Part shown: positions 1 through 64,000 of the stretch, one piece after another
Layout of the letters: every line of letters begins with the position of its first letter
How positions within the stretch are numbered: the stretch's first letter is position 1
NCBI GenBank assembly: GCA_977020255.1
Contig: CDROCS010000666.1
Location: forward strand, 248,001 to 312,000
From: Obrimoposthia wandeli
Lineage: Eukaryota
Direction: 5' to 3'
Length of the DNA stretch: 64,000 nt
Translations under genes and position numbers: made by a program
Notes under the pieces: generated by a model
What the model was told of the DNA's origin: nothing
Database searches by the model: none
The model's input: only the letters and a program-made list of their open reading frames with translations

Positions 1-282
1 TTCGAGTTTATGATTCCAATCTTGTGCTAGTTTCTCCCATTCGTCTTTATTCGGTGCTTTATGCTTGGGAAGATGTTCAAGTGCTACAGATATTTCTTGC
101 AACGTTAAACCTACATTCTGTGCTGCTTTAATCACTGCGATTCTTCTCAAAATTTGGCGCTCATATCTCCGTTGATTCGCTTGATTTCTAGTACTAAAAA
201 TCAAACCTTTCTCTTCATAAAAATGAAGGGTTGCTACAGTAACGCCCGCCCGTTTAGCGACTTGCCCTACGCTCATATCCAT
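1..282 (-). CDS. soxR: Redox-sensitive MerR-family activator SoxR (3' end runs off the window)
   Basis: Not in the ORF track. Manual translation from ATG at 282 gives MDMSVGQVAKRAGVTVATLHFYEEKGLIFSTRNQANQRRYERQILRRIAVIKAAQNVG, matching the SoxR HTH. AGGAG RBS upstream; SoxR box next to it. Confidence 0.93.
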   Translation of the reverse strand, partial: MDMSVGQVAKRAGVTVATLHFYEEKGLIFSTRNQANQRRYERQILRRIAVIKAAQNVGLTLQEISVALEHLPKHKAPNKDEWEKLAQDWNHKLE

Positions 283-305
283 ATGAAAGCTCCTATAAAA
301 AGTCA

Positions 306-336
306 TTGACCTCAAGTTAACCTGAGGTACTAGAGT
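306..336 (+). promoter_or_regulatory. SoxR box inside a MerR-type promoter with 19-bp spacer
   Basis: TTGACC (306-311), 19-bp spacer, TAGAGT (331-336). CCTCAAGTTAACCTGAGG at 310-327 differs by one base from the SoxR consensus CCTCAAGTTAACTTGAGG. Confidence 0.9.
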
Positions 337-370
337 AGCAGTGAATAGTTAATATCACACGGAATGAACA

Positions 371-1564
371 ATGAAAAATAAAACGTTTCCCTATTTATCA
401 GGACGATTTTTTGATGGCATAAGCTCGGGTTTATTCATGATGGCATTACCTTGGATCATGCTGAAAGAGCCGAATATGGGTACATTCGTGGCGCTTACTG
501 CCCTTGTTTGCACAACATTGTCCTTTTTATGTACGCCATTTTTCTCTGTTATGACTGATAGGCATTCAAGAAAAGCTATTTTGATTTTGGTGCAAATCAT
601 TCAATCAATTGCCGCAATGTCAGTCGGTATCGCTTATTGGTTTGATTTAGGATCTCAGTGGCTATTGGCGTTTTCACAGTTAGTTTTTTGGGTATCAAGC
701 AATATAGCTTGGAATGCTAACAATGCCTTCACGCAAGAAAATTACGCTCAGCATGAATATGCAAAAATATCTGGATATCAGGAAGTTGTAATGCAAAGTA
801 CAACACTGGGAGCAGGAGCATTAGGTATAATTCTGCTTGAAATGTGGGGAACCGTTGAGTTTGCGGCATTTGCAGCGGTAGCTTCGGCAATTGCAGCCTT
901 CAGTTATGTAATCACCCCTTATAATCGCCAAGTTAGGCCATCGTTTAAAACGTCATTCATAAAGCAATTTAAAGAGAGCAAAAACATTTGCACCCAAAAT
1001 CCAACATTTTATGGGTTCTTATTAATATCGTGTTTGTCTTATCCTATCCTTACCTTTTTAGGCAAATTAGTGCCTATTTGGTTTGCCGAATTAGATATTT
1101 CAGGCAATTGGATTGCTTGGTATAACATAGCATTTGGTCTTGGTTCTTTAATGACAGGCTTGCTGGTTTCACGCATACTCGCGCTGGTATCCCATCGATA
1201 TATTATGCAGTATTCGATGATCATTCTTGCGTTAACATTATTGGCGATGAGTGGAATGATGCAACCATTGTATATTATTGCTTTTACACTTTGTTTTGGT
1301 TTCTTTAATGCACTAAATAGAATTGCAAGAACCAACTGGATGCACCACACAATTCCAATGTCACAACGTGGTCGCGTAGATGGTGGGCTAGCAATGTTTG
1401 CAACGCTAGTTCAAAGCCTTAGCTATGTATTAATTGCGCTTCTCGCACATGTTAATGCTATCGAATACGGTTTTCTCATCGTGGGTTTAGTCGTCTTATT
1501 CGCGAGCTGTTGGATGATGGTTCTTGGGAATAAGATCGAGACAAAGCCTGAGCTTGCTCATTGA
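371..1564 (+). CDS. MFS transporter, probable SoxR-controlled efflux pump
   Basis: 397 aa, about 12 hydrophobic segments, MFS motif A-like TDRHSRK and RGRVDG; directly downstream of the SoxR box. Confidence 0.85.
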   Translation: MKNKTFPYLSGRFFDGISSGLFMMALPWIMLKEPNMGTFVALTALVCTTLSFLCTPFFSVMTDRHSRKAILILVQIIQSIAAMSVGIAYWFDLGSQWLLAFSQLVFWVSSNIAWNANNAFTQENYAQHEYAKISGYQEVVMQSTTLGAGALGIILLEMWGTVEFAAFAAVASAIAAFSYVITPYNRQVRPSFKTSFIKQFKESKNICTQNPTFYGFLLISCLSYPILTFLGKLVPIWFAELDISGNWIAWYNIAFGLGSLMTGLLVSRILALVSHRYIMQYSMIILALTLLAMSGMMQPLYIIAFTLCFGFFNALNRIARTNWMHHTIPMSQRGRVDGGLAMFATLVQSLSYVLIALLAHVNAIEYGFLIVGLVVLFASCWMMVLGNKIETKPELAH

Positions 1565-1664
1565 TCGTTAAGCATATTCAGCCCCACTTTCCACTTATAT
1601 TAAAGGGAAATGGGGCGGTGTATTCCTCGTAACCATTTAGGCTAAGTAGACTTTACTAAAGACA

Positions 1665-2921
1665 TTAGAATGTTTTATTAAACAACACGCCAAAGTAATG
1701 AATACCAATATCATAATCGCCACGTAAAGTGCCGCCAGGTCCTGCCTCTAATGTGTACTCAATCGATGGTGTGCCTGCATCTAAATATTCATAGTACATC
1801 TGCATGCGCCACTCTGCATTGAGTTCATACGTTGCACCCATCGCATATTTCCAGATTTCGCCTGTTGGTACATCAGGATATTGCTTAGTCGGATCATCTT
1901 GTGGTGAAGTTTCATAATAAACACCCCCCTCTAAACGCCAGTCAGGGGTTAATTGGTAGTGAGCACCTAAGCTAAACAACCATGTATCTTCCCATTCACG
2001 ATCGATCGAAGCCGTTGTGTTTGTGAGTGTTATATCGGTTGTTTGTACTTTACTGAAATCAGTCCAACCTGCGCTCCACAACATCGTCCATTTTGGGGCA
2101 ACCTGATGATAGCCACTCATGATTGCGATCGAAGGCATTACAATATTAAACGATGCGTCAGGGCTAAAATTCTTAGTAGAAATATCACCACTTAAATCAT
2201 GATCATTTTCAGAACGATACGTAAAGCCTACTCGATTATCGTTATTAATTTCATATAACGCACTTAACGTATAGCCAAACTCTAGACTATCGCCTTCACC
2301 AACAATTTGCCCTATCCCTCGAAGGTTAGAGCCGCCAAAAGTCTGTTCTAATTTGCCATATTCCGCAACTAAACCAACACCAACCGACAGATCATCAGTG
2401 ACTTTATAGGCAACACTAGGGCTAACTTGAACCGTTATCATGCTTGCATCTTGTAATAATAAACTGCCTTTAAAATCTGAACCATAATCAATAACCGATC
2501 CACCCGCCGAAGCAATCGCGATACCAAAAGCCAACTTATCGTTATAAGGGTGAACATAATATAAAGCACCTGCAGGTAAAGCTGCTCCTGCCTGTGTACT
2601 CTCACTGCCACGACTGAACACGCCATCCGACCCATTATCGTAATACATGGCATCAGAAATTGTACCTTCAATATTGAATGCCAACGTAGGTCGTTCTAAG
2701 CGAGTCATACCTGCAGGATTTGCATAAGCCGTTTCTGCTCCCTCTGCTATAGCTTGGGCACCAGCACCAGCAGTACTAATGCTCATCATCCCCAACTCTG
2801 AAAACACATAAGCGCCTGCCAAAGCATTCATCGATAAGGTACTACCAATAAGAACTGCTGCCGCCTTTGTCATAAAAGGAAGGGAGGGGAAATTAGTCAT
2901 GATTATTATATTTGCCTTCAT
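1665..2921 (-). CDS. OmpP1/FadL/TodX-family outer-membrane transporter
   Basis: Signal peptide followed by GAYVFSELG...AGAG...AYANPAGMTRL hatch motif; C-terminal aromatic residue (FNKTF). True start may be a few codons in. Confidence 0.85.
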   Translation of the reverse strand: MKANIIIMTNFPSLPFMTKAAAVLIGSTLSMNALAGAYVFSELGMMSISTAGAGAQAIAEGAETAYANPAGMTRLERPTLAFNIEGTISDAMYYDNGSDGVFSRGSESTQAGAALPAGALYYVHPYNDKLAFGIAIASAGGSVIDYGSDFKGSLLLQDASMITVQVSPSVAYKVTDDLSVGVGLVAEYGKLEQTFGGSNLRGIGQIVGEGDSLEFGYTLSALYEINNDNRVGFTYRSENDHDLSGDISTKNFSPDASFNIVMPSIAIMSGYHQVAPKWTMLWSAGWTDFSKVQTTDITLTNTTASIDREWEDTWLFSLGAHYQLTPDWRLEGGVYYETSPQDDPTKQYPDVPTGEIWKYAMGATYELNAEWRMQMYYEYLDAGTPSIEYTLEAGPGGTLRGDYDIGIHYFGVLFNKTF

Positions 2922-3169
2922 AGCAAGAAAGAGATAAACAATACGGTTTAACTCTAAATTTCAAATGGTTAACACCCGAAATGAACACATTAAATCGTGT
3001 GAAAAAAGGGGTAATTAAGAGTATTTAAACGTTGTGATTTTATAGAAATCCCTCCCCCTAAATAACCCGTAAAATTACCAGTCGTTTAATCATTGATGTC
3101 ACGCTTCAAAAAAACTCGATCATCGATGCACTCACTACTAGGTGCCACCAGTATAGTAAAAAATAAAAC

Positions 3170-3183
3170 TTGATAATGATCAA
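3170..3183. promoter_or_regulatory. Candidate FNR site
   Basis: TTGAT-AATG-ATCAA, an exact TTGAT-N4-ATCAA match in the divergent fadL-like/permease intergenic region. Confidence 0.5.
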
Positions 3184-3293
3184 ATGGTTATAAGTCATTT
3201 CTATTTTTATCGAAATATCTAATTGACAAGAAAACGACCAAGACTTATCATTTCGATAATTCCAGAAACAATGAATCAATTAAAGGCAATATT

Positions 3294-4379
3294 ATGAGTC
3301 CTGAAATTATCGGTATGGCAAAAGAAGCCGCTAACATGTTTGCGTTTCTTGCCACAGAATTAGTTATTTTATTCTTGGTCGTGAGTTATCTTGTTGGTAT
3401 TTTGCAAGAGTTTCTAACACCCGCAAAAATTCAATCCATTTTAAGCTCACGTAATGGTAAAGGTTACTTCATTGCTGCATTGCTCGGTGCAATTACCCCG
3501 TTCTGTTCATGCTCTACTATTCCTTTTTTAAAAGGTTTATTACGAGCACGTGCAGGGTTTGGCCCAATGATGGTGTTCTTATTCTCTAGCCCACTTTTAA
3601 ACCCTATTATTATTGGCTTATTCGTGGTTACGTTTGGGGTTAAAGTTGCAGTATTTTACTTCCTAACTGCGATGATTGTGTCGGTAACATCGGGAGTCGT
3701 ACTTGAAAAGCTGGGTTTTGAACGATACGTAAAACCAGAAGCGTACGAAGCGGCAGATTCAGCCTCTTCATGTGGCACAACGTGCGGTGATTCAAAGCCA
3801 AAAGTTGAAGCAACATCTTGCTGCAGCACTCAAAAAGAAGCGGTTGTTGAAACACCTTTAATGGCAGCATGCGGTGTAGGTGAACCCGCACTGGCGACAG
3901 CAACCTGTGGGGCAAATAATTCTACGGCGAGTTCTGCATGTGGTACAGCAAAAGAAACCAAAGCAGAAAACCGTTGGATGCGTATTTGGAATGCAACATG
4001 GAAAGACTTTAAACAAGTATTACCGTACTTATTACTCGGTATCTTGTTGGGTTCATTCATTTACGGCTTTATTCCAACAGATTTAATCGTGCAGTATGCA
4101 GGTGAAGGGAAATGGTATGCAATTCCTGTTGCGGCTGTCATTGGTATTCCACTGTATATTCGTGCTGAAGCGGTCATTCCACTTAGTTCAGCTTTAGTTG
4201 CAAAAGGGATGGCGATGGGATCAGTAATGGCTTTGATCATTGGTAGTGCTGGTGCAAGTTTAACTGAAGTTATTTTGCTTAAATCTATCTTCAAAAACCA
4301 AATGATTGCAGCGTTTTTAACCGTAATCATAACGATGGCAATTGGCGCTGGTTACTTATATACCTTCATCTTTGCTTAA
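3294..4379 (+). CDS. DUF318/ArsP-family permease with Cys-rich central insert
   Basis: TPFCSCSTIP and SPLLNP motifs, PLYIRAEAVIP second half, and a hydrophilic Cys/Ala/Thr-rich linker between the two membrane halves. Confidence 0.85.
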   Translation: MSPEIIGMAKEAANMFAFLATELVILFLVVSYLVGILQEFLTPAKIQSILSSRNGKGYFIAALLGAITPFCSCSTIPFLKGLLRARAGFGPMMVFLFSSPLLNPIIIGLFVVTFGVKVAVFYFLTAMIVSVTSGVVLEKLGFERYVKPEAYEAADSASSCGTTCGDSKPKVEATSCCSTQKEAVVETPLMAACGVGEPALATATCGANNSTASSACGTAKETKAENRWMRIWNATWKDFKQVLPYLLLGILLGSFIYGFIPTDLIVQYAGEGKWYAIPVAAVIGIPLYIRAEAVIPLSSALVAKGMAMGSVMALIIGSAGASLTEVILLKSIFKNQMIAAFLTVIITMAIGAGYLYTFIFA

Positions 4380-4665
4380 TCGCGATTTATAGCAGATAGC
4401 CAAATTAATTATGCCATTACAGTGCACTTAACAGCGGCTTGCACGCTTTAATATCATAATAAAAATCGGGTCACTTTTTAGTGGCCCTTTTGTTGTTATA
4501 TGCTGCCACCACTATATTTCCCCATAAAAGCGATTAGCATTCACCCTTGCATTATCACAACCAACCAGACATTGTGACACCTAAGTAAAAGTGTTGATGA
4601 AACAACACGCACTCAACGTTATCAACGCAGCCGCAAAAAATAACGACTAACGGTTTGGGATAAAT

Positions 4666-5454
4666 ATGTCTTCAGAATACAAATCTACGAAAAAAGCAGG
4701 ACCAAAGCCCGCTCAAAAGGTTGAACAAGTCTATGAATATGCGGTTTGGTGGTTAAACCAGCGTGGTTATTCGGTAATGAAGCTGAAAGAAAAGCTAATC
4801 CGAAAAACGGATAACCATGAATGGATCGCGAGTGTTATAGAAAAATTACTGGATCAAGGCTATTTATCAGACCAGCGATTTGCAGAGACATTTGTACAAT
4901 CACGCTGTCGACTTTACGGCCCTAAAGTCTTAACTCAAAAACTAAAATTACAGGGCGTGGGTATTACAGATATAGAACACGCACTCTGTACTATTGATGA
5001 CTCAGATACTGACGAGTTAATTTCTCGGGTTATTACTAAGTACACGGGTAAAAAAAGTGTTCGCGATATTACTATGCGACTCAAAAGCGAAGGGATCGAC
5101 GATACCCGAATTCAAGCCGTATTAGATGCAAGCATCGATACAGAGCATGAATCTCAGCTAGCAACACGTATCATTAATAAGCACGCAAAAAAAATGGGCC
5201 GCAGCGGGTTGTTGCAAAAGCTTCGAAGTGAAGGGATAAGCCAAGACACCATTGACGAACTCTTCAGCGAAGAATCAGAAGATGACGTGGTGGAAGATGA
5301 CCAACACAAAGCGTTAGAGCAGTTAAATAAGAAATATAAAACGCGGTTGACTGATTTTGCAGAGAAAAAGAAGGCAACAGCCTTTCTTGTCCGTAAAGGT
5401 TTTAGCTTTTCTGAGGCTAAATATGCAATTGAACATCACTTAGAAGACATTTAA
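4666..5454 (+). CDS. recX: RecX-family regulatory protein, long (262 aa) form
   Basis: RGYS..LKEKL, GYLSDQRFAETFV, YGP..L.QKL..QG and terminal FLVRKGF motifs typical of RecX. Confidence 0.8.
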   Translation: MSSEYKSTKKAGPKPAQKVEQVYEYAVWWLNQRGYSVMKLKEKLIRKTDNHEWIASVIEKLLDQGYLSDQRFAETFVQSRCRLYGPKVLTQKLKLQGVGITDIEHALCTIDDSDTDELISRVITKYTGKKSVRDITMRLKSEGIDDTRIQAVLDASIDTEHESQLATRIINKHAKKMGRSGLLQKLRSEGISQDTIDELFSEESEDDVVEDDQHKALEQLNKKYKTRLTDFAEKKKATAFLVRKGFSFSEAKYAIEHHLEDI

Positions 5455-5569
5455 ACACGAAGACAGACATGATTAATGCACACTTTTCATCCGTATCGCT
5501 ATAAAAATACCGATTAATATCTATATTAGATTCAATCGTTTATATATTCACCAGTTAGAAAAATAGCGC

Positions 5570-5598
5570 TTTACATCGTGCTCGGTATTCATTATTAT
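5570..5598 (+). promoter_or_regulatory. Sigma70 promoter of the tRNA cluster
   Basis: TTTACA-N17-TATTAT, ending 12 nt before tRNA-Ser. Confidence 0.7.
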
Positions 5599-5610
5599 CT
5601 TTCGCACTCA

Positions 5611-5701
5611 GGAGAGATGGCTGAGTGGTCGAAAGCACCGGTCTTGAAAACCGGCAAGGGTTTATAGCCCTTCTAGGGTTCAAATCCCTATCTCTCCGCC
5701 A
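5611..5701 (+). tRNA. tRNA-Ser(TGA)
   Basis: GGAGAGA acceptor, CCGGT-CTTGAAA-ACCGG anticodon arm, long variable arm, GGTTCAAATCC T loop, encoded CCA. Confidence 0.97.
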
Positions 5702-5745
5702 TATTGGTATTTAGGCGCAAGCGTGAATACAACAGAATAAATTGT

Positions 5746-5803
<58 letters not shown>

Positions 5804-5821
5804 CTCCGGTAGTCGGCACCA
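5746..5821 (+). tRNA. tRNA-Thr(TGT)
   Basis: GCCGACT...AGTCGGC acceptor, CTGA-CTTGTAA-TCAG anticodon arm, GTTCGACTC T loop, CCA end; 76 nt. Confidence 0.97.
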
Positions 5822-5829
5822 CTTATTTT

Positions 5830-5833
5830 GCGT

Positions 5834-5896
<63 letters not shown>

Positions 5897-5904
5897 ACGC
5901 TCCA
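5830..5904 (+). tRNA. tRNA-Gly(TCC); left attachment site of the island
   Basis: GCGTGCA...TGCACGC acceptor, TCAGC-CTTCCAA-GCTGA anticodon arm, GGTTCGATTCC T loop, CCA end. Confidence 0.97.
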
Positions 5905-5914
5905 AACAACAACG

Positions 5915-5939
5915 AAGCCGCTCATTGAGCGGCTTTTTT
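5915..5939 (+). terminator. Rho-independent terminator of the tRNA operon
   Basis: AAGCCGCTC-ATT-GAGCGGCTT followed by a T run. Confidence 0.85.
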
Positions 5940-6083
5940 GTATCTGGCGTTTTAAATTTTAACCTTTCAGTACGGTAAATTTCAAATTGAGACCACTTAA
6001 AAATCGACGTATTTTCAATAATGATACAAAGTGACCTCACTTGTAAAAAACTTTATCTTCTTAATCTATTTATCAAATGTAGA

Positions 6084-6659
6084 TCAGAGTGGCCAGTGAT
6101 CAAAATAGATATGGTTTGCTTGCCAATCGACTTTTTCTTGGTTATCAACAAGTAGATATTTTGCAACTGTAAAGGCAAATTCAAAACTGACACCTAACCC
6201 TTTACCGCTAATAAACTGACCATCGACCACCACTTTTTGATCGAGAAACTGACCGTCATCGAATTTCTTATCTAAACCTGCCCCTGTTGTATAATAGTGC
6301 CGCCCCAACAGTTGATGAGCGGCTAATACCTTGGCTCCGGATGAACACAAGGCACAGATATATTTATCTTCATTAATATGACGTTTGAGGAAATCAATCA
6401 CCACAGGATTGGCTGACAGATTATCAGTACCTTTCGGTCCCCCTGGCATCATGACAGCGTCATACATCGTGTCGTGACAGTTTTTAAGAATATCATCAGC
6501 TGTAATACGTGTTTCAAAATAGGTATTCAACGCTGTCGTTTCCATACATGACAACACCGTTACTTTAATATCTAATCGACGCATAATATCGATAAATACG
6601 ACAGCTTCACCTTCTTCGAATCCATCAGCTAACAAAACAGCAACATGCTTCTCTGTCAT
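6084..6659 (-). CDS. DJ-1/PfpI (ThiJ/YajL-like) family protein
   Basis: VAVLLADGFEEGE, YDAVMMPGG and ICALCSSG (nucleophile Cys) motifs; last gene of the kdgK-eda transcript. Confidence 0.9.
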   Translation of the reverse strand: MTEKHVAVLLADGFEEGEAVVFIDIMRRLDIKVTVLSCMETTALNTYFETRITADDILKNCHDTMYDAVMMPGGPKGTDNLSANPVVIDFLKRHINEDKYICALCSSGAKVLAAHQLLGRHYYTTGAGLDKKFDDGQFLDQKVVVDGQFISGKGLGVSFEFAFTVAKYLLVDNQEKVDWQANHIYFDHWPL

Positions 6660-6668
6660 ATTTAACTC

Positions 6669-7304
6669 CTATAAATTCAATAATTTACACGTTTCACGAA
6701 CATTATTCGCAATGGTTTCCCAATCGTTGTCACGAATAGCTGCCGTTGGTGCAATCCAAGTACCACCGCAGGCAATAACCTGAGGAATCGCAAGGTACTC
6801 CATCAAGTTTGCTGGCTTCACACCACCTGTAGGCATCAACTGAATATTGCCGTATGGACCTGTTAGTGACTTCAGCATATTGATCCCACCTGACGCTTCT
6901 GCAGGGAAAAACTTTAGTGCAGTAACTCCTAATTCCAACGCCTGCTCAACTTGGCTTGGGCTATTAACACCAGGAATAATTTTCACCCCCTGTTCAAGGC
7001 AATATTTAACTGTCGTTGGGTTAAACCCTGGGCTAACAATAAAATCCGCTCCAGCTTTAACCGCTAAATCGACCTGCGCAGGAGTCAGCACTGTACCTGC
7101 ACACAGGATAATATCAGGGAGTGCCGCGCGGATCAGGCAAATAGATTCGGCGGCCGCTGCACTGCGAAAGGTAATTTCTGCAGCTGGTAAGCCATTGTCA
7201 CTGAGTACCTGCGCCAGCTTTACTGCATCTTTGGCATCTTCAATCTGGATAACTGGCATCACTCGTAATGCTCTTAATGTTTCAATCCACTTCTCATTCA
7301 TCAT
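6669..7304 (-). CDS. eda: KDPG/KHG aldolase
   Basis: EITFR, GAGTV-like CAGTVL, KFFPA and MPTGGV motifs. Confidence 0.95.
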   Translation of the reverse strand: MMNEKWIETLRALRVMPVIQIEDAKDAVKLAQVLSDNGLPAAEITFRSAAAAESICLIRAALPDIILCAGTVLTPAQVDLAVKAGADFIVSPGFNPTTVKYCLEQGVKIIPGVNSPSQVEQALELGVTALKFFPAEASGGINMLKSLTGPYGNIQLMPTGGVKPANLMEYLAIPQVIACGGTWIAPTAAIRDNDWETIANNVRETCKLLNL

Positions 7305-7305
7305 C

Positions 7306-8271
7306 TTAGTTACTCATTAGTTCCGTTATATATCGAGTCTGTTCAACAGGGATAATTGCCCCTTTATGTTGAATAACCTGTGCAGCAAGCTTATTCCCCC
7401 AATAACAGCACTCTGCCATCTCCATACCTGAGCACCATGCAGCTAAATAAGCAGCATTAAATGAATCTCCCGCAGCTGTCGTATCAATGACTTGCGTCAC
7501 TTTGTTGCCGCTCACGACACCTTGGTTACCAGCTTGAGACCACATAGCACCGTCACTGCCCAGCTTAACAACCACTTGTTTGATACCAAGAGAGTGCAAG
7601 CGACGTGCTATTACCTGAGGCTCAGACAACTTGCGACCTAGCAGTAACTCTTCATCATCAGCTGTCACCAAAGCGATATCAGTGAGTTGATAAAGCTTAC
7701 CTAGCCATTCACAAGCATCGGTAGCATTACGCCATAAACGCGGACGATAGTTAGAATCAACCGCAATTGTTACCCCTGAAGATTTAAGCTGTGTAAGCGT
7801 ATTTAATAATTTCACTTTGCCGTGGTCGGGTAAAATTGCCAAAGAAATACCAGAAAGATAAACCAAGTCGACTGATTTCAAACTATCGACAACATCATTG
7901 AAGCCTTCATGCTCACACAAGTAACGAGCAGCTGAGTCATTGCGCCAATAATGGAAGCTACGCTCACCACCATCATCAATTTCGATGGCATACATACCCG
8001 GTAGTTTATCTGGGTTAACCAATGTCAGTGATGTATCAACACCTTCACTTTCCCAAGCCGATAACATTATCTTGCTGTAAGCATCAGCACCAACAGCTGT
8101 TACATAACTAGGTATCAAAGATGGAAGTAGTCGCGACAGATAAACCGCTGTATTTAAGGTATCACCGCCGAAATTCTGAGCTTGAGACGCAAAAGGTTTG
8201 CCACTTAACTCAATCATACATTCACCAATAATGGCGATTTTATTTTGCTTTACCGTAGAAGGGTTTACCAT
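7306..8271 (-). CDS. kdgK: 2-keto-3-deoxygluconate kinase (PfkB family)
   Basis: IAIIGECMIELS, GGDTLNTAVYLSRL, DSNYRPRLW and DTTAAGDSF motifs. Start moved to ATG 8271; the ORF-track extension to 8382 is non-homologous. Confidence 0.93.
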   Translation of the reverse strand: MVNPSTVKQNKIAIIGECMIELSGKPFASQAQNFGGDTLNTAVYLSRLLPSLIPSYVTAVGADAYSKIMLSAWESEGVDTSLTLVNPDKLPGMYAIEIDDGGERSFHYWRNDSAARYLCEHEGFNDVVDSLKSVDLVYLSGISLAILPDHGKVKLLNTLTQLKSSGVTIAVDSNYRPRLWRNATDACEWLGKLYQLTDIALVTADDEELLLGRKLSEPQVIARRLHSLGIKQVVVKLGSDGAMWSQAGNQGVVSGNKVTQVIDTTAAGDSFNAAYLAAWCSGMEMAECCYWGNKLAAQVIQHKGAIIPVEQTRYITELMSN

Positions 8272-8422
8272 CAAATTACTATCCGTAGTTGCTGTCTGTA
8301 ACCGGTTAATACCGAAGAAAAGAAAATGGCTATATTCGCTAATAATAAGGAGAAAATTAACGTCTATAGCCTGGAACAACAAGCACTGGGGGGAAATGCC
8401 TTATTTTCTTTTTCACTAACGA

Positions 8423-9376
<954 letters not shown>

Positions 9377-9385
9377 ATTTTGAAA

Positions 9386-10894
9386 TCAAAAGAAATGAAA
9401 CATTTTCGATGTGTAACACGTAACACCCTTGCGAAGAAGGTTGTTTTTAGGTCTTTCCGCCCGCCCAACTAGCCTTTCTAATACCCGATCTAGCCATGAT
9501 TGCGGTTCTAATCGACGGGTTAGCGGTGTTTGCTGCAAGATATAGTCACTATGAAAGATCACAACGACCTCTTTCGTTTTGAAAGTCCCGAGCACACTGG
9601 CTTCAATTGCAGGGATCTCAAAGGAAAAATCGCCTTTTTCAACTTCAAGTCGCGATTCTTCGGCCTGCCATAGCCCTGAGCGGTGCCCACTAAATAACGC
9701 TATATTCAGAGCCCGCAGTGACCAGAAACTGCTAGCTGGCCCACTGTAATTATCAACCAATCGGGCATCATCAGAAAAAACACCTTGCGTCGGTGCCCCA
9801 TGCTCTAAAGCGCCCTGACTAATGAAATATTCAAGGCTGGTGCGAAAAGCACGCTTCGCTTCTCCTACCGAAAGGTTTGAAGCCTTTACATCAATAGCAG
9901 CAAGTAATGGCGCGGAAGCCGCCAATCGGTAACACACACTACGACCAAAAAATGGTAGCCCTTCAGGGGTAAAGAAATAACGAAATTTATCAACAAAGGT
10001 GGTTAAACTATGATGAATAAACTCAGGATCAAAATCTGGATTGATCTGATCTAACCAATATAAAGAATAGAAAAAGCCCCAAGCATTATAGTAATCATAG
10101 TTACCACGGGCTCCATCACGGAACCAACCGTCGCCAACATAAAATTCTTTTACTCGAGCATATTTATCATGAGCAATGGTATCTTCCCCAGTTAGATCTT
10201 TGATCACCAACTGGACGGTAAGCGGGAAAAGGTGCCAGTTATTATCAACGGTCTGGCAAGTATTCACTTGCTTAAACCATGTTGCCACCTGCTTTCGTTC
10301 AGCTAAGCTGAAGTGCTCCCAAACCCATTCTTTGCTCAGCCATAACGCAAGCGCCAGATCAGCACTTTCACAAATCCGCTGATCATAATCATGCAACTGG
10401 CCCCAATAACCTTTGTGCTCAGGGTCGGTACCAGCAAGAAATGCGGTTCGCAGTAACCCTGCAACATCAATCGCTTTATTATTCAGCCCGTTGATCACAG
10501 TCGTTGCCTGGCCATTGGCATGTAACCATGCAGCCAACGTTGGTATCACTCGACTAACCCCTTCCATAGCATCCGTTCTAGCGGTTTGCTGACTTGGCCG
10601 ACCAGGGTAATAGGCATGGGTATAATCCCATACTGCATAGTGTTCAAAAGCTTCGGCAATGTAGCGCACCAGCTGATCACATTGCTCTTGTAAGCTATAA
10701 GACAACCGTCCCGTATCAGAGTCGAACACCTGGCGAATAGCTTCATCATGCATACTATAGGCTGGCTTCTTATTACGTAGCCTAATCAAGTTCTCTTTGA
10801 ATAACTTGAGGTACATTGCAGCATCAGGATGTTCATAAGGGATAGTCGGACGCAGTTTGGCACTTATTTCTTTTTGCATGATTATTTCACTCAT
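9386..10894 (-). CDS. DUF2264-domain protein (candidate GH154-like glucuronidase), cytoplasmic
   Basis: EGVSR..P.LA, DQRICESA, NNWHLFP, FYVGDGWFRDG, DYYNAWGF and FGRSVCYR motifs fit DUF2264; no signal peptide. Confidence 0.75.
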   Translation of the reverse strand: MSEIIMQKEISAKLRPTIPYEHPDAAMYLKLFKENLIRLRNKKPAYSMHDEAIRQVFDSDTGRLSYSLQEQCDQLVRYIAEAFEHYAVWDYTHAYYPGRPSQQTARTDAMEGVSRVIPTLAAWLHANGQATTVINGLNNKAIDVAGLLRTAFLAGTDPEHKGYWGQLHDYDQRICESADLALALWLSKEWVWEHFSLAERKQVATWFKQVNTCQTVDNNWHLFPLTVQLVIKDLTGEDTIAHDKYARVKEFYVGDGWFRDGARGNYDYYNAWGFFYSLYWLDQINPDFDPEFIHHSLTTFVDKFRYFFTPEGLPFFGRSVCYRLAASAPLLAAIDVKASNLSVGEAKRAFRTSLEYFISQGALEHGAPTQGVFSDDARLVDNYSGPASSFWSLRALNIALFSGHRSGLWQAEESRLEVEKGDFSFEIPAIEASVLGTFKTKEVVVIFHSDYILQQTPLTRRLEPQSWLDRVLERLVGRAERPKNNLLRKGVTCYTSKMFHFF

Positions 10895-10939
10895 TCACTA
10901 ACACAAAAAAAGAGGCCTCTAACGAGGACCTAATCATGG

Positions 10940-12547
10940 TTATTTAGCTGACTCTGTTAGAATCTCATATCGATCCTGTCCCCAAGCAATAGGGGCTGGC
11001 TTGTTCTTTATCCAATCATAAAAAGCAGCTTTCAGCTCTTTCAGTTTCTCTGGATGTTTTTTAGCAAGGTTAATCGACTCAGCAGGATCTTGTGTATAGT
11101 TATATAGCTCATACTCACCTTTTCCATCATCGTAATAGTGCAATGACCAGTTTTGATCCTTGATTGCCCACTCCCCTTTCGAGCGTTTTTCAGTGTACTT
11201 ACTCGGGATAAACTCATTGGTTTCGAAAGTGATCCACTTCCAGTAGTTACTCCAGAAATCGGCATTACTTGAGTCATAATGAAGCGCACGTGGACCAGCC
11301 CAATATAGATACGGGTGTGGTTTTTGCTTTTCACCACTCAAAAGTGGCATGATATTTTTACCGTCAACTTTCATTTCAGATGGAATATCAATACCTGCGG
11401 CTGCCAAGGCTGTTGGAAGAATGTCCATTGCTGAAATCATAGTGTTATCAACATTGCCTTCTGGAAGTACGCCTTTCCAGTGCGCTACAAATGGAACATG
11501 GACACCACCACGATAACGCTGACCTTTGAATGCACGGTTCATACCGTTCATCGGCATCGGTGATTCATGCACGGCACCATTGTCTGAAAGGAAGAAAATC
11601 AGGGTATTTTCGTACTCTCCCATGGCTTTCAGCTTATCGATAATCTTGCCAATCCCTTCATCCGATGCATTGACGTGGGCGTAATATTTATCAACTTCTA
11701 CATTACCGGTGTTGAAGCGTTCCATGAATTTAGCCGGTGCTGGCTGTTCAAGCGGAATGTGAGGCACGCTATAGGCTAAGTTGATAAAAAATGGCTGATC
11801 TTCATCCTTAGCTTCTTCGATAAAATTAATGGTTTCGTTAGTCAGGTTATAAGTTAAATAACCTGGTGCCGGAGTATTCTCACCATTCTTAAAAACAGTC
11901 GGAGAGTTATACAATGCTGCCCCAGAAACATAATAACTATAGGAGTAATCAAAACCGCGCTCTTCCGGCCCGTATCCAGGCTCTGCAATCGATATTTGGT
12001 TATCGTGATAATCTCGGCTTTGCTCATCTAATGGCTTAAATTCCTTACGTACTTTGGCATTATGATATTTACCAATGTTCGCCGTGGCATAGCCATTTTC
12101 ATTCAGCAGTGCAGGGAGCAGTTTAATATCCAGCGGAATACCTAACTTGGCATCATCGTTACTATAAGTACCAAAGCTATGCGGAAAACGTCCAGTCATC
12201 ATGCCTGCACGCGATGGTCCGCACACTGGCGTCGCCACATACGCATTGGTCATGCGTACACCTTCATTCGCCAATGCTGTAATATTAGGCATTGAACGTT
12301 TAGCCGCATCGTATAACTTATCGAAGTCACCATCATAGCGAACTGGCACCGGACGTTCAGACAACCTTGCCTTATCAATTTGGTCCATTGCAAAATCTAG
12401 CTGTGCGGAACCCAAATCATCCATCACAATCAATAAAACATTTGGTTGTTCAACTTTTTCTGTTGCCATAGAGGTAATAGGTGTCACCGCACACGCAGCA
12501 GCGACAAAACCAGCCAGTACCGTCTTCTTTGACGAGGACAGTTTCAT
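10940..12547 (-). CDS. Exported S1 sulfatase, YdeN-like
   Basis: Sec signal, PNVLLIVMDDLG, CGPSRAGMMTG (C-x-P-x-R), GKYH, and SRDYHDN / SDNGAV segments I recall from E. coli YdeN. Confidence 0.9.
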   Translation of the reverse strand: MKLSSSKKTVLAGFVAAACAVTPITSMATEKVEQPNVLLIVMDDLGSAQLDFAMDQIDKARLSERPVPVRYDGDFDKLYDAAKRSMPNITALANEGVRMTNAYVATPVCGPSRAGMMTGRFPHSFGTYSNDDAKLGIPLDIKLLPALLNENGYATANIGKYHNAKVRKEFKPLDEQSRDYHDNQISIAEPGYGPEERGFDYSYSYYVSGAALYNSPTVFKNGENTPAPGYLTYNLTNETINFIEEAKDEDQPFFINLAYSVPHIPLEQPAPAKFMERFNTGNVEVDKYYAHVNASDEGIGKIIDKLKAMGEYENTLIFFLSDNGAVHESPMPMNGMNRAFKGQRYRGGVHVPFVAHWKGVLPEGNVDNTMISAMDILPTALAAAGIDIPSEMKVDGKNIMPLLSGEKQKPHPYLYWAGPRALHYDSSNADFWSNYWKWITFETNEFIPSKYTEKRSKGEWAIKDQNWSLHYYDDGKGEYELYNYTQDPAESINLAKKHPEKLKELKAAFYDWIKNKPAPIAWGQDRYEILTESAK

Positions 12548-12572
12548 GATGTACTCCTTTATTTTTATAGGG

Positions 12573-13850
12573 TTATTTATTAGCCTGTAAGTTAGCTAAA
12601 ATAGGCATGACGTTGGCGGCAAGCCCGCCTCGTTGGATTTCTTGCGCCATTAAGTGCATCGCAGGTGCACTGTGGCTAAAAATTTGTTGATAGGATTGGC
12701 ATAAATAATTATGTTTATGCTTTTCACCTTCAATGGTGGTGATGCGGTGCTTAGGACAACCGCCATAACAGAGCGCTTGAAAATCACACTGCTGGCATCG
12801 CTGAGTTAACTTAGAGGATTTGGCGCTACCAAAACGCTGCTGTTGCTTGCTCGTTGCCAGCTTCGCAATATTGGTTTGAGTGATATTGCCAAGCCGATTG
12901 GCAGGATAAACATAGTGATCACACGAATAAAGGTCACCATTTGCTTCAATCACCATGGCTTGACCACACTCTTTAGCCTGCACACATACCGAGGCAGGGT
13001 AACCCATCCATGTCGCTAGCATGCTATCGAACATACGAACGAAAATGTGCCCAACATCCTGCTTAACCCACTCGTTAAAAACCTCAGTCATGAACTGACC
13101 ATAGCCATGAGCAGGAACAGAAAAGTGGGTCAGGGTTGCATCGGCGGTTGGTGAGTAATGACCACGATTACTTTGCTGGCAATGCTGCTCAACTTCGACA
13201 ATCGGAATAAACTGAAAGTGCTTAGAGCCCAGCGCTTTTAATACCTGATAAGTCTCTTTGCCTTTATCCCAATTCTGATCATTGATGACGGTTAGAGTAT
13301 TGAACTGAACATTAAATTCTTTCAACAATGATATGGCATGCTTTACACGCTCAAATGTCGGCTTGCCATTAACTGAAATACGGTACTTATCATGGACTTC
13401 AGGCGCCCCGTCGACAGACACTCCAATAAGAAAGTTATTATCTGCAAAAAACTTTGCCCACTGCCGATTAATCGCGACAGCATTGGTCTGAAAACTGTTG
13501 GTAATCACTTTCCCATCTGCGTACTGCTGCTGGTATTTGACTGCATTTTTATAAAAATCAAGGCCTGCGAGGGTTGGTTCACCGCCTTGCCAAGCAAAAT
13601 CAATCTCATCTGCATCTTGCGAGCGAATATAGTCACGTACATAACGTTTGAGCATTGCATCAGACATGTTTTCTGACGCTTTCGAAGCTATTGCACTTGC
13701 ATCGCCAGCAACACGACAATTATCTTTCTGTTCTGAATTTTTCATCATTTCTTCTTTTTCAAGATAGAAACAATAATCACATTTCAAATTACAGCGATAA
13801 CTCGCTGGTTTCGCCATCATGTGAAAGCGTGCACGTTGTGACTGTCTCAT
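12573..13850 (-). CDS. Anaerobic sulfatase maturase (radical SAM/SPASM; YdeM/AslB-like)
   Basis: CNLKCDYC, WQGGEPTL and the SPASM Cys cluster (C...YSCDH...CQQC...CYGGCPKHR...NYLC). Confidence 0.93.
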   Translation of the reverse strand: MRQSQRARFHMMAKPASYRCNLKCDYCFYLEKEEMMKNSEQKDNCRVAGDASAIASKASENMSDAMLKRYVRDYIRSQDADEIDFAWQGGEPTLAGLDFYKNAVKYQQQYADGKVITNSFQTNAVAINRQWAKFFADNNFLIGVSVDGAPEVHDKYRISVNGKPTFERVKHAISLLKEFNVQFNTLTVINDQNWDKGKETYQVLKALGSKHFQFIPIVEVEQHCQQSNRGHYSPTADATLTHFSVPAHGYGQFMTEVFNEWVKQDVGHIFVRMFDSMLATWMGYPASVCVQAKECGQAMVIEANGDLYSCDHYVYPANRLGNITQTNIAKLATSKQQQRFGSAKSSKLTQRCQQCDFQALCYGGCPKHRITTIEGEKHKHNYLCQSYQQIFSHSAPAMHLMAQEIQRGGLAANVMPILANLQANK

Positions 13851-13892
13851 CGCAATACCTACCGTTTACATAGAAGAACTCCAAAGATAATA

Positions 13893-14147
13893 CGAAAGAA
13901 AACGAAAAACTAAAGCGACAAAAGTCACACTAACAGATAATTCAAAAGGCAATGAAAGGCACCAATCCACTTTTATGTTGTAAACATCAACAACGAAAGT
14001 AAAAAACCAACAAAACGAAAGCTAGGGCAATTTATTTGTTGTGATTTACATTCAACAAACCAAAAACAAAAGCATTCGTAAGCTACCATGTATTTACACT
14101 TGTGATTCAGATCAAAAAATAACCACTTAACTTTCGATAGCCTTTCG
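13893..14147. promoter_or_regulatory. Probable AgaR operator cluster in the divergent anSME / lyase promoter region
   Basis: CGAAAG at 13893, 13994 and 14016 (last two 22 bp apart); CTTTCG at 14131 and 14142 (11 bp apart). CRP-like TGTGA-TTCAGA-TCAAA near 14101. Confidence 0.65.
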
Positions 14148-14178
14148 ATAAAAGAATGCAACATAAAAGGATAGACAA

Positions 14179-17100
14179 ATGAAAACATGGAATAAACCAA
14201 GATATCTTGCTCTGAGTATTATTATTGCCCTTACTGGCTGTGGAAGTGAAAGTATTCACTCCCCCACAGAAAGTGAAAACATTGATGGAAAGGGCGCACA
14301 AATTGAACCTGGTGGTTATATGTACTTCTTCGAAGAGGGATTGCCACAAGCGATTACATCTTCGTCAACCAAACCTCTTTCAATCAGTAATGAGCACTAC
14401 AAAGATGGCTCACATGCTTTGAAATGGGCATATAGCCCAAACAGCCAACTCACTTTTCACCAGCGTATTGATTTCACCAATAACGACAGTGACACCACCC
14501 CCTACACCTTCATGGCATGGGTCTATAATGAGCAAGCTTCCGATAAAAAGCTTACTTTTCAATCTGGCACAAAAGAAAATTATCAAGCTCAGTTTAGTTA
14601 TTCTCTTAACTTCAAAGGCTGGCGTGGGATTTCAGTTCCTTATAGGGATATGGAAGGTACACCAAGTGAAGGCATGAACCGCTTAACGATCTCTGCCCCT
14701 GACTCTTCTGGAACGCTGCTTTTTGACCAAGTCATGCTGGCCGTCCCTGTTGATAACCGCTGGCCAACACCGGATTACCACCAGCCTTTTGTCAACCCAA
14801 CCGTCATCGACATGGCAAGCAAGAATTGGACTGCATTGCTGATGTACGATCAAATGCTTAAAGCTGAAAATCCCCGCTTTAACTTCAGTGCAGAGTTTAG
14901 TGATACTCAGGGAGACGCCGCACCTCTTTACCGTCAATTTGATCAACACCTTGCTGTTAATGAACAGCAAACCATCAGCCAAGAAAAAATCGATGCCAAC
15001 CTGGCAAAATACACCCAATTCAACATTCGGTATAACGCTGATGAATCAGTAACAGGGGAACCCCTTGATCATCCCAAACGCCATAACTTTTTAAAAGCTG
15101 GCATTGTCGGAGATGCAACCCTCGCCATGTTGACAGATACCATGGAAGTCCGGACGCTAGGCAAGACAATGCTGGAAACAGCCAAGTTTCTTCGTACTCG
15201 TTCTCTTTCAGCAGCAAACCGTGATTCGCTAGAAAAGGTATTCGTTGATGCAACTCGATACGCCCTCAATCAAGGTTGGGAAGGCGGCTCAGGTTTTCAA
15301 ATCATCACACACGTTGGTTACCAAACCCGTGAGTACTTCGATGCGATGTTCGTTGCACGCCAGCTACTAGCAGACAACCAACTACTCGAGCCTGTTCAAC
15401 AATCTATGATGTGGTTCAATGCTACAGGTCGAGTTTATGAAACCGACGATCGGATTAATTCATCCAACGTCGACATCCTTAACACTCAACTACAATGGAT
15501 GGTCAAAAGCTTCCTGCTATTACCGGATCAATCAGAACGTGACATGATGCTTAAGCAACTGCAATCTTGGCTCAGCAAAACTTTACTCGCTTCCGATGGA
15601 TTAAGTGGTGGATTCAAGCCAGATGGCAGCGTCTTCCACCATTCACAGCACTACCCAGCCTACGGAAAAGATGCTTTTAATGGATTATCTGGGGCCGTCT
15701 TCGGCCTAAGCGGCAGCACATACCAACTATCACAGGCTGCTCATGAACGGATAAAAGATGTTTTGCTTAAAATGAGGGTATACACAAAAGAAACCCATAC
15801 CCCCATCGTATTAAGTGGCCGTCATCCTGATGGCAAACAAAAAATCTCTGTAACACCATTCAAGTGGTTAGCACTTTCTGGATCGCCTGATAGTACGCAA
15901 TCTACAGATCCCGACTTGGCTGCTGCTTATGCAAATTTAGTTAAAAATCCCACCTTTGAAGGGATTGCAGCGGAAGCTGAACCAACTGGTGTATGGGCAA
16001 TGAACTATGCATCAATGGCAATAGCAAGAGGGCAAAGTCCAACAAAACCAACCCAATCTTGGTTAGCCACAGCCCGAGGATTCAGCCGCTACTTAGTCGG
16101 CAATGAGACCTACCAAGCTAATAATCTGTATGGCCGCTATCTTCAATATGGTCAACTTGAAATAACACCCTCAGACTTCTCGAAACAAGCCTTTAGCCAC
16201 GATGGCTGGGACTGGAACCGCTATCCGGGAACAACGACCATACACTTGCCAAATAACGAATTGAAAACAGTACTTAACCAGCTACCCGGAGCTGGTATAG
16301 AAGAAATGTTGCTGTCCACTGAAATTTATTCGGGTGCGAATACCCTAAATAACGACAGCGCGATGTTTGCGATGAAATTACACGGCCACAAAAAATATGG
16401 TCAGCAAAGCCTGCACGCCAGAAAATCGTATTTCATATTTGATAACACCGTTGTAGCCCTTGGCTCTGGAATCGAAAATGATGATAGCCAGCATGAAACG
16501 GAAACCACCCTGTTCCAATACAGTATCCCCAACCTTGAGCCGGTAGAAGTTAACGGTAATCCGATTAACACCCTCGGCACCGATATGACCCTCACAACAG
16601 ATTCAACATTCCTCGACCCAGCGGGTAACCGTTACTTTGTCAAAAATATTGCCGACGAACAGGTACGTTTTAGCTATCAGGCACAAAATTCCAATGACGA
16701 GGATGACGGCCAATCAACAACCGGTCAATTTGCCTCGGCTGTTATTGAGCATGGTAAAGCCCCTGTCGATGGTCGCTATGAATATGCTATCAATATCGAA
16801 GCGCAAAATACGATCAAGCCGAGTTACACCGTTCTTCAGCAAGACAACAAAGTGCACGCTGTTCGTAGCGAAAAGGGGGTAGAGGCCTACGCCTTCTTTG
16901 AACCAGCAACGCTATCGAATACAAACTGGGTCATTGCATCGGATACCCCGTCGCAAATCATGCTAAAGATCAATCAAAGCGCGGATCAACTATCGCTCAG
17001 TGTTGTTAACCCCGATCTGGCTCTCTATGAAGGCCAAGATCCAGAACAGATCGACGCCAATGGTGAACAAGTGGAAGTCAGTATCTACAGCCGACCATGG

Positions 17101-17280
17101 CGTTTTGACCTGTCGCAGCCGATGAATAACCAATTTACGGTTAAAGGTGAATGGAAGTTGGAAGGTAACAATTCACAAGTAACAACCAAGATTGAAAATG
17201 GCAATACCTTGGTGATGGTTACCACGATAGATGCCATACCGCAGGTATTTAACTTGAGTAAGGTGTTATCTAATTCATAA
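14179..17280 (+). CDS. PL8 chondroitin sulfate ABC lyase, ChABC II/exolyase-like, lipoprotein
   Basis: Lipobox LTG-C; QIITHVGYQTRE and FKPDGSVFHHSQHYPAYG catalytic segments as in Proteus ChABC II; GWDWNRYPGTT; 1033 aa. Confidence 0.9.
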   Translation: MKTWNKPRYLALSIIIALTGCGSESIHSPTESENIDGKGAQIEPGGYMYFFEEGLPQAITSSSTKPLSISNEHYKDGSHALKWAYSPNSQLTFHQRIDFTNNDSDTTPYTFMAWVYNEQASDKKLTFQSGTKENYQAQFSYSLNFKGWRGISVPYRDMEGTPSEGMNRLTISAPDSSGTLLFDQVMLAVPVDNRWPTPDYHQPFVNPTVIDMASKNWTALLMYDQMLKAENPRFNFSAEFSDTQGDAAPLYRQFDQHLAVNEQQTISQEKIDANLAKYTQFNIRYNADESVTGEPLDHPKRHNFLKAGIVGDATLAMLTDTMEVRTLGKTMLETAKFLRTRSLSAANRDSLEKVFVDATRYALNQGWEGGSGFQIITHVGYQTREYFDAMFVARQLLADNQLLEPVQQSMMWFNATGRVYETDDRINSSNVDILNTQLQWMVKSFLLLPDQSERDMMLKQLQSWLSKTLLASDGLSGGFKPDGSVFHHSQHYPAYGKDAFNGLSGAVFGLSGSTYQLSQAAHERIKDVLLKMRVYTKETHTPIVLSGRHPDGKQKISVTPFKWLALSGSPDSTQSTDPDLAAAYANLVKNPTFEGIAAEAEPTGVWAMNYASMAIARGQSPTKPTQSWLATARGFSRYLVGNETYQANNLYGRYLQYGQLEITPSDFSKQAFSHDGWDWNRYPGTTTIHLPNNELKTVLNQLPGAGIEEMLLSTEIYSGANTLNNDSAMFAMKLHGHKKYGQQSLHARKSYFIFDNTVVALGSGIENDDSQHETETTLFQYSIPNLEPVEVNGNPINTLGTDMTLTTDSTFLDPAGNRYFVKNIADEQVRFSYQAQNSNDEDDGQSTTGQFASAVIEHGKAPVDGRYEYAINIEAQNTIKPSYTVLQQDNKVHAVRSEKGVEAYAFFEPATLSNTNWVIASDTPSQIMLKINQSADQLSLSVVNPDLALYEGQDPEQIDANGEQVEVSIYSRPWRFDLSQPMNNQFTVKGEWKLEGNNSQVTTKIENGNTLVMVTTIDAIPQVFNLSKVLSNS

Positions 17281-17300
17281 CTAAACATATAGAAATGATC

Positions 17301-17331
17301 AAGGAGCCAATCGAAAGAGCGGCTCTTTTTA
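17301..17331 (+). terminator. Terminator after the lyase
   Basis: AAGGAGCC...GGCTCTTTTT hairpin plus T tract. Confidence 0.6.
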
Positions 17332-17619
17332 TTTACCGAAAGTTATATGCTTCCCTTTCGTACAACGCCGAGTTTCTACTTACATCAAGGTAATACTTTG
17401 CTTCTCCATACTTTCACGCATATCAGAAGTGATAAAATATCTTAGCAAACTTTCAAAAAAAATGACAATAATGCATAAAAATGCTAAATAGTACTAACGG
17501 TTAAAATAATACTCCAGAAAACCAAAACTCTAAGAATAAAATGCCAACAAGTGCATATCAATGAGAAATTCAAATTTACTGGCTTAACCGTTATCAAACA
17601 CACATCAGGAAATAACTTA

Positions 17620-18798
17620 ATGAAATTAATATTGAAATTAATTGCCGGCATCATGGCAGGTATTTTACTCGGATTTTTTGCTCCCGATGCAGTTATCCGC
17701 ATACTGCTGACAATGAAATCGCTCGGTGGCCAATTGATCGGTTTTACCATTCCCTTAATTATTCTTTTCTACATCACCAGCGGCATTGCCAGTTTGCCGA
17801 AAAACTCAGGCAGCCTATTAGGTAAAACTGTTGCGCTTTCTTACGGTTCAACCGTCATTGCTGGCAGTTTGGCGTTTATAGTCGCCAGCTCAGTGATAAC
17901 AGGTTTACCAGCACCAGATCAAACTACAGCCGATGCAGGCGCTAAACTGACCAGCTTTATTAGTTTGGAAATCCCGCCAATGTTCGGGGTAATGACCGCG
18001 CTAGCAACCGCCTTCTTATTCGGGATAGGTATCAGCATTACCAACAGTGTTCGGCTCAAAGAGATTGCTGATGACGGCCGCAGTATTATTGATCTGCTGT
18101 TATCAAAAGTTATTATTCCATTGCTTCCTTTCTATATATCCGGCATCTTTGCCGAAATGGCAGCTGAAGGCACTGTCTTTACGACTTTAAAAACATTTGG
18201 TGTAGTCCTTGCGTTGGCAGTCTTTATGCATTGGGTTTGGATCGCAATTCAATATACAATAACAGGCTTAGCACTGGGTTTGTCACCGATAAAACTAATC
18301 AAGAACATGCTGCCAGCGTATTTTACGGCCATTGGCACCATGTCTTCAGCAGCCACTATCCCTGTCACCTTGCGTCAAACTAAAAACAATGGCGTTGATG
18401 AGTCCATTGCCAATTTCACCATCCCGCTGTGCGCCACTATTCATCTGTCAGGGTCCACAATTACACTGGTTACCTGCTCTACGGCAGTGATAGCGCTAAG
18501 TCAGCATATTGCCCTGCCATCCTTGGTTGAAATGCTGCCCTTTATCATGATGTTAGGCATAACCATGATTGCAGCACCAGGAGCTCCGGGCGGCGGCGTG
18601 ATGGCGGCACTAGGACTAATGGCTTCCATGCTTGGCTTTGGGGAAGCTGAGTTGGCCCTGATGATTGCCCTATATATGGCGCAAGACAGCTTTGGTACCG
18701 CATGTAACATCACAGGTGACGGTGCTATCTCACTATGGGTAAATAAATTTGCTCAAAAGCAGCCTGTATCTACCAATTCATCACAGCAAGCAGGCTAA
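17620..18798 (+). CDS. DAACS (dicarboxylate/amino acid:cation symporter) family transporter
   Basis: TMSSAATIP, PLCATIHLSG and DSFGTACNITGDG signature segments; start moved to ATG 17620. Confidence 0.88.
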   Translation: MKLILKLIAGIMAGILLGFFAPDAVIRILLTMKSLGGQLIGFTIPLIILFYITSGIASLPKNSGSLLGKTVALSYGSTVIAGSLAFIVASSVITGLPAPDQTTADAGAKLTSFISLEIPPMFGVMTALATAFLFGIGISITNSVRLKEIADDGRSIIDLLLSKVIIPLLPFYISGIFAEMAAEGTVFTTLKTFGVVLALAVFMHWVWIAIQYTITGLALGLSPIKLIKNMLPAYFTAIGTMSSAATIPVTLRQTKNNGVDESIANFTIPLCATIHLSGSTITLVTCSTAVIALSQHIALPSLVEMLPFIMMLGITMIAAPGAPGGGVMAALGLMASMLGFGEAELALMIALYMAQDSFGTACNITGDGAISLWVNKFAQKQPVSTNSSQQAG

Positions 18799-18903
18799 CA
18801 ACATAAAATAATTAACCCTTTTCAAAGCTTTCGCTGTGCATTTATTATTATCAAGCCACCTATCGAGGTGGCTTTTTTACCAAATTAACATTATTAGTCA
18901 AAA

Positions 18904-19434
18904 CTAATTCACCAAATCTGTATCTACTACGAGTAGTTTTTTATCTCTATAAAGTCGATATAGCGTCACAGCATTCATACTCGCACTACAGGCTTCGAGC
19001 AACGAACCACCTATCGAACCCAAAGCGATATTATTTCCGAGCCATAGCAGTGATCCTGTCAACAAACCCAATCGAAGTTTTATTCCGTCAAGCATAAATA
19101 GTGAGTAGGTACCCACACACATTCCCATAACGCCAAGAGCTTCACTCGGGCGCTGTATCGAGAAAAATCCTGCAATGCTAAACAACATAAAAACCATCAT
19201 CACCAACCTGGAACGGACTTTGATAGTGATCAAGTTACGAATCATTGACACCGTGGCACAAAAAGCTGAAGAAAAAGAATTCAACAATAGAAAGTGAAGC
19301 GCATTTACTAGGCACAACCCCGCCATCCATAATTTCAGTTTGATATCTTTCTTCTGATAAAAGGCAAACAGGCCAATCGCAAAACTACAAAAACCAAATA
19401 GTTGTGCAATCAGATAAATGTGTTGTTCTGACAT
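18904..19434 (-). CDS. ygjV: YgjV-family inner-membrane protein
   Basis: 176 aa hydrophobic protein with AQ..G, HF.LL, R.... and LW..NN...GSIGG..E motifs of the YgjV family. Confidence 0.75.
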   Translation of the reverse strand: MSEQHIYLIAQLFGFCSFAIGLFAFYQKKDIKLKLWMAGLCLVNALHFLLLNSFSSAFCATVSMIRNLITIKVRSRLVMMVFMLFSIAGFFSIQRPSEALGVMGMCVGTYSLFMLDGIKLRLGLLTGSLLWLGNNIALGSIGGSLLEACSASMNAVTLYRLYRDKKLLVVDTDLVN

Positions 19435-19518
19435 GGATACCGCACTCTTTAGAATAAAAAAGCTGACTTTATCGAAATAAAATCAGCTTTTAATTTTTTC
19501 ACGTATGTACTAGCCACT

Positions 19519-20568
19519 TTATTTTACTAGGTGAGCTACTTCAGTTGCGGCCAGCATAAATGCCCCGGCGCCATAATCGATATTATGTTCAAACTTTACA
19601 TCGCGAGGATTAAAGGCGGGTAACTGTACCCAGCCAATCATGCCGTTATCGTGAATACAGCCTTGCAATGCTTGCCAAGCTTTTTCAACAACAGGTAAAT
19701 AAGTATCACGATCAAGCTGACCGTTATTAATTCCCCACGCTAAGCCATAACAGAATAATGACGTTGCGCTGCTTTCTGGGGCAGGGAAATTTTCAGGATC
19801 AAGTAAGCTTGTGCGCCAAAAACCATCTGCTTGCTGATACTGAATCACTTCACTAGCCAGATTATTAAACAGTTCAAGGTAACGGCTACGCTCGGAATAA
19901 TCCTCGGGCATACGTGCCATCAAGCGCGGAACTGATGCAAGTACCCAACCAATACCACGACTCCAAAATACTTTGTTGCCGTTAGTTTCACGCAGTTCAC
20001 TACCCGCACCATCTGGGATATAACGGTAATCGCGGTAAAACAAACCGGTTTCAGGATCAAGCAAGTGACCGACTGAATCCCAATATGCGGTATTCATATA
20101 CTCTAGATATTTCGCATCACCCGTTTGCTTTGACAGTGCGGCAAATGCAGGCGGGGCCATAAATAGTGAATCACACCACCACCAATCTTTACGCCCTAAT
20201 TCAGGGCTATCGATCATAATATCCAGCGCTTTGATCGTTGGCTCAAGTGCCTCAGGCTGATCCACAACAGGATACATATCAAGATAAGCCTGACAGCAGA
20301 TATGATCATCTGCAAACCGGGCATTGGGTCCCGCTCGGAAACCTGTATGCAAGGCGTAGTTCATTACACCTTCAAGATATTCATTATCATCGGTTGCCAG
20401 CCATGCCGCAGACGTACAAGACCAAAATACGCCGCGTTCCCAATCAGTGTCTTTGATAAAACGGGTTTTACCGCTTCGACGGATCACACTGCGAGTTTGG
20501 TTAGCTGCCTGATAACGATACACTCGCTTCATGGTATCGAGAATGTCTTGCTTCGTACCTAATGCCAT
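19519..20568 (-). CDS. Unsaturated glucuronyl hydrolase, GH105 (Glyco_hydro_88 clan), cytoplasmic
   Basis: ADDHICCQ, WWWCDSLFMAPP, GLFYRD, FWSRGIGW, GFWRTSLLD and ESSATSLF motifs; no signal peptide. Confidence 0.88.
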   Translation of the reverse strand: MALGTKQDILDTMKRVYRYQAANQTRSVIRRSGKTRFIKDTDWERGVFWSCTSAAWLATDDNEYLEGVMNYALHTGFRAGPNARFADDHICCQAYLDMYPVVDQPEALEPTIKALDIMIDSPELGRKDWWWCDSLFMAPPAFAALSKQTGDAKYLEYMNTAYWDSVGHLLDPETGLFYRDYRYIPDGAGSELRETNGNKVFWSRGIGWVLASVPRLMARMPEDYSERSRYLELFNNLASEVIQYQQADGFWRTSLLDPENFPAPESSATSLFCYGLAWGINNGQLDRDTYLPVVEKAWQALQGCIHDNGMIGWVQLPAFNPRDVKFEHNIDYGAGAFMLAATEVAHLVK

Positions 20569-20578
20569 TGTGTTCTCC

Positions 20579-21334
20579 TTAGCGTGCTAACCAACCACCA
20601 TCAACGGCAATCGTATAACCGTTAATGTAATCACTTGCCGACGAGGCTAGAAATACTGCAGGGCCTTCAAGATCTGAAGGCAAACCCCAACGGTTAGCAG
20701 GAATACGCTCAAGAATTGCAGCATTACGCGCTTCATCTGCACGCAGCGCTTCTGTGTTATCAGTTGCCATGTAGCCCGGTGCAATCGCATTAACGTTAAT
20801 ATTATGCTCTGCCAATTCAGTGGCAAGTGCTCGGGTCAAACCCATAACCGCAGATTTACTTGCAGTGTAAGAAGGAACGCGAATGCCACCTTGAAAGGAC
20901 AGCATTGATGCGATATTAATGATCTTACCGCCATTACCTTGCTTAACAAATTGCTTAGCAACAGATTGAGATAAGAAGAATAATGTTTTCTGATTAATGT
21001 TAATCACGTCGTCCCAGTTTTCTTCAGAGAATTCAAGGATATCTTCACGGCGAATAATGCCTGCGTTGTTGATCAGAATATCGACTTGGCCCATTACGTC
21101 TACCGCCTCAGCAACAATCGCTTCTAGCTTATCTTGTGCCATTAGATTGGTAGTAATGTAGTGAAATTTACGACCTAGAGCTTCAATCTGTGCCTGAGTT
21201 TCCGGTGCTGGCTGATGACCAATGCCCACAATGTTGGCACCCGCTTTTGCCAACCCTAACGCCATACCCTGGCCAAGCCCAGTATTACAACCAGTTACGA
21301 TGGCAACTTTTCCTGATAGATCAAATATATTCAT
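20579..21334 (-). CDS. kduD: 2-dehydro-3-deoxy-D-gluconate 5-dehydrogenase
   Basis: VTGCNTGLGQGMA, SFQGGIRVPSYTASKS and AVDGGWLAR. Confidence 0.96.
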   Translation of the reverse strand: MNIFDLSGKVAIVTGCNTGLGQGMALGLAKAGANIVGIGHQPAPETQAQIEALGRKFHYITTNLMAQDKLEAIVAEAVDVMGQVDILINNAGIIRREDILEFSEENWDDVININQKTLFFLSQSVAKQFVKQGNGGKIINIASMLSFQGGIRVPSYTASKSAVMGLTRALATELAEHNINVNAIAPGYMATDNTEALRADEARNAAILERIPANRWGLPSDLEGPAVFLASSASDYINGYTIAVDGGWLAR

Positions 21335-21433
21335 TTGGAATTCCTGATAACTTTTTAATGCGGCACGGCACGTTCAGTAATGCAAGGTGAATAGGCAACG
21401 TAGCCATACCGCTAGTAATAAATAAGGTGGGGA

Positions 21434-22264
21434 TTATTTAAGGTCACTCATCGCAACATGGTCCATATCATGGAACGTCTGGTTTTCACCGACCATGCTC
21501 CAGATAAAGGTATATGCGGCAGTACCAACACCAGAATGAATTGACCAACTTGGGCTGATCACTGCTTGCTCATTTCGCATAACGATATGACGGGTTTCCT
21601 GCGGTTCACCCATATAATGAAAAACGATATTGTCATCTTTCATATTGAAGTAGAGATACACTTCCATACGGCGCTCATGAGTATGGCAAGGCATGGTATT
21701 CCATAGGCTACCTGGTGCTAGCTCGGTCAGGCCCATTAGTAGCTGGCAGGTTGGCAAAACTGCTGGGTGTAAGTACTTATTAATAGTACGTACGTTACAA
21801 TTTTCTTGGCTGCCAAGTGTTTCTGGAGATGCATCTTCACGTGTGATTTTACGTGTTGGGTAAGTCATATGAGCAGGAGCACTATTTACATAGAAACGTG
21901 CTGGCTTTTCTGCTGAAACGCTTTCAAACTTAACTTCTTTCGTCCCCTTACCAACGTAAATCGCTTCACGGGTACCAATCTCAAACGTTTCGCCATCAAC
22001 GATAACTAAACCTGGTTCACCGATATTAATTGCACCTAGTTCACGGCGCTCAAGGAAGTAATCAACCCCAAGTTCTTTACCACCTTCAAGCATCAGCGCT
22101 TCAGTTGTAGGCACTGCACCACCAACAATAATCCGATCAATGTGGCTGTAAGCCAGATTGATTTGACCTGCCTGAAACATACCTTCAATCAAAAACTGTT
22201 CACGCAAACCAGCTGTATCAAGTTGCTTTGCATGCTCACTATGAATTGGTTGACGAATTTCCAT
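21434..22264 (-). CDS. kduI: 4-deoxy-L-threo-5-hexosulose-uronate ketol-isomerase
   Basis: [35 protein letters not shown] and SPSWSIHSG; AGAGG RBS before ATG 22264. Confidence 0.96.
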
Positions 22265-22315
22265 TTTAAAACCTCTTAACAATTTAATTTTCAAGACAAG
22301 ACAACGATTATTTTA

Positions 22316-23467
22316 TTACTCGGTGTGGTATGCCCATACACCGTTAATCAATGTGCCTTGCACTTGTAATGCTTCATTCATAACAGTAAGACTGGCTTCC
22401 ATTCCTTTAGCAATACTGCCAAGGCGATGAGCAAGTCCCAGATAATTAGCAGGAACAAACGATGCCATTTGCACCGCTTCCCATTCAGGTACGTGGCTTT
22501 CAAACACCATGTTGCGCAATGCCTGATCCAAGCTGCAGGTACTTCCTGCTAGCGAGCCACATGGGCTACGAGCTTCACCATTAGTCACCGTGATTGTTTG
22601 TGCACCAAGCTGATATTCACCATCGCTTAATCCACCCGCTCTCATACAATCAGTAATCAATGCAATCCCTTGATACCCTTTCATTCGATAAGCAAGCTGC
22701 ATCATAACGGGATTCACATGAATACCATCGGCAATGAGTTCCGCAAGCATATCGTGGTATAAAACAGCGCCACAACAGCCGGGCTCTCGGTGATGAAGCC
22801 CGCGCATACCATTAAACAAGTGCACACCACAATCGGCACCGCGGTTATGCGCTTCAGTCACTTGATCAAACGTTGCATCGGTATGCGCTACCGACGTTTT
22901 AATCCCGTTTTCTGTTAGCCAACTGATAGCTTCCATTGCACCATTTGCTTCTGGCGCAACAGCTGCACGAATTAGTGAACCCGAAGCTGCTTCTTTTAAT
23001 TGTTCTAACTCTTCAATCATCGGAGACTTCAAAAACGCAGGAGGATGAGAGCCTCGATGTGGTTCAGTAAAATACGGCCCCTCTAAAAAGCTGCCTAACA
23101 GCTCTGCGCCATGAGTTTGTTTCTTCTCAATGAACGTACGTACACTCGTTAATGCGTTTAAGATATCGTTCCAAGGTGCTGTTACCGTGGTGCCAACCCA
23201 ACCAACAACCCCCGTTTGCGGTAAGGCATTAGCTATGTTTTGCAATGCTTCATCAGTAGCATCCATCACATCTGCCCCTTGGCGACCATGAATATGGATA
23301 TCAATAAAGCCTGGTAACAATGATTGACCTTCAAGACGGATCACATCACAGTCTGTCGGTATAGTGGCAGTAACTGCTTCGATCTTGCCGTTGGCAATTA
23401 CAACTGCCGTATCAATCACGATTCCTTCAGGTGTAAATACTCGATCTGCAAGTAAGGCATAACGCAT
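22316..23467 (-). CDS. agaA: N-acetylgalactosamine-6-phosphate deacetylase (AgaA/NagA family)
   Basis: PGFIDIHIHG, LEGPYF, HLFNGM and LAGST motifs within the aga operon. Confidence 0.92.
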   Translation of the reverse strand: MRYALLADRVFTPEGIVIDTAVVIANGKIEAVTATIPTDCDVIRLEGQSLLPGFIDIHIHGRQGADVMDATDEALQNIANALPQTGVVGWVGTTVTAPWNDILNALTSVRTFIEKKQTHGAELLGSFLEGPYFTEPHRGSHPPAFLKSPMIEELEQLKEAASGSLIRAAVAPEANGAMEAISWLTENGIKTSVAHTDATFDQVTEAHNRGADCGVHLFNGMRGLHHREPGCCGAVLYHDMLAELIADGIHVNPVMMQLAYRMKGYQGIALITDCMRAGGLSDGEYQLGAQTITVTNGEARSPCGSLAGSTCSLDQALRNMVFESHVPEWEAVQMASFVPANYLGLAHRLGSIAKGMEASLTVMNEALQVQGTLINGVWAYHTE

Positions 23468-23469
23468 AT

Positions 23470-23913
23470 TTATAGTCCGTCTTCACATTCAGCAACTGGC
23501 TCTAATTCCATCACCGCTTCTAATTCTTTACGCATGTCTTGCATACAAGAAGCACCAATTTCCAACAGTGTCTCAACTAACTCTTGTAAACTAACGTCTT
23601 CACGTTCGAATGCTGCATTGGCAATCATTGGCAAATTTGCCCCTGCAATCAGTTCGATATTTTGCATATCCATCATGATCGCCAATGCACGATTACACGG
23701 TGATCCCCCTGGAATATCAGTCAAAAACAACACACCTTCACCAGAATCTGCTAACAGTGCAGCCTGACGAAGTTTGGCTTCCAATTCATCCGTCGACATA
23801 GATTCCACAAAATCAATGAATTCCATTTGCTTTTGTTCGCCCGCAATCGCTTTAACGGCTGATTGCATACCAGATGCGAAATGAATATGACCTGAAACAA
23901 CAATACCAATCAT
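23470..23913 (-). CDS. agaF: Mannose-family PTS EIIA
   Basis: SGHIHFASGM (phospho-His), LTDIPGGSPCN and GANLPM. Confidence 0.9.
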   Translation of the reverse strand: MIGIVVSGHIHFASGMQSAVKAIAGEQKQMEFIDFVESMSTDELEAKLRQAALLADSGEGVLFLTDIPGGSPCNRALAIMMDMQNIELIAGANLPMIANAAFEREDVSLQELVETLLEIGASCMQDMRKELEAVMELEPVAECEDGL

Positions 23914-23971
23914 CTAAAAATCCTTGATATGGGGGGAATAACTCCCCCCTGATATATCGAAATGTGATTAC

Positions 23972-24865
23972 TTAAAGAATACCCAAGAAATGGCCCACAA
24001 CACCTGCAGCCAAGGTTGCGAAGATTAGAACCGGAGGCTTAGCCCAGAACCCTGTACCTTTAACCATTTTGAGCATAAAGAACACTAAGGCTAAAGGCAG
24101 TAGGTTAGGCATGATCTTATCGAATAAGGCGGTTTGTAATTCAACCGTCGCCCCTCCCATCTCTAACGATGCGGTCGTCTGAACCCGTATAAAGGTGGCG
24201 GACAAAGCTCCGATAACAAAAATACCCATGATATTGGCGGCTTTCGCCAGCTTCTCGGTAGTATCACTCATGCTCACCATGGCAGCGGTACCCGCTTTAT
24301 ATCCCATGAACATCAAGCCAAAATAGGCTAAGAAGTGAGCTATTTGATACAAAAAGAAGAAAACAAACGGACCCGCAATAGACCCTTCAAGTGCAATTGA
24401 TGCACCCAGCGCTAAGGTCAATGGCATTAACGTCATGTGATCAAGAGCATCACCAATCCCGCCTGTTGGTCCCATACCTGCAACCTTCATAACATTCACT
24501 GTTGAAGGTTTTTCTTTGTTCTCTTCCATTGCTACTGCTGTACCCAGTAAGAAAGTGAACAATTTAGGGCTAGCATTAAAGAACTGCAGATGGTTTTTTA
24601 ATGATTTTGCAAAATCATGTTTATTATCACCGTGAATTTTCTTCAGTGCTGGAATAATGGAATAAGCAAAACCACCAGCCTGCATACGTTCAAAGTTAAA
24701 GTTACCTTCCATAAACAGACCGCGTAGTGCACACATCCACAGGTCTTTCTTCGTGATTACTTTTCGCTTTGTTTTATCTTCATATGCATCAACATCATCA
24801 ATTAAATTTTCATAAGTTTTGGTGTTTTTATCGGCTAGCGTGCCAACTGTAATATCAGATGCCAT
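23972..24865 (-). CDS. agaE: Mannose-family PTS EIID
   Basis: NFNFERMQAGGF, HLQFFN and GPTGGIGD; start moved to ATG 24865, overlapping the EIIC stop. Confidence 0.9.
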   Translation of the reverse strand: MASDITVGTLADKNTKTYENLIDDVDAYEDKTKRKVITKKDLWMCALRGLFMEGNFNFERMQAGGFAYSIIPALKKIHGDNKHDFAKSLKNHLQFFNASPKLFTFLLGTAVAMEENKEKPSTVNVMKVAGMGPTGGIGDALDHMTLMPLTLALGASIALEGSIAGPFVFFFLYQIAHFLAYFGLMFMGYKAGTAAMVSMSDTTEKLAKAANIMGIFVIGALSATFIRVQTTASLEMGGATVELQTALFDKIMPNLLPLALVFFMLKMVKGTGFWAKPPVLIFATLAAGVVGHFLGIL

Positions 24866-25619
24866 CTTCGAATTCCTTATCTTGATTATTTGAATTACCG
24901 TTACCACTGAAGAAGAAGAACAATGCAGCAGCTGATGCACCTAAAATTGCAACCGCCATAATTGGCAACTGTAGATATGTTGTCATGACGAAACCAATGA
25001 AGAACACACCCGCCACTTCTTTCGACCACATAATTTTAAGTAGCATTGCAAAACCAATCGCAGGTACCATCTTCGCGCCAATGCCTAGCCCCTCAAGTAA
25101 TACTTTCGGCGCATTTTCATCAATCCACGTTGCCGCATGTTCGCCAAAGTACACCGTGATAAATGCTACAACAGAATAGAGAAGCGCTCGTAAACCAAGG
25201 GTTGTTATTAAGAGGCGGTCAATACCATCAGAATCACCTTGCTCAGCATATTTATCTGCCTTACCCATAGTGAATGACGTAACAGCAAAGAAGCCAATCA
25301 CAAGCATTTGCATAAGTACAGCGATAGGCATACCAACACCCATTGCAACTTCAGCTGTTTGCCCTGTCATCACTGCAAAAGCAACCGCAGCAATCGTACC
25401 CAACGTTACATCTGGTGGCTGAGCACCGGCGTTAGGCACTAAGCCCAACCAAGCAAGTTCAAGTGTTGCACCGGCAATCAAACCAATTTGCATATCACCC
25501 ATGATCAGACCAACAACTGGTCCAGTAATTAACGGACGGTGGATATTCAATGCGACATCGTATTTATCGATACCACAGAAGAACGCCCATACCGCGACAA
25601 GCATCGCTTCAAAAAACAT
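24855..25619 (-). CDS. agaW: Mannose-family PTS EIIC
   Basis: HRPLITGPVVGLIMGD, GATLEL, GAQPPD and PAIGFAMLL. Confidence 0.9.
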   Translation of the reverse strand: MFFEAMLVAVWAFFCGIDKYDVALNIHRPLITGPVVGLIMGDMQIGLIAGATLELAWLGLVPNAGAQPPDVTLGTIAAVAFAVMTGQTAEVAMGVGMPIAVLMQMLVIGFFAVTSFTMGKADKYAEQGDSDGIDRLLITTLGLRALLYSVVAFITVYFGEHAATWIDENAPKVLLEGLGIGAKMVPAIGFAMLLKIMWSKEVAGVFFIGFVMTTYLQLPIMAVAILGASAAALFFFFSGNGNSNNQDKEFEDGI

Positions 25620-25654
25620 AACTTATTCCTTTATCTATGATTTATTGATTGGCT

Positions 25655-26155
25655 TTATGCATTTTTAATTGCAAGTTCAAGCACATTGATAGGCTTCTGA
25701 TCCGGTGTGTTTTGTACCGTACACGTCACGCCTCGCTCAACCATACGTTCAAATGCATTCAAATCGTTATCATCAACAGATACCGTTTTCGCTATCTGCC
25801 GTTTACCTTCGTGAAAGTGCATATTGCCAACATTACAGTGAGTAATTGACACACCACCTTCAACAAGGCGCGCAACATCTGTTGGGTTGTTACACAGAAT
25901 AAAAATATTCTGTTTTGGCGATGCTTTATGGATCACATCAATTGTTTTCTGAATAGAAAAAAAGCGTACAGCATATTCGCCACCGGCTGATGCTTTCATT
26001 CCTGCCTGCATAAAGGCGGCATTTGGTCCTTCTGCGGCATCATCATTAGCCACTAAAATAAGGTTTGCTTCGGTGTGTTTACCCCAAGTAATACGAATTT
26101 GACCATGTAAAAGACGCTCATCAATACGTGTCCAAACAATATTAGGTGCAGTCAT
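25655..26155 (-). CDS. agaV: Mannose-family PTS EIIB
   Basis: RIDERLLHGQ (phospho-His) and NVGNMHF. Confidence 0.92.
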   Translation of the reverse strand: MTAPNIVWTRIDERLLHGQIRITWGKHTEANLILVANDDAAEGPNAAFMQAGMKASAGGEYAVRFFSIQKTIDVIHKASPKQNIFILCNNPTDVARLVEGGVSITHCNVGNMHFHEGKRQIAKTVSVDDNDLNAFERMVERGVTCTVQNTPDQKPINVLELAIKNA

Positions 26156-26180
26156 AAGAGTTCTACCTTTTTGTCATTTT

Positions 26181-27344
26181 CTAATTATTTAAGTTATGAA
26201 TAGTGACACCTTGAACCACACGGTTTACTTCACCAGTTGGGCAAGGGTTATCAGGTGTATTGCCTAACGTAATGGCGCGATGAAACGCATACGTTTGAGC
26301 GAAAATCATATAGGGAAATAACAGTTCAACATCAGTTGCTGAATCCATATCAGGTACCAGATAGTAATCACCATTGGCCACTAACTCATCTTTCTGAGCC
26401 GTAATAGCAATCACTTTTTTAGCTGTATTATCACGTCGAAGTTCACTAAGAAGATCGAGGTCATATTGGCGGGTATAAGGGTCATTAGAAATGAAAACGA
26501 CAATCATCGTTTCACTATCAACAATAGATTTTGGTCCGTGACGAAAGCCTAGTGGGGAATCAAAACATGCCACAACTTTACCAGCAGTTAACTCTAGTAA
26601 TTTTAATGCTGATTCCTGAGCCAAGCCCTGCAGACCTCCGCTTCCTAAGTAAATAACACGCTGAATAGTATCCTTTGCAATACTACTGATATTTCTATTA
26701 ATTTCTTGGACTAGCGCCTCAGAACACTTACAAAATCTTTCGATTTCTTTCGTGTAATCGTTACCAGAGGTAATAACTGAAAAAGCGGCTAACATCATTG
26801 ATGAGAAACTTGACGTCATCGCAAAGGATTTGTCATTTGTTTCTTCTGGCATTAACAATGCGAATGATTTGTTATCATTCACAGCGTTTTTATATAATTG
26901 CCCTTCCCCATTACACGTCAGCATAAGGTGAAAACAATTTGTAAGGCACTGATTAGCGAGCTCTACTGCTGCTACACTTTCAGGGCTATTACCAGAGCGA
27001 GCAAAAGACACTAATAGCGTTGGCAGATCTTCCGCAAAAAATTGAGAAGGATTTGAGACTAAATCAGTAGAAGCAATGGCTTCAACTCGTAAACCCGTTT
27101 TCTTTGATAACGCTGGTGCTAATGCACTACCCGCAAAAGCCGATGTTCCCGCGCCAGTCAGCACAATCCGTAAATTAGGCAGTGCTAGTACATTGCTCAT
27201 GAATGCATTAATTGCAGGTTGACACTCTTGTATAATGGCGTGAGTTTTACGCCAGCAAGATGGTTGCTGCTCAATCTCTTTTGCCGTCCAGAATGCATTA
27301 AGCCGTTTAAGTTCAGGCTCGGAATAGCCAAGATATTGGTTCAT
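26181..27344 (-). CDS. agaS: Galactosamine-6-phosphate deaminase/isomerase AgaS (SIS domains)
   Basis: EIEQQP, GAGTSAF, FARSGNSPES, FAMTSSFS, LGFRHGPKS and VNRVVQGV. Confidence 0.94.
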   Translation of the reverse strand: MNQYLGYSEPELKRLNAFWTAKEIEQQPSCWRKTHAIIQECQPAINAFMSNVLALPNLRIVLTGAGTSAFAGSALAPALSKKTGLRVEAIASTDLVSNPSQFFAEDLPTLLVSFARSGNSPESVAAVELANQCLTNCFHLMLTCNGEGQLYKNAVNDNKSFALLMPEETNDKSFAMTSSFSSMMLAAFSVITSGNDYTKEIERFCKCSEALVQEINRNISSIAKDTIQRVIYLGSGGLQGLAQESALKLLELTAGKVVACFDSPLGFRHGPKSIVDSETMIVVFISNDPYTRQYDLDLLSELRRDNTAKKVIAITAQKDELVANGDYYLVPDMDSATDVELLFPYMIFAQTYAFHRAITLGNTPDNPCPTGEVNRVVQGVTIHNLNN

Positions 27345-27354
27345 GTATTACCTC

Positions 27355-28641
27355 TTAATCTTTATTTAGTTTGCATGCCTTCGCGTAGCTGCGAAGTACC
27401 TGACGAATCTTTTCAAGAACCAATGTTTTTGGATCTGCGCTTATTTGTCCTTCACGCACTGCATGAAATTGCTCGGGAAGATATTGGCTCAATAATGGAA
27501 GTGGTATACCGGCACGCGTTAGGTTGTCGAACAACTTACTTTGTGCTGCATGGATATTTTGATCAGGCCAGTAGTAACGAATGCGGTCACTAAAGCTATA
27601 ACAGCGAGCAAAACGCTGCTGTGACTCATTACCCTGATAATATTTATTCCAATATTCAGGAGCATCACACATTTGTTTTTCTATATGTTCTTTCAAGTTT
27701 GAACAGTATGCTTTAGGCACTATTTCAGCTTCGATATCACATAGATTAAAGAGCGCTTCGCGCATAGCAAAGGTAAGTGCGGGACCGACTTTCAAAATAG
27801 CAAAATGATCATCAACCAGCGCTTTATACGCTTTGTCGGTTTGATAGTCGGTTGAGTGCGCTTCAAAAATAAGGTGATCGTGGTGATTAATCACGTTACT
27901 TAATGCTTGGGCTTTTTCTGAGCAGTAGTCGATAACACCTGTGTGATCAAATTCAACACCAGGTTGTACAACAAGACCTATAACCCGAGACCAGCAACTT
28001 GAAACACCGACTTTTTCAAATGCTTCTTTGTGGCTACGAATTGTTTCGTTTGCAGCCTCGGCTGACGTTACTTCAAGTTCAGCCAATTCTTCAGCGGCAC
28101 CACCAGGTACTGGAACTTCAGTACCGATGACATAGACCAGATCGCTGGCACCAAAGACATTAATCGCAGTATTTTCAGCAATCTTAGCTAAACGGGCAGC
28201 ACGCTCTGCGACAATCGCATCAGATAATGGGATTGGATCCCCTAAACAAGACATACTGCAATCGAGGTGAATTTTCTTAAAACCTGCCGCAACATATGCA
28301 TTAATCAAGACATCTGCATTATTCATCGCTTCTTCAGCAGCAAGATGCTGCCAACGATTAGGACCAAGGTGATCGCCACCAAGAATGAGGTTTTCAGTTG
28401 GAAAGTGAAGCGCTTCCGCTTGTTCTAAAACAAAATTACGAAAATCAACAGGTGTCATACCTGTATAACCACCAAATTGATCCACTTGGTTGGAGGTAGC
28501 TTCAATTAATAATAAAGAATCATCGCTTAGCGCCTGAGTAAGCGCCGCCTCAATAACTAACGGATGAGCAGAGCAGGCAGAATAAATGCCATTTTTATCG
28601 CCTGCTTTATGGCGCTGAACGAGATTTAGAAGGGTGTTCAT
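27355..28641 (-). CDS. kbaZ: KbaZ/GatZ-family protein
   Basis: [49 protein letters not shown] and [11 protein letters not shown]. Confidence 0.94.
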
Positions 28642-28689
28642 TTACTAACTCCATAGTCAACATCTAAGATGCGGCGATGGAGTTAGCGA

Positions 28690-29466
28690 TTAATTTCCTT
28701 TTTCGACAATAATAACGTCAACTTTCATTTCACGAAGACCCTGTAAATAGTCTTCAGGAATATCAGAATCTGTTACCAAGATATCAATATTTCCAAACTC
28801 TCGAATCATGTGACAGCTACGTTTACCAAATTTGGTAGAATCGACAACTGCAATAACCTGTTCAGAAATTTCACACATCAAGCGATTGAGGCTTGCCTCT
28901 TGTTCACTGTGTGTGGTGATACCTGCTCGCAAATCAAAACCGTCTACACCTAAAAATACCTTATCAAATCGGTAATTTTTTAAGCTGCTTTCAGCTTGCG
29001 AGCCTGAAAAAGAAAGTGCACCTTTACGAAGTACACCGCCAGACATCAAAACCTCAATTCCAGGTGCTGATGCCAACTCCATTGCTACATCTAGACCGTT
29101 GGTCATTACCACTACATCATCTAGTGCTTTCAAACTAGACGCGATTTCTCGCGTTGTAGTACCCGAATCCAGAATAACCGTGTCACCACTTTCAATCAGT
29201 TTCGCTGCCGCCTGACCAATAAGAGATTTAATGCCGGCATTTTGACGGCGTTTCTCATGAACAGTCAGCTCTGCTATTACCCCAGAATTCGGAATTGCCG
29301 CACCGTGTGAACGAACCACATAGCCATTTTTTTCCAGAAAACTAAGGTCACTGCGAATAGTGACACTAGAGACATTAAATTGTGCAGCAAGATCCTCAAC
29401 ACGAGCTTTACCATCACGGTTAACTAGGTTAACGATTTCCATACGTCTTTCGACAGCACTTTTCAC
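28690..29466 (-). CDS. agaR: DeoR-family repressor AgaR
   Basis: ERR..I...V, VS.VTIRSDL..LE, ILDSGTTT and FLGVDGFDL..GITTH; heads the aga operon. Confidence 0.93.
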   Translation of the reverse strand: MKSAVERRMEIVNLVNRDGKARVEDLAAQFNVSSVTIRSDLSFLEKNGYVVRSHGAAIPNSGVIAELTVHEKRRQNAGIKSLIGQAAAKLIESGDTVILDSGTTTREIASSLKALDDVVVMTNGLDVAMELASAPGIEVLMSGGVLRKGALSFSGSQAESSLKNYRFDKVFLGVDGFDLRAGITTHSEQEASLNRLMCEISEQVIAVVDSTKFGKRSCHMIREFGNIDILVTDSDIPEDYLQGLREMKVDVIIVEKGN

Positions 29467-29500
29467 TTTACTTTGTCTCCTTACGAAACCAGCAAAATCT

Positions 29501-29792
29501 CTTTCGCTTGATTTCGAATACAGCTTACACCTAAAAACGAAAGCAACAATGCGTAAAATGAAAACTTTTGATCTCTTTCACATTCTTTCGCATTCTTGCA
29601 CTTACACTTGCGTACATTTACGCATTTGATGACATCATAACCTTCGAAAGACCCATTGCCAAACGTAAACACCGTTAATGCGGCATACCTTTCACTTTTC
29701 AATCGTACAACCTTTCATCTACCTTTCGTAAAAAGCACTATTTCACTTTCGATTTCTTTTCTGTGATCAAATACACAGTCAATACTCTTTCG
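29501..29792. promoter_or_regulatory. Probable AgaR operator cluster between agaR and the Tat sulfatase
   Basis: CTTTCG at 29501, 29585, 29723, 29746 and 29787; CGAAAG at 29538 and 29645. CRP-like TGTGA-TCAAAT-ACACA at 29763. Confidence 0.7.
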
Positions 29793-29914
29793 ATAACTTA
29801 CGATTCGCAATAAATCGTAAGCACAAGAGCAGAAATTAATAACTAAAACAATAAGTGAAAGTTTTTTGCTTTCACTTGTTTTTATCCAATACATTTCACG
29901 TTCAGGAGTTGAAC

Positions 29915-31477
29915 ATGTCTATCACCCGCCGAAGTTTGCTAAAAGGGATGGCTGCAACCAGTGCCGTTGCCGCTACAACGATGAGCTCTGGTTGTACTAC
30001 AGCCCAGCAAAACCCTACGGACTCCTCTTTATCAAATACTAAGGTAAAGAAGCCTAACTTACTTATTGTTTTCCCAGACGAAATGCGTGCCCAGTCTTTG
30101 GGCTTTATGAATCAAGATCCTTCAGATACACCGCATATCAACCGTTTTGCAAACCAGAGTGCCGTTCTACGCCAAGCCGTCTCCAACTTTCCACTGTGTA
30201 CTCCATTTAGAGGCATGCTGATGACTGGTCAATATCCATACCGTAATGGTATTCAGGGTAATAGCCACACAGCAATGCCCGGTAAGTTTGGCGGCAAAGA
30301 CTTTGGTATTGAACTAAAGAAAAGCACTCGAACTTGGTCTGATGTGCTTAAAGACCAAGGCTACAGCATGGGGTATATAGGGAAATGGCACCTTGATACG
30401 CCAGAGGCACCTTTCATTCCGAGTTATAACAACCCGATGGAAGGCCGTTACTGGAATGATTGGACAGCTCCGGATCGTCGTCATGGCTTTGATTTTTGGT
30501 ATGCCTATGGTACTTACGATAAACATTTAACACCCATGTATTGGACCAATGAGACACCACGTGATCAACCAATCAAAGTGAATCAGTGGAGCCCTGAGCA
30601 TGAAGCCGATATCGCCATAAAATACCTGCGTAATGAAGACGGTAAATACCGTGATAGTGACAAACCGTTTACGCTGGTTGTCTCTATGAATCCCCCCCAC
30701 TCTCCCTATGATCAAGTGCCGAAAAAATACCTCGACCGTTATCAGAATGATACTTCTGAAAGCCTTAATACCCGACCAAATGTTCAATGGGATAAAGATT
30801 ATCAAGAAGGTTATGGACCAGCGTACTTCAAAGAGTACATGGCAATGGTACATGGTGTAGATGAGCAATTTGGCAGGATTATTGATGAACTTGACCGCCT
30901 TGGTCTGGAAGAAGACACCTTGGTGGTATTTTTCTCCGATCATGGCTGCTGTATGGGATCTAACGGTAAGCCCACCAAAAATGTCCATTATGAAGAATCA
31001 ATGCGCATTCCCATGATGTTCCGCTGGCCTGGTAAAATTTCACCACGCCAAGATGATCTACTCTTCTCTGCTCCTGATATCTACCCAACCATTTTCGGTT
31101 TAATGGGAATGCCAGAACTGATCCCAGACACAGTGGAAGGCTTTAACTATTCCAACAGTGTTCATGGGCTTGAAGGCGACAACAGACCGACATCTCAAAT
31201 GTATACGTTTATGCCTTACGGCGGTCAATCCTACGGTCGTCGTGGCGTACGAACCGATCGTTACACCTTAATGGTCGACCGCAAAATAGGTAAGCCGCTT
31301 ACTTTCGTTTTGCACGACAACCAGAACGACCCATACCAGATGCAAAACATCGCAAAACAGAATGAAAGCATCGTTGCTTCTTTGATTGAAGAAGAACTAC
31401 TCCCTTGGTTAGAGCATTCCGGTGATCCTTGGCGCCCAACAGAAGTGCCAGCATCAGCAGCAAATGCATACACCTAA
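29915..31477 (+). CDS. Tat-exported lipoprotein sulfatase, BT3349/S1_27-like chondroitin GalNAc 4-O-sulfatase
   Basis: AGGAG RBS and ATG 29915; S.TRRSLLK Tat motif and SSG-C lipobox; CTPFR active site; GKWHLD, RRHGFD.W.AYGTYD.HL.PMYW and VVSMNPPH blocks I recall from BT3349. Confidence 0.85.
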   Translation: MSITRRSLLKGMAATSAVAATTMSSGCTTAQQNPTDSSLSNTKVKKPNLLIVFPDEMRAQSLGFMNQDPSDTPHINRFANQSAVLRQAVSNFPLCTPFRGMLMTGQYPYRNGIQGNSHTAMPGKFGGKDFGIELKKSTRTWSDVLKDQGYSMGYIGKWHLDTPEAPFIPSYNNPMEGRYWNDWTAPDRRHGFDFWYAYGTYDKHLTPMYWTNETPRDQPIKVNQWSPEHEADIAIKYLRNEDGKYRDSDKPFTLVVSMNPPHSPYDQVPKKYLDRYQNDTSESLNTRPNVQWDKDYQEGYGPAYFKEYMAMVHGVDEQFGRIIDELDRLGLEEDTLVVFFSDHGCCMGSNGKPTKNVHYEESMRIPMMFRWPGKISPRQDDLLFSAPDIYPTIFGLMGMPELIPDTVEGFNYSNSVHGLEGDNRPTSQMYTFMPYGGQSYGRRGVRTDRYTLMVDRKIGKPLTFVLHDNQNDPYQMQNIAKQNESIVASLIEEELLPWLEHSGDPWRPTEVPASAANAYT

Positions 31478-31516
31478 TTTATTTACACAATCCTAAACAC
31501 AATTAGAAAGGTTATT

Positions 31517-32245
31517 ATGAAAACGACACTTAAATTTGTTGCCGCTTCTATGTTATTGGCAACAACCTCACATGCAGTCGCAAATGACTATAAAACGACC
31601 GTAGAGTACCGACACGAATATAAAGATGGAAATAACAAACATTCTGATCGCGTAAAAGCCTTCATCGATACAGGAAAAAATATCGGCTTCGAATTAGATG
31701 CTCGTTATAACAACGATGAAGAAGACAAAATGTATGATTCTATGTCGATGAATGGCTCTGAATTATCAATCTTCTATTACACAAAGCTTAAGCCTAACTT
31801 AACAGGTGTGTTTGGCTCTTCATTAGATTTTAACCCTGATGGCTTGGTCTATGTACCTTACGCACGTTTAAATTATTCTTTTGATAATGGCTTCCGCATC
31901 CAAGGTCGATATAAGTGGAAACTATGGGATTACAGTCAAGAAGGCACTGATGGCAATAGCTATCACTCTAAGATTCAGCAGTTTGATACTTGGCTAGGTT
32001 ACAAAACAGGAGATTGGGATTTCCAATATGAATTCAACATTTGGAAAGAGATGGAAGGCAACGGAAAAGCTTTATTTGATAACGGCTCAACCGATTATTT
32101 GCATAACATTCGCTTAATGTATGCCTTTAATATGACTGATGGTGCAAAGTGGCGCCCATTTTTTGAACTAGGGCAAGTAAAATTAAACCGCACAACAGAT
32201 GAGCGTCAGCTTCGTTATCGCGTTGGTATTAAATACACTTGGTAA
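31517..32245 (+). CDS. KdgM/NanC-family acidic-oligosaccharide porin
   Basis: Signal peptide, EYRHEY N-terminal motif, alternating beta-strand pattern and C-terminal RYRVGIKYTW; 242 aa. Confidence 0.82.
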   Translation: MKTTLKFVAASMLLATTSHAVANDYKTTVEYRHEYKDGNNKHSDRVKAFIDTGKNIGFELDARYNNDEEDKMYDSMSMNGSELSIFYYTKLKPNLTGVFGSSLDFNPDGLVYVPYARLNYSFDNGFRIQGRYKWKLWDYSQEGTDGNSYHSKIQQFDTWLGYKTGDWDFQYEFNIWKEMEGNGKALFDNGSTDYLHNIRLMYAFNMTDGAKWRPFFELGQVKLNRTTDERQLRYRVGIKYTW

Positions 32246-32280
32246 TACTACTCGTTTAAAATAATACTTATTTATAAGAA

Positions 32281-32312
32281 TAATAGCGCCTGCAAATATG
32301 CAGGCGTTATTA
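32281..32312 (+). terminator. Terminator ending the GAG module
   Basis: TAATAGCGCCTGCA-AATA-TGCAGGCGTTATTA hairpin. Confidence 0.75.
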
Positions 32313-32335
32313 TTCTTGATTAACAATCTAGGATA

Positions 32336-32880
32336 TAAAAAAGTATTAGGCACGTTCGGTAACTGTGCAAATGGCTTTACCCCTTGGGGCACTTACCTAA
32401 CGTGTGAAGAAAATTTTAATGGTTACTTTGGCTCAGAAAATGCTGTTAAGGTAAACAAAGAACAAAAATCGTGATGTTAAAAAAGACCAACCCGTTGACG
32501 GACCTAACCCTCGCGCAGCAAACAACTACGGTCAAATTTTACGCTGGCGTCAAGTAAACGATGATCATGCCCACCCTACCTTCGCATGGGATCTGTATGT
32601 AATAGCAGGAAATCCTGAAGTACATAAAGGCACCTTGTATGCAGGTAGCGAGAACATTAATAACGAGAATATGTTCAACAACCCTGATGGTTTAGGGTTT
32701 GATACTGCTGGTCGTCTATGGATTCAAACTGACGGTAAGTATTCGAACAAGGGGGATTACGCTGGCATGGGTAGCAACTCTATGTTTATCGGTATTCAGC
32801 ATCCAGGTACCGTCACATTGGCCAGATAGTGGTAACAGCACACCACGTTTATCTATTGTGATGATCACCAAGAAAGACGG
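32336..32880 (+). pseudogene. phoX: Internally deleted phoX remnant
   Basis: Aligns to 48150-49376 as ungapped blocks separated by deletions of 569, 102 and 11 bp; the first block (133 bp) has 9 substitutions. Confidence 0.95.
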
Positions 32881-33197
32881 TATCGCGGAGGTTTGCTATT
32901 TCAGTCTTTAGTCTAGCTTCGTTTTTGGATATATCGAGGAAGCTGCCGCGTAGTTTAATGATATCTAAGGTAAGCGACTGGGCACTGTCTTTAATGCGCT
33001 CATTTTCTAGTTGGGCACCTTGAAAAGTCAACTTGTTTTGAGTTAGATATAACCCCTGAAAAGGTCAGTTATTACGGTTATAAATTACGCGAAATAAGCA
33101 TAGATAATGATCTGTCTTATTTCTTTAATTAACTAGGTCTAATTGACTGTTGTGAAGAACGATTATAAATCGAAAATCACTCCGTTGTTATTTTGAA

Positions 33198-33446
33198 ATG
33201 GAGGATGGTTTTCAGTGTATTGTAAAAACATCGAATGATTACGACAGTTTTCTAGTGGATGACAAATTGTACCTCAAGGAATTGGACGGTGCCGTTTGTG
33301 TATATTCAAAGAAAGGTGGTATCTGTCGGCCATTGTTTTTTTATCATGATTCTCTCGATATTAAACAACAATCAGAAAAATATACTAATTGGATTAATTA
33401 CTATCGTCATATTAAGAATGGACGCATTACGTATTATTTGAGTTAG
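33198..33446 (+). CDS. Small hypothetical protein in the scar region
   Basis: 82-aa ORF in AT-rich mobile debris; no recognisable family. Confidence 0.3.
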   Translation: MEDGFQCIVKTSNDYDSFLVDDKLYLKELDGAVCVYSKKGGICRPLFFYHDSLDIKQQSEKYTNWINYYRHIKNGRITYYLS

Positions 33447-33462
33447 CAAGGGAGGAGAAAAT

Positions 33463-33892
33463 TGAGCGAGTTCTACCAAAATTACGAAGCCAATCGCCAT
33501 CAAAGGTTCTTACCTTTGGACAAGAGTTGGATTCGTTGATCGTTGATGGTTCTTATGTGGCTTTACCTGATAATGTGACTTTATCGCACTACAAGAAAAT
33601 ATACATTGCGTTTACAGCATACGGTGCTCGCTATAGTCAGAATGCTTTTTTTGCAACTTGCGGTGATGTTGTTGATCAGCTTGATATCGAGGTTGGAAAG
33701 CGGTATTTAGAGCCTCATGGTGGGCATGGCGCACTAGCTGATGCTATTTGAGCGAAAGGTGTTGAGCCTGTAGTTTGTGAGTTGTGGTCCGAAAATGTGA
33801 ATCTTTTGGAGTCGAAAGGATATTCAGTTATTGAGGGTGACTTTTTATCAATGTCCGTCGATGATCTTGGTGGGCCGTTTGATAGGATTGCA
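33463..33892 (+). pseudogene. SAM-dependent DNA methyltransferase fragment
   Basis: Reading through TGA at 33749 gives YLEPHGGHGALADAI*AKGVEPVVCEL..ENVNLL...IEGDFL...FDRIA, i.e. motif I to just before the NPP(Y/F) motif, where IS66 sequence takes over. Confidence 0.7.
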
Positions 33893-34230
33893 CACAGCAG
33901 TTGGCTAATGTACTGCGACTAATATCAATACCAGTAAGAGTCAAGATACCAACTTGGCGATAAAGCGGTAGTACATCAAAATATTTGGCAGTGACTACGG
34001 CAGCAAAAGCATCGGCACTACCGATACTTTTAGGGATCATACTTACAAGTTTTTGTCCGTAATGATTTCACTGGAAGTTTGTGTTTTTTCAAATTGTCGA
34101 CATGCGTATTTCGTGCGTTCGTAGCAGATCACGGGATAATTTTCAGCTCTTCTGACACTTCCTTACCACATTGATGCAAGGCCGCATCGCAGCACTCACA
34201 ATACGCTGCATTCAACTTATGCTGGAAACT
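33893..34230 (-). mobile_element. IS66-family transposase (TnpC) fragment, degraded
   Basis: Frameshifted pieces: CECCDAALHQCGKEVSEELKIIP, YERTKYAC and IPKSIGS...AKYFDVLPLYRQ..IL...GIDISRSTLANCC. Confidence 0.85.
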
Positions 34231-34353
34231 TCGCGTTCTAATTAAATTAAGTTCTTAACACAATGTAAAAAGCCCTAGTTTAATTTAAACAGGGCTTTTT
34301 TATTTCAATCGGTACAATTATCTAATCAATAATTTACCCAAATAACCAGTAAC

Positions 34354-35148
34354 TCAATTCTGTTTCAATTCAGTCAACGCCATTGAGTTTTGTTGTTCAT
34401 GGATAGTATTAACACGAATGCGTTTATCCGGAGCGATGCTCTCATATTCTTTCAAATAAATATCACTGTGAATATGTTCTGCAATCATTTTAACCATTAA
34501 ACGATTATTAGCATACAGCCCCAGAGTTTCTTCTCGATGAGAGAACATAAGTGACAATTTCATATCAACCACACACATAAAACGGTGAGATGGATACTGG
34601 CTCTCTTTAGATTCTGAACGCGTATACAGTTCAATTTTTTCATGTGGAATGTCAATTCGGTTAAATGAGAAACAAATTATTCTCACACCTCGTTCGACAG
34701 CATTACATAGCTCTTCTTCAAACATAGAGAGCTGAAAATCCGTATTAAGATAGATTTCAAGGTGGGCCTGATTAATCATTTCTTTGGCTTTTTGAATCGA
34801 ATTTTCAAATCCAGACACGTTATAAACGAATTCTTTCTCTTCTTTCAGCATCATTTTAGATAATTCAGTTTTAAGAATCTGAATATTCTCAATCGCTTTT
34901 TTCTCAATCTGACTGAAAATTAACTCTGGCGATTTTGCTTCATACTCCTTAGTGTCTCCATCAGACATAAAAATATAGCCATTTTTATACAGATTATCGA
35001 TCGAGGAATAGACAGAAGAACGTGATAAAGAGATATCTTTTGCAATTTTATAGCCGCTCGCTCGACCGTTTTTTAACAAATTAATATAAACAAGAGCATC
35101 TGTTTTGGTGAATCCAAAATCCATTAACTTGGTAACTAATTCTGACAC
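34354..35148 (-). CDS. TrmB-family transcriptional regulator
   Basis: LMDFGFTKTDALVYINLL..G.ASGYKIAK...LSRSSVY wHTH plus a C-terminal effector domain; probable GTG start at 35148 after AGAGGG. Confidence 0.88.
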   Translation of the reverse strand: MSELVTKLMDFGFTKTDALVYINLLKNGRASGYKIAKDISLSRSSVYSSIDNLYKNGYIFMSDGDTKEYEAKSPELIFSQIEKKAIENIQILKTELSKMMLKEEKEFVYNVSGFENSIQKAKEMINQAHLEIYLNTDFQLSMFEEELCNAVERGVRIICFSFNRIDIPHEKIELYTRSESKESQYPSHRFMCVVDMKLSLMFSHREETLGLYANNRLMVKMIAEHIHSDIYLKEYESIAPDKRIRVNTIHEQQNSMALTELKQN

Positions 35149-35348
35149 GGGTTGCCCTCTAAAACTTTTCAATTTATGCTCTCACTAAGACTATCATTTC
35201 TAAAACTATGAACGTATACGATTACTGCAATTTTTAGTAAATTATATATTCAACCCGACGAGCCTCACCTAAATGTGTTCCTAATTCATAGAGAGCTCTA
35301 CAGTAGAACTGTCTTAGCGGTTGAGTCACATCAACCGCTTTAAGCGAT

Positions 35349-37127
35349 TTAACGATCTTCTACCATGCAATAGCCATAAGCTTCGAGTGGATATTCTTTA
35401 CGATTCAATGTCACACACGTATCTACAGGTGAATTGTTTAAAATAAACGTAATGCCTCCACGTTGATAGGCCACACAATTTTCGTCTTCAATATCTACCC
35501 ATTTAATATATGGTTGATTAAATTCTGGATGCGACATTCTGAGTTCAATCAACATTTGGATAAAAGATCTAAAGTCTTGATCTTGTTCAGACTCATTCCA
35601 AATCATGCATTTACGGTTATCTTCACTCCCCATACCACGGCTCCCATCCATGGCAACTTCACCGCCATAATAAATACACGGAGAGCCCACTTGAGTAAAC
35701 ATAAAGAGGTAAGCAAGTTTGGCTTTACGCTTATCATTGCCGCATAAACTAATAATTCTCGTTGTATCATGACTATCAAGCAGATTAAACATCGCTTCAT
35801 TTACATTACGAGGGTACGCCAAATATGAGTTACTCACCGCATCTATAAAGCTCTGTTTATCAAGCGAGTGAAGCGCAAAATAGTCAGTCATTGCCTGAGT
35901 AAGTGGGTAATTCATTAGCGAATCATATTGATCCCCTCGTAGCCATGGCATGCCTTCATGCCATATTTCACCCAAGATATAACAGCCTGGATTAATGTCT
36001 TTCACTACCTTTCTAAAATCACGCCAAAACGCATGGTCCACTTCGTTAGCCACATCTAAGCGCCAACCATCTATCTTAAATTCTTCAACCCAATGACGAG
36101 CCACATCCAATAAATAAGCACGACATTCTTCATTCTCAGTATTAAGTTTTGGCATTTCTACTACGTTTGCAAATGTTTCATAGTTTAAATTCCAAAAATC
36201 CCACTCTTCTTTTGGTTTATCTTCATAAACAGGAAATTGATTCACCCAAAACCAATCTGCATATTTAGATTCAGCGCCCTTTTCTACCACATCAAGCCAC
36301 AGTGGAGATTGAGAACCAATGTGATTAAACACCGCATCCAACATCACTTTCATGCCACGAGAATGAGCTTCTTCTACCAACGCTTTGAACGCTTCATTTC
36401 CACCAAAAGCAGGGTCTACATTATAATAATCAACCGTGTCGTATTTATGATTCGCATTTGCCGTAAAAATTGGGCAAAGGTATAAACCATTAATGCCTAA
36501 ATCTTGCAGATAATCCAACTTATCTATCACACCCCACAGGTCACCACCCATAAAATTATCTGATGTTGGTCTTGTTCCCCAAGGTTGCACCCCTTTTGGT
36601 GAAATATCAGGGCGACCATTGGCAAAGCGTTCAGGGAAAATCTGGTACCACACAGTATCAGGCACCCAGCTTGGCGTTTTCAATACATCTCTTGGGTTGA
36701 TGTATGGGAAGCAGAAGAAGTTGCTCAGATTACTCAATTCCATTTCCGCTTCTTTTGGATCAGTTAAATCTGCACAACGTCTTTCACCAAATAGGATTTT
36801 TTCTCCATCTTTGCCATAAAGAATAAATCCGTAACGACTGCGGCGTTTAGGCGGCGTAAATTCTGCAAACCAATGATCATGATGTTCAGTCTGTCCTTCA
36901 CAGACCATTGGCGTATTATTACCACCAACCCACCCATGTGCGTCACTGCCACCAAGATTACCCCCATCGAGCCCACCTTCTGCCCAGTGATAAGGGTCGC
37001 CAATCCATAAGGCAACCTTCTCTACTTCTCCTTTTGCACTGCGTAATCTGATGTGAAGCGTTTCTGTATCGTAAGCGTAACTGTCCGCACTCTTTGCTGA
37101 ATGTGTTAATGAGCTTTTAGTTATCAT
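35349..37127 (-). CDS. cymH: GH13_20 cyclomaltodextrinase/neopullulanase (CymH-like), cytoplasmic
   Basis: N-terminal CBM34-like domain, YQIFPERF, NHKYDT, DAVFNH, GWRLDVANE, GEIWH and LDSHD. Confidence 0.88.
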   Translation of the reverse strand: MITKSSLTHSAKSADSYAYDTETLHIRLRSAKGEVEKVALWIGDPYHWAEGGLDGGNLGGSDAHGWVGGNNTPMVCEGQTEHHDHWFAEFTPPKRRSRYGFILYGKDGEKILFGERRCADLTDPKEAEMELSNLSNFFCFPYINPRDVLKTPSWVPDTVWYQIFPERFANGRPDISPKGVQPWGTRPTSDNFMGGDLWGVIDKLDYLQDLGINGLYLCPIFTANANHKYDTVDYYNVDPAFGGNEAFKALVEEAHSRGMKVMLDAVFNHIGSQSPLWLDVVEKGAESKYADWFWVNQFPVYEDKPKEEWDFWNLNYETFANVVEMPKLNTENEECRAYLLDVARHWVEEFKIDGWRLDVANEVDHAFWRDFRKVVKDINPGCYILGEIWHEGMPWLRGDQYDSLMNYPLTQAMTDYFALHSLDKQSFIDAVSNSYLAYPRNVNEAMFNLLDSHDTTRIISLCGNDKRKAKLAYLFMFTQVGSPCIYYGGEVAMDGSRGMGSEDNRKCMIWNESEQDQDFRSFIQMLIELRMSHPEFNQPYIKWVDIEDENCVAYQRGGITFILNNSPVDTCVTLNRKEYPLEAYGYCMVEDR

Positions 37128-37144
37128 GTGTGTATTCCTGAGTG

Positions 37145-37978
37145 TTATTCTTTTACCGCACCGCTAACAAGGCCAGTGGTAATGTGTTTTTGAGTCACGA
37201 CAAACAGCAGAGTGATTGGCACTGCAACTAACAGTGAACCCGCGGCAAATAGGGTGAAATTTTCTGCTGAGTTAGATGAAATCCAACTGAAAATACCAAT
37301 GGCTAATGTCATCTTTTCTTCACTTCGCAAAATCAGCGTCGGCAAAATAAAATCCATCCATGGGCCAGTAAAAGAAATCAAGCCAACAAAAACAAGTATC
37401 GGTTTTGCCAATGGCAGAATTATCTCTAAGAAAATGGTCATGTGGCCTGCACCATCAATCTTAGCGGCTTCATCTAGCGAGGTAGGAATAGCATCAAAAT
37501 AGCCTTTCACTAACCACACCATGAAAGGTAATGAGCCAGTAACGTAAACAAATAACAGCCCTGCGTAGGTATCAATTAACCCCATTTTAGATAACAAGAT
37601 ATAAATCGCGGTCATCGATAAAAAGGCTGGGAACATTTGCAATACCAAAATACTCATCATTACATTACGTTTACCTTTAAATCGATAACGAGAAAAAACA
37701 AACGCCGAAATAGTCACAACAACCAGTGAGATCAGCATATTAGCAGTGGCTAACATAAAGGTATTTTTATACCACTCTAAATACGGCGTATCAGTAAATA
37801 AGGCTCTGTAGTGATCAAGCGTAAAATCAATGCCTGTAAAACTGGAGCTAAATAAGTTGTTCCCTGTTTTAAATGACGCTAACACTGTCCAGATAACCGG
37901 CGCGAGTACCAACAAGGCATTTAAGGCCAAGAACAAGTACACAATCGCCGTTCCTATTTTTCCAATGAACTTGTCCAT
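37145..37978 (-). CDS. cymG: Malto-/cyclodextrin ABC permease (MalG/CymG)
   Basis: LQMFP, KGYFDAIPTSLDEAAKIDGA EAA loop and FAAGSLL. Confidence 0.88.
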   Translation of the reverse strand: MDKFIGKIGTAIVYLFLALNALLVLAPVIWTVLASFKTGNNLFSSSFTGIDFTLDHYRALFTDTPYLEWYKNTFMLATANMLISLVVVTISAFVFSRYRFKGKRNVMMSILVLQMFPAFLSMTAIYILLSKMGLIDTYAGLLFVYVTGSLPFMVWLVKGYFDAIPTSLDEAAKIDGAGHMTIFLEIILPLAKPILVFVGLISFTGPWMDFILPTLILRSEEKMTLAIGIFSWISSNSAENFTLFAAGSLLVAVPITLLFVVTQKHITTGLVSGAVKE

Positions 37979-37979
37979 C

Positions 37980-39263
37980 TTACATTCCTACATCATCTTT
38001 AAATGACTTCATGCGGCGGAATTGCCAAATTGCGATACCAGATAAGAATAAGAAAATAATGATCGAGATAACCGACGCGATCTGATATTGCTGAAAATCC
38101 AGCGTTAACTTATATATCCATGTAATTAAAATATCGGTATGCCCAGCAAATCGGTATTCAGGATTAATAGGCCCCCCCTCGGTCAGTAAGAATATTGCGC
38201 CAAAATTATTAAAATTATGAGCAAAGGTCATGACTAAGGAAGGCGCAACTTGGTGTAGCACCATTGGCAGCGTAATTTCTCTAAATTGCTGAAACTTACT
38301 TGCCCCATCCACTTCACTCGCTTCATAAAGATCAGCTGGAATATTGGTTAATGCCCCAGCGATAAGCAGCATAAAGTAAGGCGCACCCACCCATACACTA
38401 ATGGCAATAACCGTGATTTTTGCCATGAACGGATCAGATAAAAAGGCGATTGAATCAAAACCCCAACCATTCAACATCGCGTTCACAGGCCCAATGCCAT
38501 TTAGCAGTAAACGGAACATCAACAACGTAACAAAAGCAGGGATCGCATAAGGAAGAATAAAAATAAAACGCCACGCTTTTTTTGCTTTGATCTTTTTATT
38601 ATCTAACGCCAACGCAAGGATAAATCCGAACCCACACGTACATATCGTCGCAAAAAATGCCCAAGCAACCGTCCATGACGCCACGCCAAAAAAGGTGCTA
38701 GACCAAATTCTTAATTCAAACAGCGCATAGAAATTCTTAAAACCTACCCAATCCACCAAATTACGAGCAGGAATATGATTTGGTGCCGAGTAGTTCGTAA
38801 ATGACACCAATACCGTGATCAGAATTGGCATAATAATAAACGTGATACTTGCGATAAATGCAGGAGAAAGCATAATAAAAGCAAACTTCTGATCATAAAT
38901 ATCTTTTAACTGTTCACGAAAACTCAGTTGGCAACGCTCACATTGTTTGGCGTCTTTTACATTAGCAACGTATATACAGATAAATAGAAAACTATAAAGT
39001 AATGCAATTACCCCCTCAACCAACATGAAAATAGAATTATCACCTTGGATAATTTTAAAACCCTTGCGTACTTGAGCCACATCCCCAAGAGAAATTAACC
39101 CTTTAAGTGCAAAGATAATATCGGGTAAAAACAGCAGGGTGATTAGCTGTATCGCTATAAACACTCCCCCCTTTATCCAATGACCTCGGTGAATTTGAGA
39201 GCTTCCCATGATGAAGAGTGAACTCGGTATTTTCGCTACCGGTGTAGTCTCTGTTAACAACAT
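37980..39263 (-). CDS. cymF: Malto-/cyclodextrin ABC permease (MalF/CymF)
   Basis: SFTNYS, WVGFKNF, LPYAIPAF, LYEASEVDGA and FNNFG...TDILITW.YKL. Confidence 0.88.
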   Translation of the reverse strand: MLLTETTPVAKIPSSLFIMGSSQIHRGHWIKGGVFIAIQLITLLFLPDIIFALKGLISLGDVAQVRKGFKIIQGDNSIFMLVEGVIALLYSFLFICIYVANVKDAKQCERCQLSFREQLKDIYDQKFAFIMLSPAFIASITFIIMPILITVLVSFTNYSAPNHIPARNLVDWVGFKNFYALFELRIWSSTFFGVASWTVAWAFFATICTCGFGFILALALDNKKIKAKKAWRFIFILPYAIPAFVTLLMFRLLLNGIGPVNAMLNGWGFDSIAFLSDPFMAKITVIAISVWVGAPYFMLLIAGALTNIPADLYEASEVDGASKFQQFREITLPMVLHQVAPSLVMTFAHNFNNFGAIFLLTEGGPINPEYRFAGHTDILITWIYKLTLDFQQYQIASVISIIIFLFLSGIAIWQFRRMKSFKDDVGM

Positions 39264-39272
39264 AAATCCTCT

Positions 39273-40508
39273 TTATTCCTGCAGTTCAATTTGCTCTTTA
39301 ATAATTGACATCGCCCTGTCTAATACCACTTTGGGTGATTTATCATTTACCCATAAATCAGTGATAGCACTTGCCATTGGTGACCAAATGAATCCCATTT
39401 CAGGCAAAGAAGGCATTGCATCAGAAGAGAAGCCTTGAAGAATAATCGCGGAGGTTGCTTCGTCCGTATCAACAATGATCTCATCCATTACCGATTTAAT
39501 TGGCGGGATCGCTTTTGTCATTGCGTAACGCTTTCTCAGCATTTTTTCAGATGACAAATAATCAGCAAAGAGCTGAGCGGCCATTGGGTATTGAGTATAA
39601 GAAGAGACAACGGCTAAACGTACCGTTGAAAATGTTCTTGGTTGCTGTCCTTCCAGTTTAGGCATAGGAACAACACCAAAATTGATGCCTGAATCTTGGT
39701 AACCTTTAATCGCCCATGGACCATCAATAATTGCAGCGACTTTCCCTTCATTAAACAATCCACGGCGAACCTGAGGGTTACGCATATCATTCGGGTTTGA
39801 ATTATTCGCAACCTGAAGAGTTTTCATTGCAGCTAGGCCTTGTTGCGCTTTTTCAGAACTAATACCTATATCTTTGGCATTCGTACCATTATTTCCAAAT
39901 TCATAAGCACCATAAAGAGTTAAAAACATGCGAGATTCATAATAATTTTGAATGTCCCACAATAAGGCATATTTGTGTTCTTTTTTATTATTAAACTGCT
40001 GAGAGAATTCAATGATTTCTTCAAACGTTTCAGGTGCTTTTGGTAATAAATCTTTATTATAAAATAGAGCCGTTGTTGCAAAGCTCACAGGGAATCCGTA
40101 ATCGACACCTTCCGATTTTGATGCATTTACCGCATTCTGCATAAACGTATTATGGATTCTATCTGCCGATACTAAATTCTCCATCGCCCCGCCAGAAACG
40201 ACCAATCGACCTAAGAGATCATGTTCAATTTCAGCCACATCAGCAACACGAGCAGAACCACCATCCTGAATAAGACGCGACGCAGAATCGATGGGGGCTA
40301 ATCCACGAAAAGAAAACTCAATGTCATAACCCAAATCACGATTAAATGATTTTGCCACCGACTCCATATATTCAACAGTTGTTCTATCCGTCCAAATGAG
40401 TAGGTTCGCTCCATCTTCAGGTTTAATTTCTTCTGCGTACGCAGTCGTCCCTGCCATAAAAACGGAAGCCATCAACGCTGTTGTAAATATATTTCGGTTC
40501 ATATCCAT
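39273..40508 (-). CDS. cymE: Malto-/cyclodextrin-binding periplasmic protein (CymE/GanS-like)
   Basis: Signal peptide, EIEHD.LG, ALFYNKDLL, IIDGPW and MPSLPEMGFIW; start at 40508 or 40502. Confidence 0.85.
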   Translation of the reverse strand: MDMNRNIFTTALMASVFMAGTTAYAEEIKPEDGANLLIWTDRTTVEYMESVAKSFNRDLGYDIEFSFRGLAPIDSASRLIQDGGSARVADVAEIEHDLLGRLVVSGGAMENLVSADRIHNTFMQNAVNASKSEGVDYGFPVSFATTALFYNKDLLPKAPETFEEIIEFSQQFNNKKEHKYALLWDIQNYYESRMFLTLYGAYEFGNNGTNAKDIGISSEKAQQGLAAMKTLQVANNSNPNDMRNPQVRRGLFNEGKVAAIIDGPWAIKGYQDSGINFGVVPMPKLEGQQPRTFSTVRLAVVSSYTQYPMAAQLFADYLSSEKMLRKRYAMTKAIPPIKSVMDEIIVDTDEATSAIILQGFSSDAMPSLPEMGFIWSPMASAITDLWVNDKSPKVVLDRAMSIIKEQIELQE

Positions 40509-40896
40509 CCCCTTCAAAATAGTAGTTCATAAAGTACGACTATGTTAAATTCAGGAAGAAATAAGTCAATATAAACGAATAAAGAACAAACAAATTTGTG
40601 ATGCAACTCGACTAAATTCGTTTTTATTACTCTCATTCAATCTATAAGCACATATGAATGGATAAGGCTTTACAGAAAATAATGAGGATATACAGCCCAT
40701 AATCTTGTCAGTACCCTGACATTCGTGATGAAGATCTACTATTCCCCCTATGGAGTGTGACTAATATCTCATTTACAAATAAAGCAGGGAGAAATATATA
40801 AATAAATACAGAACAATAAATAGGCGTTCAATGCGAACGACTAAAAGCCGATTTACCTATAAATATAATTTCTTACTGGATTGATAAGGAAATACC

Positions 40897-41922
40897 GTGA
40901 ACAAAAATTTGCTGTCCATACTAATCACCAATGCACTCGTGATGAGCACTGCAGCTTTTGCCGCTGATGACCGGGGATTTGCCCCTGAAGATACTTTTTT
41001 TGATGACGCACTGAAATTTGGAGGACATGTTGGCGTTTCTGTTGAGTATGAAGATAAAATCACCAACGGATTCAATGGAGTTGACAAAAAAGAAAAGACA
41101 TCGACTGTCGAACCTTTTTCGGTTTACTACAATAACGCCGTTTGGAATGTTACTGCTCTTTATGCGCTAAAATTTGAAACAAGACGACAAGAAGAGCTAA
41201 AATATTCTGAAAACGAAAAATCAACCAAGCATCTATTTTCTTTCCAGAAAGGATTTGCTTTAGCTAATGGATGGGGAACGGGGTTAATTTATGAACTCGA
41301 ATACACGAACGGAAGAATCAACTCAACGTATGTGAATGATCTTAAAAAAACCACAGCAGAACACAGCATACGACCTTATCTAACCTACTGGAATAACAGC
41401 TATAATGCTGGTTTTTACTCTAATGTAGAGTACCTTCTAAATGATGAAGACAAAAGCGCTTGGGGCACTCGTAAAGAAGAAGGTTATAGCTTTCTTTTTA
41501 AACCATATAAACGTTTAGGCAACTGGGAACTTGCAGTAGAGTTCTTCTATCAAATAAAAGACAACGAAGACAAAAGCTCTACAGGTAGCATAAATGAAAT
41601 AAGTGATTTCACTGAAAAATACATTGAACCCATTGTTCAATATAGCTTTGATGATGCCGGTACTTTGTACGTTCGTGCTCGCCTAGGTACCAATGAAACG
41701 AACATGACAAAAGGCCATGATGCGGGCGTTGATTACTTCAAAGACATTCGTAAAGCAACGGTAGGTTATGAACAAACGATTTGGGACAATTGGTTGTTAA
41801 AAACAGAGTATGAATACGCAAACGAAATTGAAGATAAGAGTAAACTTGCAGGTTGGGAAAGCAAAAATGAAAGCGAACTAAAACAGCATACTATATTTGC
41901 TCAAGCACTATATCGCTTCTAG
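40897..41922 (+). CDS. cymA: Cyclodextrin-specific porin CymA
   Basis: RGF.PED..FD...[44 protein letters not shown] and QHT..AQALYRF match my recollection of Klebsiella oxytoca CymA. Confidence 0.9.
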
Positions 41923-41963
41923 CTGCACCGCTTCTAACTTACGATAAGCCATAGAGAAAAATT

Positions 41964-42962
41964 ATGATAACAGTTTCAGAAATAGCCCAAATCGTTGATG
42001 GTCATATTGAAGGTGACACATCAGTAGAAATAGATCGCATACGTCCGGTAAATAGTGATGAGAAAGGTGGCCTCGCTATTATCTTTTCCAAGAGAGATCT
42101 CAAGGGTATTTCTGAAACATCGGCTGAAGTTATCTTAGGCCCTAAAGACATTTTATCGAGTGTAGCAAAAACAAAAATTGTCATCGACACGCTAGATGTT
42201 GAAAAGCTCAATCACCTAATGAGATATTACAAAGCCAAAAGATATCAACTCCATGATCAAGCTAATACTTCAAACCTCTCAGACGTTTACATTGGTAAGC
42301 ATTGCCACATTGGCGAAGGTTGCCATTTCATGCCTGGCGTAAAAATTATGAACGGCGTGACGATAGGCAATAATGTCGCTATTCATGCAAATACCGTCAT
42401 CAAAGAAGGCACGATCATTGGTAATAATGTCACCATTGACTCCAATAACTCCATCGGCAATTACAGCTTTGAATACATGACAGGAAAACAAAATAAATAC
42501 GAACGTGTCGAAAGTGTTGGACGCGTGATTATTGGTGATGATGTTGAGATTGGTTGCAATAACACGATAGACAGAGGGACACTTGGCGATACCACCATTG
42601 CTCAAGGCACAAAAATAGATAACCTAGTGCAAATTGGTCATGACTGTCACATTGGTAAACACTGCCTGTTAATATCACAAACGGGGTTTGCTGGGCACAC
42701 CACATTGGAAGACAACGTCATTGTGCATGGTCAAGCTGGCACTGCTGGTCATTTAACCATTGGCAAAAATTCCGTGATTAAAGCTAAATCTGGTGTGAGC
42801 CATTCTTTTCCTGCCAACAGCGATTTATTTGGTTATCCAGCCAAAGACGCACGAGCGTATTACAAAAATTTGGCCGTACTTAATAAACTGAGTCGAAAAA
42901 AAGAACAAAAACAAGAAACTCCGAATAAAAAAAACATTTTCGCTAAATTGTTTAACTTATGA
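41964..42962 (+). CDS. LpxD-like hexapeptide-repeat acyltransferase
   Basis: N-terminal LpxD domain ([13 protein letters not shown]), long [IV]G hexapeptide runs, [10 protein letters not shown] with the catalytic His position and AGHLTIG. Confidence 0.88.
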
Positions 42963-43378
42963 TGATTACAGAGATAGGTGAACTATTAAATATAATCGAC
43001 ATTACGACTCGATTTAGCCATAAAAATATATATATTGAGTTAGAGGATAAATCACAACTCTATACCAACTTACACATTCAAGACGAACTTAGCTTTTATA
43101 TTAACAACAAGGTATCCTTTGGTTTTTGTTTTGATATGATTAATGTCGGCAACCCAAGAAATACATTTAACATCATCTACGGTAAGCTATTTCATTGAAA
43201 TGTTACGACCAACACATTTATATTGCTGCGTCTAACGACCGTATTATTACACAAGGTGCAAATGGTACGATAACAAAAAAATATAGGCGACTATTTATTA
43301 TTCCATATTGATACTGATTTAAACCACAGATTACAACACGACACTCATATTAATGAGTGTTCGATAATTAATTATTAA
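42959..43378 (+). pseudogene. Frameshifted stand-alone MalK-type regulatory (OB/TOBE) domain gene
   Basis: The 79-aa ORF aligns almost ungapped to the C-terminal domain of the 44006-45127 ATPase; similarity continues in shifted frames (IEML, HIYI, NIGDYLLFHID...H...T..N) to a TAA at 43376-43378. Confidence 0.6.
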
Positions 43379-43396
43379 CAAATAAGGACATCCACG

Positions 43397-43882
43397 ATGA
43401 AACGTACCATTATTCTGACTGCACTTTTATGTTTAACGTTGTTCGGTTGTGCAAATACATCTGAGACCAGCGTAACATCAGAACAAGAATTAACCACCGG
43501 AGCATTTACTAGTTGCGATCTTCCAAACGTAGAAGAACGCGGCCCTATTCATCCATCGCTGTACATTGTCGGCACCTTCGATGATGGTCAATGGATGCAC
43601 ATGGATAAGCGTAAAATGCAATACAAAGGCGATGGTATCTATCAAATAGTCAGTAAAGAAATCGCGGGGAACGTGAGCGTTCAATTTGCCACCATGAGTT
43701 GGAACCCGCAATTCACAGCAGCAGGAAAAGAGATGGAAGCGGGCATTGTGAAAGAACTAAAACGTGGGGGTTTTGCAAAAAATACCGTTGTCAGTATTCC
43801 TGAAGATGGCGAGTACCTATGGAGCATTCAAATTACTGAAGAGAAAAAACCAGTAAGAGCACTCATTAAAAAATGTAATTAA
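43397..43882 (+). CDS. Lipoprotein with a putative starch/dextrin-binding beta module
   Basis: Lipobox LFG-C; LYIVGTF...W...MQYKGDGIY pattern like CBM/E-set modules; located in the cym operon. Confidence 0.7.
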   Translation: MKRTIILTALLCLTLFGCANTSETSVTSEQELTTGAFTSCDLPNVEERGPIHPSLYIVGTFDDGQWMHMDKRKMQYKGDGIYQIVSKEIAGNVSVQFATMSWNPQFTAAGKEMEAGIVKELKRGGFAKNTVVSIPEDGEYLWSIQITEEKKPVRALIKKCN

Positions 43883-44005
43883 TACCAATTTGCGCTTCTT
43901 CAACAGTAAGAAGCGCATTGTTTATTCACATGACGACTCCCTAACCATTATCTGAATGAGCAATAAATACGCTATCTCAATTTTAACCCGTATACGGAGT
44001 ATCAC

Positions 44006-45127
44006 ATGGCAACAGTTAGCCTGCACAAATTAGAAAAAGAATATGATAATGGCTTTAAAGCCGTGCACGGCATCGATCTCGATATTCATGATGGTGAGTT
44101 TATGGTGTTTGTTGGCCCATCAGGCTGTGCAAAATCTACAACCTTACGAATGATTGCAGGTCTTGAGGATATTTCTGGTGGAGAAATACGAATTGGTGGC
44201 AAAGTAATCAATGATCTGCCACCAAAAGATCGTGGTATCGCTATGGTCTTTCAAAACTATGCACTTTATCCCCATAAAACAGTTTTTGATAACATGGCTT
44301 TTGGTTTAAAAATGCAAAAAAGACCTAAAGAAGAGATTAGACAGCGTGTTGAAGAAGCCGCTAAAAAATTAGAAATAACGGATCTTCTTTATCGAAAACC
44401 AAAAGAAATGTCAGGAGGACAACGTCAACGTGTCGCTGTTGGCAGAGCGATTGTACGTAAACCTGAAGTGTTTTTATTTGATGAGCCATTATCTAACCTA
44501 GATGCAAAGTTACGCGTCTCTATGCGGGTAAAAATAGCCCAACTTCATCAGTCATTAAAAGAAGAAAACAACCCAGCGACGATGATTTATGTCACCCATG
44601 ACCAAACAGAAGCCTTGACCTTAGGCGACCGGATTTGCGTCTTAAATAAAGGGGAGATCATGCAGGTAGATACACCGGCCAATCTTTACAATCGTCCAGA
44701 GAACAAATTTGTGGCGGGCTTTATTGGCTCACCAGCAATGAATCTAGTTAATACCGTATTAAGAAAAGAAGGCGACAGTATTTATGTTGAACTTACAGAA
44801 GGCGCAAGAATTGTCATCCCAAGAGACAAACAAGAAAAGTTAACCAACTATATAGATAAGCCCGTTTGTCTTGGTATTAGACCTGAAAATATTAGCCTTG
44901 CGAAAGAGGATGAATATATTAATGTTCATTCTGGTGAATTAACGGTTGTAGAGAACTTAGGTAATGAAAAATATCTTTATTTCCGTATGGGTGATAATGA
45001 AATTGTATCACGCGTAAACGACCAACATATTACCACCGCTCATATTGGTAAAAAAATCAGATTCAATTTTGATTCCGCTTTCTGTCATGTATTTGATTCA
45101 GAAACTGAAAAAAACTTAACTCTATAG
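44006..45127 (+). CDS. cymD: Sugar ABC ATPase (MalK/MsmX/CymD)
   Basis: GPSGCAKS, VFQNYALYPH, MSGGQRQR, LFDEPLSNLD and YVTHDQ motifs. Confidence 0.93.
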   Translation: MATVSLHKLEKEYDNGFKAVHGIDLDIHDGEFMVFVGPSGCAKSTTLRMIAGLEDISGGEIRIGGKVINDLPPKDRGIAMVFQNYALYPHKTVFDNMAFGLKMQKRPKEEIRQRVEEAAKKLEITDLLYRKPKEMSGGQRQRVAVGRAIVRKPEVFLFDEPLSNLDAKLRVSMRVKIAQLHQSLKEENNPATMIYVTHDQTEALTLGDRICVLNKGEIMQVDTPANLYNRPENKFVAGFIGSPAMNLVNTVLRKEGDSIYVELTEGARIVIPRDKQEKLTNYIDKPVCLGIRPENISLAKEDEYINVHSGELTVVENLGNEKYLYFRMGDNEIVSRVNDQHITTAHIGKKIRFNFDSAFCHVFDSETEKNLTL

Positions 45128-45273
45128 TTAAGTGGTAATACTGCCCTTATTATATTTACAAACGAGTATATGTATTAAGGGCAGAAAGCATATACCCTCA
45201 CCTGTTTATTTAATCTGACCAGCTTTGCTGTCGGCCAGATAAAAATAGTATTTTTCAAACCAAGGACATAATA

Positions 45274-47124
45274 ATGAAAAAGAATTTTTTACTGTTTTCA
45301 GTGTTACTTGCTTCTCTTCCAGCGGTTGCTGATTGGGATCAAGCGTATTTTCGAGGAACACCGAATGACTGGCAAACCGAATCGATGCAAAAAATCAGCC
45401 CTAATCATTGGCAAATTACAAAAAAATTCGCCACTGGCAGCAATGGTATCGTACCAAGCTTTAAAGTAGATCGCTTCGGTGACTGGGCAGAGTATTACCC
45501 ACAAATAAACTATATTGTCGATCCAAATAAAACTTACGAGATCAACTTTTACGACGATACTAATAAAGTGGTTGTACATGAAAAACTCGCCTTTGATATG
45601 CGTGATGAAACCATGTATTTCGTTTTCCTTGATCGCTTTTCAGACGGCGACGCGAGCAATAATACTGGCAATAACCCGCAAACGTACTCTGCTGATAGAT
45701 CAGATTTTAAAAAGTATTTCGGTGGCGACATTAAAGGCCTTATCAATAAACTCGATTACTTGAAAGACATGGGGATTACCTCTATTTGGATCACCCCACC
45801 AGTAAACAACGTTGATCAATTAAATAAAGATGGTTCTGCAGCTTATCATGGGTATTGGGGGCGTGATTTCTTTCAATTAGACGAGCACCTTGGCACTCTG
45901 GAAGATTTTAAGTTATTGAGTCAGAAGATGGATGAATACGGTATGAAGCTGGTTCTAGACTATGCGCCAAACCATTCAAATCCCAATGATGAAAATGAAT
46001 ATGGAGCTCTATATAAAAATGGTGTATTTCAAACCGACTTCAACGGAGATAACCAAGACATCTACCACCACAATGGCGGCGTGAGCGATTGGGATGACTA
46101 CTATCAAGTTCGTAACCATAACCTCTTTAATCTTTCCGACTTCAATCAAAGCAACCCAAAAACGTATCAATACTTAGTGGATGGGGCAAAGTTTTGGATA
46201 GATCAAGGGGTTGATGCTATTCGTATAGATGCCATCAAACACATGGATAAGTCTTTTATTCAGCAATGGACTAACGAGCTGAATTCCTACGCAAAATCAC
46301 AAGGAAAACCTGACCTGTACTTCTTTGGGGAATGGATGGACGCCGGAGCGACGGCCACAGGAATTAATCAGTTATCGATAGATTTTGCCAACACTTCTGG
46401 TTCAGCTTTACTTGATTTTGGCCTTCGTAATACGATAGAAGATGCCTTATTACAAGCCAATGGAACCGGCATGTACGCAATCAATAACTACATGAAGATC
46501 CGTGATTCAAAATTCACATCAAGTGATTGGCAAGTCGTTTTCTTAGATAACCACGATGCTCCTCGTTTATCTACAGTACTTCGTTCAGATGCAACAAACT
46601 TTGGTCCTGGTAAAGATAAATGGGGTGGCCGTCAAAGCATTCCTTTTGCTCAAGATCGAGTGGAACTTGGCTTAGCGCTTATTATGACCTCTCGTGGTAT
46701 CCCATGTATTTATTATGGTACAGAAAATTATGCCGCTAACTTCACGACCAATGGTTTTGGCCAAGTAGGTAATGATCCGTATAACCGTGAAATGATGCCA
46801 AGCTTTGATAAAACAACCCCTGCTTATCAGCTTATAAAAGCATTAAGTAAGTTACGTAAAGACAGCTACGCCATTCAACAAGGGGCTTATATCGAGCGCT
46901 GGGTCAGCAATGATGTACTTGTTTATGAACGTAATGCTGGTGATGATGTGGTAATTGTAGCAATGAACATCGGTAATAAAACGTCGGTTAATGTGATAAA
47001 CCTTAATCTAGCAAACGGAACTTACGACAGTATTTTAGGCAGTGATCAAGTGAATGTGGCTAATGGCAGCGCAACATTTAACCTAGACCAAAATGAAGTT
47101 GTCGTACTTAGAACTAAAAAATAA
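45274..47124 (+). CDS. cgt: Secreted GH13_2 cyclomaltodextrin glucanotransferase, Klebsiella type
   Basis: YHGYW, DYAPNH, RIDAIKH, GEW and DNHD catalytic regions; HNLFNLSD and YAANFT.N.FGQVG.DPYNRE blocks I recall from K. oxytoca CGTase. Confidence 0.88.
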   Translation: MKKNFLLFSVLLASLPAVADWDQAYFRGTPNDWQTESMQKISPNHWQITKKFATGSNGIVPSFKVDRFGDWAEYYPQINYIVDPNKTYEINFYDDTNKVVVHEKLAFDMRDETMYFVFLDRFSDGDASNNTGNNPQTYSADRSDFKKYFGGDIKGLINKLDYLKDMGITSIWITPPVNNVDQLNKDGSAAYHGYWGRDFFQLDEHLGTLEDFKLLSQKMDEYGMKLVLDYAPNHSNPNDENEYGALYKNGVFQTDFNGDNQDIYHHNGGVSDWDDYYQVRNHNLFNLSDFNQSNPKTYQYLVDGAKFWIDQGVDAIRIDAIKHMDKSFIQQWTNELNSYAKSQGKPDLYFFGEWMDAGATATGINQLSIDFANTSGSALLDFGLRNTIEDALLQANGTGMYAINNYMKIRDSKFTSSDWQVVFLDNHDAPRLSTVLRSDATNFGPGKDKWGGRQSIPFAQDRVELGLALIMTSRGIPCIYYGTENYAANFTTNGFGQVGNDPYNREMMPSFDKTTPAYQLIKALSKLRKDSYAIQQGAYIERWVSNDVLVYERNAGDDVVIVAMNIGNKTSVNVINLNLANGTYDSILGSDQVNVANGSATFNLDQNEVVVLRTKK

Positions 47125-47144
47125 TTTCATTAAATCACCATAAT

Positions 47145-47182
47145 AATAAGCCCTATCTTCGCGATTGAAGATAGGGCTTATT
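47145..47182 (+). terminator. Terminator after cgt
   Basis: Perfect 16-bp stem AATAAGCCCTATCTTC / GAAGATAGGGCTTATT with a 6-nt loop. Confidence 0.85.
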
Positions 47183-47316
47183 TGATCTCAATGATGAAAT
47201 AACCTTCGAAATAATAAAGAACTTAAGATTAGCTGTTTGTTGTGGTCAAGTTTGGCTTTACAGTTGAAAACATTGTTGATACAGAACAAGAACTGATTTC
47301 TTTATGTAGATAAATA

Positions 47317-47358
47317 ATGCGGGTTCGATTCCCGCTACATGCTCCAGACAACAACGAA
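47317..47358 (+). repeat. Copy of the tRNA-Gly 3' end (right attachment site)
   Basis: ATGCGGGTTCGATTCCCGCT-ACAT-GCTCCA-G-ACAACAACGAA versus ATGCGGGTTCGATTCCCGCT-GCAC-GCTCCA-A-ACAACAACGAA at 5875-5916. Confidence 0.93.
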
Positions 47359-47388
47359 TAAAAACATACAACGTTACAATTCACACCC

Positions 47389-47417
47389 TTGTAACAAAAC
47401 AGTAAGCTAGCCGTAAT
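47389..47417 (+). promoter_or_regulatory. Candidate Pho box (three half-sites) for phoX
   Basis: TTGTAAC-AAAA-CAGTAAG-CTAG-CCGTAAT, an 11-bp periodic xxGTAAx pattern resembling CTGTCAT-N4 repeats, upstream of phoX. Confidence 0.6.
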
Positions 47418-47472
47418 GAAACCAGTGTCAAATAAGCCCATAACAATACTTATACGACACAGGAAGAAGTCA

Positions 47473-49395
47473 ATGACAACCCGAATGAGCCCATTTGAAC
47501 GCCGTGAACACGATATTGAACCGCGTAATGATGCATCACAATTAACGACAATGATTGATGCCAACATGTCACGTCGTAACTTTCTTGGCGCAGCATCCAT
47601 TATGAGTGCGGGTGCCTTTATGGCGGGTATGCCAGTTTCTGTATTAGCAAGTAATGTGCAAGCAAACAGTAAATTAATGGGCTTTAGTGCTGTACCTATC
47701 AGCACTGATGATACCGTTGTTGTTCCTGATGACTACAACGCCAAAGTACTTATTCGTTGGGGAGATGGGTTGTTTCCTACTGCACCTCAATTCGACCCAA
47801 CAGGTAATGCACCATCATCACACCAAGAAGTGCAATTTGGTGATAACACCGATGGTATGACTTTCTTCCCGCTTTCTGATGATCATGGTGTATTCGCGGT
47901 AAACAACGAGTACTGCAACAACGAGTACTTATTCTCGCACCAAGGTAAAAAGATGACGGCTGATGATGTAAAAAAATCACAAGCAGCTCATGGCATTTCG
48001 ATTTTTGAAGTAAAACGCACTGATAATAACAATTGGGAACTGGTTATAGATTCAAAATATAACCGCCGTATTACCGCCAATACTGAAATGGAAATCACGG
48101 GTCTTATTGCTGGTCATCCAGATGTCAAAACAGCAGCAGACAAAGCGGGTAAAAAAGCATTAGGCACGTTTGGTAACTGTGCAAATGGCTTTACCCCTTG
48201 GGGCACTTACCTAACATGTGAAGAAAACTTTAATGGTTACTTTGGCTCAAAGAGTACTGTTAAAGTAAACAAAGAACAAAAACGTTATGGCGTTAATGAA
48301 GAAGACTCAGGCTACCACTGGTTCCAACATGATGATCGTTTTGATATAGCGAAGAATCCAAATGAAGCGAACCGTCATGGTTGGATTGTGGAAATCGACC
48401 CGATGAACCCTACTTCAACGCCAATGAAGCGCACAGCGATGGGTCGCTTTAAGCACGAAAATGTCGCCATTGTTATCAACAAAGACGGTTATGTCGTAGC
48501 CTACATGGGCGATGATGAGCGTGGTGAACATTTATACCGCTTTGTTTCTAAAAACAAATATGTTGAAGGCAACGATACAGAAAACCGTAAGCTGCTTGAA
48601 GAAGGTACTATTTACGTTGCAAAATTCAGCACAGAAGAAGGCAAAATGGGTGGTACAGGCCAATGGATCGCGCTTACACATGGTAAGAATGGTTTAACAA
48701 AAGAAAATGGCTTTCCAAACCAAGAATACATCCACTTGTATACACGTCTAGCAGCAACGCAAGTCGGTGCAACAACAATGGATCGTCCAGAATGGATTGC
48801 CGTTCATCCCAATCAAGAATATGTATTCTGCACACTGACGAATAACAAAAACCGTGGTGTAAAAGAAGGCCAACCCGTTGGCGGGCCTAACCCTCGCGCA
48901 GCAAACAACTACGGTCAAATCTTACGTTGGCGTCAAGTAAACGATGATCATACCCACCCTACCTTCGCGTGGGATCTGTATGTAATAGCAGGCAACCCTG
49001 AAGTACATAAAGGCACCTTGTATGCAGGTAGCAAGAACATTAATAACGAGAACATGTTCAACAGCCCAGATGGTTTAGGCTTTGATGCTGCTGGTCGTCT
49101 ATGGATTCAAACTGACGGTAAGTATTCGAACAAGGGTGATTACGCTGGCATGGGTAACAACTCTATGTTTTGTGGCGACCCTAAAACCGGTGAAATTCGC
49201 CGCTTTATGACAGGCCCCATCGCTTGTGAAGTCACAGGGCTTACATTCAGCCCAGATTACAAAACGATGTTTATCGGTATTCAGCATCCAGGTGAAGAAC
49301 TAGAACCGTCACATTGGCCAGATGGCGGTAACAGCACACCGCGTTCATCTATTGTGATGATCACCAAGAAAGACGGCAGCGTAATTGGTAGCTAA
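47473..49395 (+). CDS. phoX: Tat-exported alkaline phosphatase PhoX (DUF839)
   Basis: SRRNFL Tat motif, [44 protein letters not shown] and CEVTG; AGGAAG RBS before ATG 47473. Confidence 0.95.
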   Translation: MTTRMSPFERREHDIEPRNDASQLTTMIDANMSRRNFLGAASIMSAGAFMAGMPVSVLASNVQANSKLMGFSAVPISTDDTVVVPDDYNAKVLIRWGDGLFPTAPQFDPTGNAPSSHQEVQFGDNTDGMTFFPLSDDHGVFAVNNEYCNNEYLFSHQGKKMTADDVKKSQAAHGISIFEVKRTDNNNWELVIDSKYNRRITANTEMEITGLIAGHPDVKTAADKAGKKALGTFGNCANGFTPWGTYLTCEENFNGYFGSKSTVKVNKEQKRYGVNEEDSGYHWFQHDDRFDIAKNPNEANRHGWIVEIDPMNPTSTPMKRTAMGRFKHENVAIVINKDGYVVAYMGDDERGEHLYRFVSKNKYVEGNDTENRKLLEEGTIYVAKFSTEEGKMGGTGQWIALTHGKNGLTKENGFPNQEYIHLYTRLAATQVGATTMDRPEWIAVHPNQEYVFCTLTNNKNRGVKEGQPVGGPNPRAANNYGQILRWRQVNDDHTHPTFAWDLYVIAGNPEVHKGTLYAGSKNINNENMFNSPDGLGFDAAGRLWIQTDGKYSNKGDYAGMGNNSMFCGDPKTGEIRRFMTGPIACEVTGLTFSPDYKTMFIGIQHPGEELEPSHWPDGGNSTPRSSIVMITKKDGSVIGS

Positions 49396-49438
49396 TCATT
49401 AGCGCTATTCATACTTAATGCAGTCTAAAGCGCCCAGT

Positions 49439-49482
49439 GACTCATAATCGGCAGGTTCCCAGTTCAAGTCTGGGAGGGGCAC
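49439..49482 (+). pseudogene. 3' half of a CAT-anticodon tRNA (Met/Ile2 type), remnant
   Basis: GA-CTCATAA-TCGGC-AGGTT-CCCAG-TTCAAGT-CTGGG-AGGGGCAC: anticodon loop, variable region, T arm and acceptor 3' strand present; matching 5' half and CCA absent. Confidence 0.75.
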
Positions 49483-49484
49483 AG

Positions 49485-49520
49485 AAAGGCTGAAGCGGTT
49501 AGTAACCACTTCGGCCTTTT
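49485..49520 (+). terminator. Terminator following the tRNA remnant
   Basis: AAAGGCTGAAG...CTTCGGCCTTTT hairpin. Confidence 0.7.
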
Positions 49521-49711
49521 GCATTTCTGCGGAATTAACGACTAAAGGAAAATTTAAAAGCACATCGGTCAGAGCCTGACGGTGGTGTTGATATCGAGTG
49601 TCGAAAAGGCGATTGCACGTTTGAAGAAGAAGGACGACTGCGAACGGATGTCGAGCAACAACCCTCACGTAACCCTCTCAGCAAAACTGCTGGTGAAAAC
49701 TAACCTTCAGC

Positions 49712-50584
49712 TCACGAGCGTTCGAACACTACGGTTTTGTCGTTGAATAGGAATATGCGTTTCTCGACGTGATATTGAATGGCCCGCGCTAATGTCAGGG
49801 ATTCGACATCCATTCCTTTTCTTGCCAAATCAGCGGGATAATAGGTATGGTTTACGGTTCCCATTCCCTGAGTAATAATCGGTCCTTCATCCAGATGATC
49901 GCTGACATAATGGGCTGTAGCCCCCACCAACTTGACCCCCTTGCTATAAGCCTGATGATAAGGCTTAGCCCCTTTGAAGCCAGGTAACAGCGAGTGGTGG
50001 ATGTTGATGGCCTTCCTCGCCCAGCGAACGCACATTTCATGGGAAAGCACCTGCATATAGCGGGCAAGCACCAGCAGTTCGCAGCCAGTTTCATCTAAAA
50101 CGGCTTGTACCTGAGCTTCCTGCTGCGGCTTAGTATCTGCGGTGATCGGAAAATGGTGATAAGGAATATCGTGCCACTGGGCCAGTGACTGCAGATCAGG
50201 GTGATTGGAAATCACTGCTCGAATATCAACCGGAAGATTACCGGTTCGAAAGCGGTATAACAGATCGTTAAGGCAGTGCTCGTATTTAGACACCATGATC
50301 ACCACTTTAGGTCGGTAATCTGACGGCGTCAGCTCCCACTCCATATCAAACGCTTCGGCCCGCTCGGCAAAGGTGGCGCAAAACGCAGATTGATCAAGCG
50401 GGGCATTATCTTCCATGCGAAATACCGTGCGAATAAAAAAACGCTGATTCAGTGCATCGTCAAAAGAATTCAGCTCAGAAATGTAGCAGCCCAATTTCCG
50501 AAGGAAGCGGGTGACAACATCCACCGTACCCGAGCGTCCGGGGCAGCTCGCAGTCAATATATAAGTCAAACTTTGTTGGTTCAT
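49712..50584 (-). CDS. purU: Formyltetrahydrofolate deformylase
   Basis: N-terminal ACT domain, MVSKYEHCLNDLLYR, VLARYMQVLS, INIHHSLLPGFKGAKPYHQA and LDEGPII. Confidence 0.95.
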   Translation of the reverse strand: MNQQSLTYILTASCPGRSGTVDVVTRFLRKLGCYISELNSFDDALNQRFFIRTVFRMEDNAPLDQSAFCATFAERAEAFDMEWELTPSDYRPKVVIMVSKYEHCLNDLLYRFRTGNLPVDIRAVISNHPDLQSLAQWHDIPYHHFPITADTKPQQEAQVQAVLDETGCELLVLARYMQVLSHEMCVRWARKAINIHHSLLPGFKGAKPYHQAYSKGVKLVGATAHYVSDHLDEGPIITQGMGTVNHTYYPADLARKGMDVESLTLARAIQYHVEKRIFLFNDKTVVFERS

Positions 50585-50632
50585 ATCCTCATCCTATTCA
50601 GTACAAGTCCGGCAGCATGGCTCAAGTGCCAT

Positions 50633-51325
50633 TTATAGAAATTTGACTCTGGCTAATCTTAAATCTGCTTCTCCTTTACCGTTTTCTTTTTGCTGTAGGC
50701 GCACCAGGATATAATTCAGCTCTTTGGCTAACCAGATATAGGTTTCGCGTTTGCTGTTTTTTCTGACTTTTTTCAGCTTAATGGTATTTACTTTGCCATA
50801 AGGCAGCTTCAAGAACTCCTCTCCCACCACTTCAAAATCAAGCTGACGCAAGTTACCCTTAATCACAGCTGGATAAGTAAAGGCTGATTTATCCTGCATT
50901 ACATCGAGCCTTAATTGTACCTGGTAAGAAAGAGGATCAAATAAAACCTCTTTGGCCTGAATCACTTTCTTCTTATTGTCGTAGTTCACCCAGGCTTGCC
51001 TGGCGGAAAAATTGACCAGCATTTGATGGTCGCGGCCTGTTCCTTTCCGGGTAAAGTAATAAGAGACTGGCTGCAACTGCCCGCCACGATATGTAAACTC
51101 AGTCGCCTCGTGACGTGTATCAGATATGAGCAGGAACCTAAGTTTGCTTTCGCTACTCATCCGGTACTTGCCATTTGGCAAACGCTCTAACTTTCTGACG
51201 CCATTTCCCAAGTGAGCGCCTTGATAGTAAGCTTCATAGTTGGCATGAAAAAGCTGCAATTCCTCACTAGCCTGAGCCATACATGCAAAAAGCCCCACAA
51301 CAGTAGCAACCAGAATTTTGTTCAT
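50633..51325 (-). CDS. DUF3108-family exported protein
   Basis: Signal peptide, FDPLSYQ.QLR, TYIWLA.ELNY..VRL.Q..NG pattern. Confidence 0.7.
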   Translation of the reverse strand: MNKILVATVVGLFACMAQASEELQLFHANYEAYYQGAHLGNGVRKLERLPNGKYRMSSESKLRFLLISDTRHEATEFTYRGGQLQPVSYYFTRKGTGRDHQMLVNFSARQAWVNYDNKKKVIQAKEVLFDPLSYQVQLRLDVMQDKSAFTYPAVIKGNLRQLDFEVVGEEFLKLPYGKVNTIKLKKVRKNSKRETYIWLAKELNYILVRLQQKENGKGEADLRLARVKFL

Positions 51326-51755
51326 GTACTGCTCCTTTGATACATACCTTCGTATTAGATCAGTATAATAATGAACTGCACATCAGGAGAAAAAGGCTGC
51401 TAAACGTGAATGTCGGGTGGTGCGGCTTTGTTGAAACCCTCAGATAATGCTCAATTATTCCATTAACACTGAGTTAAGCGAATCACAAATCTATGGCTAG
51501 CGAAAATCCACAACTAAAAATTCCAACACCAGTCACCCAAAGTAGCTTTTGGACATTTCTAATTTAGCCGTGACTGACTATATTTACATTTCGGATAACC
51601 TTTAGTATCCCAATAAGCAAAAGACCACCGCTTTTACAGGTGGTCTTTGTGAAAGTTTTGAACAAAAGTAAGTTTTGTAATTTTCGAAATTTTTTATGCA
51701 GATTTGAATGATGAAATTCTGATCGATAGGGCAATTTCACGACAAAATATGTAGG

Positions 51756-52622
51756 CTATGCTTGTAGTGAAATAGTTGTATTCGTCAACTTAGCCATTAG
51801 CCCCCCAACTCGTTTACGCATCTCACGCCTGTCCACAATCATGTCTATAGCACCGTGTTCTAAAAGGAACTCACTTCGCTGAAAATCTTCAGGTAGTTTT
51901 TCGCGTACAGTTTGTTCAATAACACGACGTCCAGCAAACCCAATAGTCGCCTTAGGTTCACCGATGTTAATATCTCCCAGCATTGCTAAGCTTGCAGATA
52001 CTCCACCAAATGTTTGGTCTGTTAATACCGAAATATAAGGCAGACCTGCATTTGATAAGCTATTTAAAGCTGCACTAGTTTTTGACATTTGCATTAGCGA
52101 CATTAAAGACTCTTGCATGCGAGCACCGCCGCAAGCAGAAAAACAAACTAACCCGCAATTTGCATCAATAGCAGCTTCAACAGCTTGAACGAAACGTGCA
52201 CCTACGACAACCCCCATAGAACCAGCCATAAATGAAAACTCAAAAGCACAAGCTACAATAAGTAGCCCTGATAGCTCTCCTTTCATAGCCACTAAAGCGT
52301 CCTTTTCACCAGTGTTTTTCTGAGCCATAGAAATTCGTTCCTTGTAACGTTTCAAATCCCTAAATCCTAGAATATCTCTTGGCTCAAGTTCACTTCCAAT
52401 TTCAACATGACTGTCTTTATCTAGAAAAGTCTCCAATCTACGACGTGCCGTCATTCTCATGTGATGGTTACACTTAGGACAAACTTCTAGATTTGCCTCC
52501 AGTGTTCGACTGTAAATAATCTGATCACAAGAGGTGCATTTAGTCCACAGACCCTCTGGAATCGACTTTTTACGTGTACTAATTATGTTCTTTGTTTCAA
52601 ATAGCTTTTCTAGCCAACTCAT
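51756..52622 (-). CDS. accD: Acetyl-CoA carboxylase carboxyltransferase beta subunit
   Basis: [10 protein letters not shown]...C..C zinc finger, [23 protein letters not shown] and [11 protein letters not shown]. Confidence 0.95.
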
Positions 52623-52809
52623 GGAAAACCTTTTCTATTTTCTCTTTCAACTTAATTGAGAAGGAAAACCTAATAACCCAAGATAGTTAATATCTGAAGT
52701 AAGAGTATTTTCCTAAATAGTTCTTTGGGTAAGATGAGTATTGTATAAAGCTGATTCTAGTAATAAAGTGTTTAAAATGGGTTTAATAATCCAATATAAT
52801 GGGATAAAG

Positions 52810-53715
52810 ATGATTGAGCAGATAGAGCAACAATGGCTAATAAGCTTTCACTGTGTCTATGAGAACAATAGTTTTAAGAGAGCTGCTGAATTTCTAAATT
52901 TACCAACATCAAATGTCAGTCGTCATATTGCTTTACTAGAAGATAAGCTGAATACAAGATTATTTGAAAGGACTACGCGTCGAATGGCCCCTACAGATGC
53001 GGGCGAACAGCTCTATTTGTCAACACAACCTCTATTAGGAAAACTTAATGATGCGCTTGAAGACGTAACCAGACACTCTAATAAAGTAATGGGTCAACTC
53101 AAAGTCCTTATGCCAGATAGTCCACCATTAGCTCAAGCTGTGGTTTCTTTTTGTATCCAGCATCCTTCAATATCGCTATGTTGCGATACGAGTTTGAGTC
53201 CAAAAGAAGATTTACTTGATGGGTTTGACTTAATCTTAAGTTTTCATCGTGGAAAACTACCTGACAGCAATTGGGTAGCAAGAGAGATTCGACGCTGGCC
53301 AAGTGCTGTAGTGGCATCGCCTAAGCTCATTCAAACTTGTGCTTGCCCCTATCAAATTACTGATTTAAGCCACGTCCCGTGCATCAGTAGCTTAACCTCT
53401 TTGAATGGTACACCGTGGATTTTCAAAAATTCAAATGGCGAGCTGATTATTCAAAAGGTGCAGTCTTCATTTAAGGTCAATAGCGGGTGTCTTGCCAAAT
53501 CAGGTGCTTTAGCAGGTCTTGGATTTGCCATACTGCCAATCGAATCCTGTTTTGATGAGATAAATGCAGGTTACCTACAAGTTGTAGAGTTAGAGTATGA
53601 ACCTGAAGATTTAGTTTTGTATGCTTTTTATGCTTCTAGAAAACACGTGACAAAAAAAATCTCGATTTTTATTAAGCACTTACAATATCAGCCCAATGCA
53701 GGTGAAAATGAATAA
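52810..53715 (+). CDS. LysR-family regulator, divergent from accD
   Basis: SFKRAAEFL..PTSNVSRHI..LE..L..RLFERTTR; start moved to ATG 52810. Confidence 0.92.
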   Translation: MIEQIEQQWLISFHCVYENNSFKRAAEFLNLPTSNVSRHIALLEDKLNTRLFERTTRRMAPTDAGEQLYLSTQPLLGKLNDALEDVTRHSNKVMGQLKVLMPDSPPLAQAVVSFCIQHPSISLCCDTSLSPKEDLLDGFDLILSFHRGKLPDSNWVAREIRRWPSAVVASPKLIQTCACPYQITDLSHVPCISSLTSLNGTPWIFKNSNGELIIQKVQSSFKVNSGCLAKSGALAGLGFAILPIESCFDEINAGYLQVVELEYEPEDLVLYAFYASRKHVTKKISIFIKHLQYQPNAGENE

Positions 53716-53950
53716 TCAAAAGAACAAATAGTAAAGGCACGTCTTGCCGTCTTCTCAGCTATTAGTTTATGTATTGCAAACTGGACTCCGACGTTTAGTC
53801 AGTATTCTAGGCTAACTGACTTAGGGGCAGTTTCGTGTTACGCCACCCTGCCACATATCTGAACTAGCTACGTCTGCTAGCACGATGCTGGACAAAATTG
53901 AGGCGGTACAAAGTATAGAGGTTACTCACTACACAGTAACCTGTGTAGAC

Positions 53951-54340
53951 CTAGCATTCGTTTTGAGGTAAACCATCATTGATCTGATAATAGTCGCCTT
54001 TCTCTGACACAAAAATGTGTCTTCTAAGAGTTACATTAGTAGGTTTATCAAACGCTCCAAGTGCAATACCTATCCATTGATGCTTGACGGTATCCAGTGG
54101 ATCGAAGAAAAGTGAAGAACCACATTTTACGCAAAACCCTCTCCTGACTTTTGGGGACGAATGATACCAAGATAGATGAACTTCACCTTGAATAGATAAA
54201 GATGTTCTAGTGACCTCAACGCTTGCAAAAAAATGTCCCGTCCATCTACGGCACTGGTCACAATGACATGCATCAGTTTCGTCGAGATCTTCTGATACAT
54301 TGAATGTTACTAATCCGCATAAACATGACCCATGATGCAT
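53951..54340 (-). CDS. GFA (glutathione-dependent formaldehyde-activating)/CENP-V family protein
   Basis: GSCLCG, CHCDQCRRWTG, RGFC..CGS.LF and HIFV; start moved to ATG 54340. Confidence 0.9.
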   Translation of the reverse strand: MHHGSCLCGLVTFNVSEDLDETDACHCDQCRRWTGHFFASVEVTRTSLSIQGEVHLSWYHSSPKVRRGFCVKCGSSLFFDPLDTVKHQWIGIALGAFDKPTNVTLRRHIFVSEKGDYYQINDGLPQNEC

Positions 54341-54564
54341 TGTAATTCCCACTCCCTGCGTTATTGACTTTACCCATAATGACAATAGGAGGCAACAATC
54401 TACTTCCAGCCAACAGAGTACTAACATTAGCAAAAATAAGTCAAATTACGGTTAAGTGAAGAATACAGTTGATCGGTCGTAACTCGTCTTGGGGCAAAAA
54501 CAAGTTAGCTGATAATGGCAACCCTGTTTTCCCCCCATATATAGAAGGAATCTAGATTTTATTG

Positions 54565-54812
54565 TCACCAACTTTCCAACGTTGAAAATGCTTCATTATT
54601 AAGAGGTACGATTCGCCCTTCTTTCGATTTAGCATTGCTAGCACGAACCGTTAAGTATCGACCTGAAAAAGAAATGTCAGCCCAAGCAAAGTTCAACAGC
54701 TCACCTCTGCGTAACCCAGTATTCATCGCAATCAACACCAACGGATCAAGGTAATCAGAAAACGCCACCTCATCTAAACTTAGTGAAGGTTCTTTATGTC
54801 GTTTAATGAAAT
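54565..54812 (-). pseudogene. Tyrosine recombinase/integrase internal fragment
   Basis: DYLDPLVLIAMNTGLRRGELL...W.DI...KSK..R.VPLN (box I Arg and catalytic Lys); stops before HxxR/Tyr and lacks the N-terminus. Confidence 0.85.
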
Positions 54813-54952
54813 ATCAGTCTTGCTGGAACAGGGCTAGTATCTTGACAAAGTGCCCTTTATACCTATCTTTATTTTACTTGTGTTTAAACGTAAACGATAA
54901 CATTGCAAGTATTTAGTTACCCAAGTGTCACTTAAAGTTGGAGTTGAATGTT

Positions 54953-55735
54953 ATGAATATGAATATGAAAAATCTCATTATTTTAATAGCTTCATGTACC
55001 GCACTATTTTTTTCCGGAGTAGCAGCCCACGCTGCTGACGGGACAAAGAAAGGCGGAGACGGGCTCCCTGATCCTGGTGTGGTTTTTGTCAAAGGCCAAA
55101 CAGCTATCGTCATTACAGACCCACAAATTGACTTTCTATCTCCCGATGGTGTGGCGTGGGCGTTAGTAGGTAAAAGCGTGATTAAGAATGGCACCGTTGA
55201 AAACATTGAAAAACTAATGAAAATTGCAGGCGAGAAAGACATACTTCTTGTGATCTCTCCTCACTTTTACGCTCCGCAAGATTTGACCTTTAAGCATGGT
55301 GGCGCACTAGAGCATGCGATGCACGGAATAAAGATGTTTGAAAGTGATGAGCGCCTTGATCAAGCCGGCATTAAACCCAGTACGGGTCCAGACTTTATGC
55401 CGCAATACAAAAAATACATCAATAACGGAAAAACCGCAGTGGCGAACCCTCATAAAGTGTATGGCCCAGAAACGAACGACACTGTCCTTCAGCTACGTAA
55501 ACGCAACGTGAGTAAAATAATTCTTGCAGGGATGTCTGCAAATCTCTGTACAGAGTCCCATTTAAGAGAATTTATGGAGCAAGGCTTTGAGGTAATAGTT
55601 GTGAAAGATGCAACGGCGGCTGCACAGTTGCCTGGTATGGATGGTTATGCAGCGGCAATGACCAACTCTCGTATGATCGCGAACGGCGTTAGAACCACAG
55701 AAGAAGTATTGGTACAGATAAACAAAGAGCTGTAA
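54953..55735 (+). CDS. Exported isochorismatase-family cysteine hydrolase
   Basis: Signal peptide (AHA cleavage), TDPQIDF (Asp), PHK (Lys) and ANLCTESH (Cys) catalytic triad. Confidence 0.85.
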   Translation: MNMNMKNLIILIASCTALFFSGVAAHAADGTKKGGDGLPDPGVVFVKGQTAIVITDPQIDFLSPDGVAWALVGKSVIKNGTVENIEKLMKIAGEKDILLVISPHFYAPQDLTFKHGGALEHAMHGIKMFESDERLDQAGIKPSTGPDFMPQYKKYINNGKTAVANPHKVYGPETNDTVLQLRKRNVSKIILAGMSANLCTESHLREFMEQGFEVIVVKDATAAAQLPGMDGYAAAMTNSRMIANGVRTTEEVLVQINKEL

Positions 55736-56402
55736 CGCAACACTATTGTCATAATGCCACTTGTTTGAGGACAGGTGGCATTATTGCGTTCAGAGGGGCA
55801 TATATAATGTGACTGATAGTCAGCGGTATATCACGTACTAATATCCTCAATACAGGCTTGTTTTCACTGCACCCGTATCAGAATCAAACGATAGCTCATA
55901 ATGAGGCTGGAAAGCTTGTTCTTCACGCTTACAAAGCATTCCACCCATTAGACGCAACTCACGCCACACAGTAACGGAGCAACCACCATTTATCATCACA
56001 AAGGCGATGTTGTTGGTAGTGCAATATAAGCTGCACTACCAACAAGTGGTCAAGCAGACCAAACAAATTCCGAGCTAGTTACACTAAATACATAAATATA
56101 ATTAATGTCTTTATCTATACAGAGCTATATTTAAAAATTCACCCAAACTCGTAAAATAAACGCCATAAACATAACATTCACCACTACCAATAGGCATTGC
56201 GATGTTTAACTTATCTAGTTTTCGAGGAGATGATTGTGTGGCGAGCAAACAATATTTTATGTAGTTACCAACCTGAATCCGATAACCGTAGCATGCTATT
56301 TCAAGCAGCAATGTTAGCGATGAATAACCAAGCTAAACTCACCGTCGCATTTACCTGTGACGAATACCCTTTACTGCCCAATATGCTTGCTAAGGAGGCC
56401 AC

Positions 56403-56594
56403 ATGAAACACTTTGATAATAACTCCCTACTGGTCATTGTTATTACCTTTATATTATTTACATTAGCCCTGTTTACCACTGGTTTCACTCATGCTCTATT
56501 TTTAGAAGCTGGAGTATTTTTAGTCTCAGTAAAACTGATCATGATGGCCTACCGAAACAGTGTGAGCATCATAGCCAACCTAAGCGCCCGTTGA
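56403..56594 (+). CDS. Small two-helix membrane protein, possibly C-terminally truncated
   Basis: AAGGAGG RBS, hydrophobic 63-aa ORF (LLVIVITFILFTLALF; LFLEAGVFLVSVKLIMMAY). Confidence 0.5.
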   Translation: MKHFDNNSLLVIVITFILFTLALFTTGFTHALFLEAGVFLVSVKLIMMAYRNSVSIIANLSAR

Positions 56595-56770
56595 ATATGT
56601 AACTTCTATACAGATTAATATCGACATGTAAAATTTACAATTTGATAACATCACAATTCTGAGTCATCATTAAAATATATATTCAGTTTTGATGAATGAA
56701 ACGTGAAAATATGATCTGCTAAATGATTAACATTGGCGGCTTATCTTATACCTATTAAGGGTGATGATTC

Positions 56771-58762
56771 ATGAAGAAAACTATTAATTTATTACCTATT
56801 GTGACTGGCCTTACCTTGGCCGTAATCAATCCAAACATTGCTTTTGCAGAAGAAACATTTACTTTTAAACCTGCAAGTGAACATACCATTAAGGCGAATA
56901 AAGAAGCCGCTAAGCATCTGCCTTATAGTGATAGAAAGGCTTTTGAGGAACAAGAGCGTGGTTTAATTGCCGCTTTTGGTGATAATAAGGCTGGTCAAAT
57001 CAGAGAGCCTTTCCATGATTTTTTAAAAGATGTGGATGAGAAAGATCATCCCGATTCTGTAAACCCATCTATTTTTCGTCAAGCGAAAATGAACTATCAG
57101 GCACAAGGGCTTTACAAAGTTGTTGATGGGGTTTATCAGTTACGTGGTCATGAAATTTCTAATGTTACTTTTTTCCGTACAAAAACCGGATATGTGGTTA
57201 ATGATCAAGGATTGCTTGATGAAACGATGCGTCTAGGCTGGGAATTTGCTAAGAAACATTTACCGAAACCACACACTATACATGCGGTTGTGTATTCACA
57301 TGCCCATGGTGATCATTTCGGAGGGGTTAAGGGGTTAAGTGAAGATTTCGCGAAAGACGTTAAAATCATTGCTCCTGAAGGGTTTGTGGAAGCGGTTTCG
57401 GATGAGAATATGATTGCAGGCAATGCGATGTCTCGTCGTTCTGATTATCAATATGGTTCAAATCTTCCCAAAAATATCTACGGTCAAGTTGATAACGCCA
57501 TAGGATTAACCCATGGCCATGAAGGTGGTATCACCTTAATCACACCAAATCTTGAGATTGTTGATAAAGTTGAAAGGCATACCATTGATGGCGTGGTTTT
57601 TGAGTTTACTAATGTACCTGAAGCAGAAGCCCCTGTAGAAATTATTACCTGGGTAGAGCAATACAAAACGTTATTTACAGGTGAATTAACCTTCCATGGT
57701 ATGCATAACATTTATACTTTCCGTGGTGCCAAGACCCGCGATGCATTGCAATGGACTAAGTACTTAACAGAAATGAAATTAGCGTATGGCGATCGTATTG
57801 AAGCATTAACGTCGTCTCACTCTGCGCCGGTATGGGAAACTGATGAGATTAATGAGTACCTAACTTTTCAGCGTGATAATTACGGTTTTATACATAATCA
57901 ATCAATGCGTTTAGCGAACAACGGTACAACGATTAATGATATCGGCCGTAAAATTGAAGCTATGGTGCCAGATGCATTATTCAATAAGTGGTATACAAAT
58001 GGTTATCACGGCTCGTATTCACATAATGCGCGCGCGGTTGTGAACTTATATTTAGGTTATTTCGATGCCAACCCTGTTAATGTTAATCCGCTGCTCACAC
58101 AGGATAAATCATGTGTTTATGTTGAAATATCTGGTGCACAAGCGGTTTATAAAGCGGGCATGAAATTTTTTGAAAAAGGGTTATATCAAGAATCATCACA
58201 GTTATTTAATGACTTAGTGCAATGTGAGCCGACTAACATCCAATACCGAGGTGCCTTAGCTGATAGTTTTGAGCAACAAGGTTATCAAGCAGAAACAATG
58301 GCGTGGCGTAATAGCTACCTGCAAGGTGCTAATGAACTGCGTACCAGTAAAACTAAGCCACCAATCGCTTTCAACTCCGCTGATGTTATTGCTGCAGCTC
58401 CAACTGAAGGTGTTTTCGATATGATGGCAGTTCGCTTTAATGCGCCGAAGGCGATTGAGGCAAAACTTAACTTATCATTTAATACCGTACATAAAGATGT
58501 GAAGGAATATTATTACACGGAAATTTCTAACGGTAATATGACAACGGTACAGACTAAAGAAGCGGTAAAAACGGCTGAATCGACATTATATATCACTAAA
58601 AAAGACCTTTCTAGTGTGTTAGTAGGTGAAATATCTCCAGATGAGTTATTCAAATCTGGGAGAGCGAATATCAAAGGGGATCAGAAATTATTGCAGGAAA
58701 TCATTGCTAATTTAGACCATTTTGATTCGTCTTTTGAAATTTTGCCGTTACTAAAAAAATAA
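56771..58762 (+). CDS. Exported alkyl/aryl sulfatase, SdsA1/Pisa1 type (MBL fold, dimerisation and SCP-2-like domains)
   Basis: YSHAHGDHFGG, MSRR.DYQYG, TFRGAKTRDA..W, GYHG and WRN.YL.GA.EL motifs. Confidence 0.9.
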   Translation: MKKTINLLPIVTGLTLAVINPNIAFAEETFTFKPASEHTIKANKEAAKHLPYSDRKAFEEQERGLIAAFGDNKAGQIREPFHDFLKDVDEKDHPDSVNPSIFRQAKMNYQAQGLYKVVDGVYQLRGHEISNVTFFRTKTGYVVNDQGLLDETMRLGWEFAKKHLPKPHTIHAVVYSHAHGDHFGGVKGLSEDFAKDVKIIAPEGFVEAVSDENMIAGNAMSRRSDYQYGSNLPKNIYGQVDNAIGLTHGHEGGITLITPNLEIVDKVERHTIDGVVFEFTNVPEAEAPVEIITWVEQYKTLFTGELTFHGMHNIYTFRGAKTRDALQWTKYLTEMKLAYGDRIEALTSSHSAPVWETDEINEYLTFQRDNYGFIHNQSMRLANNGTTINDIGRKIEAMVPDALFNKWYTNGYHGSYSHNARAVVNLYLGYFDANPVNVNPLLTQDKSCVYVEISGAQAVYKAGMKFFEKGLYQESSQLFNDLVQCEPTNIQYRGALADSFEQQGYQAETMAWRNSYLQGANELRTSKTKPPIAFNSADVIAAAPTEGVFDMMAVRFNAPKAIEAKLNLSFNTVHKDVKEYYYTEISNGNMTTVQTKEAVKTAESTLYITKKDLSSVLVGEISPDELFKSGRANIKGDQKLLQEIIANLDHFDSSFEILPLLKK

Positions 58763-58856
58763 CCTTATAAAACCAAAGTAAGCGGAGATTCCTTTTTAGG
58801 TGTTAATAGTAACCTAAAGGACTGTCCGTGTTTTATTATCAGCAGAACGATGCTTA

Positions 58857-59122
58857 TATACCCAAGCTACCTCAAGATGCAGGATTCAGAGTGATCTCAG
58901 CGTATCTAATTCAAGGAGAATGTGTGTAGGAATGGCATTCCCTTTCAAACACCTTTGACACAGAAGTAGATACGCTGAATCACTCCCGAAGGGCGAGTTT
59001 TGTTGAGCTCTATGCGGTGTTACTTATTTTCAACGTAGAACGACTAGGTCTATAAATAAGTGCCTTGCCTAGAGCCCAACAAATTCTCGCTGAAACGAGC
59101 ATCTTGAGGTAACTTGGGTTTA
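58857..59122. mobile_element. ERIC-like miniature inverted-repeat element (266 bp)
   Basis: 24-bp terminal inverted repeats TATACCCAAGCTACCTCAAGATGC / GCATCTTGAGGTAACTTGGGTTTA (22/24) with nested internal inverted repeats; non-coding. Confidence 0.85.
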
Positions 59123-59134
59123 AATACCAGGTAC

Positions 59135-59779
59135 TTAATTTATGGCGCACCCGTGCAGGAACAACCGGATATTTTGCCTGTACAGTTTCTCACAATACTG
59201 AATGGTTTCCTCCTCTGAGCTGCCTTCCTTTTTTAACGGGTAGAAGAAAAAAGGCATCATCACTAAAGCATTAAAACTGTCTTTTAGCAAAATGACATCC
59301 AGCTCTGGTTCTATAAAGCCTTTTTGTTGCAAGGCAGAGAAAATCTTAATATGGAAATCATCGGTATATGACAAAATTGATTTATCAATATAACTTCTTC
59401 TCGGGCCATCATTAAGTACCAGCGTTTTATAAATAATGCCTAATAGCTCCGGATATTCGACATCCAAATTAAAAATGGTCATGAAAAGATCTTCAATCGT
59501 ATTTCTGTTTAATGAGGCTTTCTCAAGTTGATTCAGCTTTTGAAAAAAAGGTTTATAAATATCATCAAACACCGCTTTATAAAGCTGGCCTTTATTTCCA
59601 AAATAATAGCCAATTAACGCAACATCAACACCTGCCTCCTGTGCGATCTTCCGCGTTGTTACCTTACTGTATGAATGCTTCATAAACAGACTTCGGGCAA
59701 CGTCAAGAATAGCTTGGTGGCTGCAAAACTGCTCTGCTTCTTGTTTAGGTCGCCCACGAGGTTTTACTGAATCTATCAT
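59135..59779 (-). CDS. TetR/AcrR-family regulator
   Basis: RGRP...ILDVARSLF...YSKVTTRKIAQEAGVDVALIGYYFGNK. Confidence 0.93.
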   Translation of the reverse strand: MIDSVKPRGRPKQEAEQFCSHQAILDVARSLFMKHSYSKVTTRKIAQEAGVDVALIGYYFGNKGQLYKAVFDDIYKPFFQKLNQLEKASLNRNTIEDLFMTIFNLDVEYPELLGIIYKTLVLNDGPRRSYIDKSILSYTDDFHIKIFSALQQKGFIEPELDVILLKDSFNALVMMPFFFYPLKKEGSSEEETIQYCEKLYRQNIRLFLHGCAIN

Positions 59780-59896
59780 AAACGTCTAATAATCTTCCGT
59801 AATCAAGACACTACTTTGATTAAACATTAACCAACGACCATAAACCTCTGCCTAGTTCAACTTTCTCATATTCTGTTATCTATTCCTAAACAGCTT

Positions 59897-59934
59897 TTGA
59901 TTTAAATCAATTTGGTCATTGATGAATTCATCAA
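59897..59934. promoter_or_regulatory. Two perfect palindromes: FNR-consensus site and possible TetR operator
   Basis: TTGAT-TTAA-ATCAA (59897-59910) and TTGAT-GAATTC-ATCAA (59919-59934). Confidence 0.55.
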
Positions 59935-60253
59935 ATAAGCCTTTATGCGGAATAATAAAGTCCGCAAAGTGAGAGCAGCGTCATGCCTATTTCATCGATA
60001 AATTCCCTAGAATGTATTCGAGTATTTAACGCCCCATAGAAATTATAAATCGTCAGCACCTGAAAATAGTTATGAATAGCGCGATTATTTGTCATTAATA
60101 AATATTCGCAAAAAAATTAACTCAGTTTATTTCACGATTGATTGGATTGTCTTCAGTTAAGACAAAGCATCGGTCAATGATGTAACACATTCAGAAATAA
60201 ACGGCTTAATCAGTGTGCCCACCTGTTAGATGAAAGACGACAAGGAATTGTTT

Positions 60254-61642
60254 ATGACAATGCCAAACAGTGACAATAGTACCCCCGTCAATGAGGGATC
60301 TACAGATTCATTGACCAACTCTCAACCAGATCCCAGACAGGGGTTTATTGAACGCCATTTTAAGCTATCAGCCCATAAAACCACCCTATCCACCGAAATA
60401 ATTGCAGGTATTACCACCTTCATGACTATGGTGTACATTGTGTTTGTTAACCCGCAAATACTGTCTGCCGCCGGAATGGACCCGAGTGGCGTTTTTGTTG
60501 TCACTTGTTTAATCAGTGCCATGGGCTGTATTGGCATGGGGCTTATTGCCAACCTTCCGATTGCGTTAGCACCAGCTATGGGACTGAATGCCTTTTTTGC
60601 CTTCTCTGTTGTGGTCGGCATGGGGATAAGCTGGCAGGTCGGTATGGGGACAATTTTCTGGGGAGCAATATGCTTTGCCCTGATGTCCGCTCTTGGTATT
60701 CGGTCATGGATATTAACCAATATTCCAAGCTGCTTACGGATCAGTATTCCAAGTGGTATCGGCCTGCTTATTGCGCTGGTCGGCTTGAGCAACGCCGGGA
60801 TTGTCGTCGCCAGTCCGGCAACAATGATCACCATTGGTGATTTGAGCTCGCTACAGTGTGTTTTAGGTGCACTTGGCTTCTTTATTATCGTTATTCTGGC
60901 TTCCCGTGGTATTCATGCCGCAGTGCTTATCTCTATTGTTGTCGTCACTTCAATTGCGGCCCTCATGGGCGATGTAGAATACACCGGCATTATGGCAATG
61001 CCGCCAAGTATTGAGAGTACCTTTGGCCAGGCCGATCTTGCCGGTTCGCTAGATTTTGCCCTTGCTGGCGTTATTTTCTCCTTTGCTTTAGTAAGTTTGT
61101 TTGACAGCTCTGGCACTATGATCGGTGTCACCGAGAAATGCGGAATCACGGATAAAAAAGGCCGTTTTCCCCGAATGAAACAAGCCTTGATGGCAGACTC
61201 ACTGACCTCTGTTGCTGGTGCTTACATGGGAACATCAACAGTAACTGCCTATATTGAAAGTTCTGCTGGTGTTGCTGTTGGCGGCCGAACCGGTTTAACT
61301 GCCGTTGTCGCAGGTCTGTTATTTATCATCGTTATTTTCTTTTCTCCATTGGCTGCTATGGTGCCAGGCTACGCGGTTGCTGGTGCCCTGATTTACGTCG
61401 GTATTTTGATGTCTTCCGGGCTAGCAAAAATTGACTGGAACGATATGACAGAAGCCGCTCCCGCCTTTATTACTACCGTCATGATGCCGTTTAGTTTTTC
61501 AATCACTGAAGGTATTGCAACAGGCTTTATTACTTACTGCGTGATGAAAGCAGGTACAAACCGCTGGCGTGAAATTCACCCTGGCGTCGCGATTGTCGCT
61601 CTGCTGTTTATTATCAAATTTGCTTTTATTGATGGTCATTAA
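60254..61642 (+). CDS. NCS2/AzgA-family purine permease (AdeP/AdeQ-like)
   Basis: TEIIAGITTF.TM.YIVFVNP, APAMGLNAFF, FD.SGT, YIESSAG and PFSFSITEGI; AAGGA RBS before ATG 60254. Confidence 0.92.
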   Translation: MTMPNSDNSTPVNEGSTDSLTNSQPDPRQGFIERHFKLSAHKTTLSTEIIAGITTFMTMVYIVFVNPQILSAAGMDPSGVFVVTCLISAMGCIGMGLIANLPIALAPAMGLNAFFAFSVVVGMGISWQVGMGTIFWGAICFALMSALGIRSWILTNIPSCLRISIPSGIGLLIALVGLSNAGIVVASPATMITIGDLSSLQCVLGALGFFIIVILASRGIHAAVLISIVVVTSIAALMGDVEYTGIMAMPPSIESTFGQADLAGSLDFALAGVIFSFALVSLFDSSGTMIGVTEKCGITDKKGRFPRMKQALMADSLTSVAGAYMGTSTVTAYIESSAGVAVGGRTGLTAVVAGLLFIIVIFFSPLAAMVPGYAVAGALIYVGILMSSGLAKIDWNDMTEAAPAFITTVMMPFSFSITEGIATGFITYCVMKAGTNRWREIHPGVAIVALLFIIKFAFIDGH

Positions 61643-61656
61643 TCAGGAGCTCGTTT

Positions 61657-63432
61657 ATGTCAAATATAATGCATAAGCATACCCAGCAACTGAGTCGGGA
61701 ACAGCTCACGCGTATACTGGCTATCCTTCGCAAAGAACAAACTGCTTCGCTAAAATTAACCAACCTATCGGTACTGGATTTGATTAATGGCGAGATCAAC
61801 TCGGGGCCCATTGTGATTGATGAGGGCTACATCGTTGCTCTCGGTGCAGAAGCCGAGCACTTACAGGCCGAACACATAGTCGATTGCCAAGGGCAAATCG
61901 CCGTACCGGGGTTTATCGACGGGCATATGCATGTTGAAACATCAACCATGACCCCGTTCGAATTCGAGCGCACGACTTTGCCTCTCGGCACCACCAGCAT
62001 CGTCTGTGATCCGCATGAATTAGTCAATGTAGTAGGAAAAGAAGGATTTGAATGGTTCTTACGCTGCAGTGAAATGACACACCAAAACATGTTTGTGCAG
62101 GTTAGTTCATGTGTTCCGGCGGTACCAGGGCTTGATATCAACGGCAGTGACTTTACCCTTGATGAAATGAAAGCCTACCTCGACCATCCGCACGTGCTGG
62201 GTTTAGCCGAGGTAATGGATTATCCCTCAGTGCTTAATGGCCACCCAGCCATGTTAGACAAACTGGCAGCATTCAGTGAACTCAATCTGGATGGTCACTG
62301 CCCGTTATTGAGTGGGCTTGAGCTGTCTGGTTATGTAGCCAGCGGTATTCAAAATTGCCATGAAACGGTGAGTTACCGTGAAGGCAAAGAAAAACTCACC
62401 AAAGGAATGGCGGTGATCATACGTGAGGGATCTGTCGCCAAAAATCTGGATGCCCTAGCCCCTTTGATCACCGAATATAGCTCACCGTTATGTTTGCTAT
62501 GTACCGATGATCGCAACCCTCATGAAATTGCGAAAGAGGGGCACATCAACTATTTAGTCAAAAGGCTGATTCAACATCATAAAATCAAACCTCACCTTGC
62601 CTACCGTGTAGCTTCCTGGTCAGCAGCGAAGCACTTTGGTTTGCGCCGGTTAGGACTCATTGCTCCTGGATATAAAGCCGATCTCAACCTGATGACTGAT
62701 TTACATCAGGTCGATATTCAGCAGGTATTAATTGGCGGTAAATTTGTTGATCAGTTAAAGCTGGCAGCGTCGGTTTCAGACAAACTAGCTATCTCTGCTC
62801 CTCCCTTGCAGCCAAGTATGCGACATAAGACAGTAACGGCGGACGAACTTAAAATCGACCTTAAAACAGGCGATTATAATGTGATTAGCATAGTGAAAGA
62901 TGAGCTGATCACCGATCACCTGATTTGTCGCTTCGATGGTTGTCAGTTTACCGAAACAAACATTAACAAGCTCGCCATCGTTGAACGCTATGGCCACCAG
63001 CTTCCACCTGCGATGGGATTAGTGAAGGGGTTTGAACTCAACCAAGGTGCCATTGCATCCAGCGTTGGTCACGACTCTCATAATATTGTTGCCATAGGCG
63101 TTGATGAAGAAAGTATGGCCCAGGCCATCAACCATCTGTTAACGATAGGCGGTGGATATTGTGTTGTGCAAAACGGCAAGATAACCGCAGATCTCATGTT
63201 ACCGCTGGGCGGGATCATGAGTTTGGAAAGCTCAGAAATGATCGCCAGACAAATCGAGATATTAAAGGATGCTGCCAAACGAATTGGGATAACCGTTGCA
63301 GAACCATTTGTACAAATGAGTTTCTTAGCGCTTCCGGTTATTCCATCATTGAAAATGACGGTAAAAGGTCTTTTCGATGTAAACCAGTTTAAACTTATCG
63401 ATCTTCGGCTTGAACCGTCGATAACCACTTAA
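61657..63432 (+). CDS. ade: Adenine deaminase
   Basis: PGFIDGHMHVE, DPHE, LAEVMD, DGHCP, CHE, CTDDR and GHDSHNI. Confidence 0.94.
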   Translation: MSNIMHKHTQQLSREQLTRILAILRKEQTASLKLTNLSVLDLINGEINSGPIVIDEGYIVALGAEAEHLQAEHIVDCQGQIAVPGFIDGHMHVETSTMTPFEFERTTLPLGTTSIVCDPHELVNVVGKEGFEWFLRCSEMTHQNMFVQVSSCVPAVPGLDINGSDFTLDEMKAYLDHPHVLGLAEVMDYPSVLNGHPAMLDKLAAFSELNLDGHCPLLSGLELSGYVASGIQNCHETVSYREGKEKLTKGMAVIIREGSVAKNLDALAPLITEYSSPLCLLCTDDRNPHEIAKEGHINYLVKRLIQHHKIKPHLAYRVASWSAAKHFGLRRLGLIAPGYKADLNLMTDLHQVDIQQVLIGGKFVDQLKLAASVSDKLAISAPPLQPSMRHKTVTADELKIDLKTGDYNVISIVKDELITDHLICRFDGCQFTETNINKLAIVERYGHQLPPAMGLVKGFELNQGAIASSVGHDSHNIVAIGVDEESMAQAINHLLTIGGGYCVVQNGKITADLMLPLGGIMSLESSEMIARQIEILKDAAKRIGITVAEPFVQMSFLALPVIPSLKMTVKGLFDVNQFKLIDLRLEPSITT

Positions 63433-63725
63433 TCGACGGTTAATCCGCACTAAAGAGTAAAAATAAAACTTACCTGCTAATTACTGCATGTCGTTTTCTT
63501 GCGGAAAGGCCATCAACGATGGCCTTACGTACAAACATGACAGAGTCAGTTATATGAACAACCCAAATTGAAAAAGGACACTGAAAGATCTGCCCAACAA
63601 TGCACCTAGAGAAATTTGGGTATAAACACATAGAATGTAAGATCTAATACATTTATCACAATATGTAAGGCATCCCCCCCTATATATTCACCAGCCGTAT
63701 TATTTCAATGAAAAGGAAGCCAGAA

Positions 63726-64000
63726 ATGAATCTGGAACAGCAACGCCAACGAGATCAACAAGCGTTTGTCGACAGTGGGGAGAATATCGTTGTCGGTACT
63801 TTAGAGGGTATATCGATAACGCTGGAGCAACTAAAAAGTACAACGGCTGACTCAAGTTATGTTGTCGAAACTTTCAATTCTGGTCTTACTGCTGTTGTTT
63901 TCCACCTGCACATTGATGGTAAAAGCTGGACGTTGAAACAAAAAAGAGCAGTGAGCTTAGTCAATAATATTGACGGTCAAACATCGTTTTTAAATGAAGT
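63726..64000 (+). CDS. Partial ORF running off the window, possibly kinase/phosphotransferase-like
   Basis: AAAGGAAG RBS, open frame MNLEQQRQRDQ...FNSGLTAVVFHL...WTLKQKR...DGQTSFLNE; Gly loop-like and xTLK elements only. Confidence 0.45.
   Translation, partial: MNLEQQRQRDQQAFVDSGENIVVGTLEGISITLEQLKSTTADSSYVVETFNSGLTAVVFHLHIDGKSWTLKQKRAVSLVNNIDGQTSFLNE

Follow-up and report, generated by a model that had tools for sequence, protein, structure and literature searches.

A Photobacterium locus for chondroitin/dermatan sulfate utilisation in which AgaR is predicted to control both the amino-sugar and the uronate genes

Chondroitin sulfate (CS) is a usable sole carbon source for Proteus mirabilis, with PMI2124, PMI2127 and PMI2128 required (PMC12991141), and a ptsH mutant of this species grows poorly on CS-C, ptsH defects being pleiotropic (PMC13289894). 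PTS-based GAG loci have been described in streptococci and one Vibrio (PMC12838403; PMC8222515), and Escherichia coli AgaR represses agaZ and agaS through direct binding (PMC4694137); such loci and the AgaR regulon are already known in kind. How, then, are the CS genes turned on? The Proteus papers examined on the CS locus name no regulator, and those of 2026 leave the question standing.

Here we describe 23 genes, called with NCBIfam and Pfam profiles, that occupy ~26 kb (6084-32245) of the window, the 64,000-nucleotide stretch of DNA analysed (Table 1). The host of the locus is an indicum/profundum-group Photobacterium, and its contig lies within a 1.35-Gb assembly of another organism. We read the whole locus as a chondroitin/dermatan sulfate utilisation regulon, with all units under AgaR and CRP as a probable activator, and give this reading a probability of roughly 65%. 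A core of 21 genes is syntenic across Photobacterium, Psychromonas, Budvicia and Proteus.

The chondroitinase ABC locus of P. mirabilis and P. vulgaris (PMI2124-PMI2128 and the adjoining aga-kdu genes) has the same 21 core genes, among them sulfatase-2, the ABC II lyase, GH105, kduD, kduI, agaA, the four PTS genes, agaS, kbaZ, agaR, anSME, sulfatase-1, DUF2264, kbaY, kdgK, eda and DJ-1. Its operon structure is identical, CTTTCG boxes stand at the corresponding promoters, and the proteins of the two genera are 54-88% identical. Only Proteus has an ABC I endolyase, an autotransporter and, where Photobacterium has KdgM, a small OmpG-like porin; only Photobacterium has the SDF transporter and YgjV. 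A 26-kb set for an animal polymer is common to Photobacterium and a uropathogen.

Table 1. Genes and putative regulatory regions of the locus (window positions; scores in bits).
Feature	Position	Strand	Evidence
DJ-1/PfpI family protein	6084-6659	-	TIGR01383 123, below cut-off 131; PF01965
eda, KDPG aldolase	6669-7304	-	NF004325 284 (cut-off 241)
kdgK, KDG kinase	7306-~8250	-	KdgK model 353, below cut-off 400
kbaY, tagatose-1,6-bisphosphate aldolase	8423-9289	-	TIGR01858 521 (cut-off 444)
Internal promoter region upstream of kbaY	9290-9385	.	4 CTTTCG boxes, including palindrome CTTTCGATTCGAAAG
DUF2264/"GH154" family protein	9386-10894	-	PF10022 285
Sulfatase-1	10940-12547	-	PF00884
anSME, anaerobic sulfatase-maturating enzyme (radical SAM/SPASM)	12573-13850	-	TIGR03942 509 (cut-off 349)
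anSME/lyase divergent promoter region	13851-14178	.	6 CTTTC boxes, 5 of them CTTTCG
PL8 chondroitin ABC lyase	14179-17280	+	PF09092, PF09093, PF02278, PF02884
Region upstream of SDF transporter	17281-17619	.	5 CTTTC boxes, 3 of them CTTTCG
SDF (sodium:dicarboxylate symporter family) transporter	~17620-18798	+	PF00375 285
ygjV, YgjV-family inner membrane protein	18904-19434	-	PF10688 163
GH105-type unsaturated uronyl hydrolase	19519-20568	-	PF07470 253
kduD	20579-21334	-	NF006528 434 (cut-off 430)
kduI	21434-22264	-	NF002091 459 (cut-off 250)
agaA	22316-23467	-	NCBIfam
PTS IIA/IID/IIC/IIB	23470-26155	-	AgaF 165 (130); AgaW 330 (300); IIB 180.3 (180)
agaS	26181-27344	-	AgaS 642 (cut-off 529)
Tandem CTTTCG boxes inside agaS coding sequence	26737-26752	+	Upstream of PTS genes
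kbaZ	27355-28641	-	KbaZ 792 (cut-off 707)
agaR, DeoR-family repressor, first gene of long operon	28690-29466	-	NF040755 423 (cut-off 260)
agaR/sulfatase-2 divergent promoter region	29467-29914	.	10 CTTTC boxes, 7 of them CTTTCG; 2 tandem pairs
Sulfatase-2	29915-31477	+	6J66 match, 1076, full length
kdgM, KdgM-family outer-membrane porin	31517-32245	+	PF06178 128

Every gene named in the initial annotation was recovered by these profiles where it had been placed. Calling the system complete was slightly generous: the named genes are present, but the gene calls include no tagatose-6-P kinase, endolyase or hexuronate-2-O-sulfatase within the locus. Most of the genes that had been left without a function can now be assigned. 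The DJ-1/PfpI gene, which closes the anSME-to-eda operon in Photobacterium, Budvicia and Proteus alike, may serve to detoxify reactive dicarbonyl intermediates.

The hexamer CTTTCG was the most enriched in four promoter regions, with 19 occurrences against 0.72 expected from the window's other intergenic DNA (p = 8e-21), from which it is essentially missing; the four regions were chosen after the boxes had been noticed, and are also the only sizeable regions heading transcription units. Tandems of the form CTTTC-N5-6-CTTTCG occur four times in the window (0.04 expected), all within the locus, and P. indicum, P. damselae and a Vibrionaceae MAG share the tandem inside agaS. In the anSME/lyase region, a promoter-like site is directly followed by a tandem pair (14131-14147), and positions 14101-14116 form a CRP-like site. 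The agaR promoter-like site (29662..29634) is overlapped by a box, with CRP-like sites at 29567 and 29762. Upstream of kbaY, where a conserved CRP-like element (TGTGATCTnGATC) is also found, the box arrangement recurs in nine further genomes, P. mirabilis and Budvicia among them, and box positions in general are kept across Photobacterium, Budvicia and Proteus. AgaR is 48% identical to its E. coli namesake, with a near-identical helix-turn-helix, and the E. coli agaR-kbaZ and agaS intergenic regions carry the same CTTTCG boxes at 10-11 bp spacing. Box enrichment, conservation and operon layout support in silico the earlier proposal that AgaR controls both the GalNAc and the uronate branches, with AgaR binding and induction as predictions. 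An AgaR motif at all promoter regions offers a testable answer to how the CS genes turn on.

Both pairs of uronate genes lie inside AgaR-box operons, kduI-kduD directly 3' of agaA and kdgK-eda 3' of kbaY; within the window, neither pair has boxes of its own or KdgR-like palindromes. Between 6 and 32 kb, AgaR is the sole regulator; the TrmB-like one at 34354-35172 goes with adjoining maltodextrin genes. Searches of the genomes of P. indicum (the closest named genome) and P. mirabilis, each of which has a single kduI, returned no KdgR orthologue; the initial annotation had likewise noted no KdgR. In four RNA libraries from marine sediment, contigs span agaA-kduI (three runs), kduI-kduD (one run) and IID-IIA-agaA, although such contigs may join separate transcripts and libraries of this type can contain DNA.

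Could AgaR be limited to the amino-sugar genes and their read-through neighbours? The lyase, sulfatases and uronate genes would then depend mainly on CRP, on an unlinked regulator or on internal promoters that are constitutively active, and the nearby CTTTCG boxes would be weak or non-functional. The gaps before kduD (99 bp) and kdgK (~170 bp) hold no boxes and could accommodate independent promoters, and conserved CRP-like elements adjoin the boxes. By qPCR in P. mirabilis, the sulfatase PMI2124 was uninduced by CS and the lyases were induced in some experiments only (PMC12991141). PMI2124 carries upstream boxes despite this reported non-induction. However, boxes are as dense at the lyase and sulfatase promoters as at agaR's own, a pattern kept across orders, and tandem boxes are concentrated in this locus genome-wide (three of four in P. 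mirabilis, four of 11 in P. indicum). In none of the genomes examined does the locus contain a second regulator gene, and the KdgR searches in P. indicum and P. mirabilis also argue against such a limited role. We consider it unlikely, and favour AgaR control of every unit.

The kdgM gene lies 39 bp 3' of sulfatase-2 in the same orientation, and its product has a signal peptide. No TonB-dependent receptor gene occurs within the locus, one encoded elsewhere being possible, and inspection of the N-termini revealed no signal peptide on the GH105 or DUF2264 proteins; the TonB-independent, porin- and PTS-based route put forward earlier is supported by both observations. The best PDB match of the GH105 protein, which we infer to be cytoplasmic, was 4CE7, a GH105 unsaturated glucuronyl hydrolase (1.4e-65), with YteR at 1e-14 and no canonical GH88 UGL among the matches. 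A GH88 reading, based on the Pfam label (PF07470), was rejected on these grounds, and the original GH105 call was right despite that label. The DUF2264 protein is predicted to be a cytoplasmic beta-D-glucuronate dehydratase: it matched 8OI4 (6e-14) and 9O4U (BcGDH; 7e-10), and the residues aligned with BcGDH N176, N177, W178, F181, Y229, R285 and Y289 (list from PMC12269599) are all kept. It would convert saturated non-reducing-end GlcA to an unsaturated uronate that GH105 could remove.

PTS IIA, IIB and IIC score above threshold with the GalNAc-specific AgaF/V/W models, whereas IID reached only 249 bits against an AgaE cut-off of 500; therefore, the models do not fix the PTS substrate. The first three scores would suit a PTS that brings in free GalNAc only, with the disaccharide either split outside the cytoplasm or carried in by the SDF transporter, by YgjV or by a system encoded elsewhere; the locus does have ygjV, and an SDF gene preceded by boxes. 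Both are accessory genes, however. P. frigidiphilum, P. jeanii, Budvicia and Proteus have no SDF gene at the locus, ygjV is found only in the closest Photobacterium loci, and in P. jeanii, Budvicia and Proteus the locus lacks both while retaining the rest. The departure of IID from AgaE and the missing signal peptides on GH105 and DUF2264 also argue against this alternative, as does the lack of a GalNAc kinase among the NCBIfam calls for the locus, because intracellular release of unphosphorylated GalNAc would require one. A precedent is the streptococcal man-family PTS that imports an unsaturated GAG disaccharide (PMC12838403). Import of GalNAc alone is improbable, and PTS uptake of the disaccharide is preferred. 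As for ygjV, earlier placed in one run with kduID and GH105, it is on the same strand but lies behind a terminator-like hairpin (19458-19491, minus strand; 15-bp stem and U-run; -18.9 kcal/mol, z = -3.2) that separates it from GH105, and may be a separate transcription unit.

The PL8 lyase is assigned from its sequence as a lipoprotein and an orthologue of Proteus chondroitinase ABC II, the exolyase type. It is 56% identical to P. mirabilis PMI2128 across 970 aa, carries a lipoprotein signal with an LTGC lipobox, and matched the solved structure 2Q1F at 508 bits but 1HN0 at only 236 bits. That weaker match and the PMI2128 orthology ruled out an ABC I assignment. PMI2128 is adjoined by the ABC I gene in P. 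mirabilis.

The two sulfatases, earlier described as exported, both have signal peptides, and their counterparts are characterised Photobacterium and Vibrio 6-O- and 4-O-sulfatases. Sulfatase-1 is a predicted exported, Cys-type exo GalNAc-6-O-sulfatase with a 28-residue Sec signal and the motif C109-G-P111-S-R113. Photobacterium sp. QA16 PB_3285 has a 1,608-bp gene, a 28-aa signal and catalytic C109, P111 and R113 (PMC8819143), and is its predicted counterpart by gene length, signal length and catalytic residues, not by sequence alignment. Solved relatives of sulfatase-1 include human GalNAc-6-sulfatase 4FDI (6.5e-38), and its best matches are S1_19 carrageenan sulfatases. Sulfatase-2, with a TAT-type signal (RRSLLK) and the motif C-T-P-F-R, is identified by homology to 6J66, the Vibrio sp. 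FC509 CS/DS 4-O-endosulfatase, as an exported Cys-type CS/DS GalNAc-4-O-sulfatase; its start is most likely 29915, because the 6J66 alignment opens at residue 21 of the ORF. ABC-type lyases are broad, an exolyase by itself may work poorly on long chains, and the organism is marine, with related transcripts from marine sediments, yet a natural substrate other than vertebrate-type CS (dermatan sulfate, hyaluronan, unsulfated bacterial chondroitin or marine invertebrate fucosylated CS) is the least probable alternative, as counterparts of both sulfatases were characterised on CS disaccharides and in Proteus the orthologous enzymes break down CS-A, CS-B and CS-C while leaving HA and HS intact (PMC12991141).

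In the pathway that we infer, cell locations, PTS substrate, inducer and repression included, the lipoprotein lyase would free unsaturated disaccharides, which would cross the outer membrane via KdgM; in the periplasm, the two anSME-matured sulfatases would strip off the 4-O and 6-O sulfates, exposing the GalNAc C6 hydroxyl; and the Aga-type PTS would take in and phosphorylate the disaccharide. Cytoplasmic GH105 would yield 4-deoxy-hexosulose-uronate and GalNAc-6-P, the latter going to triose phosphates through AgaA, AgaS and KbaYZ and the uronate to pyruvate and G3P through KduI, KduD, KdgK and Eda. AgaR, bound to repeated CTTTCG boxes and probably released by a GalNAc-derived phosphate, would repress every unit (agaR to GH105, sulfatase-2-kdgM, the lyase, SDF, anSME to DUF2264, and the internal kbaY-kdgK-eda-DJ-1 promoter), with CRP as their probable activator.

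The E. coli aga/gam regulon has the AgaR orthologue, kbaZ, agaS, kbaY, agaA, a man-family PTS and clustered CTTTCG boxes, but lacks lyase, sulfatases, porin, GH105 and kdu/kdg genes, and its substrate is a free amino sugar. In streptococcal GAG loci and the Vibrio alginolyticus hyaluronan locus, a PL8 lyase outside the cell or on its surface likewise works ahead of a man-family PTS for the unsaturated disaccharide; an unsaturated uronyl hydrolase then acts in the cytoplasm, the uronate passes through isomerase, reductase, KdgK and Eda, and, as here, there is no SusC/D pair. These loci differ in their GH88 hydrolase and hyaluronan target, and in lacking periplasmic sulfatases, anSME, a dedicated porin, a GH154-type dehydratase and AgaR; for outer-membrane passage, the V. 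alginolyticus authors proposed a TonB-dependent receptor (PMC8222515). The CS PULs of Bacteroides (B. thetaiotaomicron, B. caccae PUL25) likewise combine a lyase, 4-O- and 6-O-sulfatases and an unsaturated uronyl hydrolase, and a B. caccae GH154-family glucuronate dehydratase primes saturated ends (PMC12269599). They rely on SusC/D uptake, GH88, hybrid two-component or other sensors and periplasmic breakdown to monosaccharides, whereas the Photobacterium genes point to porin and PTS uptake, GH105, cytoplasmic late steps and a DeoR-family repressor, in agreement with the departure from the SusC/D model suggested at the outset.

All of the genes that the initial annotation had named in the chondroitin sulfate (CS) locus were recovered by ORF listing and family scans, which also laid the locus out as four blocks on alternating strands. 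Family scans of the locus genes likewise left AgaR as the sole regulator within the limits of the locus, as had been proposed. After kdgM, approximately 2.1 kb (32246-34353) are without any ORF of at least 90 aa, and beyond this gap lies a maltodextrin/cyclodextrin gene set with its own TrmB-like regulator (34354-35172).

Features of the CS locus, by block (window positions)
Block	Feature	Position	Strand	Remark
1	anSME (sulfatase maturase)	12573-13850	-	TIGR03942, 509 bits
1	sulfatase-1	10940-12547	-	
1	DUF2264 gene	9386-10894	-	PF10022, 285 bits
1	kbaY	8423-9289	-	
1	kdgK	7306-~8250	-	
1	eda	6669-7304	-	
1	DJ-1 family gene	6084-6659	-	
2	PL8 lyase	14179-17280	+	
2	SDF-family transporter	~17620-18798	+	
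3	agaR	28690-29466	-	
3	kbaZ, agaS, PTS IIB/IIC/IID/IIA, agaA, kduI, kduD			follow agaR
3	GH105-type hydrolase	19519-20568	-	
3	ygjV	18904-19434	-	
4	sulfatase-2	29915-31477	+	
4	KdgM-family porin	31517-32245	+	
	CTTTC cluster, intergenic	9290-9385		
	CTTTC cluster, intergenic	13851-14178		
	CTTTC cluster, intergenic	17281-17550		
	CTTTC cluster, intergenic	29467-29914		

The assembly holding the window comprises 1.35 Gb in 6912 contigs of mixed organisms; the contig is thus bacterial DNA inside another organism's assembly. Because several organisms are mixed, searches of this assembly are not readable as one bacterium's gene content, and its 28 IclR-family matches are spread over many unrelated contigs. 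The lyase is 95% identical to the P. indicum and P. frigidiphilum lyases, and the AgaR proteins of the locus and of P. indicum share 99% identity; when eight locus proteins were sought by exact match in a protein collection, none was present.

Can a single repressor, AgaR, govern both the GalNAc and the uronate branches? The protein scores 423 bits against NF040755 (cut-off, 260) and is 48% identical to E. coli AgaR, the helix-turn-helix being conserved and the recognition helix nearly the same. CTTTC and its complement cluster in the four intergenic regions of the table. An unbiased hexamer count of these regions (1142 bp, chosen once the boxes were already apparent, against the window's remaining 10.4 kb of intergenic DNA) returned CTTTCG as the most enriched word, with 19 occurrences versus 0.72 expected (p = 8e-21); all other intergenic DNA of the window holds six. 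Tandems of the form CTTTC-N5-6-CTTTCG were found four times in the window versus 0.04 expected, all of them within the locus. In E. coli K-12, the regions upstream of agaR-kbaZ and agaS, for which repression by directly bound AgaR has been reported (PMC4694137), hold 13 CTTTC and 7 CTTTCG in 598 bp, often 10 to 11 bp apart. Genome-wide, the CS locus accounts for three of the four tandems of P. mirabilis and for 4 of the 11 of P. indicum, shares whose chance probability is below 1e-5 in both genomes by a Poisson estimate. Our literature search, conducted without the text of Leyn et al. 2012, found no work pairing CTTTC with AgaR; Leyn et al. 2012 reportedly give a CTTTC consensus for proteobacterial AgaR.

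The arrangement of the boxes is conserved. Upstream of kbaY, nine additional genomes, ranging from Photobacterium to Budvicia and Proteus, keep a central TGTGATCTnGATC with CTTTCG boxes flanking it, and the boxes upstream of agaR, anSME, and sulfatase-2 stand at matching places in P. jeanii, P. damselae, Budvicia, and P. mirabilis. CRP-like sites with one mismatch are located in promoter regions at 14101, 29567, and 29762; over the whole window, the CRP consensus is not enriched (29 matches versus 34 expected). The TGTGATCTnGATC element itself (9330-9350, minus strand; also in the orthologous loci L012-L022 and L043) fits the CRP consensus in its left half and poorly in its right half.

A tandem, CTTTCGATTTCTTTCG, is located within the agaS coding sequence (26737-26752), and the PTS IIB gene lies approximately 580 bp downstream of it. 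P. indicum, P. damselae, and a Vibrionaceae MAG share this tandem, which may act as an operator within the gene or as an internal promoter, or may simply reflect constraint on the coding sequence. Two lone CTTTCG words, at 5599 and 5631 in the gap where recX and the DJ-1 gene converge, lie upstream of no gene and are probably due to chance; a bidirectional terminator-like hairpin (5914-5936) adjoins them.

Control of the uronate branch would depend on operon placement. The start of kduI is 51 bp past agaA, and kdgK-eda are downstream of kbaY; neither kduI nor kdgK-eda has boxes of its own. The reported absence of KdgR found support: KdgR-type palindromes were not found at 5400-32600, and in P. 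mirabilis and the near-identical P. indicum, the latter searched in place of the mixed assembly, the sole IclR-family gene scores 118 and 48 bits, respectively, against a KdgR cut-off of 275. That of P. mirabilis is IclR itself. Both genomes have one copy of kduI, namely, that of the CS locus.

Contigs from four marine-sediment RNA libraries map to the operon at 90 to 99% identity. Three runs have contigs spanning agaA-kduI, one run has a contig across the kduI-kduD gap, and one has a contig across IID-IIA-agaA; the IIA-agaA junction is crossed by two further contigs. As assembled metatranscriptome contigs, these sequences show gene occurrence and junction crossing, not levels or single transcripts. 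These contigs fit cotranscription but do not prove it. The GH105-type gene is followed by a hairpin with a 15-bp stem and a U-run (-18.9 kcal/mol, z = -3.2), and ygjV may therefore be a separate transcription unit. The SDF transporter and ygjV genes are arranged tail to tail (17620-19434), and both are absent from more distant versions of the locus. The SDF protein is a weak match to SstT (53 bits). In E. coli, sstT, of the same transporter family, and ygjV are convergent neighbors beside uxaCA.

Comparison of related genomes revealed that a 21-gene core is shared by several Photobacterium species, Psychromonas, Budvicia, and Proteus, with the SDF transporter and YgjV as accessory genes. The P. 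mirabilis order is sulfatase-2, OmpG-like porin, autotransporter, ABC I, and ABC II, then the agaR-to-GH105 operon on the opposite strand, and then anSME through DJ-1. Thus, the sulfatase is separated from the two lyases by an OmpG-like porin of 294 aa and an autotransporter of 721 aa (L028 3691-6778), whereas Photobacterium carries KdgM, a porin not homologous to the OmpG-like one but in the same functional position. In P. damselae (L018 13051-22215), an insertion of approximately 9 kb of unrelated DNA splits the locus between the lyase and the GH105 gene. A related lyase was found in 24 of 301 sampled Vibrionaceae species.

The lyase has the chondroitinase ABC architecture by Pfam (Lyase_N, Lyase_catalyt, Lyase_8, and Lyase_8_C) and an N-terminal lipoprotein signal ending in LTGC. 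Against solved structures, it scores 508 bits to Bacteroides 2Q1F and 236 bits to P. vulgaris ABC I (1HN0). The first of the tandem P. mirabilis lyase genes encodes ABC I, scoring 2128 bits to 7EIP/1HN0; the second, PMI2128, a predicted exolyase (PMC12991141), is 56% identical to the window lyase over 970 residues. On the basis of this identity and the weak score to ABC I, we rejected an ABC I assignment: the window's lyase repertoire is of the ABC II type only, and its action is predicted to be exolytic.

Both sulfatases carry the formylglycine motif C/S-x-P-x-R (CGPSR in sulfatase-1, CTPFR in sulfatase-2) and an export signal, Sec and TAT, respectively, and the locus encodes the maturase anSME. 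Sulfatase-2 aligns end to end with 6J66 (1076 bits), the CS/DS 4-O-endosulfatase of Vibrio sp. FC509, from ORF residue 21, where the twin-arginine signal starts. Sulfatase-1 has a 28-residue signal and the motif C109-G-P111-S-R113. In Photobacterium sp. QA16, the exo GalNAc-6-O-sulfatase PB_3285 is encoded by a 1,608-bp gene and has a 28-residue signal, with C109, P111, and R113 as its catalytic residues, and the primers used for its mutagenesis code for the same peptide around that cysteine (PMC8819143). The match in gene length, signal length, and catalytic residues is strong but circumstantial evidence for sulfatase-1 as a predicted 6-O-sulfatase.

The hydrolase bears the Pfam name GH88, an assignment that we rejected. 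Its nearest solved relatives are of GH105 (4CE7, 1.4e-65; YteR, 1e-14; and several more entries), and its PDB matches at E ≤ 1e-5 include no canonical GH88 UGL, so the initial GH105 assignment stands. The DUF2264 protein is a distant member of the family once called GH154 (E = 7e-10 to 9O4U and 6e-14 to 8OI4). In Bacteroides caccae, this family is a dehydratase of beta-D-glucuronate (BcGDH) that turns saturated nonreducing-end GlcA into an unsaturated uronate removable by uronyl hydrolase (PMC12269599). In our alignment, the equivalents of BcGDH N176, N177, W178, F181, Y229, R285, and Y289 are all kept (N-N-W..F, the DYYN tyrosine, and the arginine and tyrosine of FGRSxxYR), and we predict that the DUF2264 protein is a glucuronate dehydratase. 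Neither this protein nor the GH105 protein has a signal peptide; KdgM has one. The porin is the outer-membrane component at the locus, and family scans of the 23 locus proteins matched no TonB-dependent receptor or SusD model, in agreement with the TonB-independent, non-SusC/D design first suggested.

Our computations cover the identities of the genes, the signal peptides, the statistics on the boxes, and synteny; the flow of substrate is what we infer. A surface or secreted lipoprotein exolyase would release unsaturated disaccharides, which would enter through the porin and be desulfated by the periplasmic 4-O- and 6-O-sulfatases. Desulfation would have to precede import if the PTS is to phosphorylate GalNAc, a reaction for which the C6 hydroxyl must be free. 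The disaccharide would then be imported by the PTS, a step argued for by the absence of a GalNAc kinase and an exported hydrolase. In profile scans, however, the score of the IID subunit is far short of the AgaE cut-off, so the PTS may have this or another substrate. In the cytoplasm, GH105 would yield uronate and GalNAc-6-P, the dehydratase would handle saturated ends, and the two monomers would pass to the Aga and the Kdu/Kdg routes, with tagatose-6-P kinase supplied from outside the locus, as in E. coli. P. mirabilis can use CS as a sole carbon source and needs PMI2124 (its sulfatase), PMI2127, and PMI2128 to do so (PMC12991141), and its ptsH mutant is impaired on CS-C (PMC13289894). These growth genetics and the ptsH defect fit the disaccharide-PTS model.

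The proposal that AgaR controls both branches is supported in silico. Boxes, their conservation, operon placement, and the failure to find KdgR favor it; however, qPCR in Proteus showed that the sulfatase was not induced by CS (PMC12991141), which counts against the model. The fullest reading makes AgaR, with CRP, the master switch of a whole polysaccharide-degrading regulon in marine Photobacterium/Psychromonas, Budvicia, and the uropathogen Proteus. It includes three steps that would be biochemically unprecedented: phosphorylation of the unsaturated chondroitin disaccharide by a man-family PTS, cleavage of the phosphorylated product by GH105 rather than GH88, and rescue of saturated GlcA-GalNAc ends by a cytoplasmic GH154-type dehydratase. 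We give this reading a probability of roughly one in three.

The lyase, both sulfatases, the dehydratase family, and the AgaR box are already known. Relative to the literature searched (without Leyn et al. 2012), one candidate repressor over both branches together with the lyase, sulfatases, and porin would be new, as would, in a CS pathway, the putative pairing of GH105 with a GH154-type dehydratase and the apparent use of a small porin in place of a TonB-dependent receptor. CS breakdown aids P. mirabilis colonization of the catheterized bladder, according to recent work, and the authors of the 2026 Proteus papers describe the signals behind lyase control as unknown. The window and the Proteus loci name AgaR as candidate regulator, with candidate operators at defined positions and a likely CRP input, and the question of lyase regulation is thereby directly testable. 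To marine microbiologists, carriage of the locus would single out the minority of Vibrionaceae that consume glycosaminoglycans of animal origin.

PTS-based glycosaminoglycan loci are known from streptococci (PMC12838403) and from the Vibrio hyaluronan locus (PMC8222515). In the KdgR regulon of hexuronate/pectin catabolism, KdgR acts with palindromes at kduID and kdgK, whereas these palindromes were not found at the window locus. Bacteroides-type PULs carry a SusC/SusD pair; in contrast, the window locus has none and carries the KdgM porin. The locus suggests a coherent outline of proteobacterial use of a sulfated animal glycan in which desulfation comes first, in the periplasm, a small porin replaces the TonB-dependent receptor, and GH105 and a glucuronate dehydratase stand in for GH88 and a glucuronidase.
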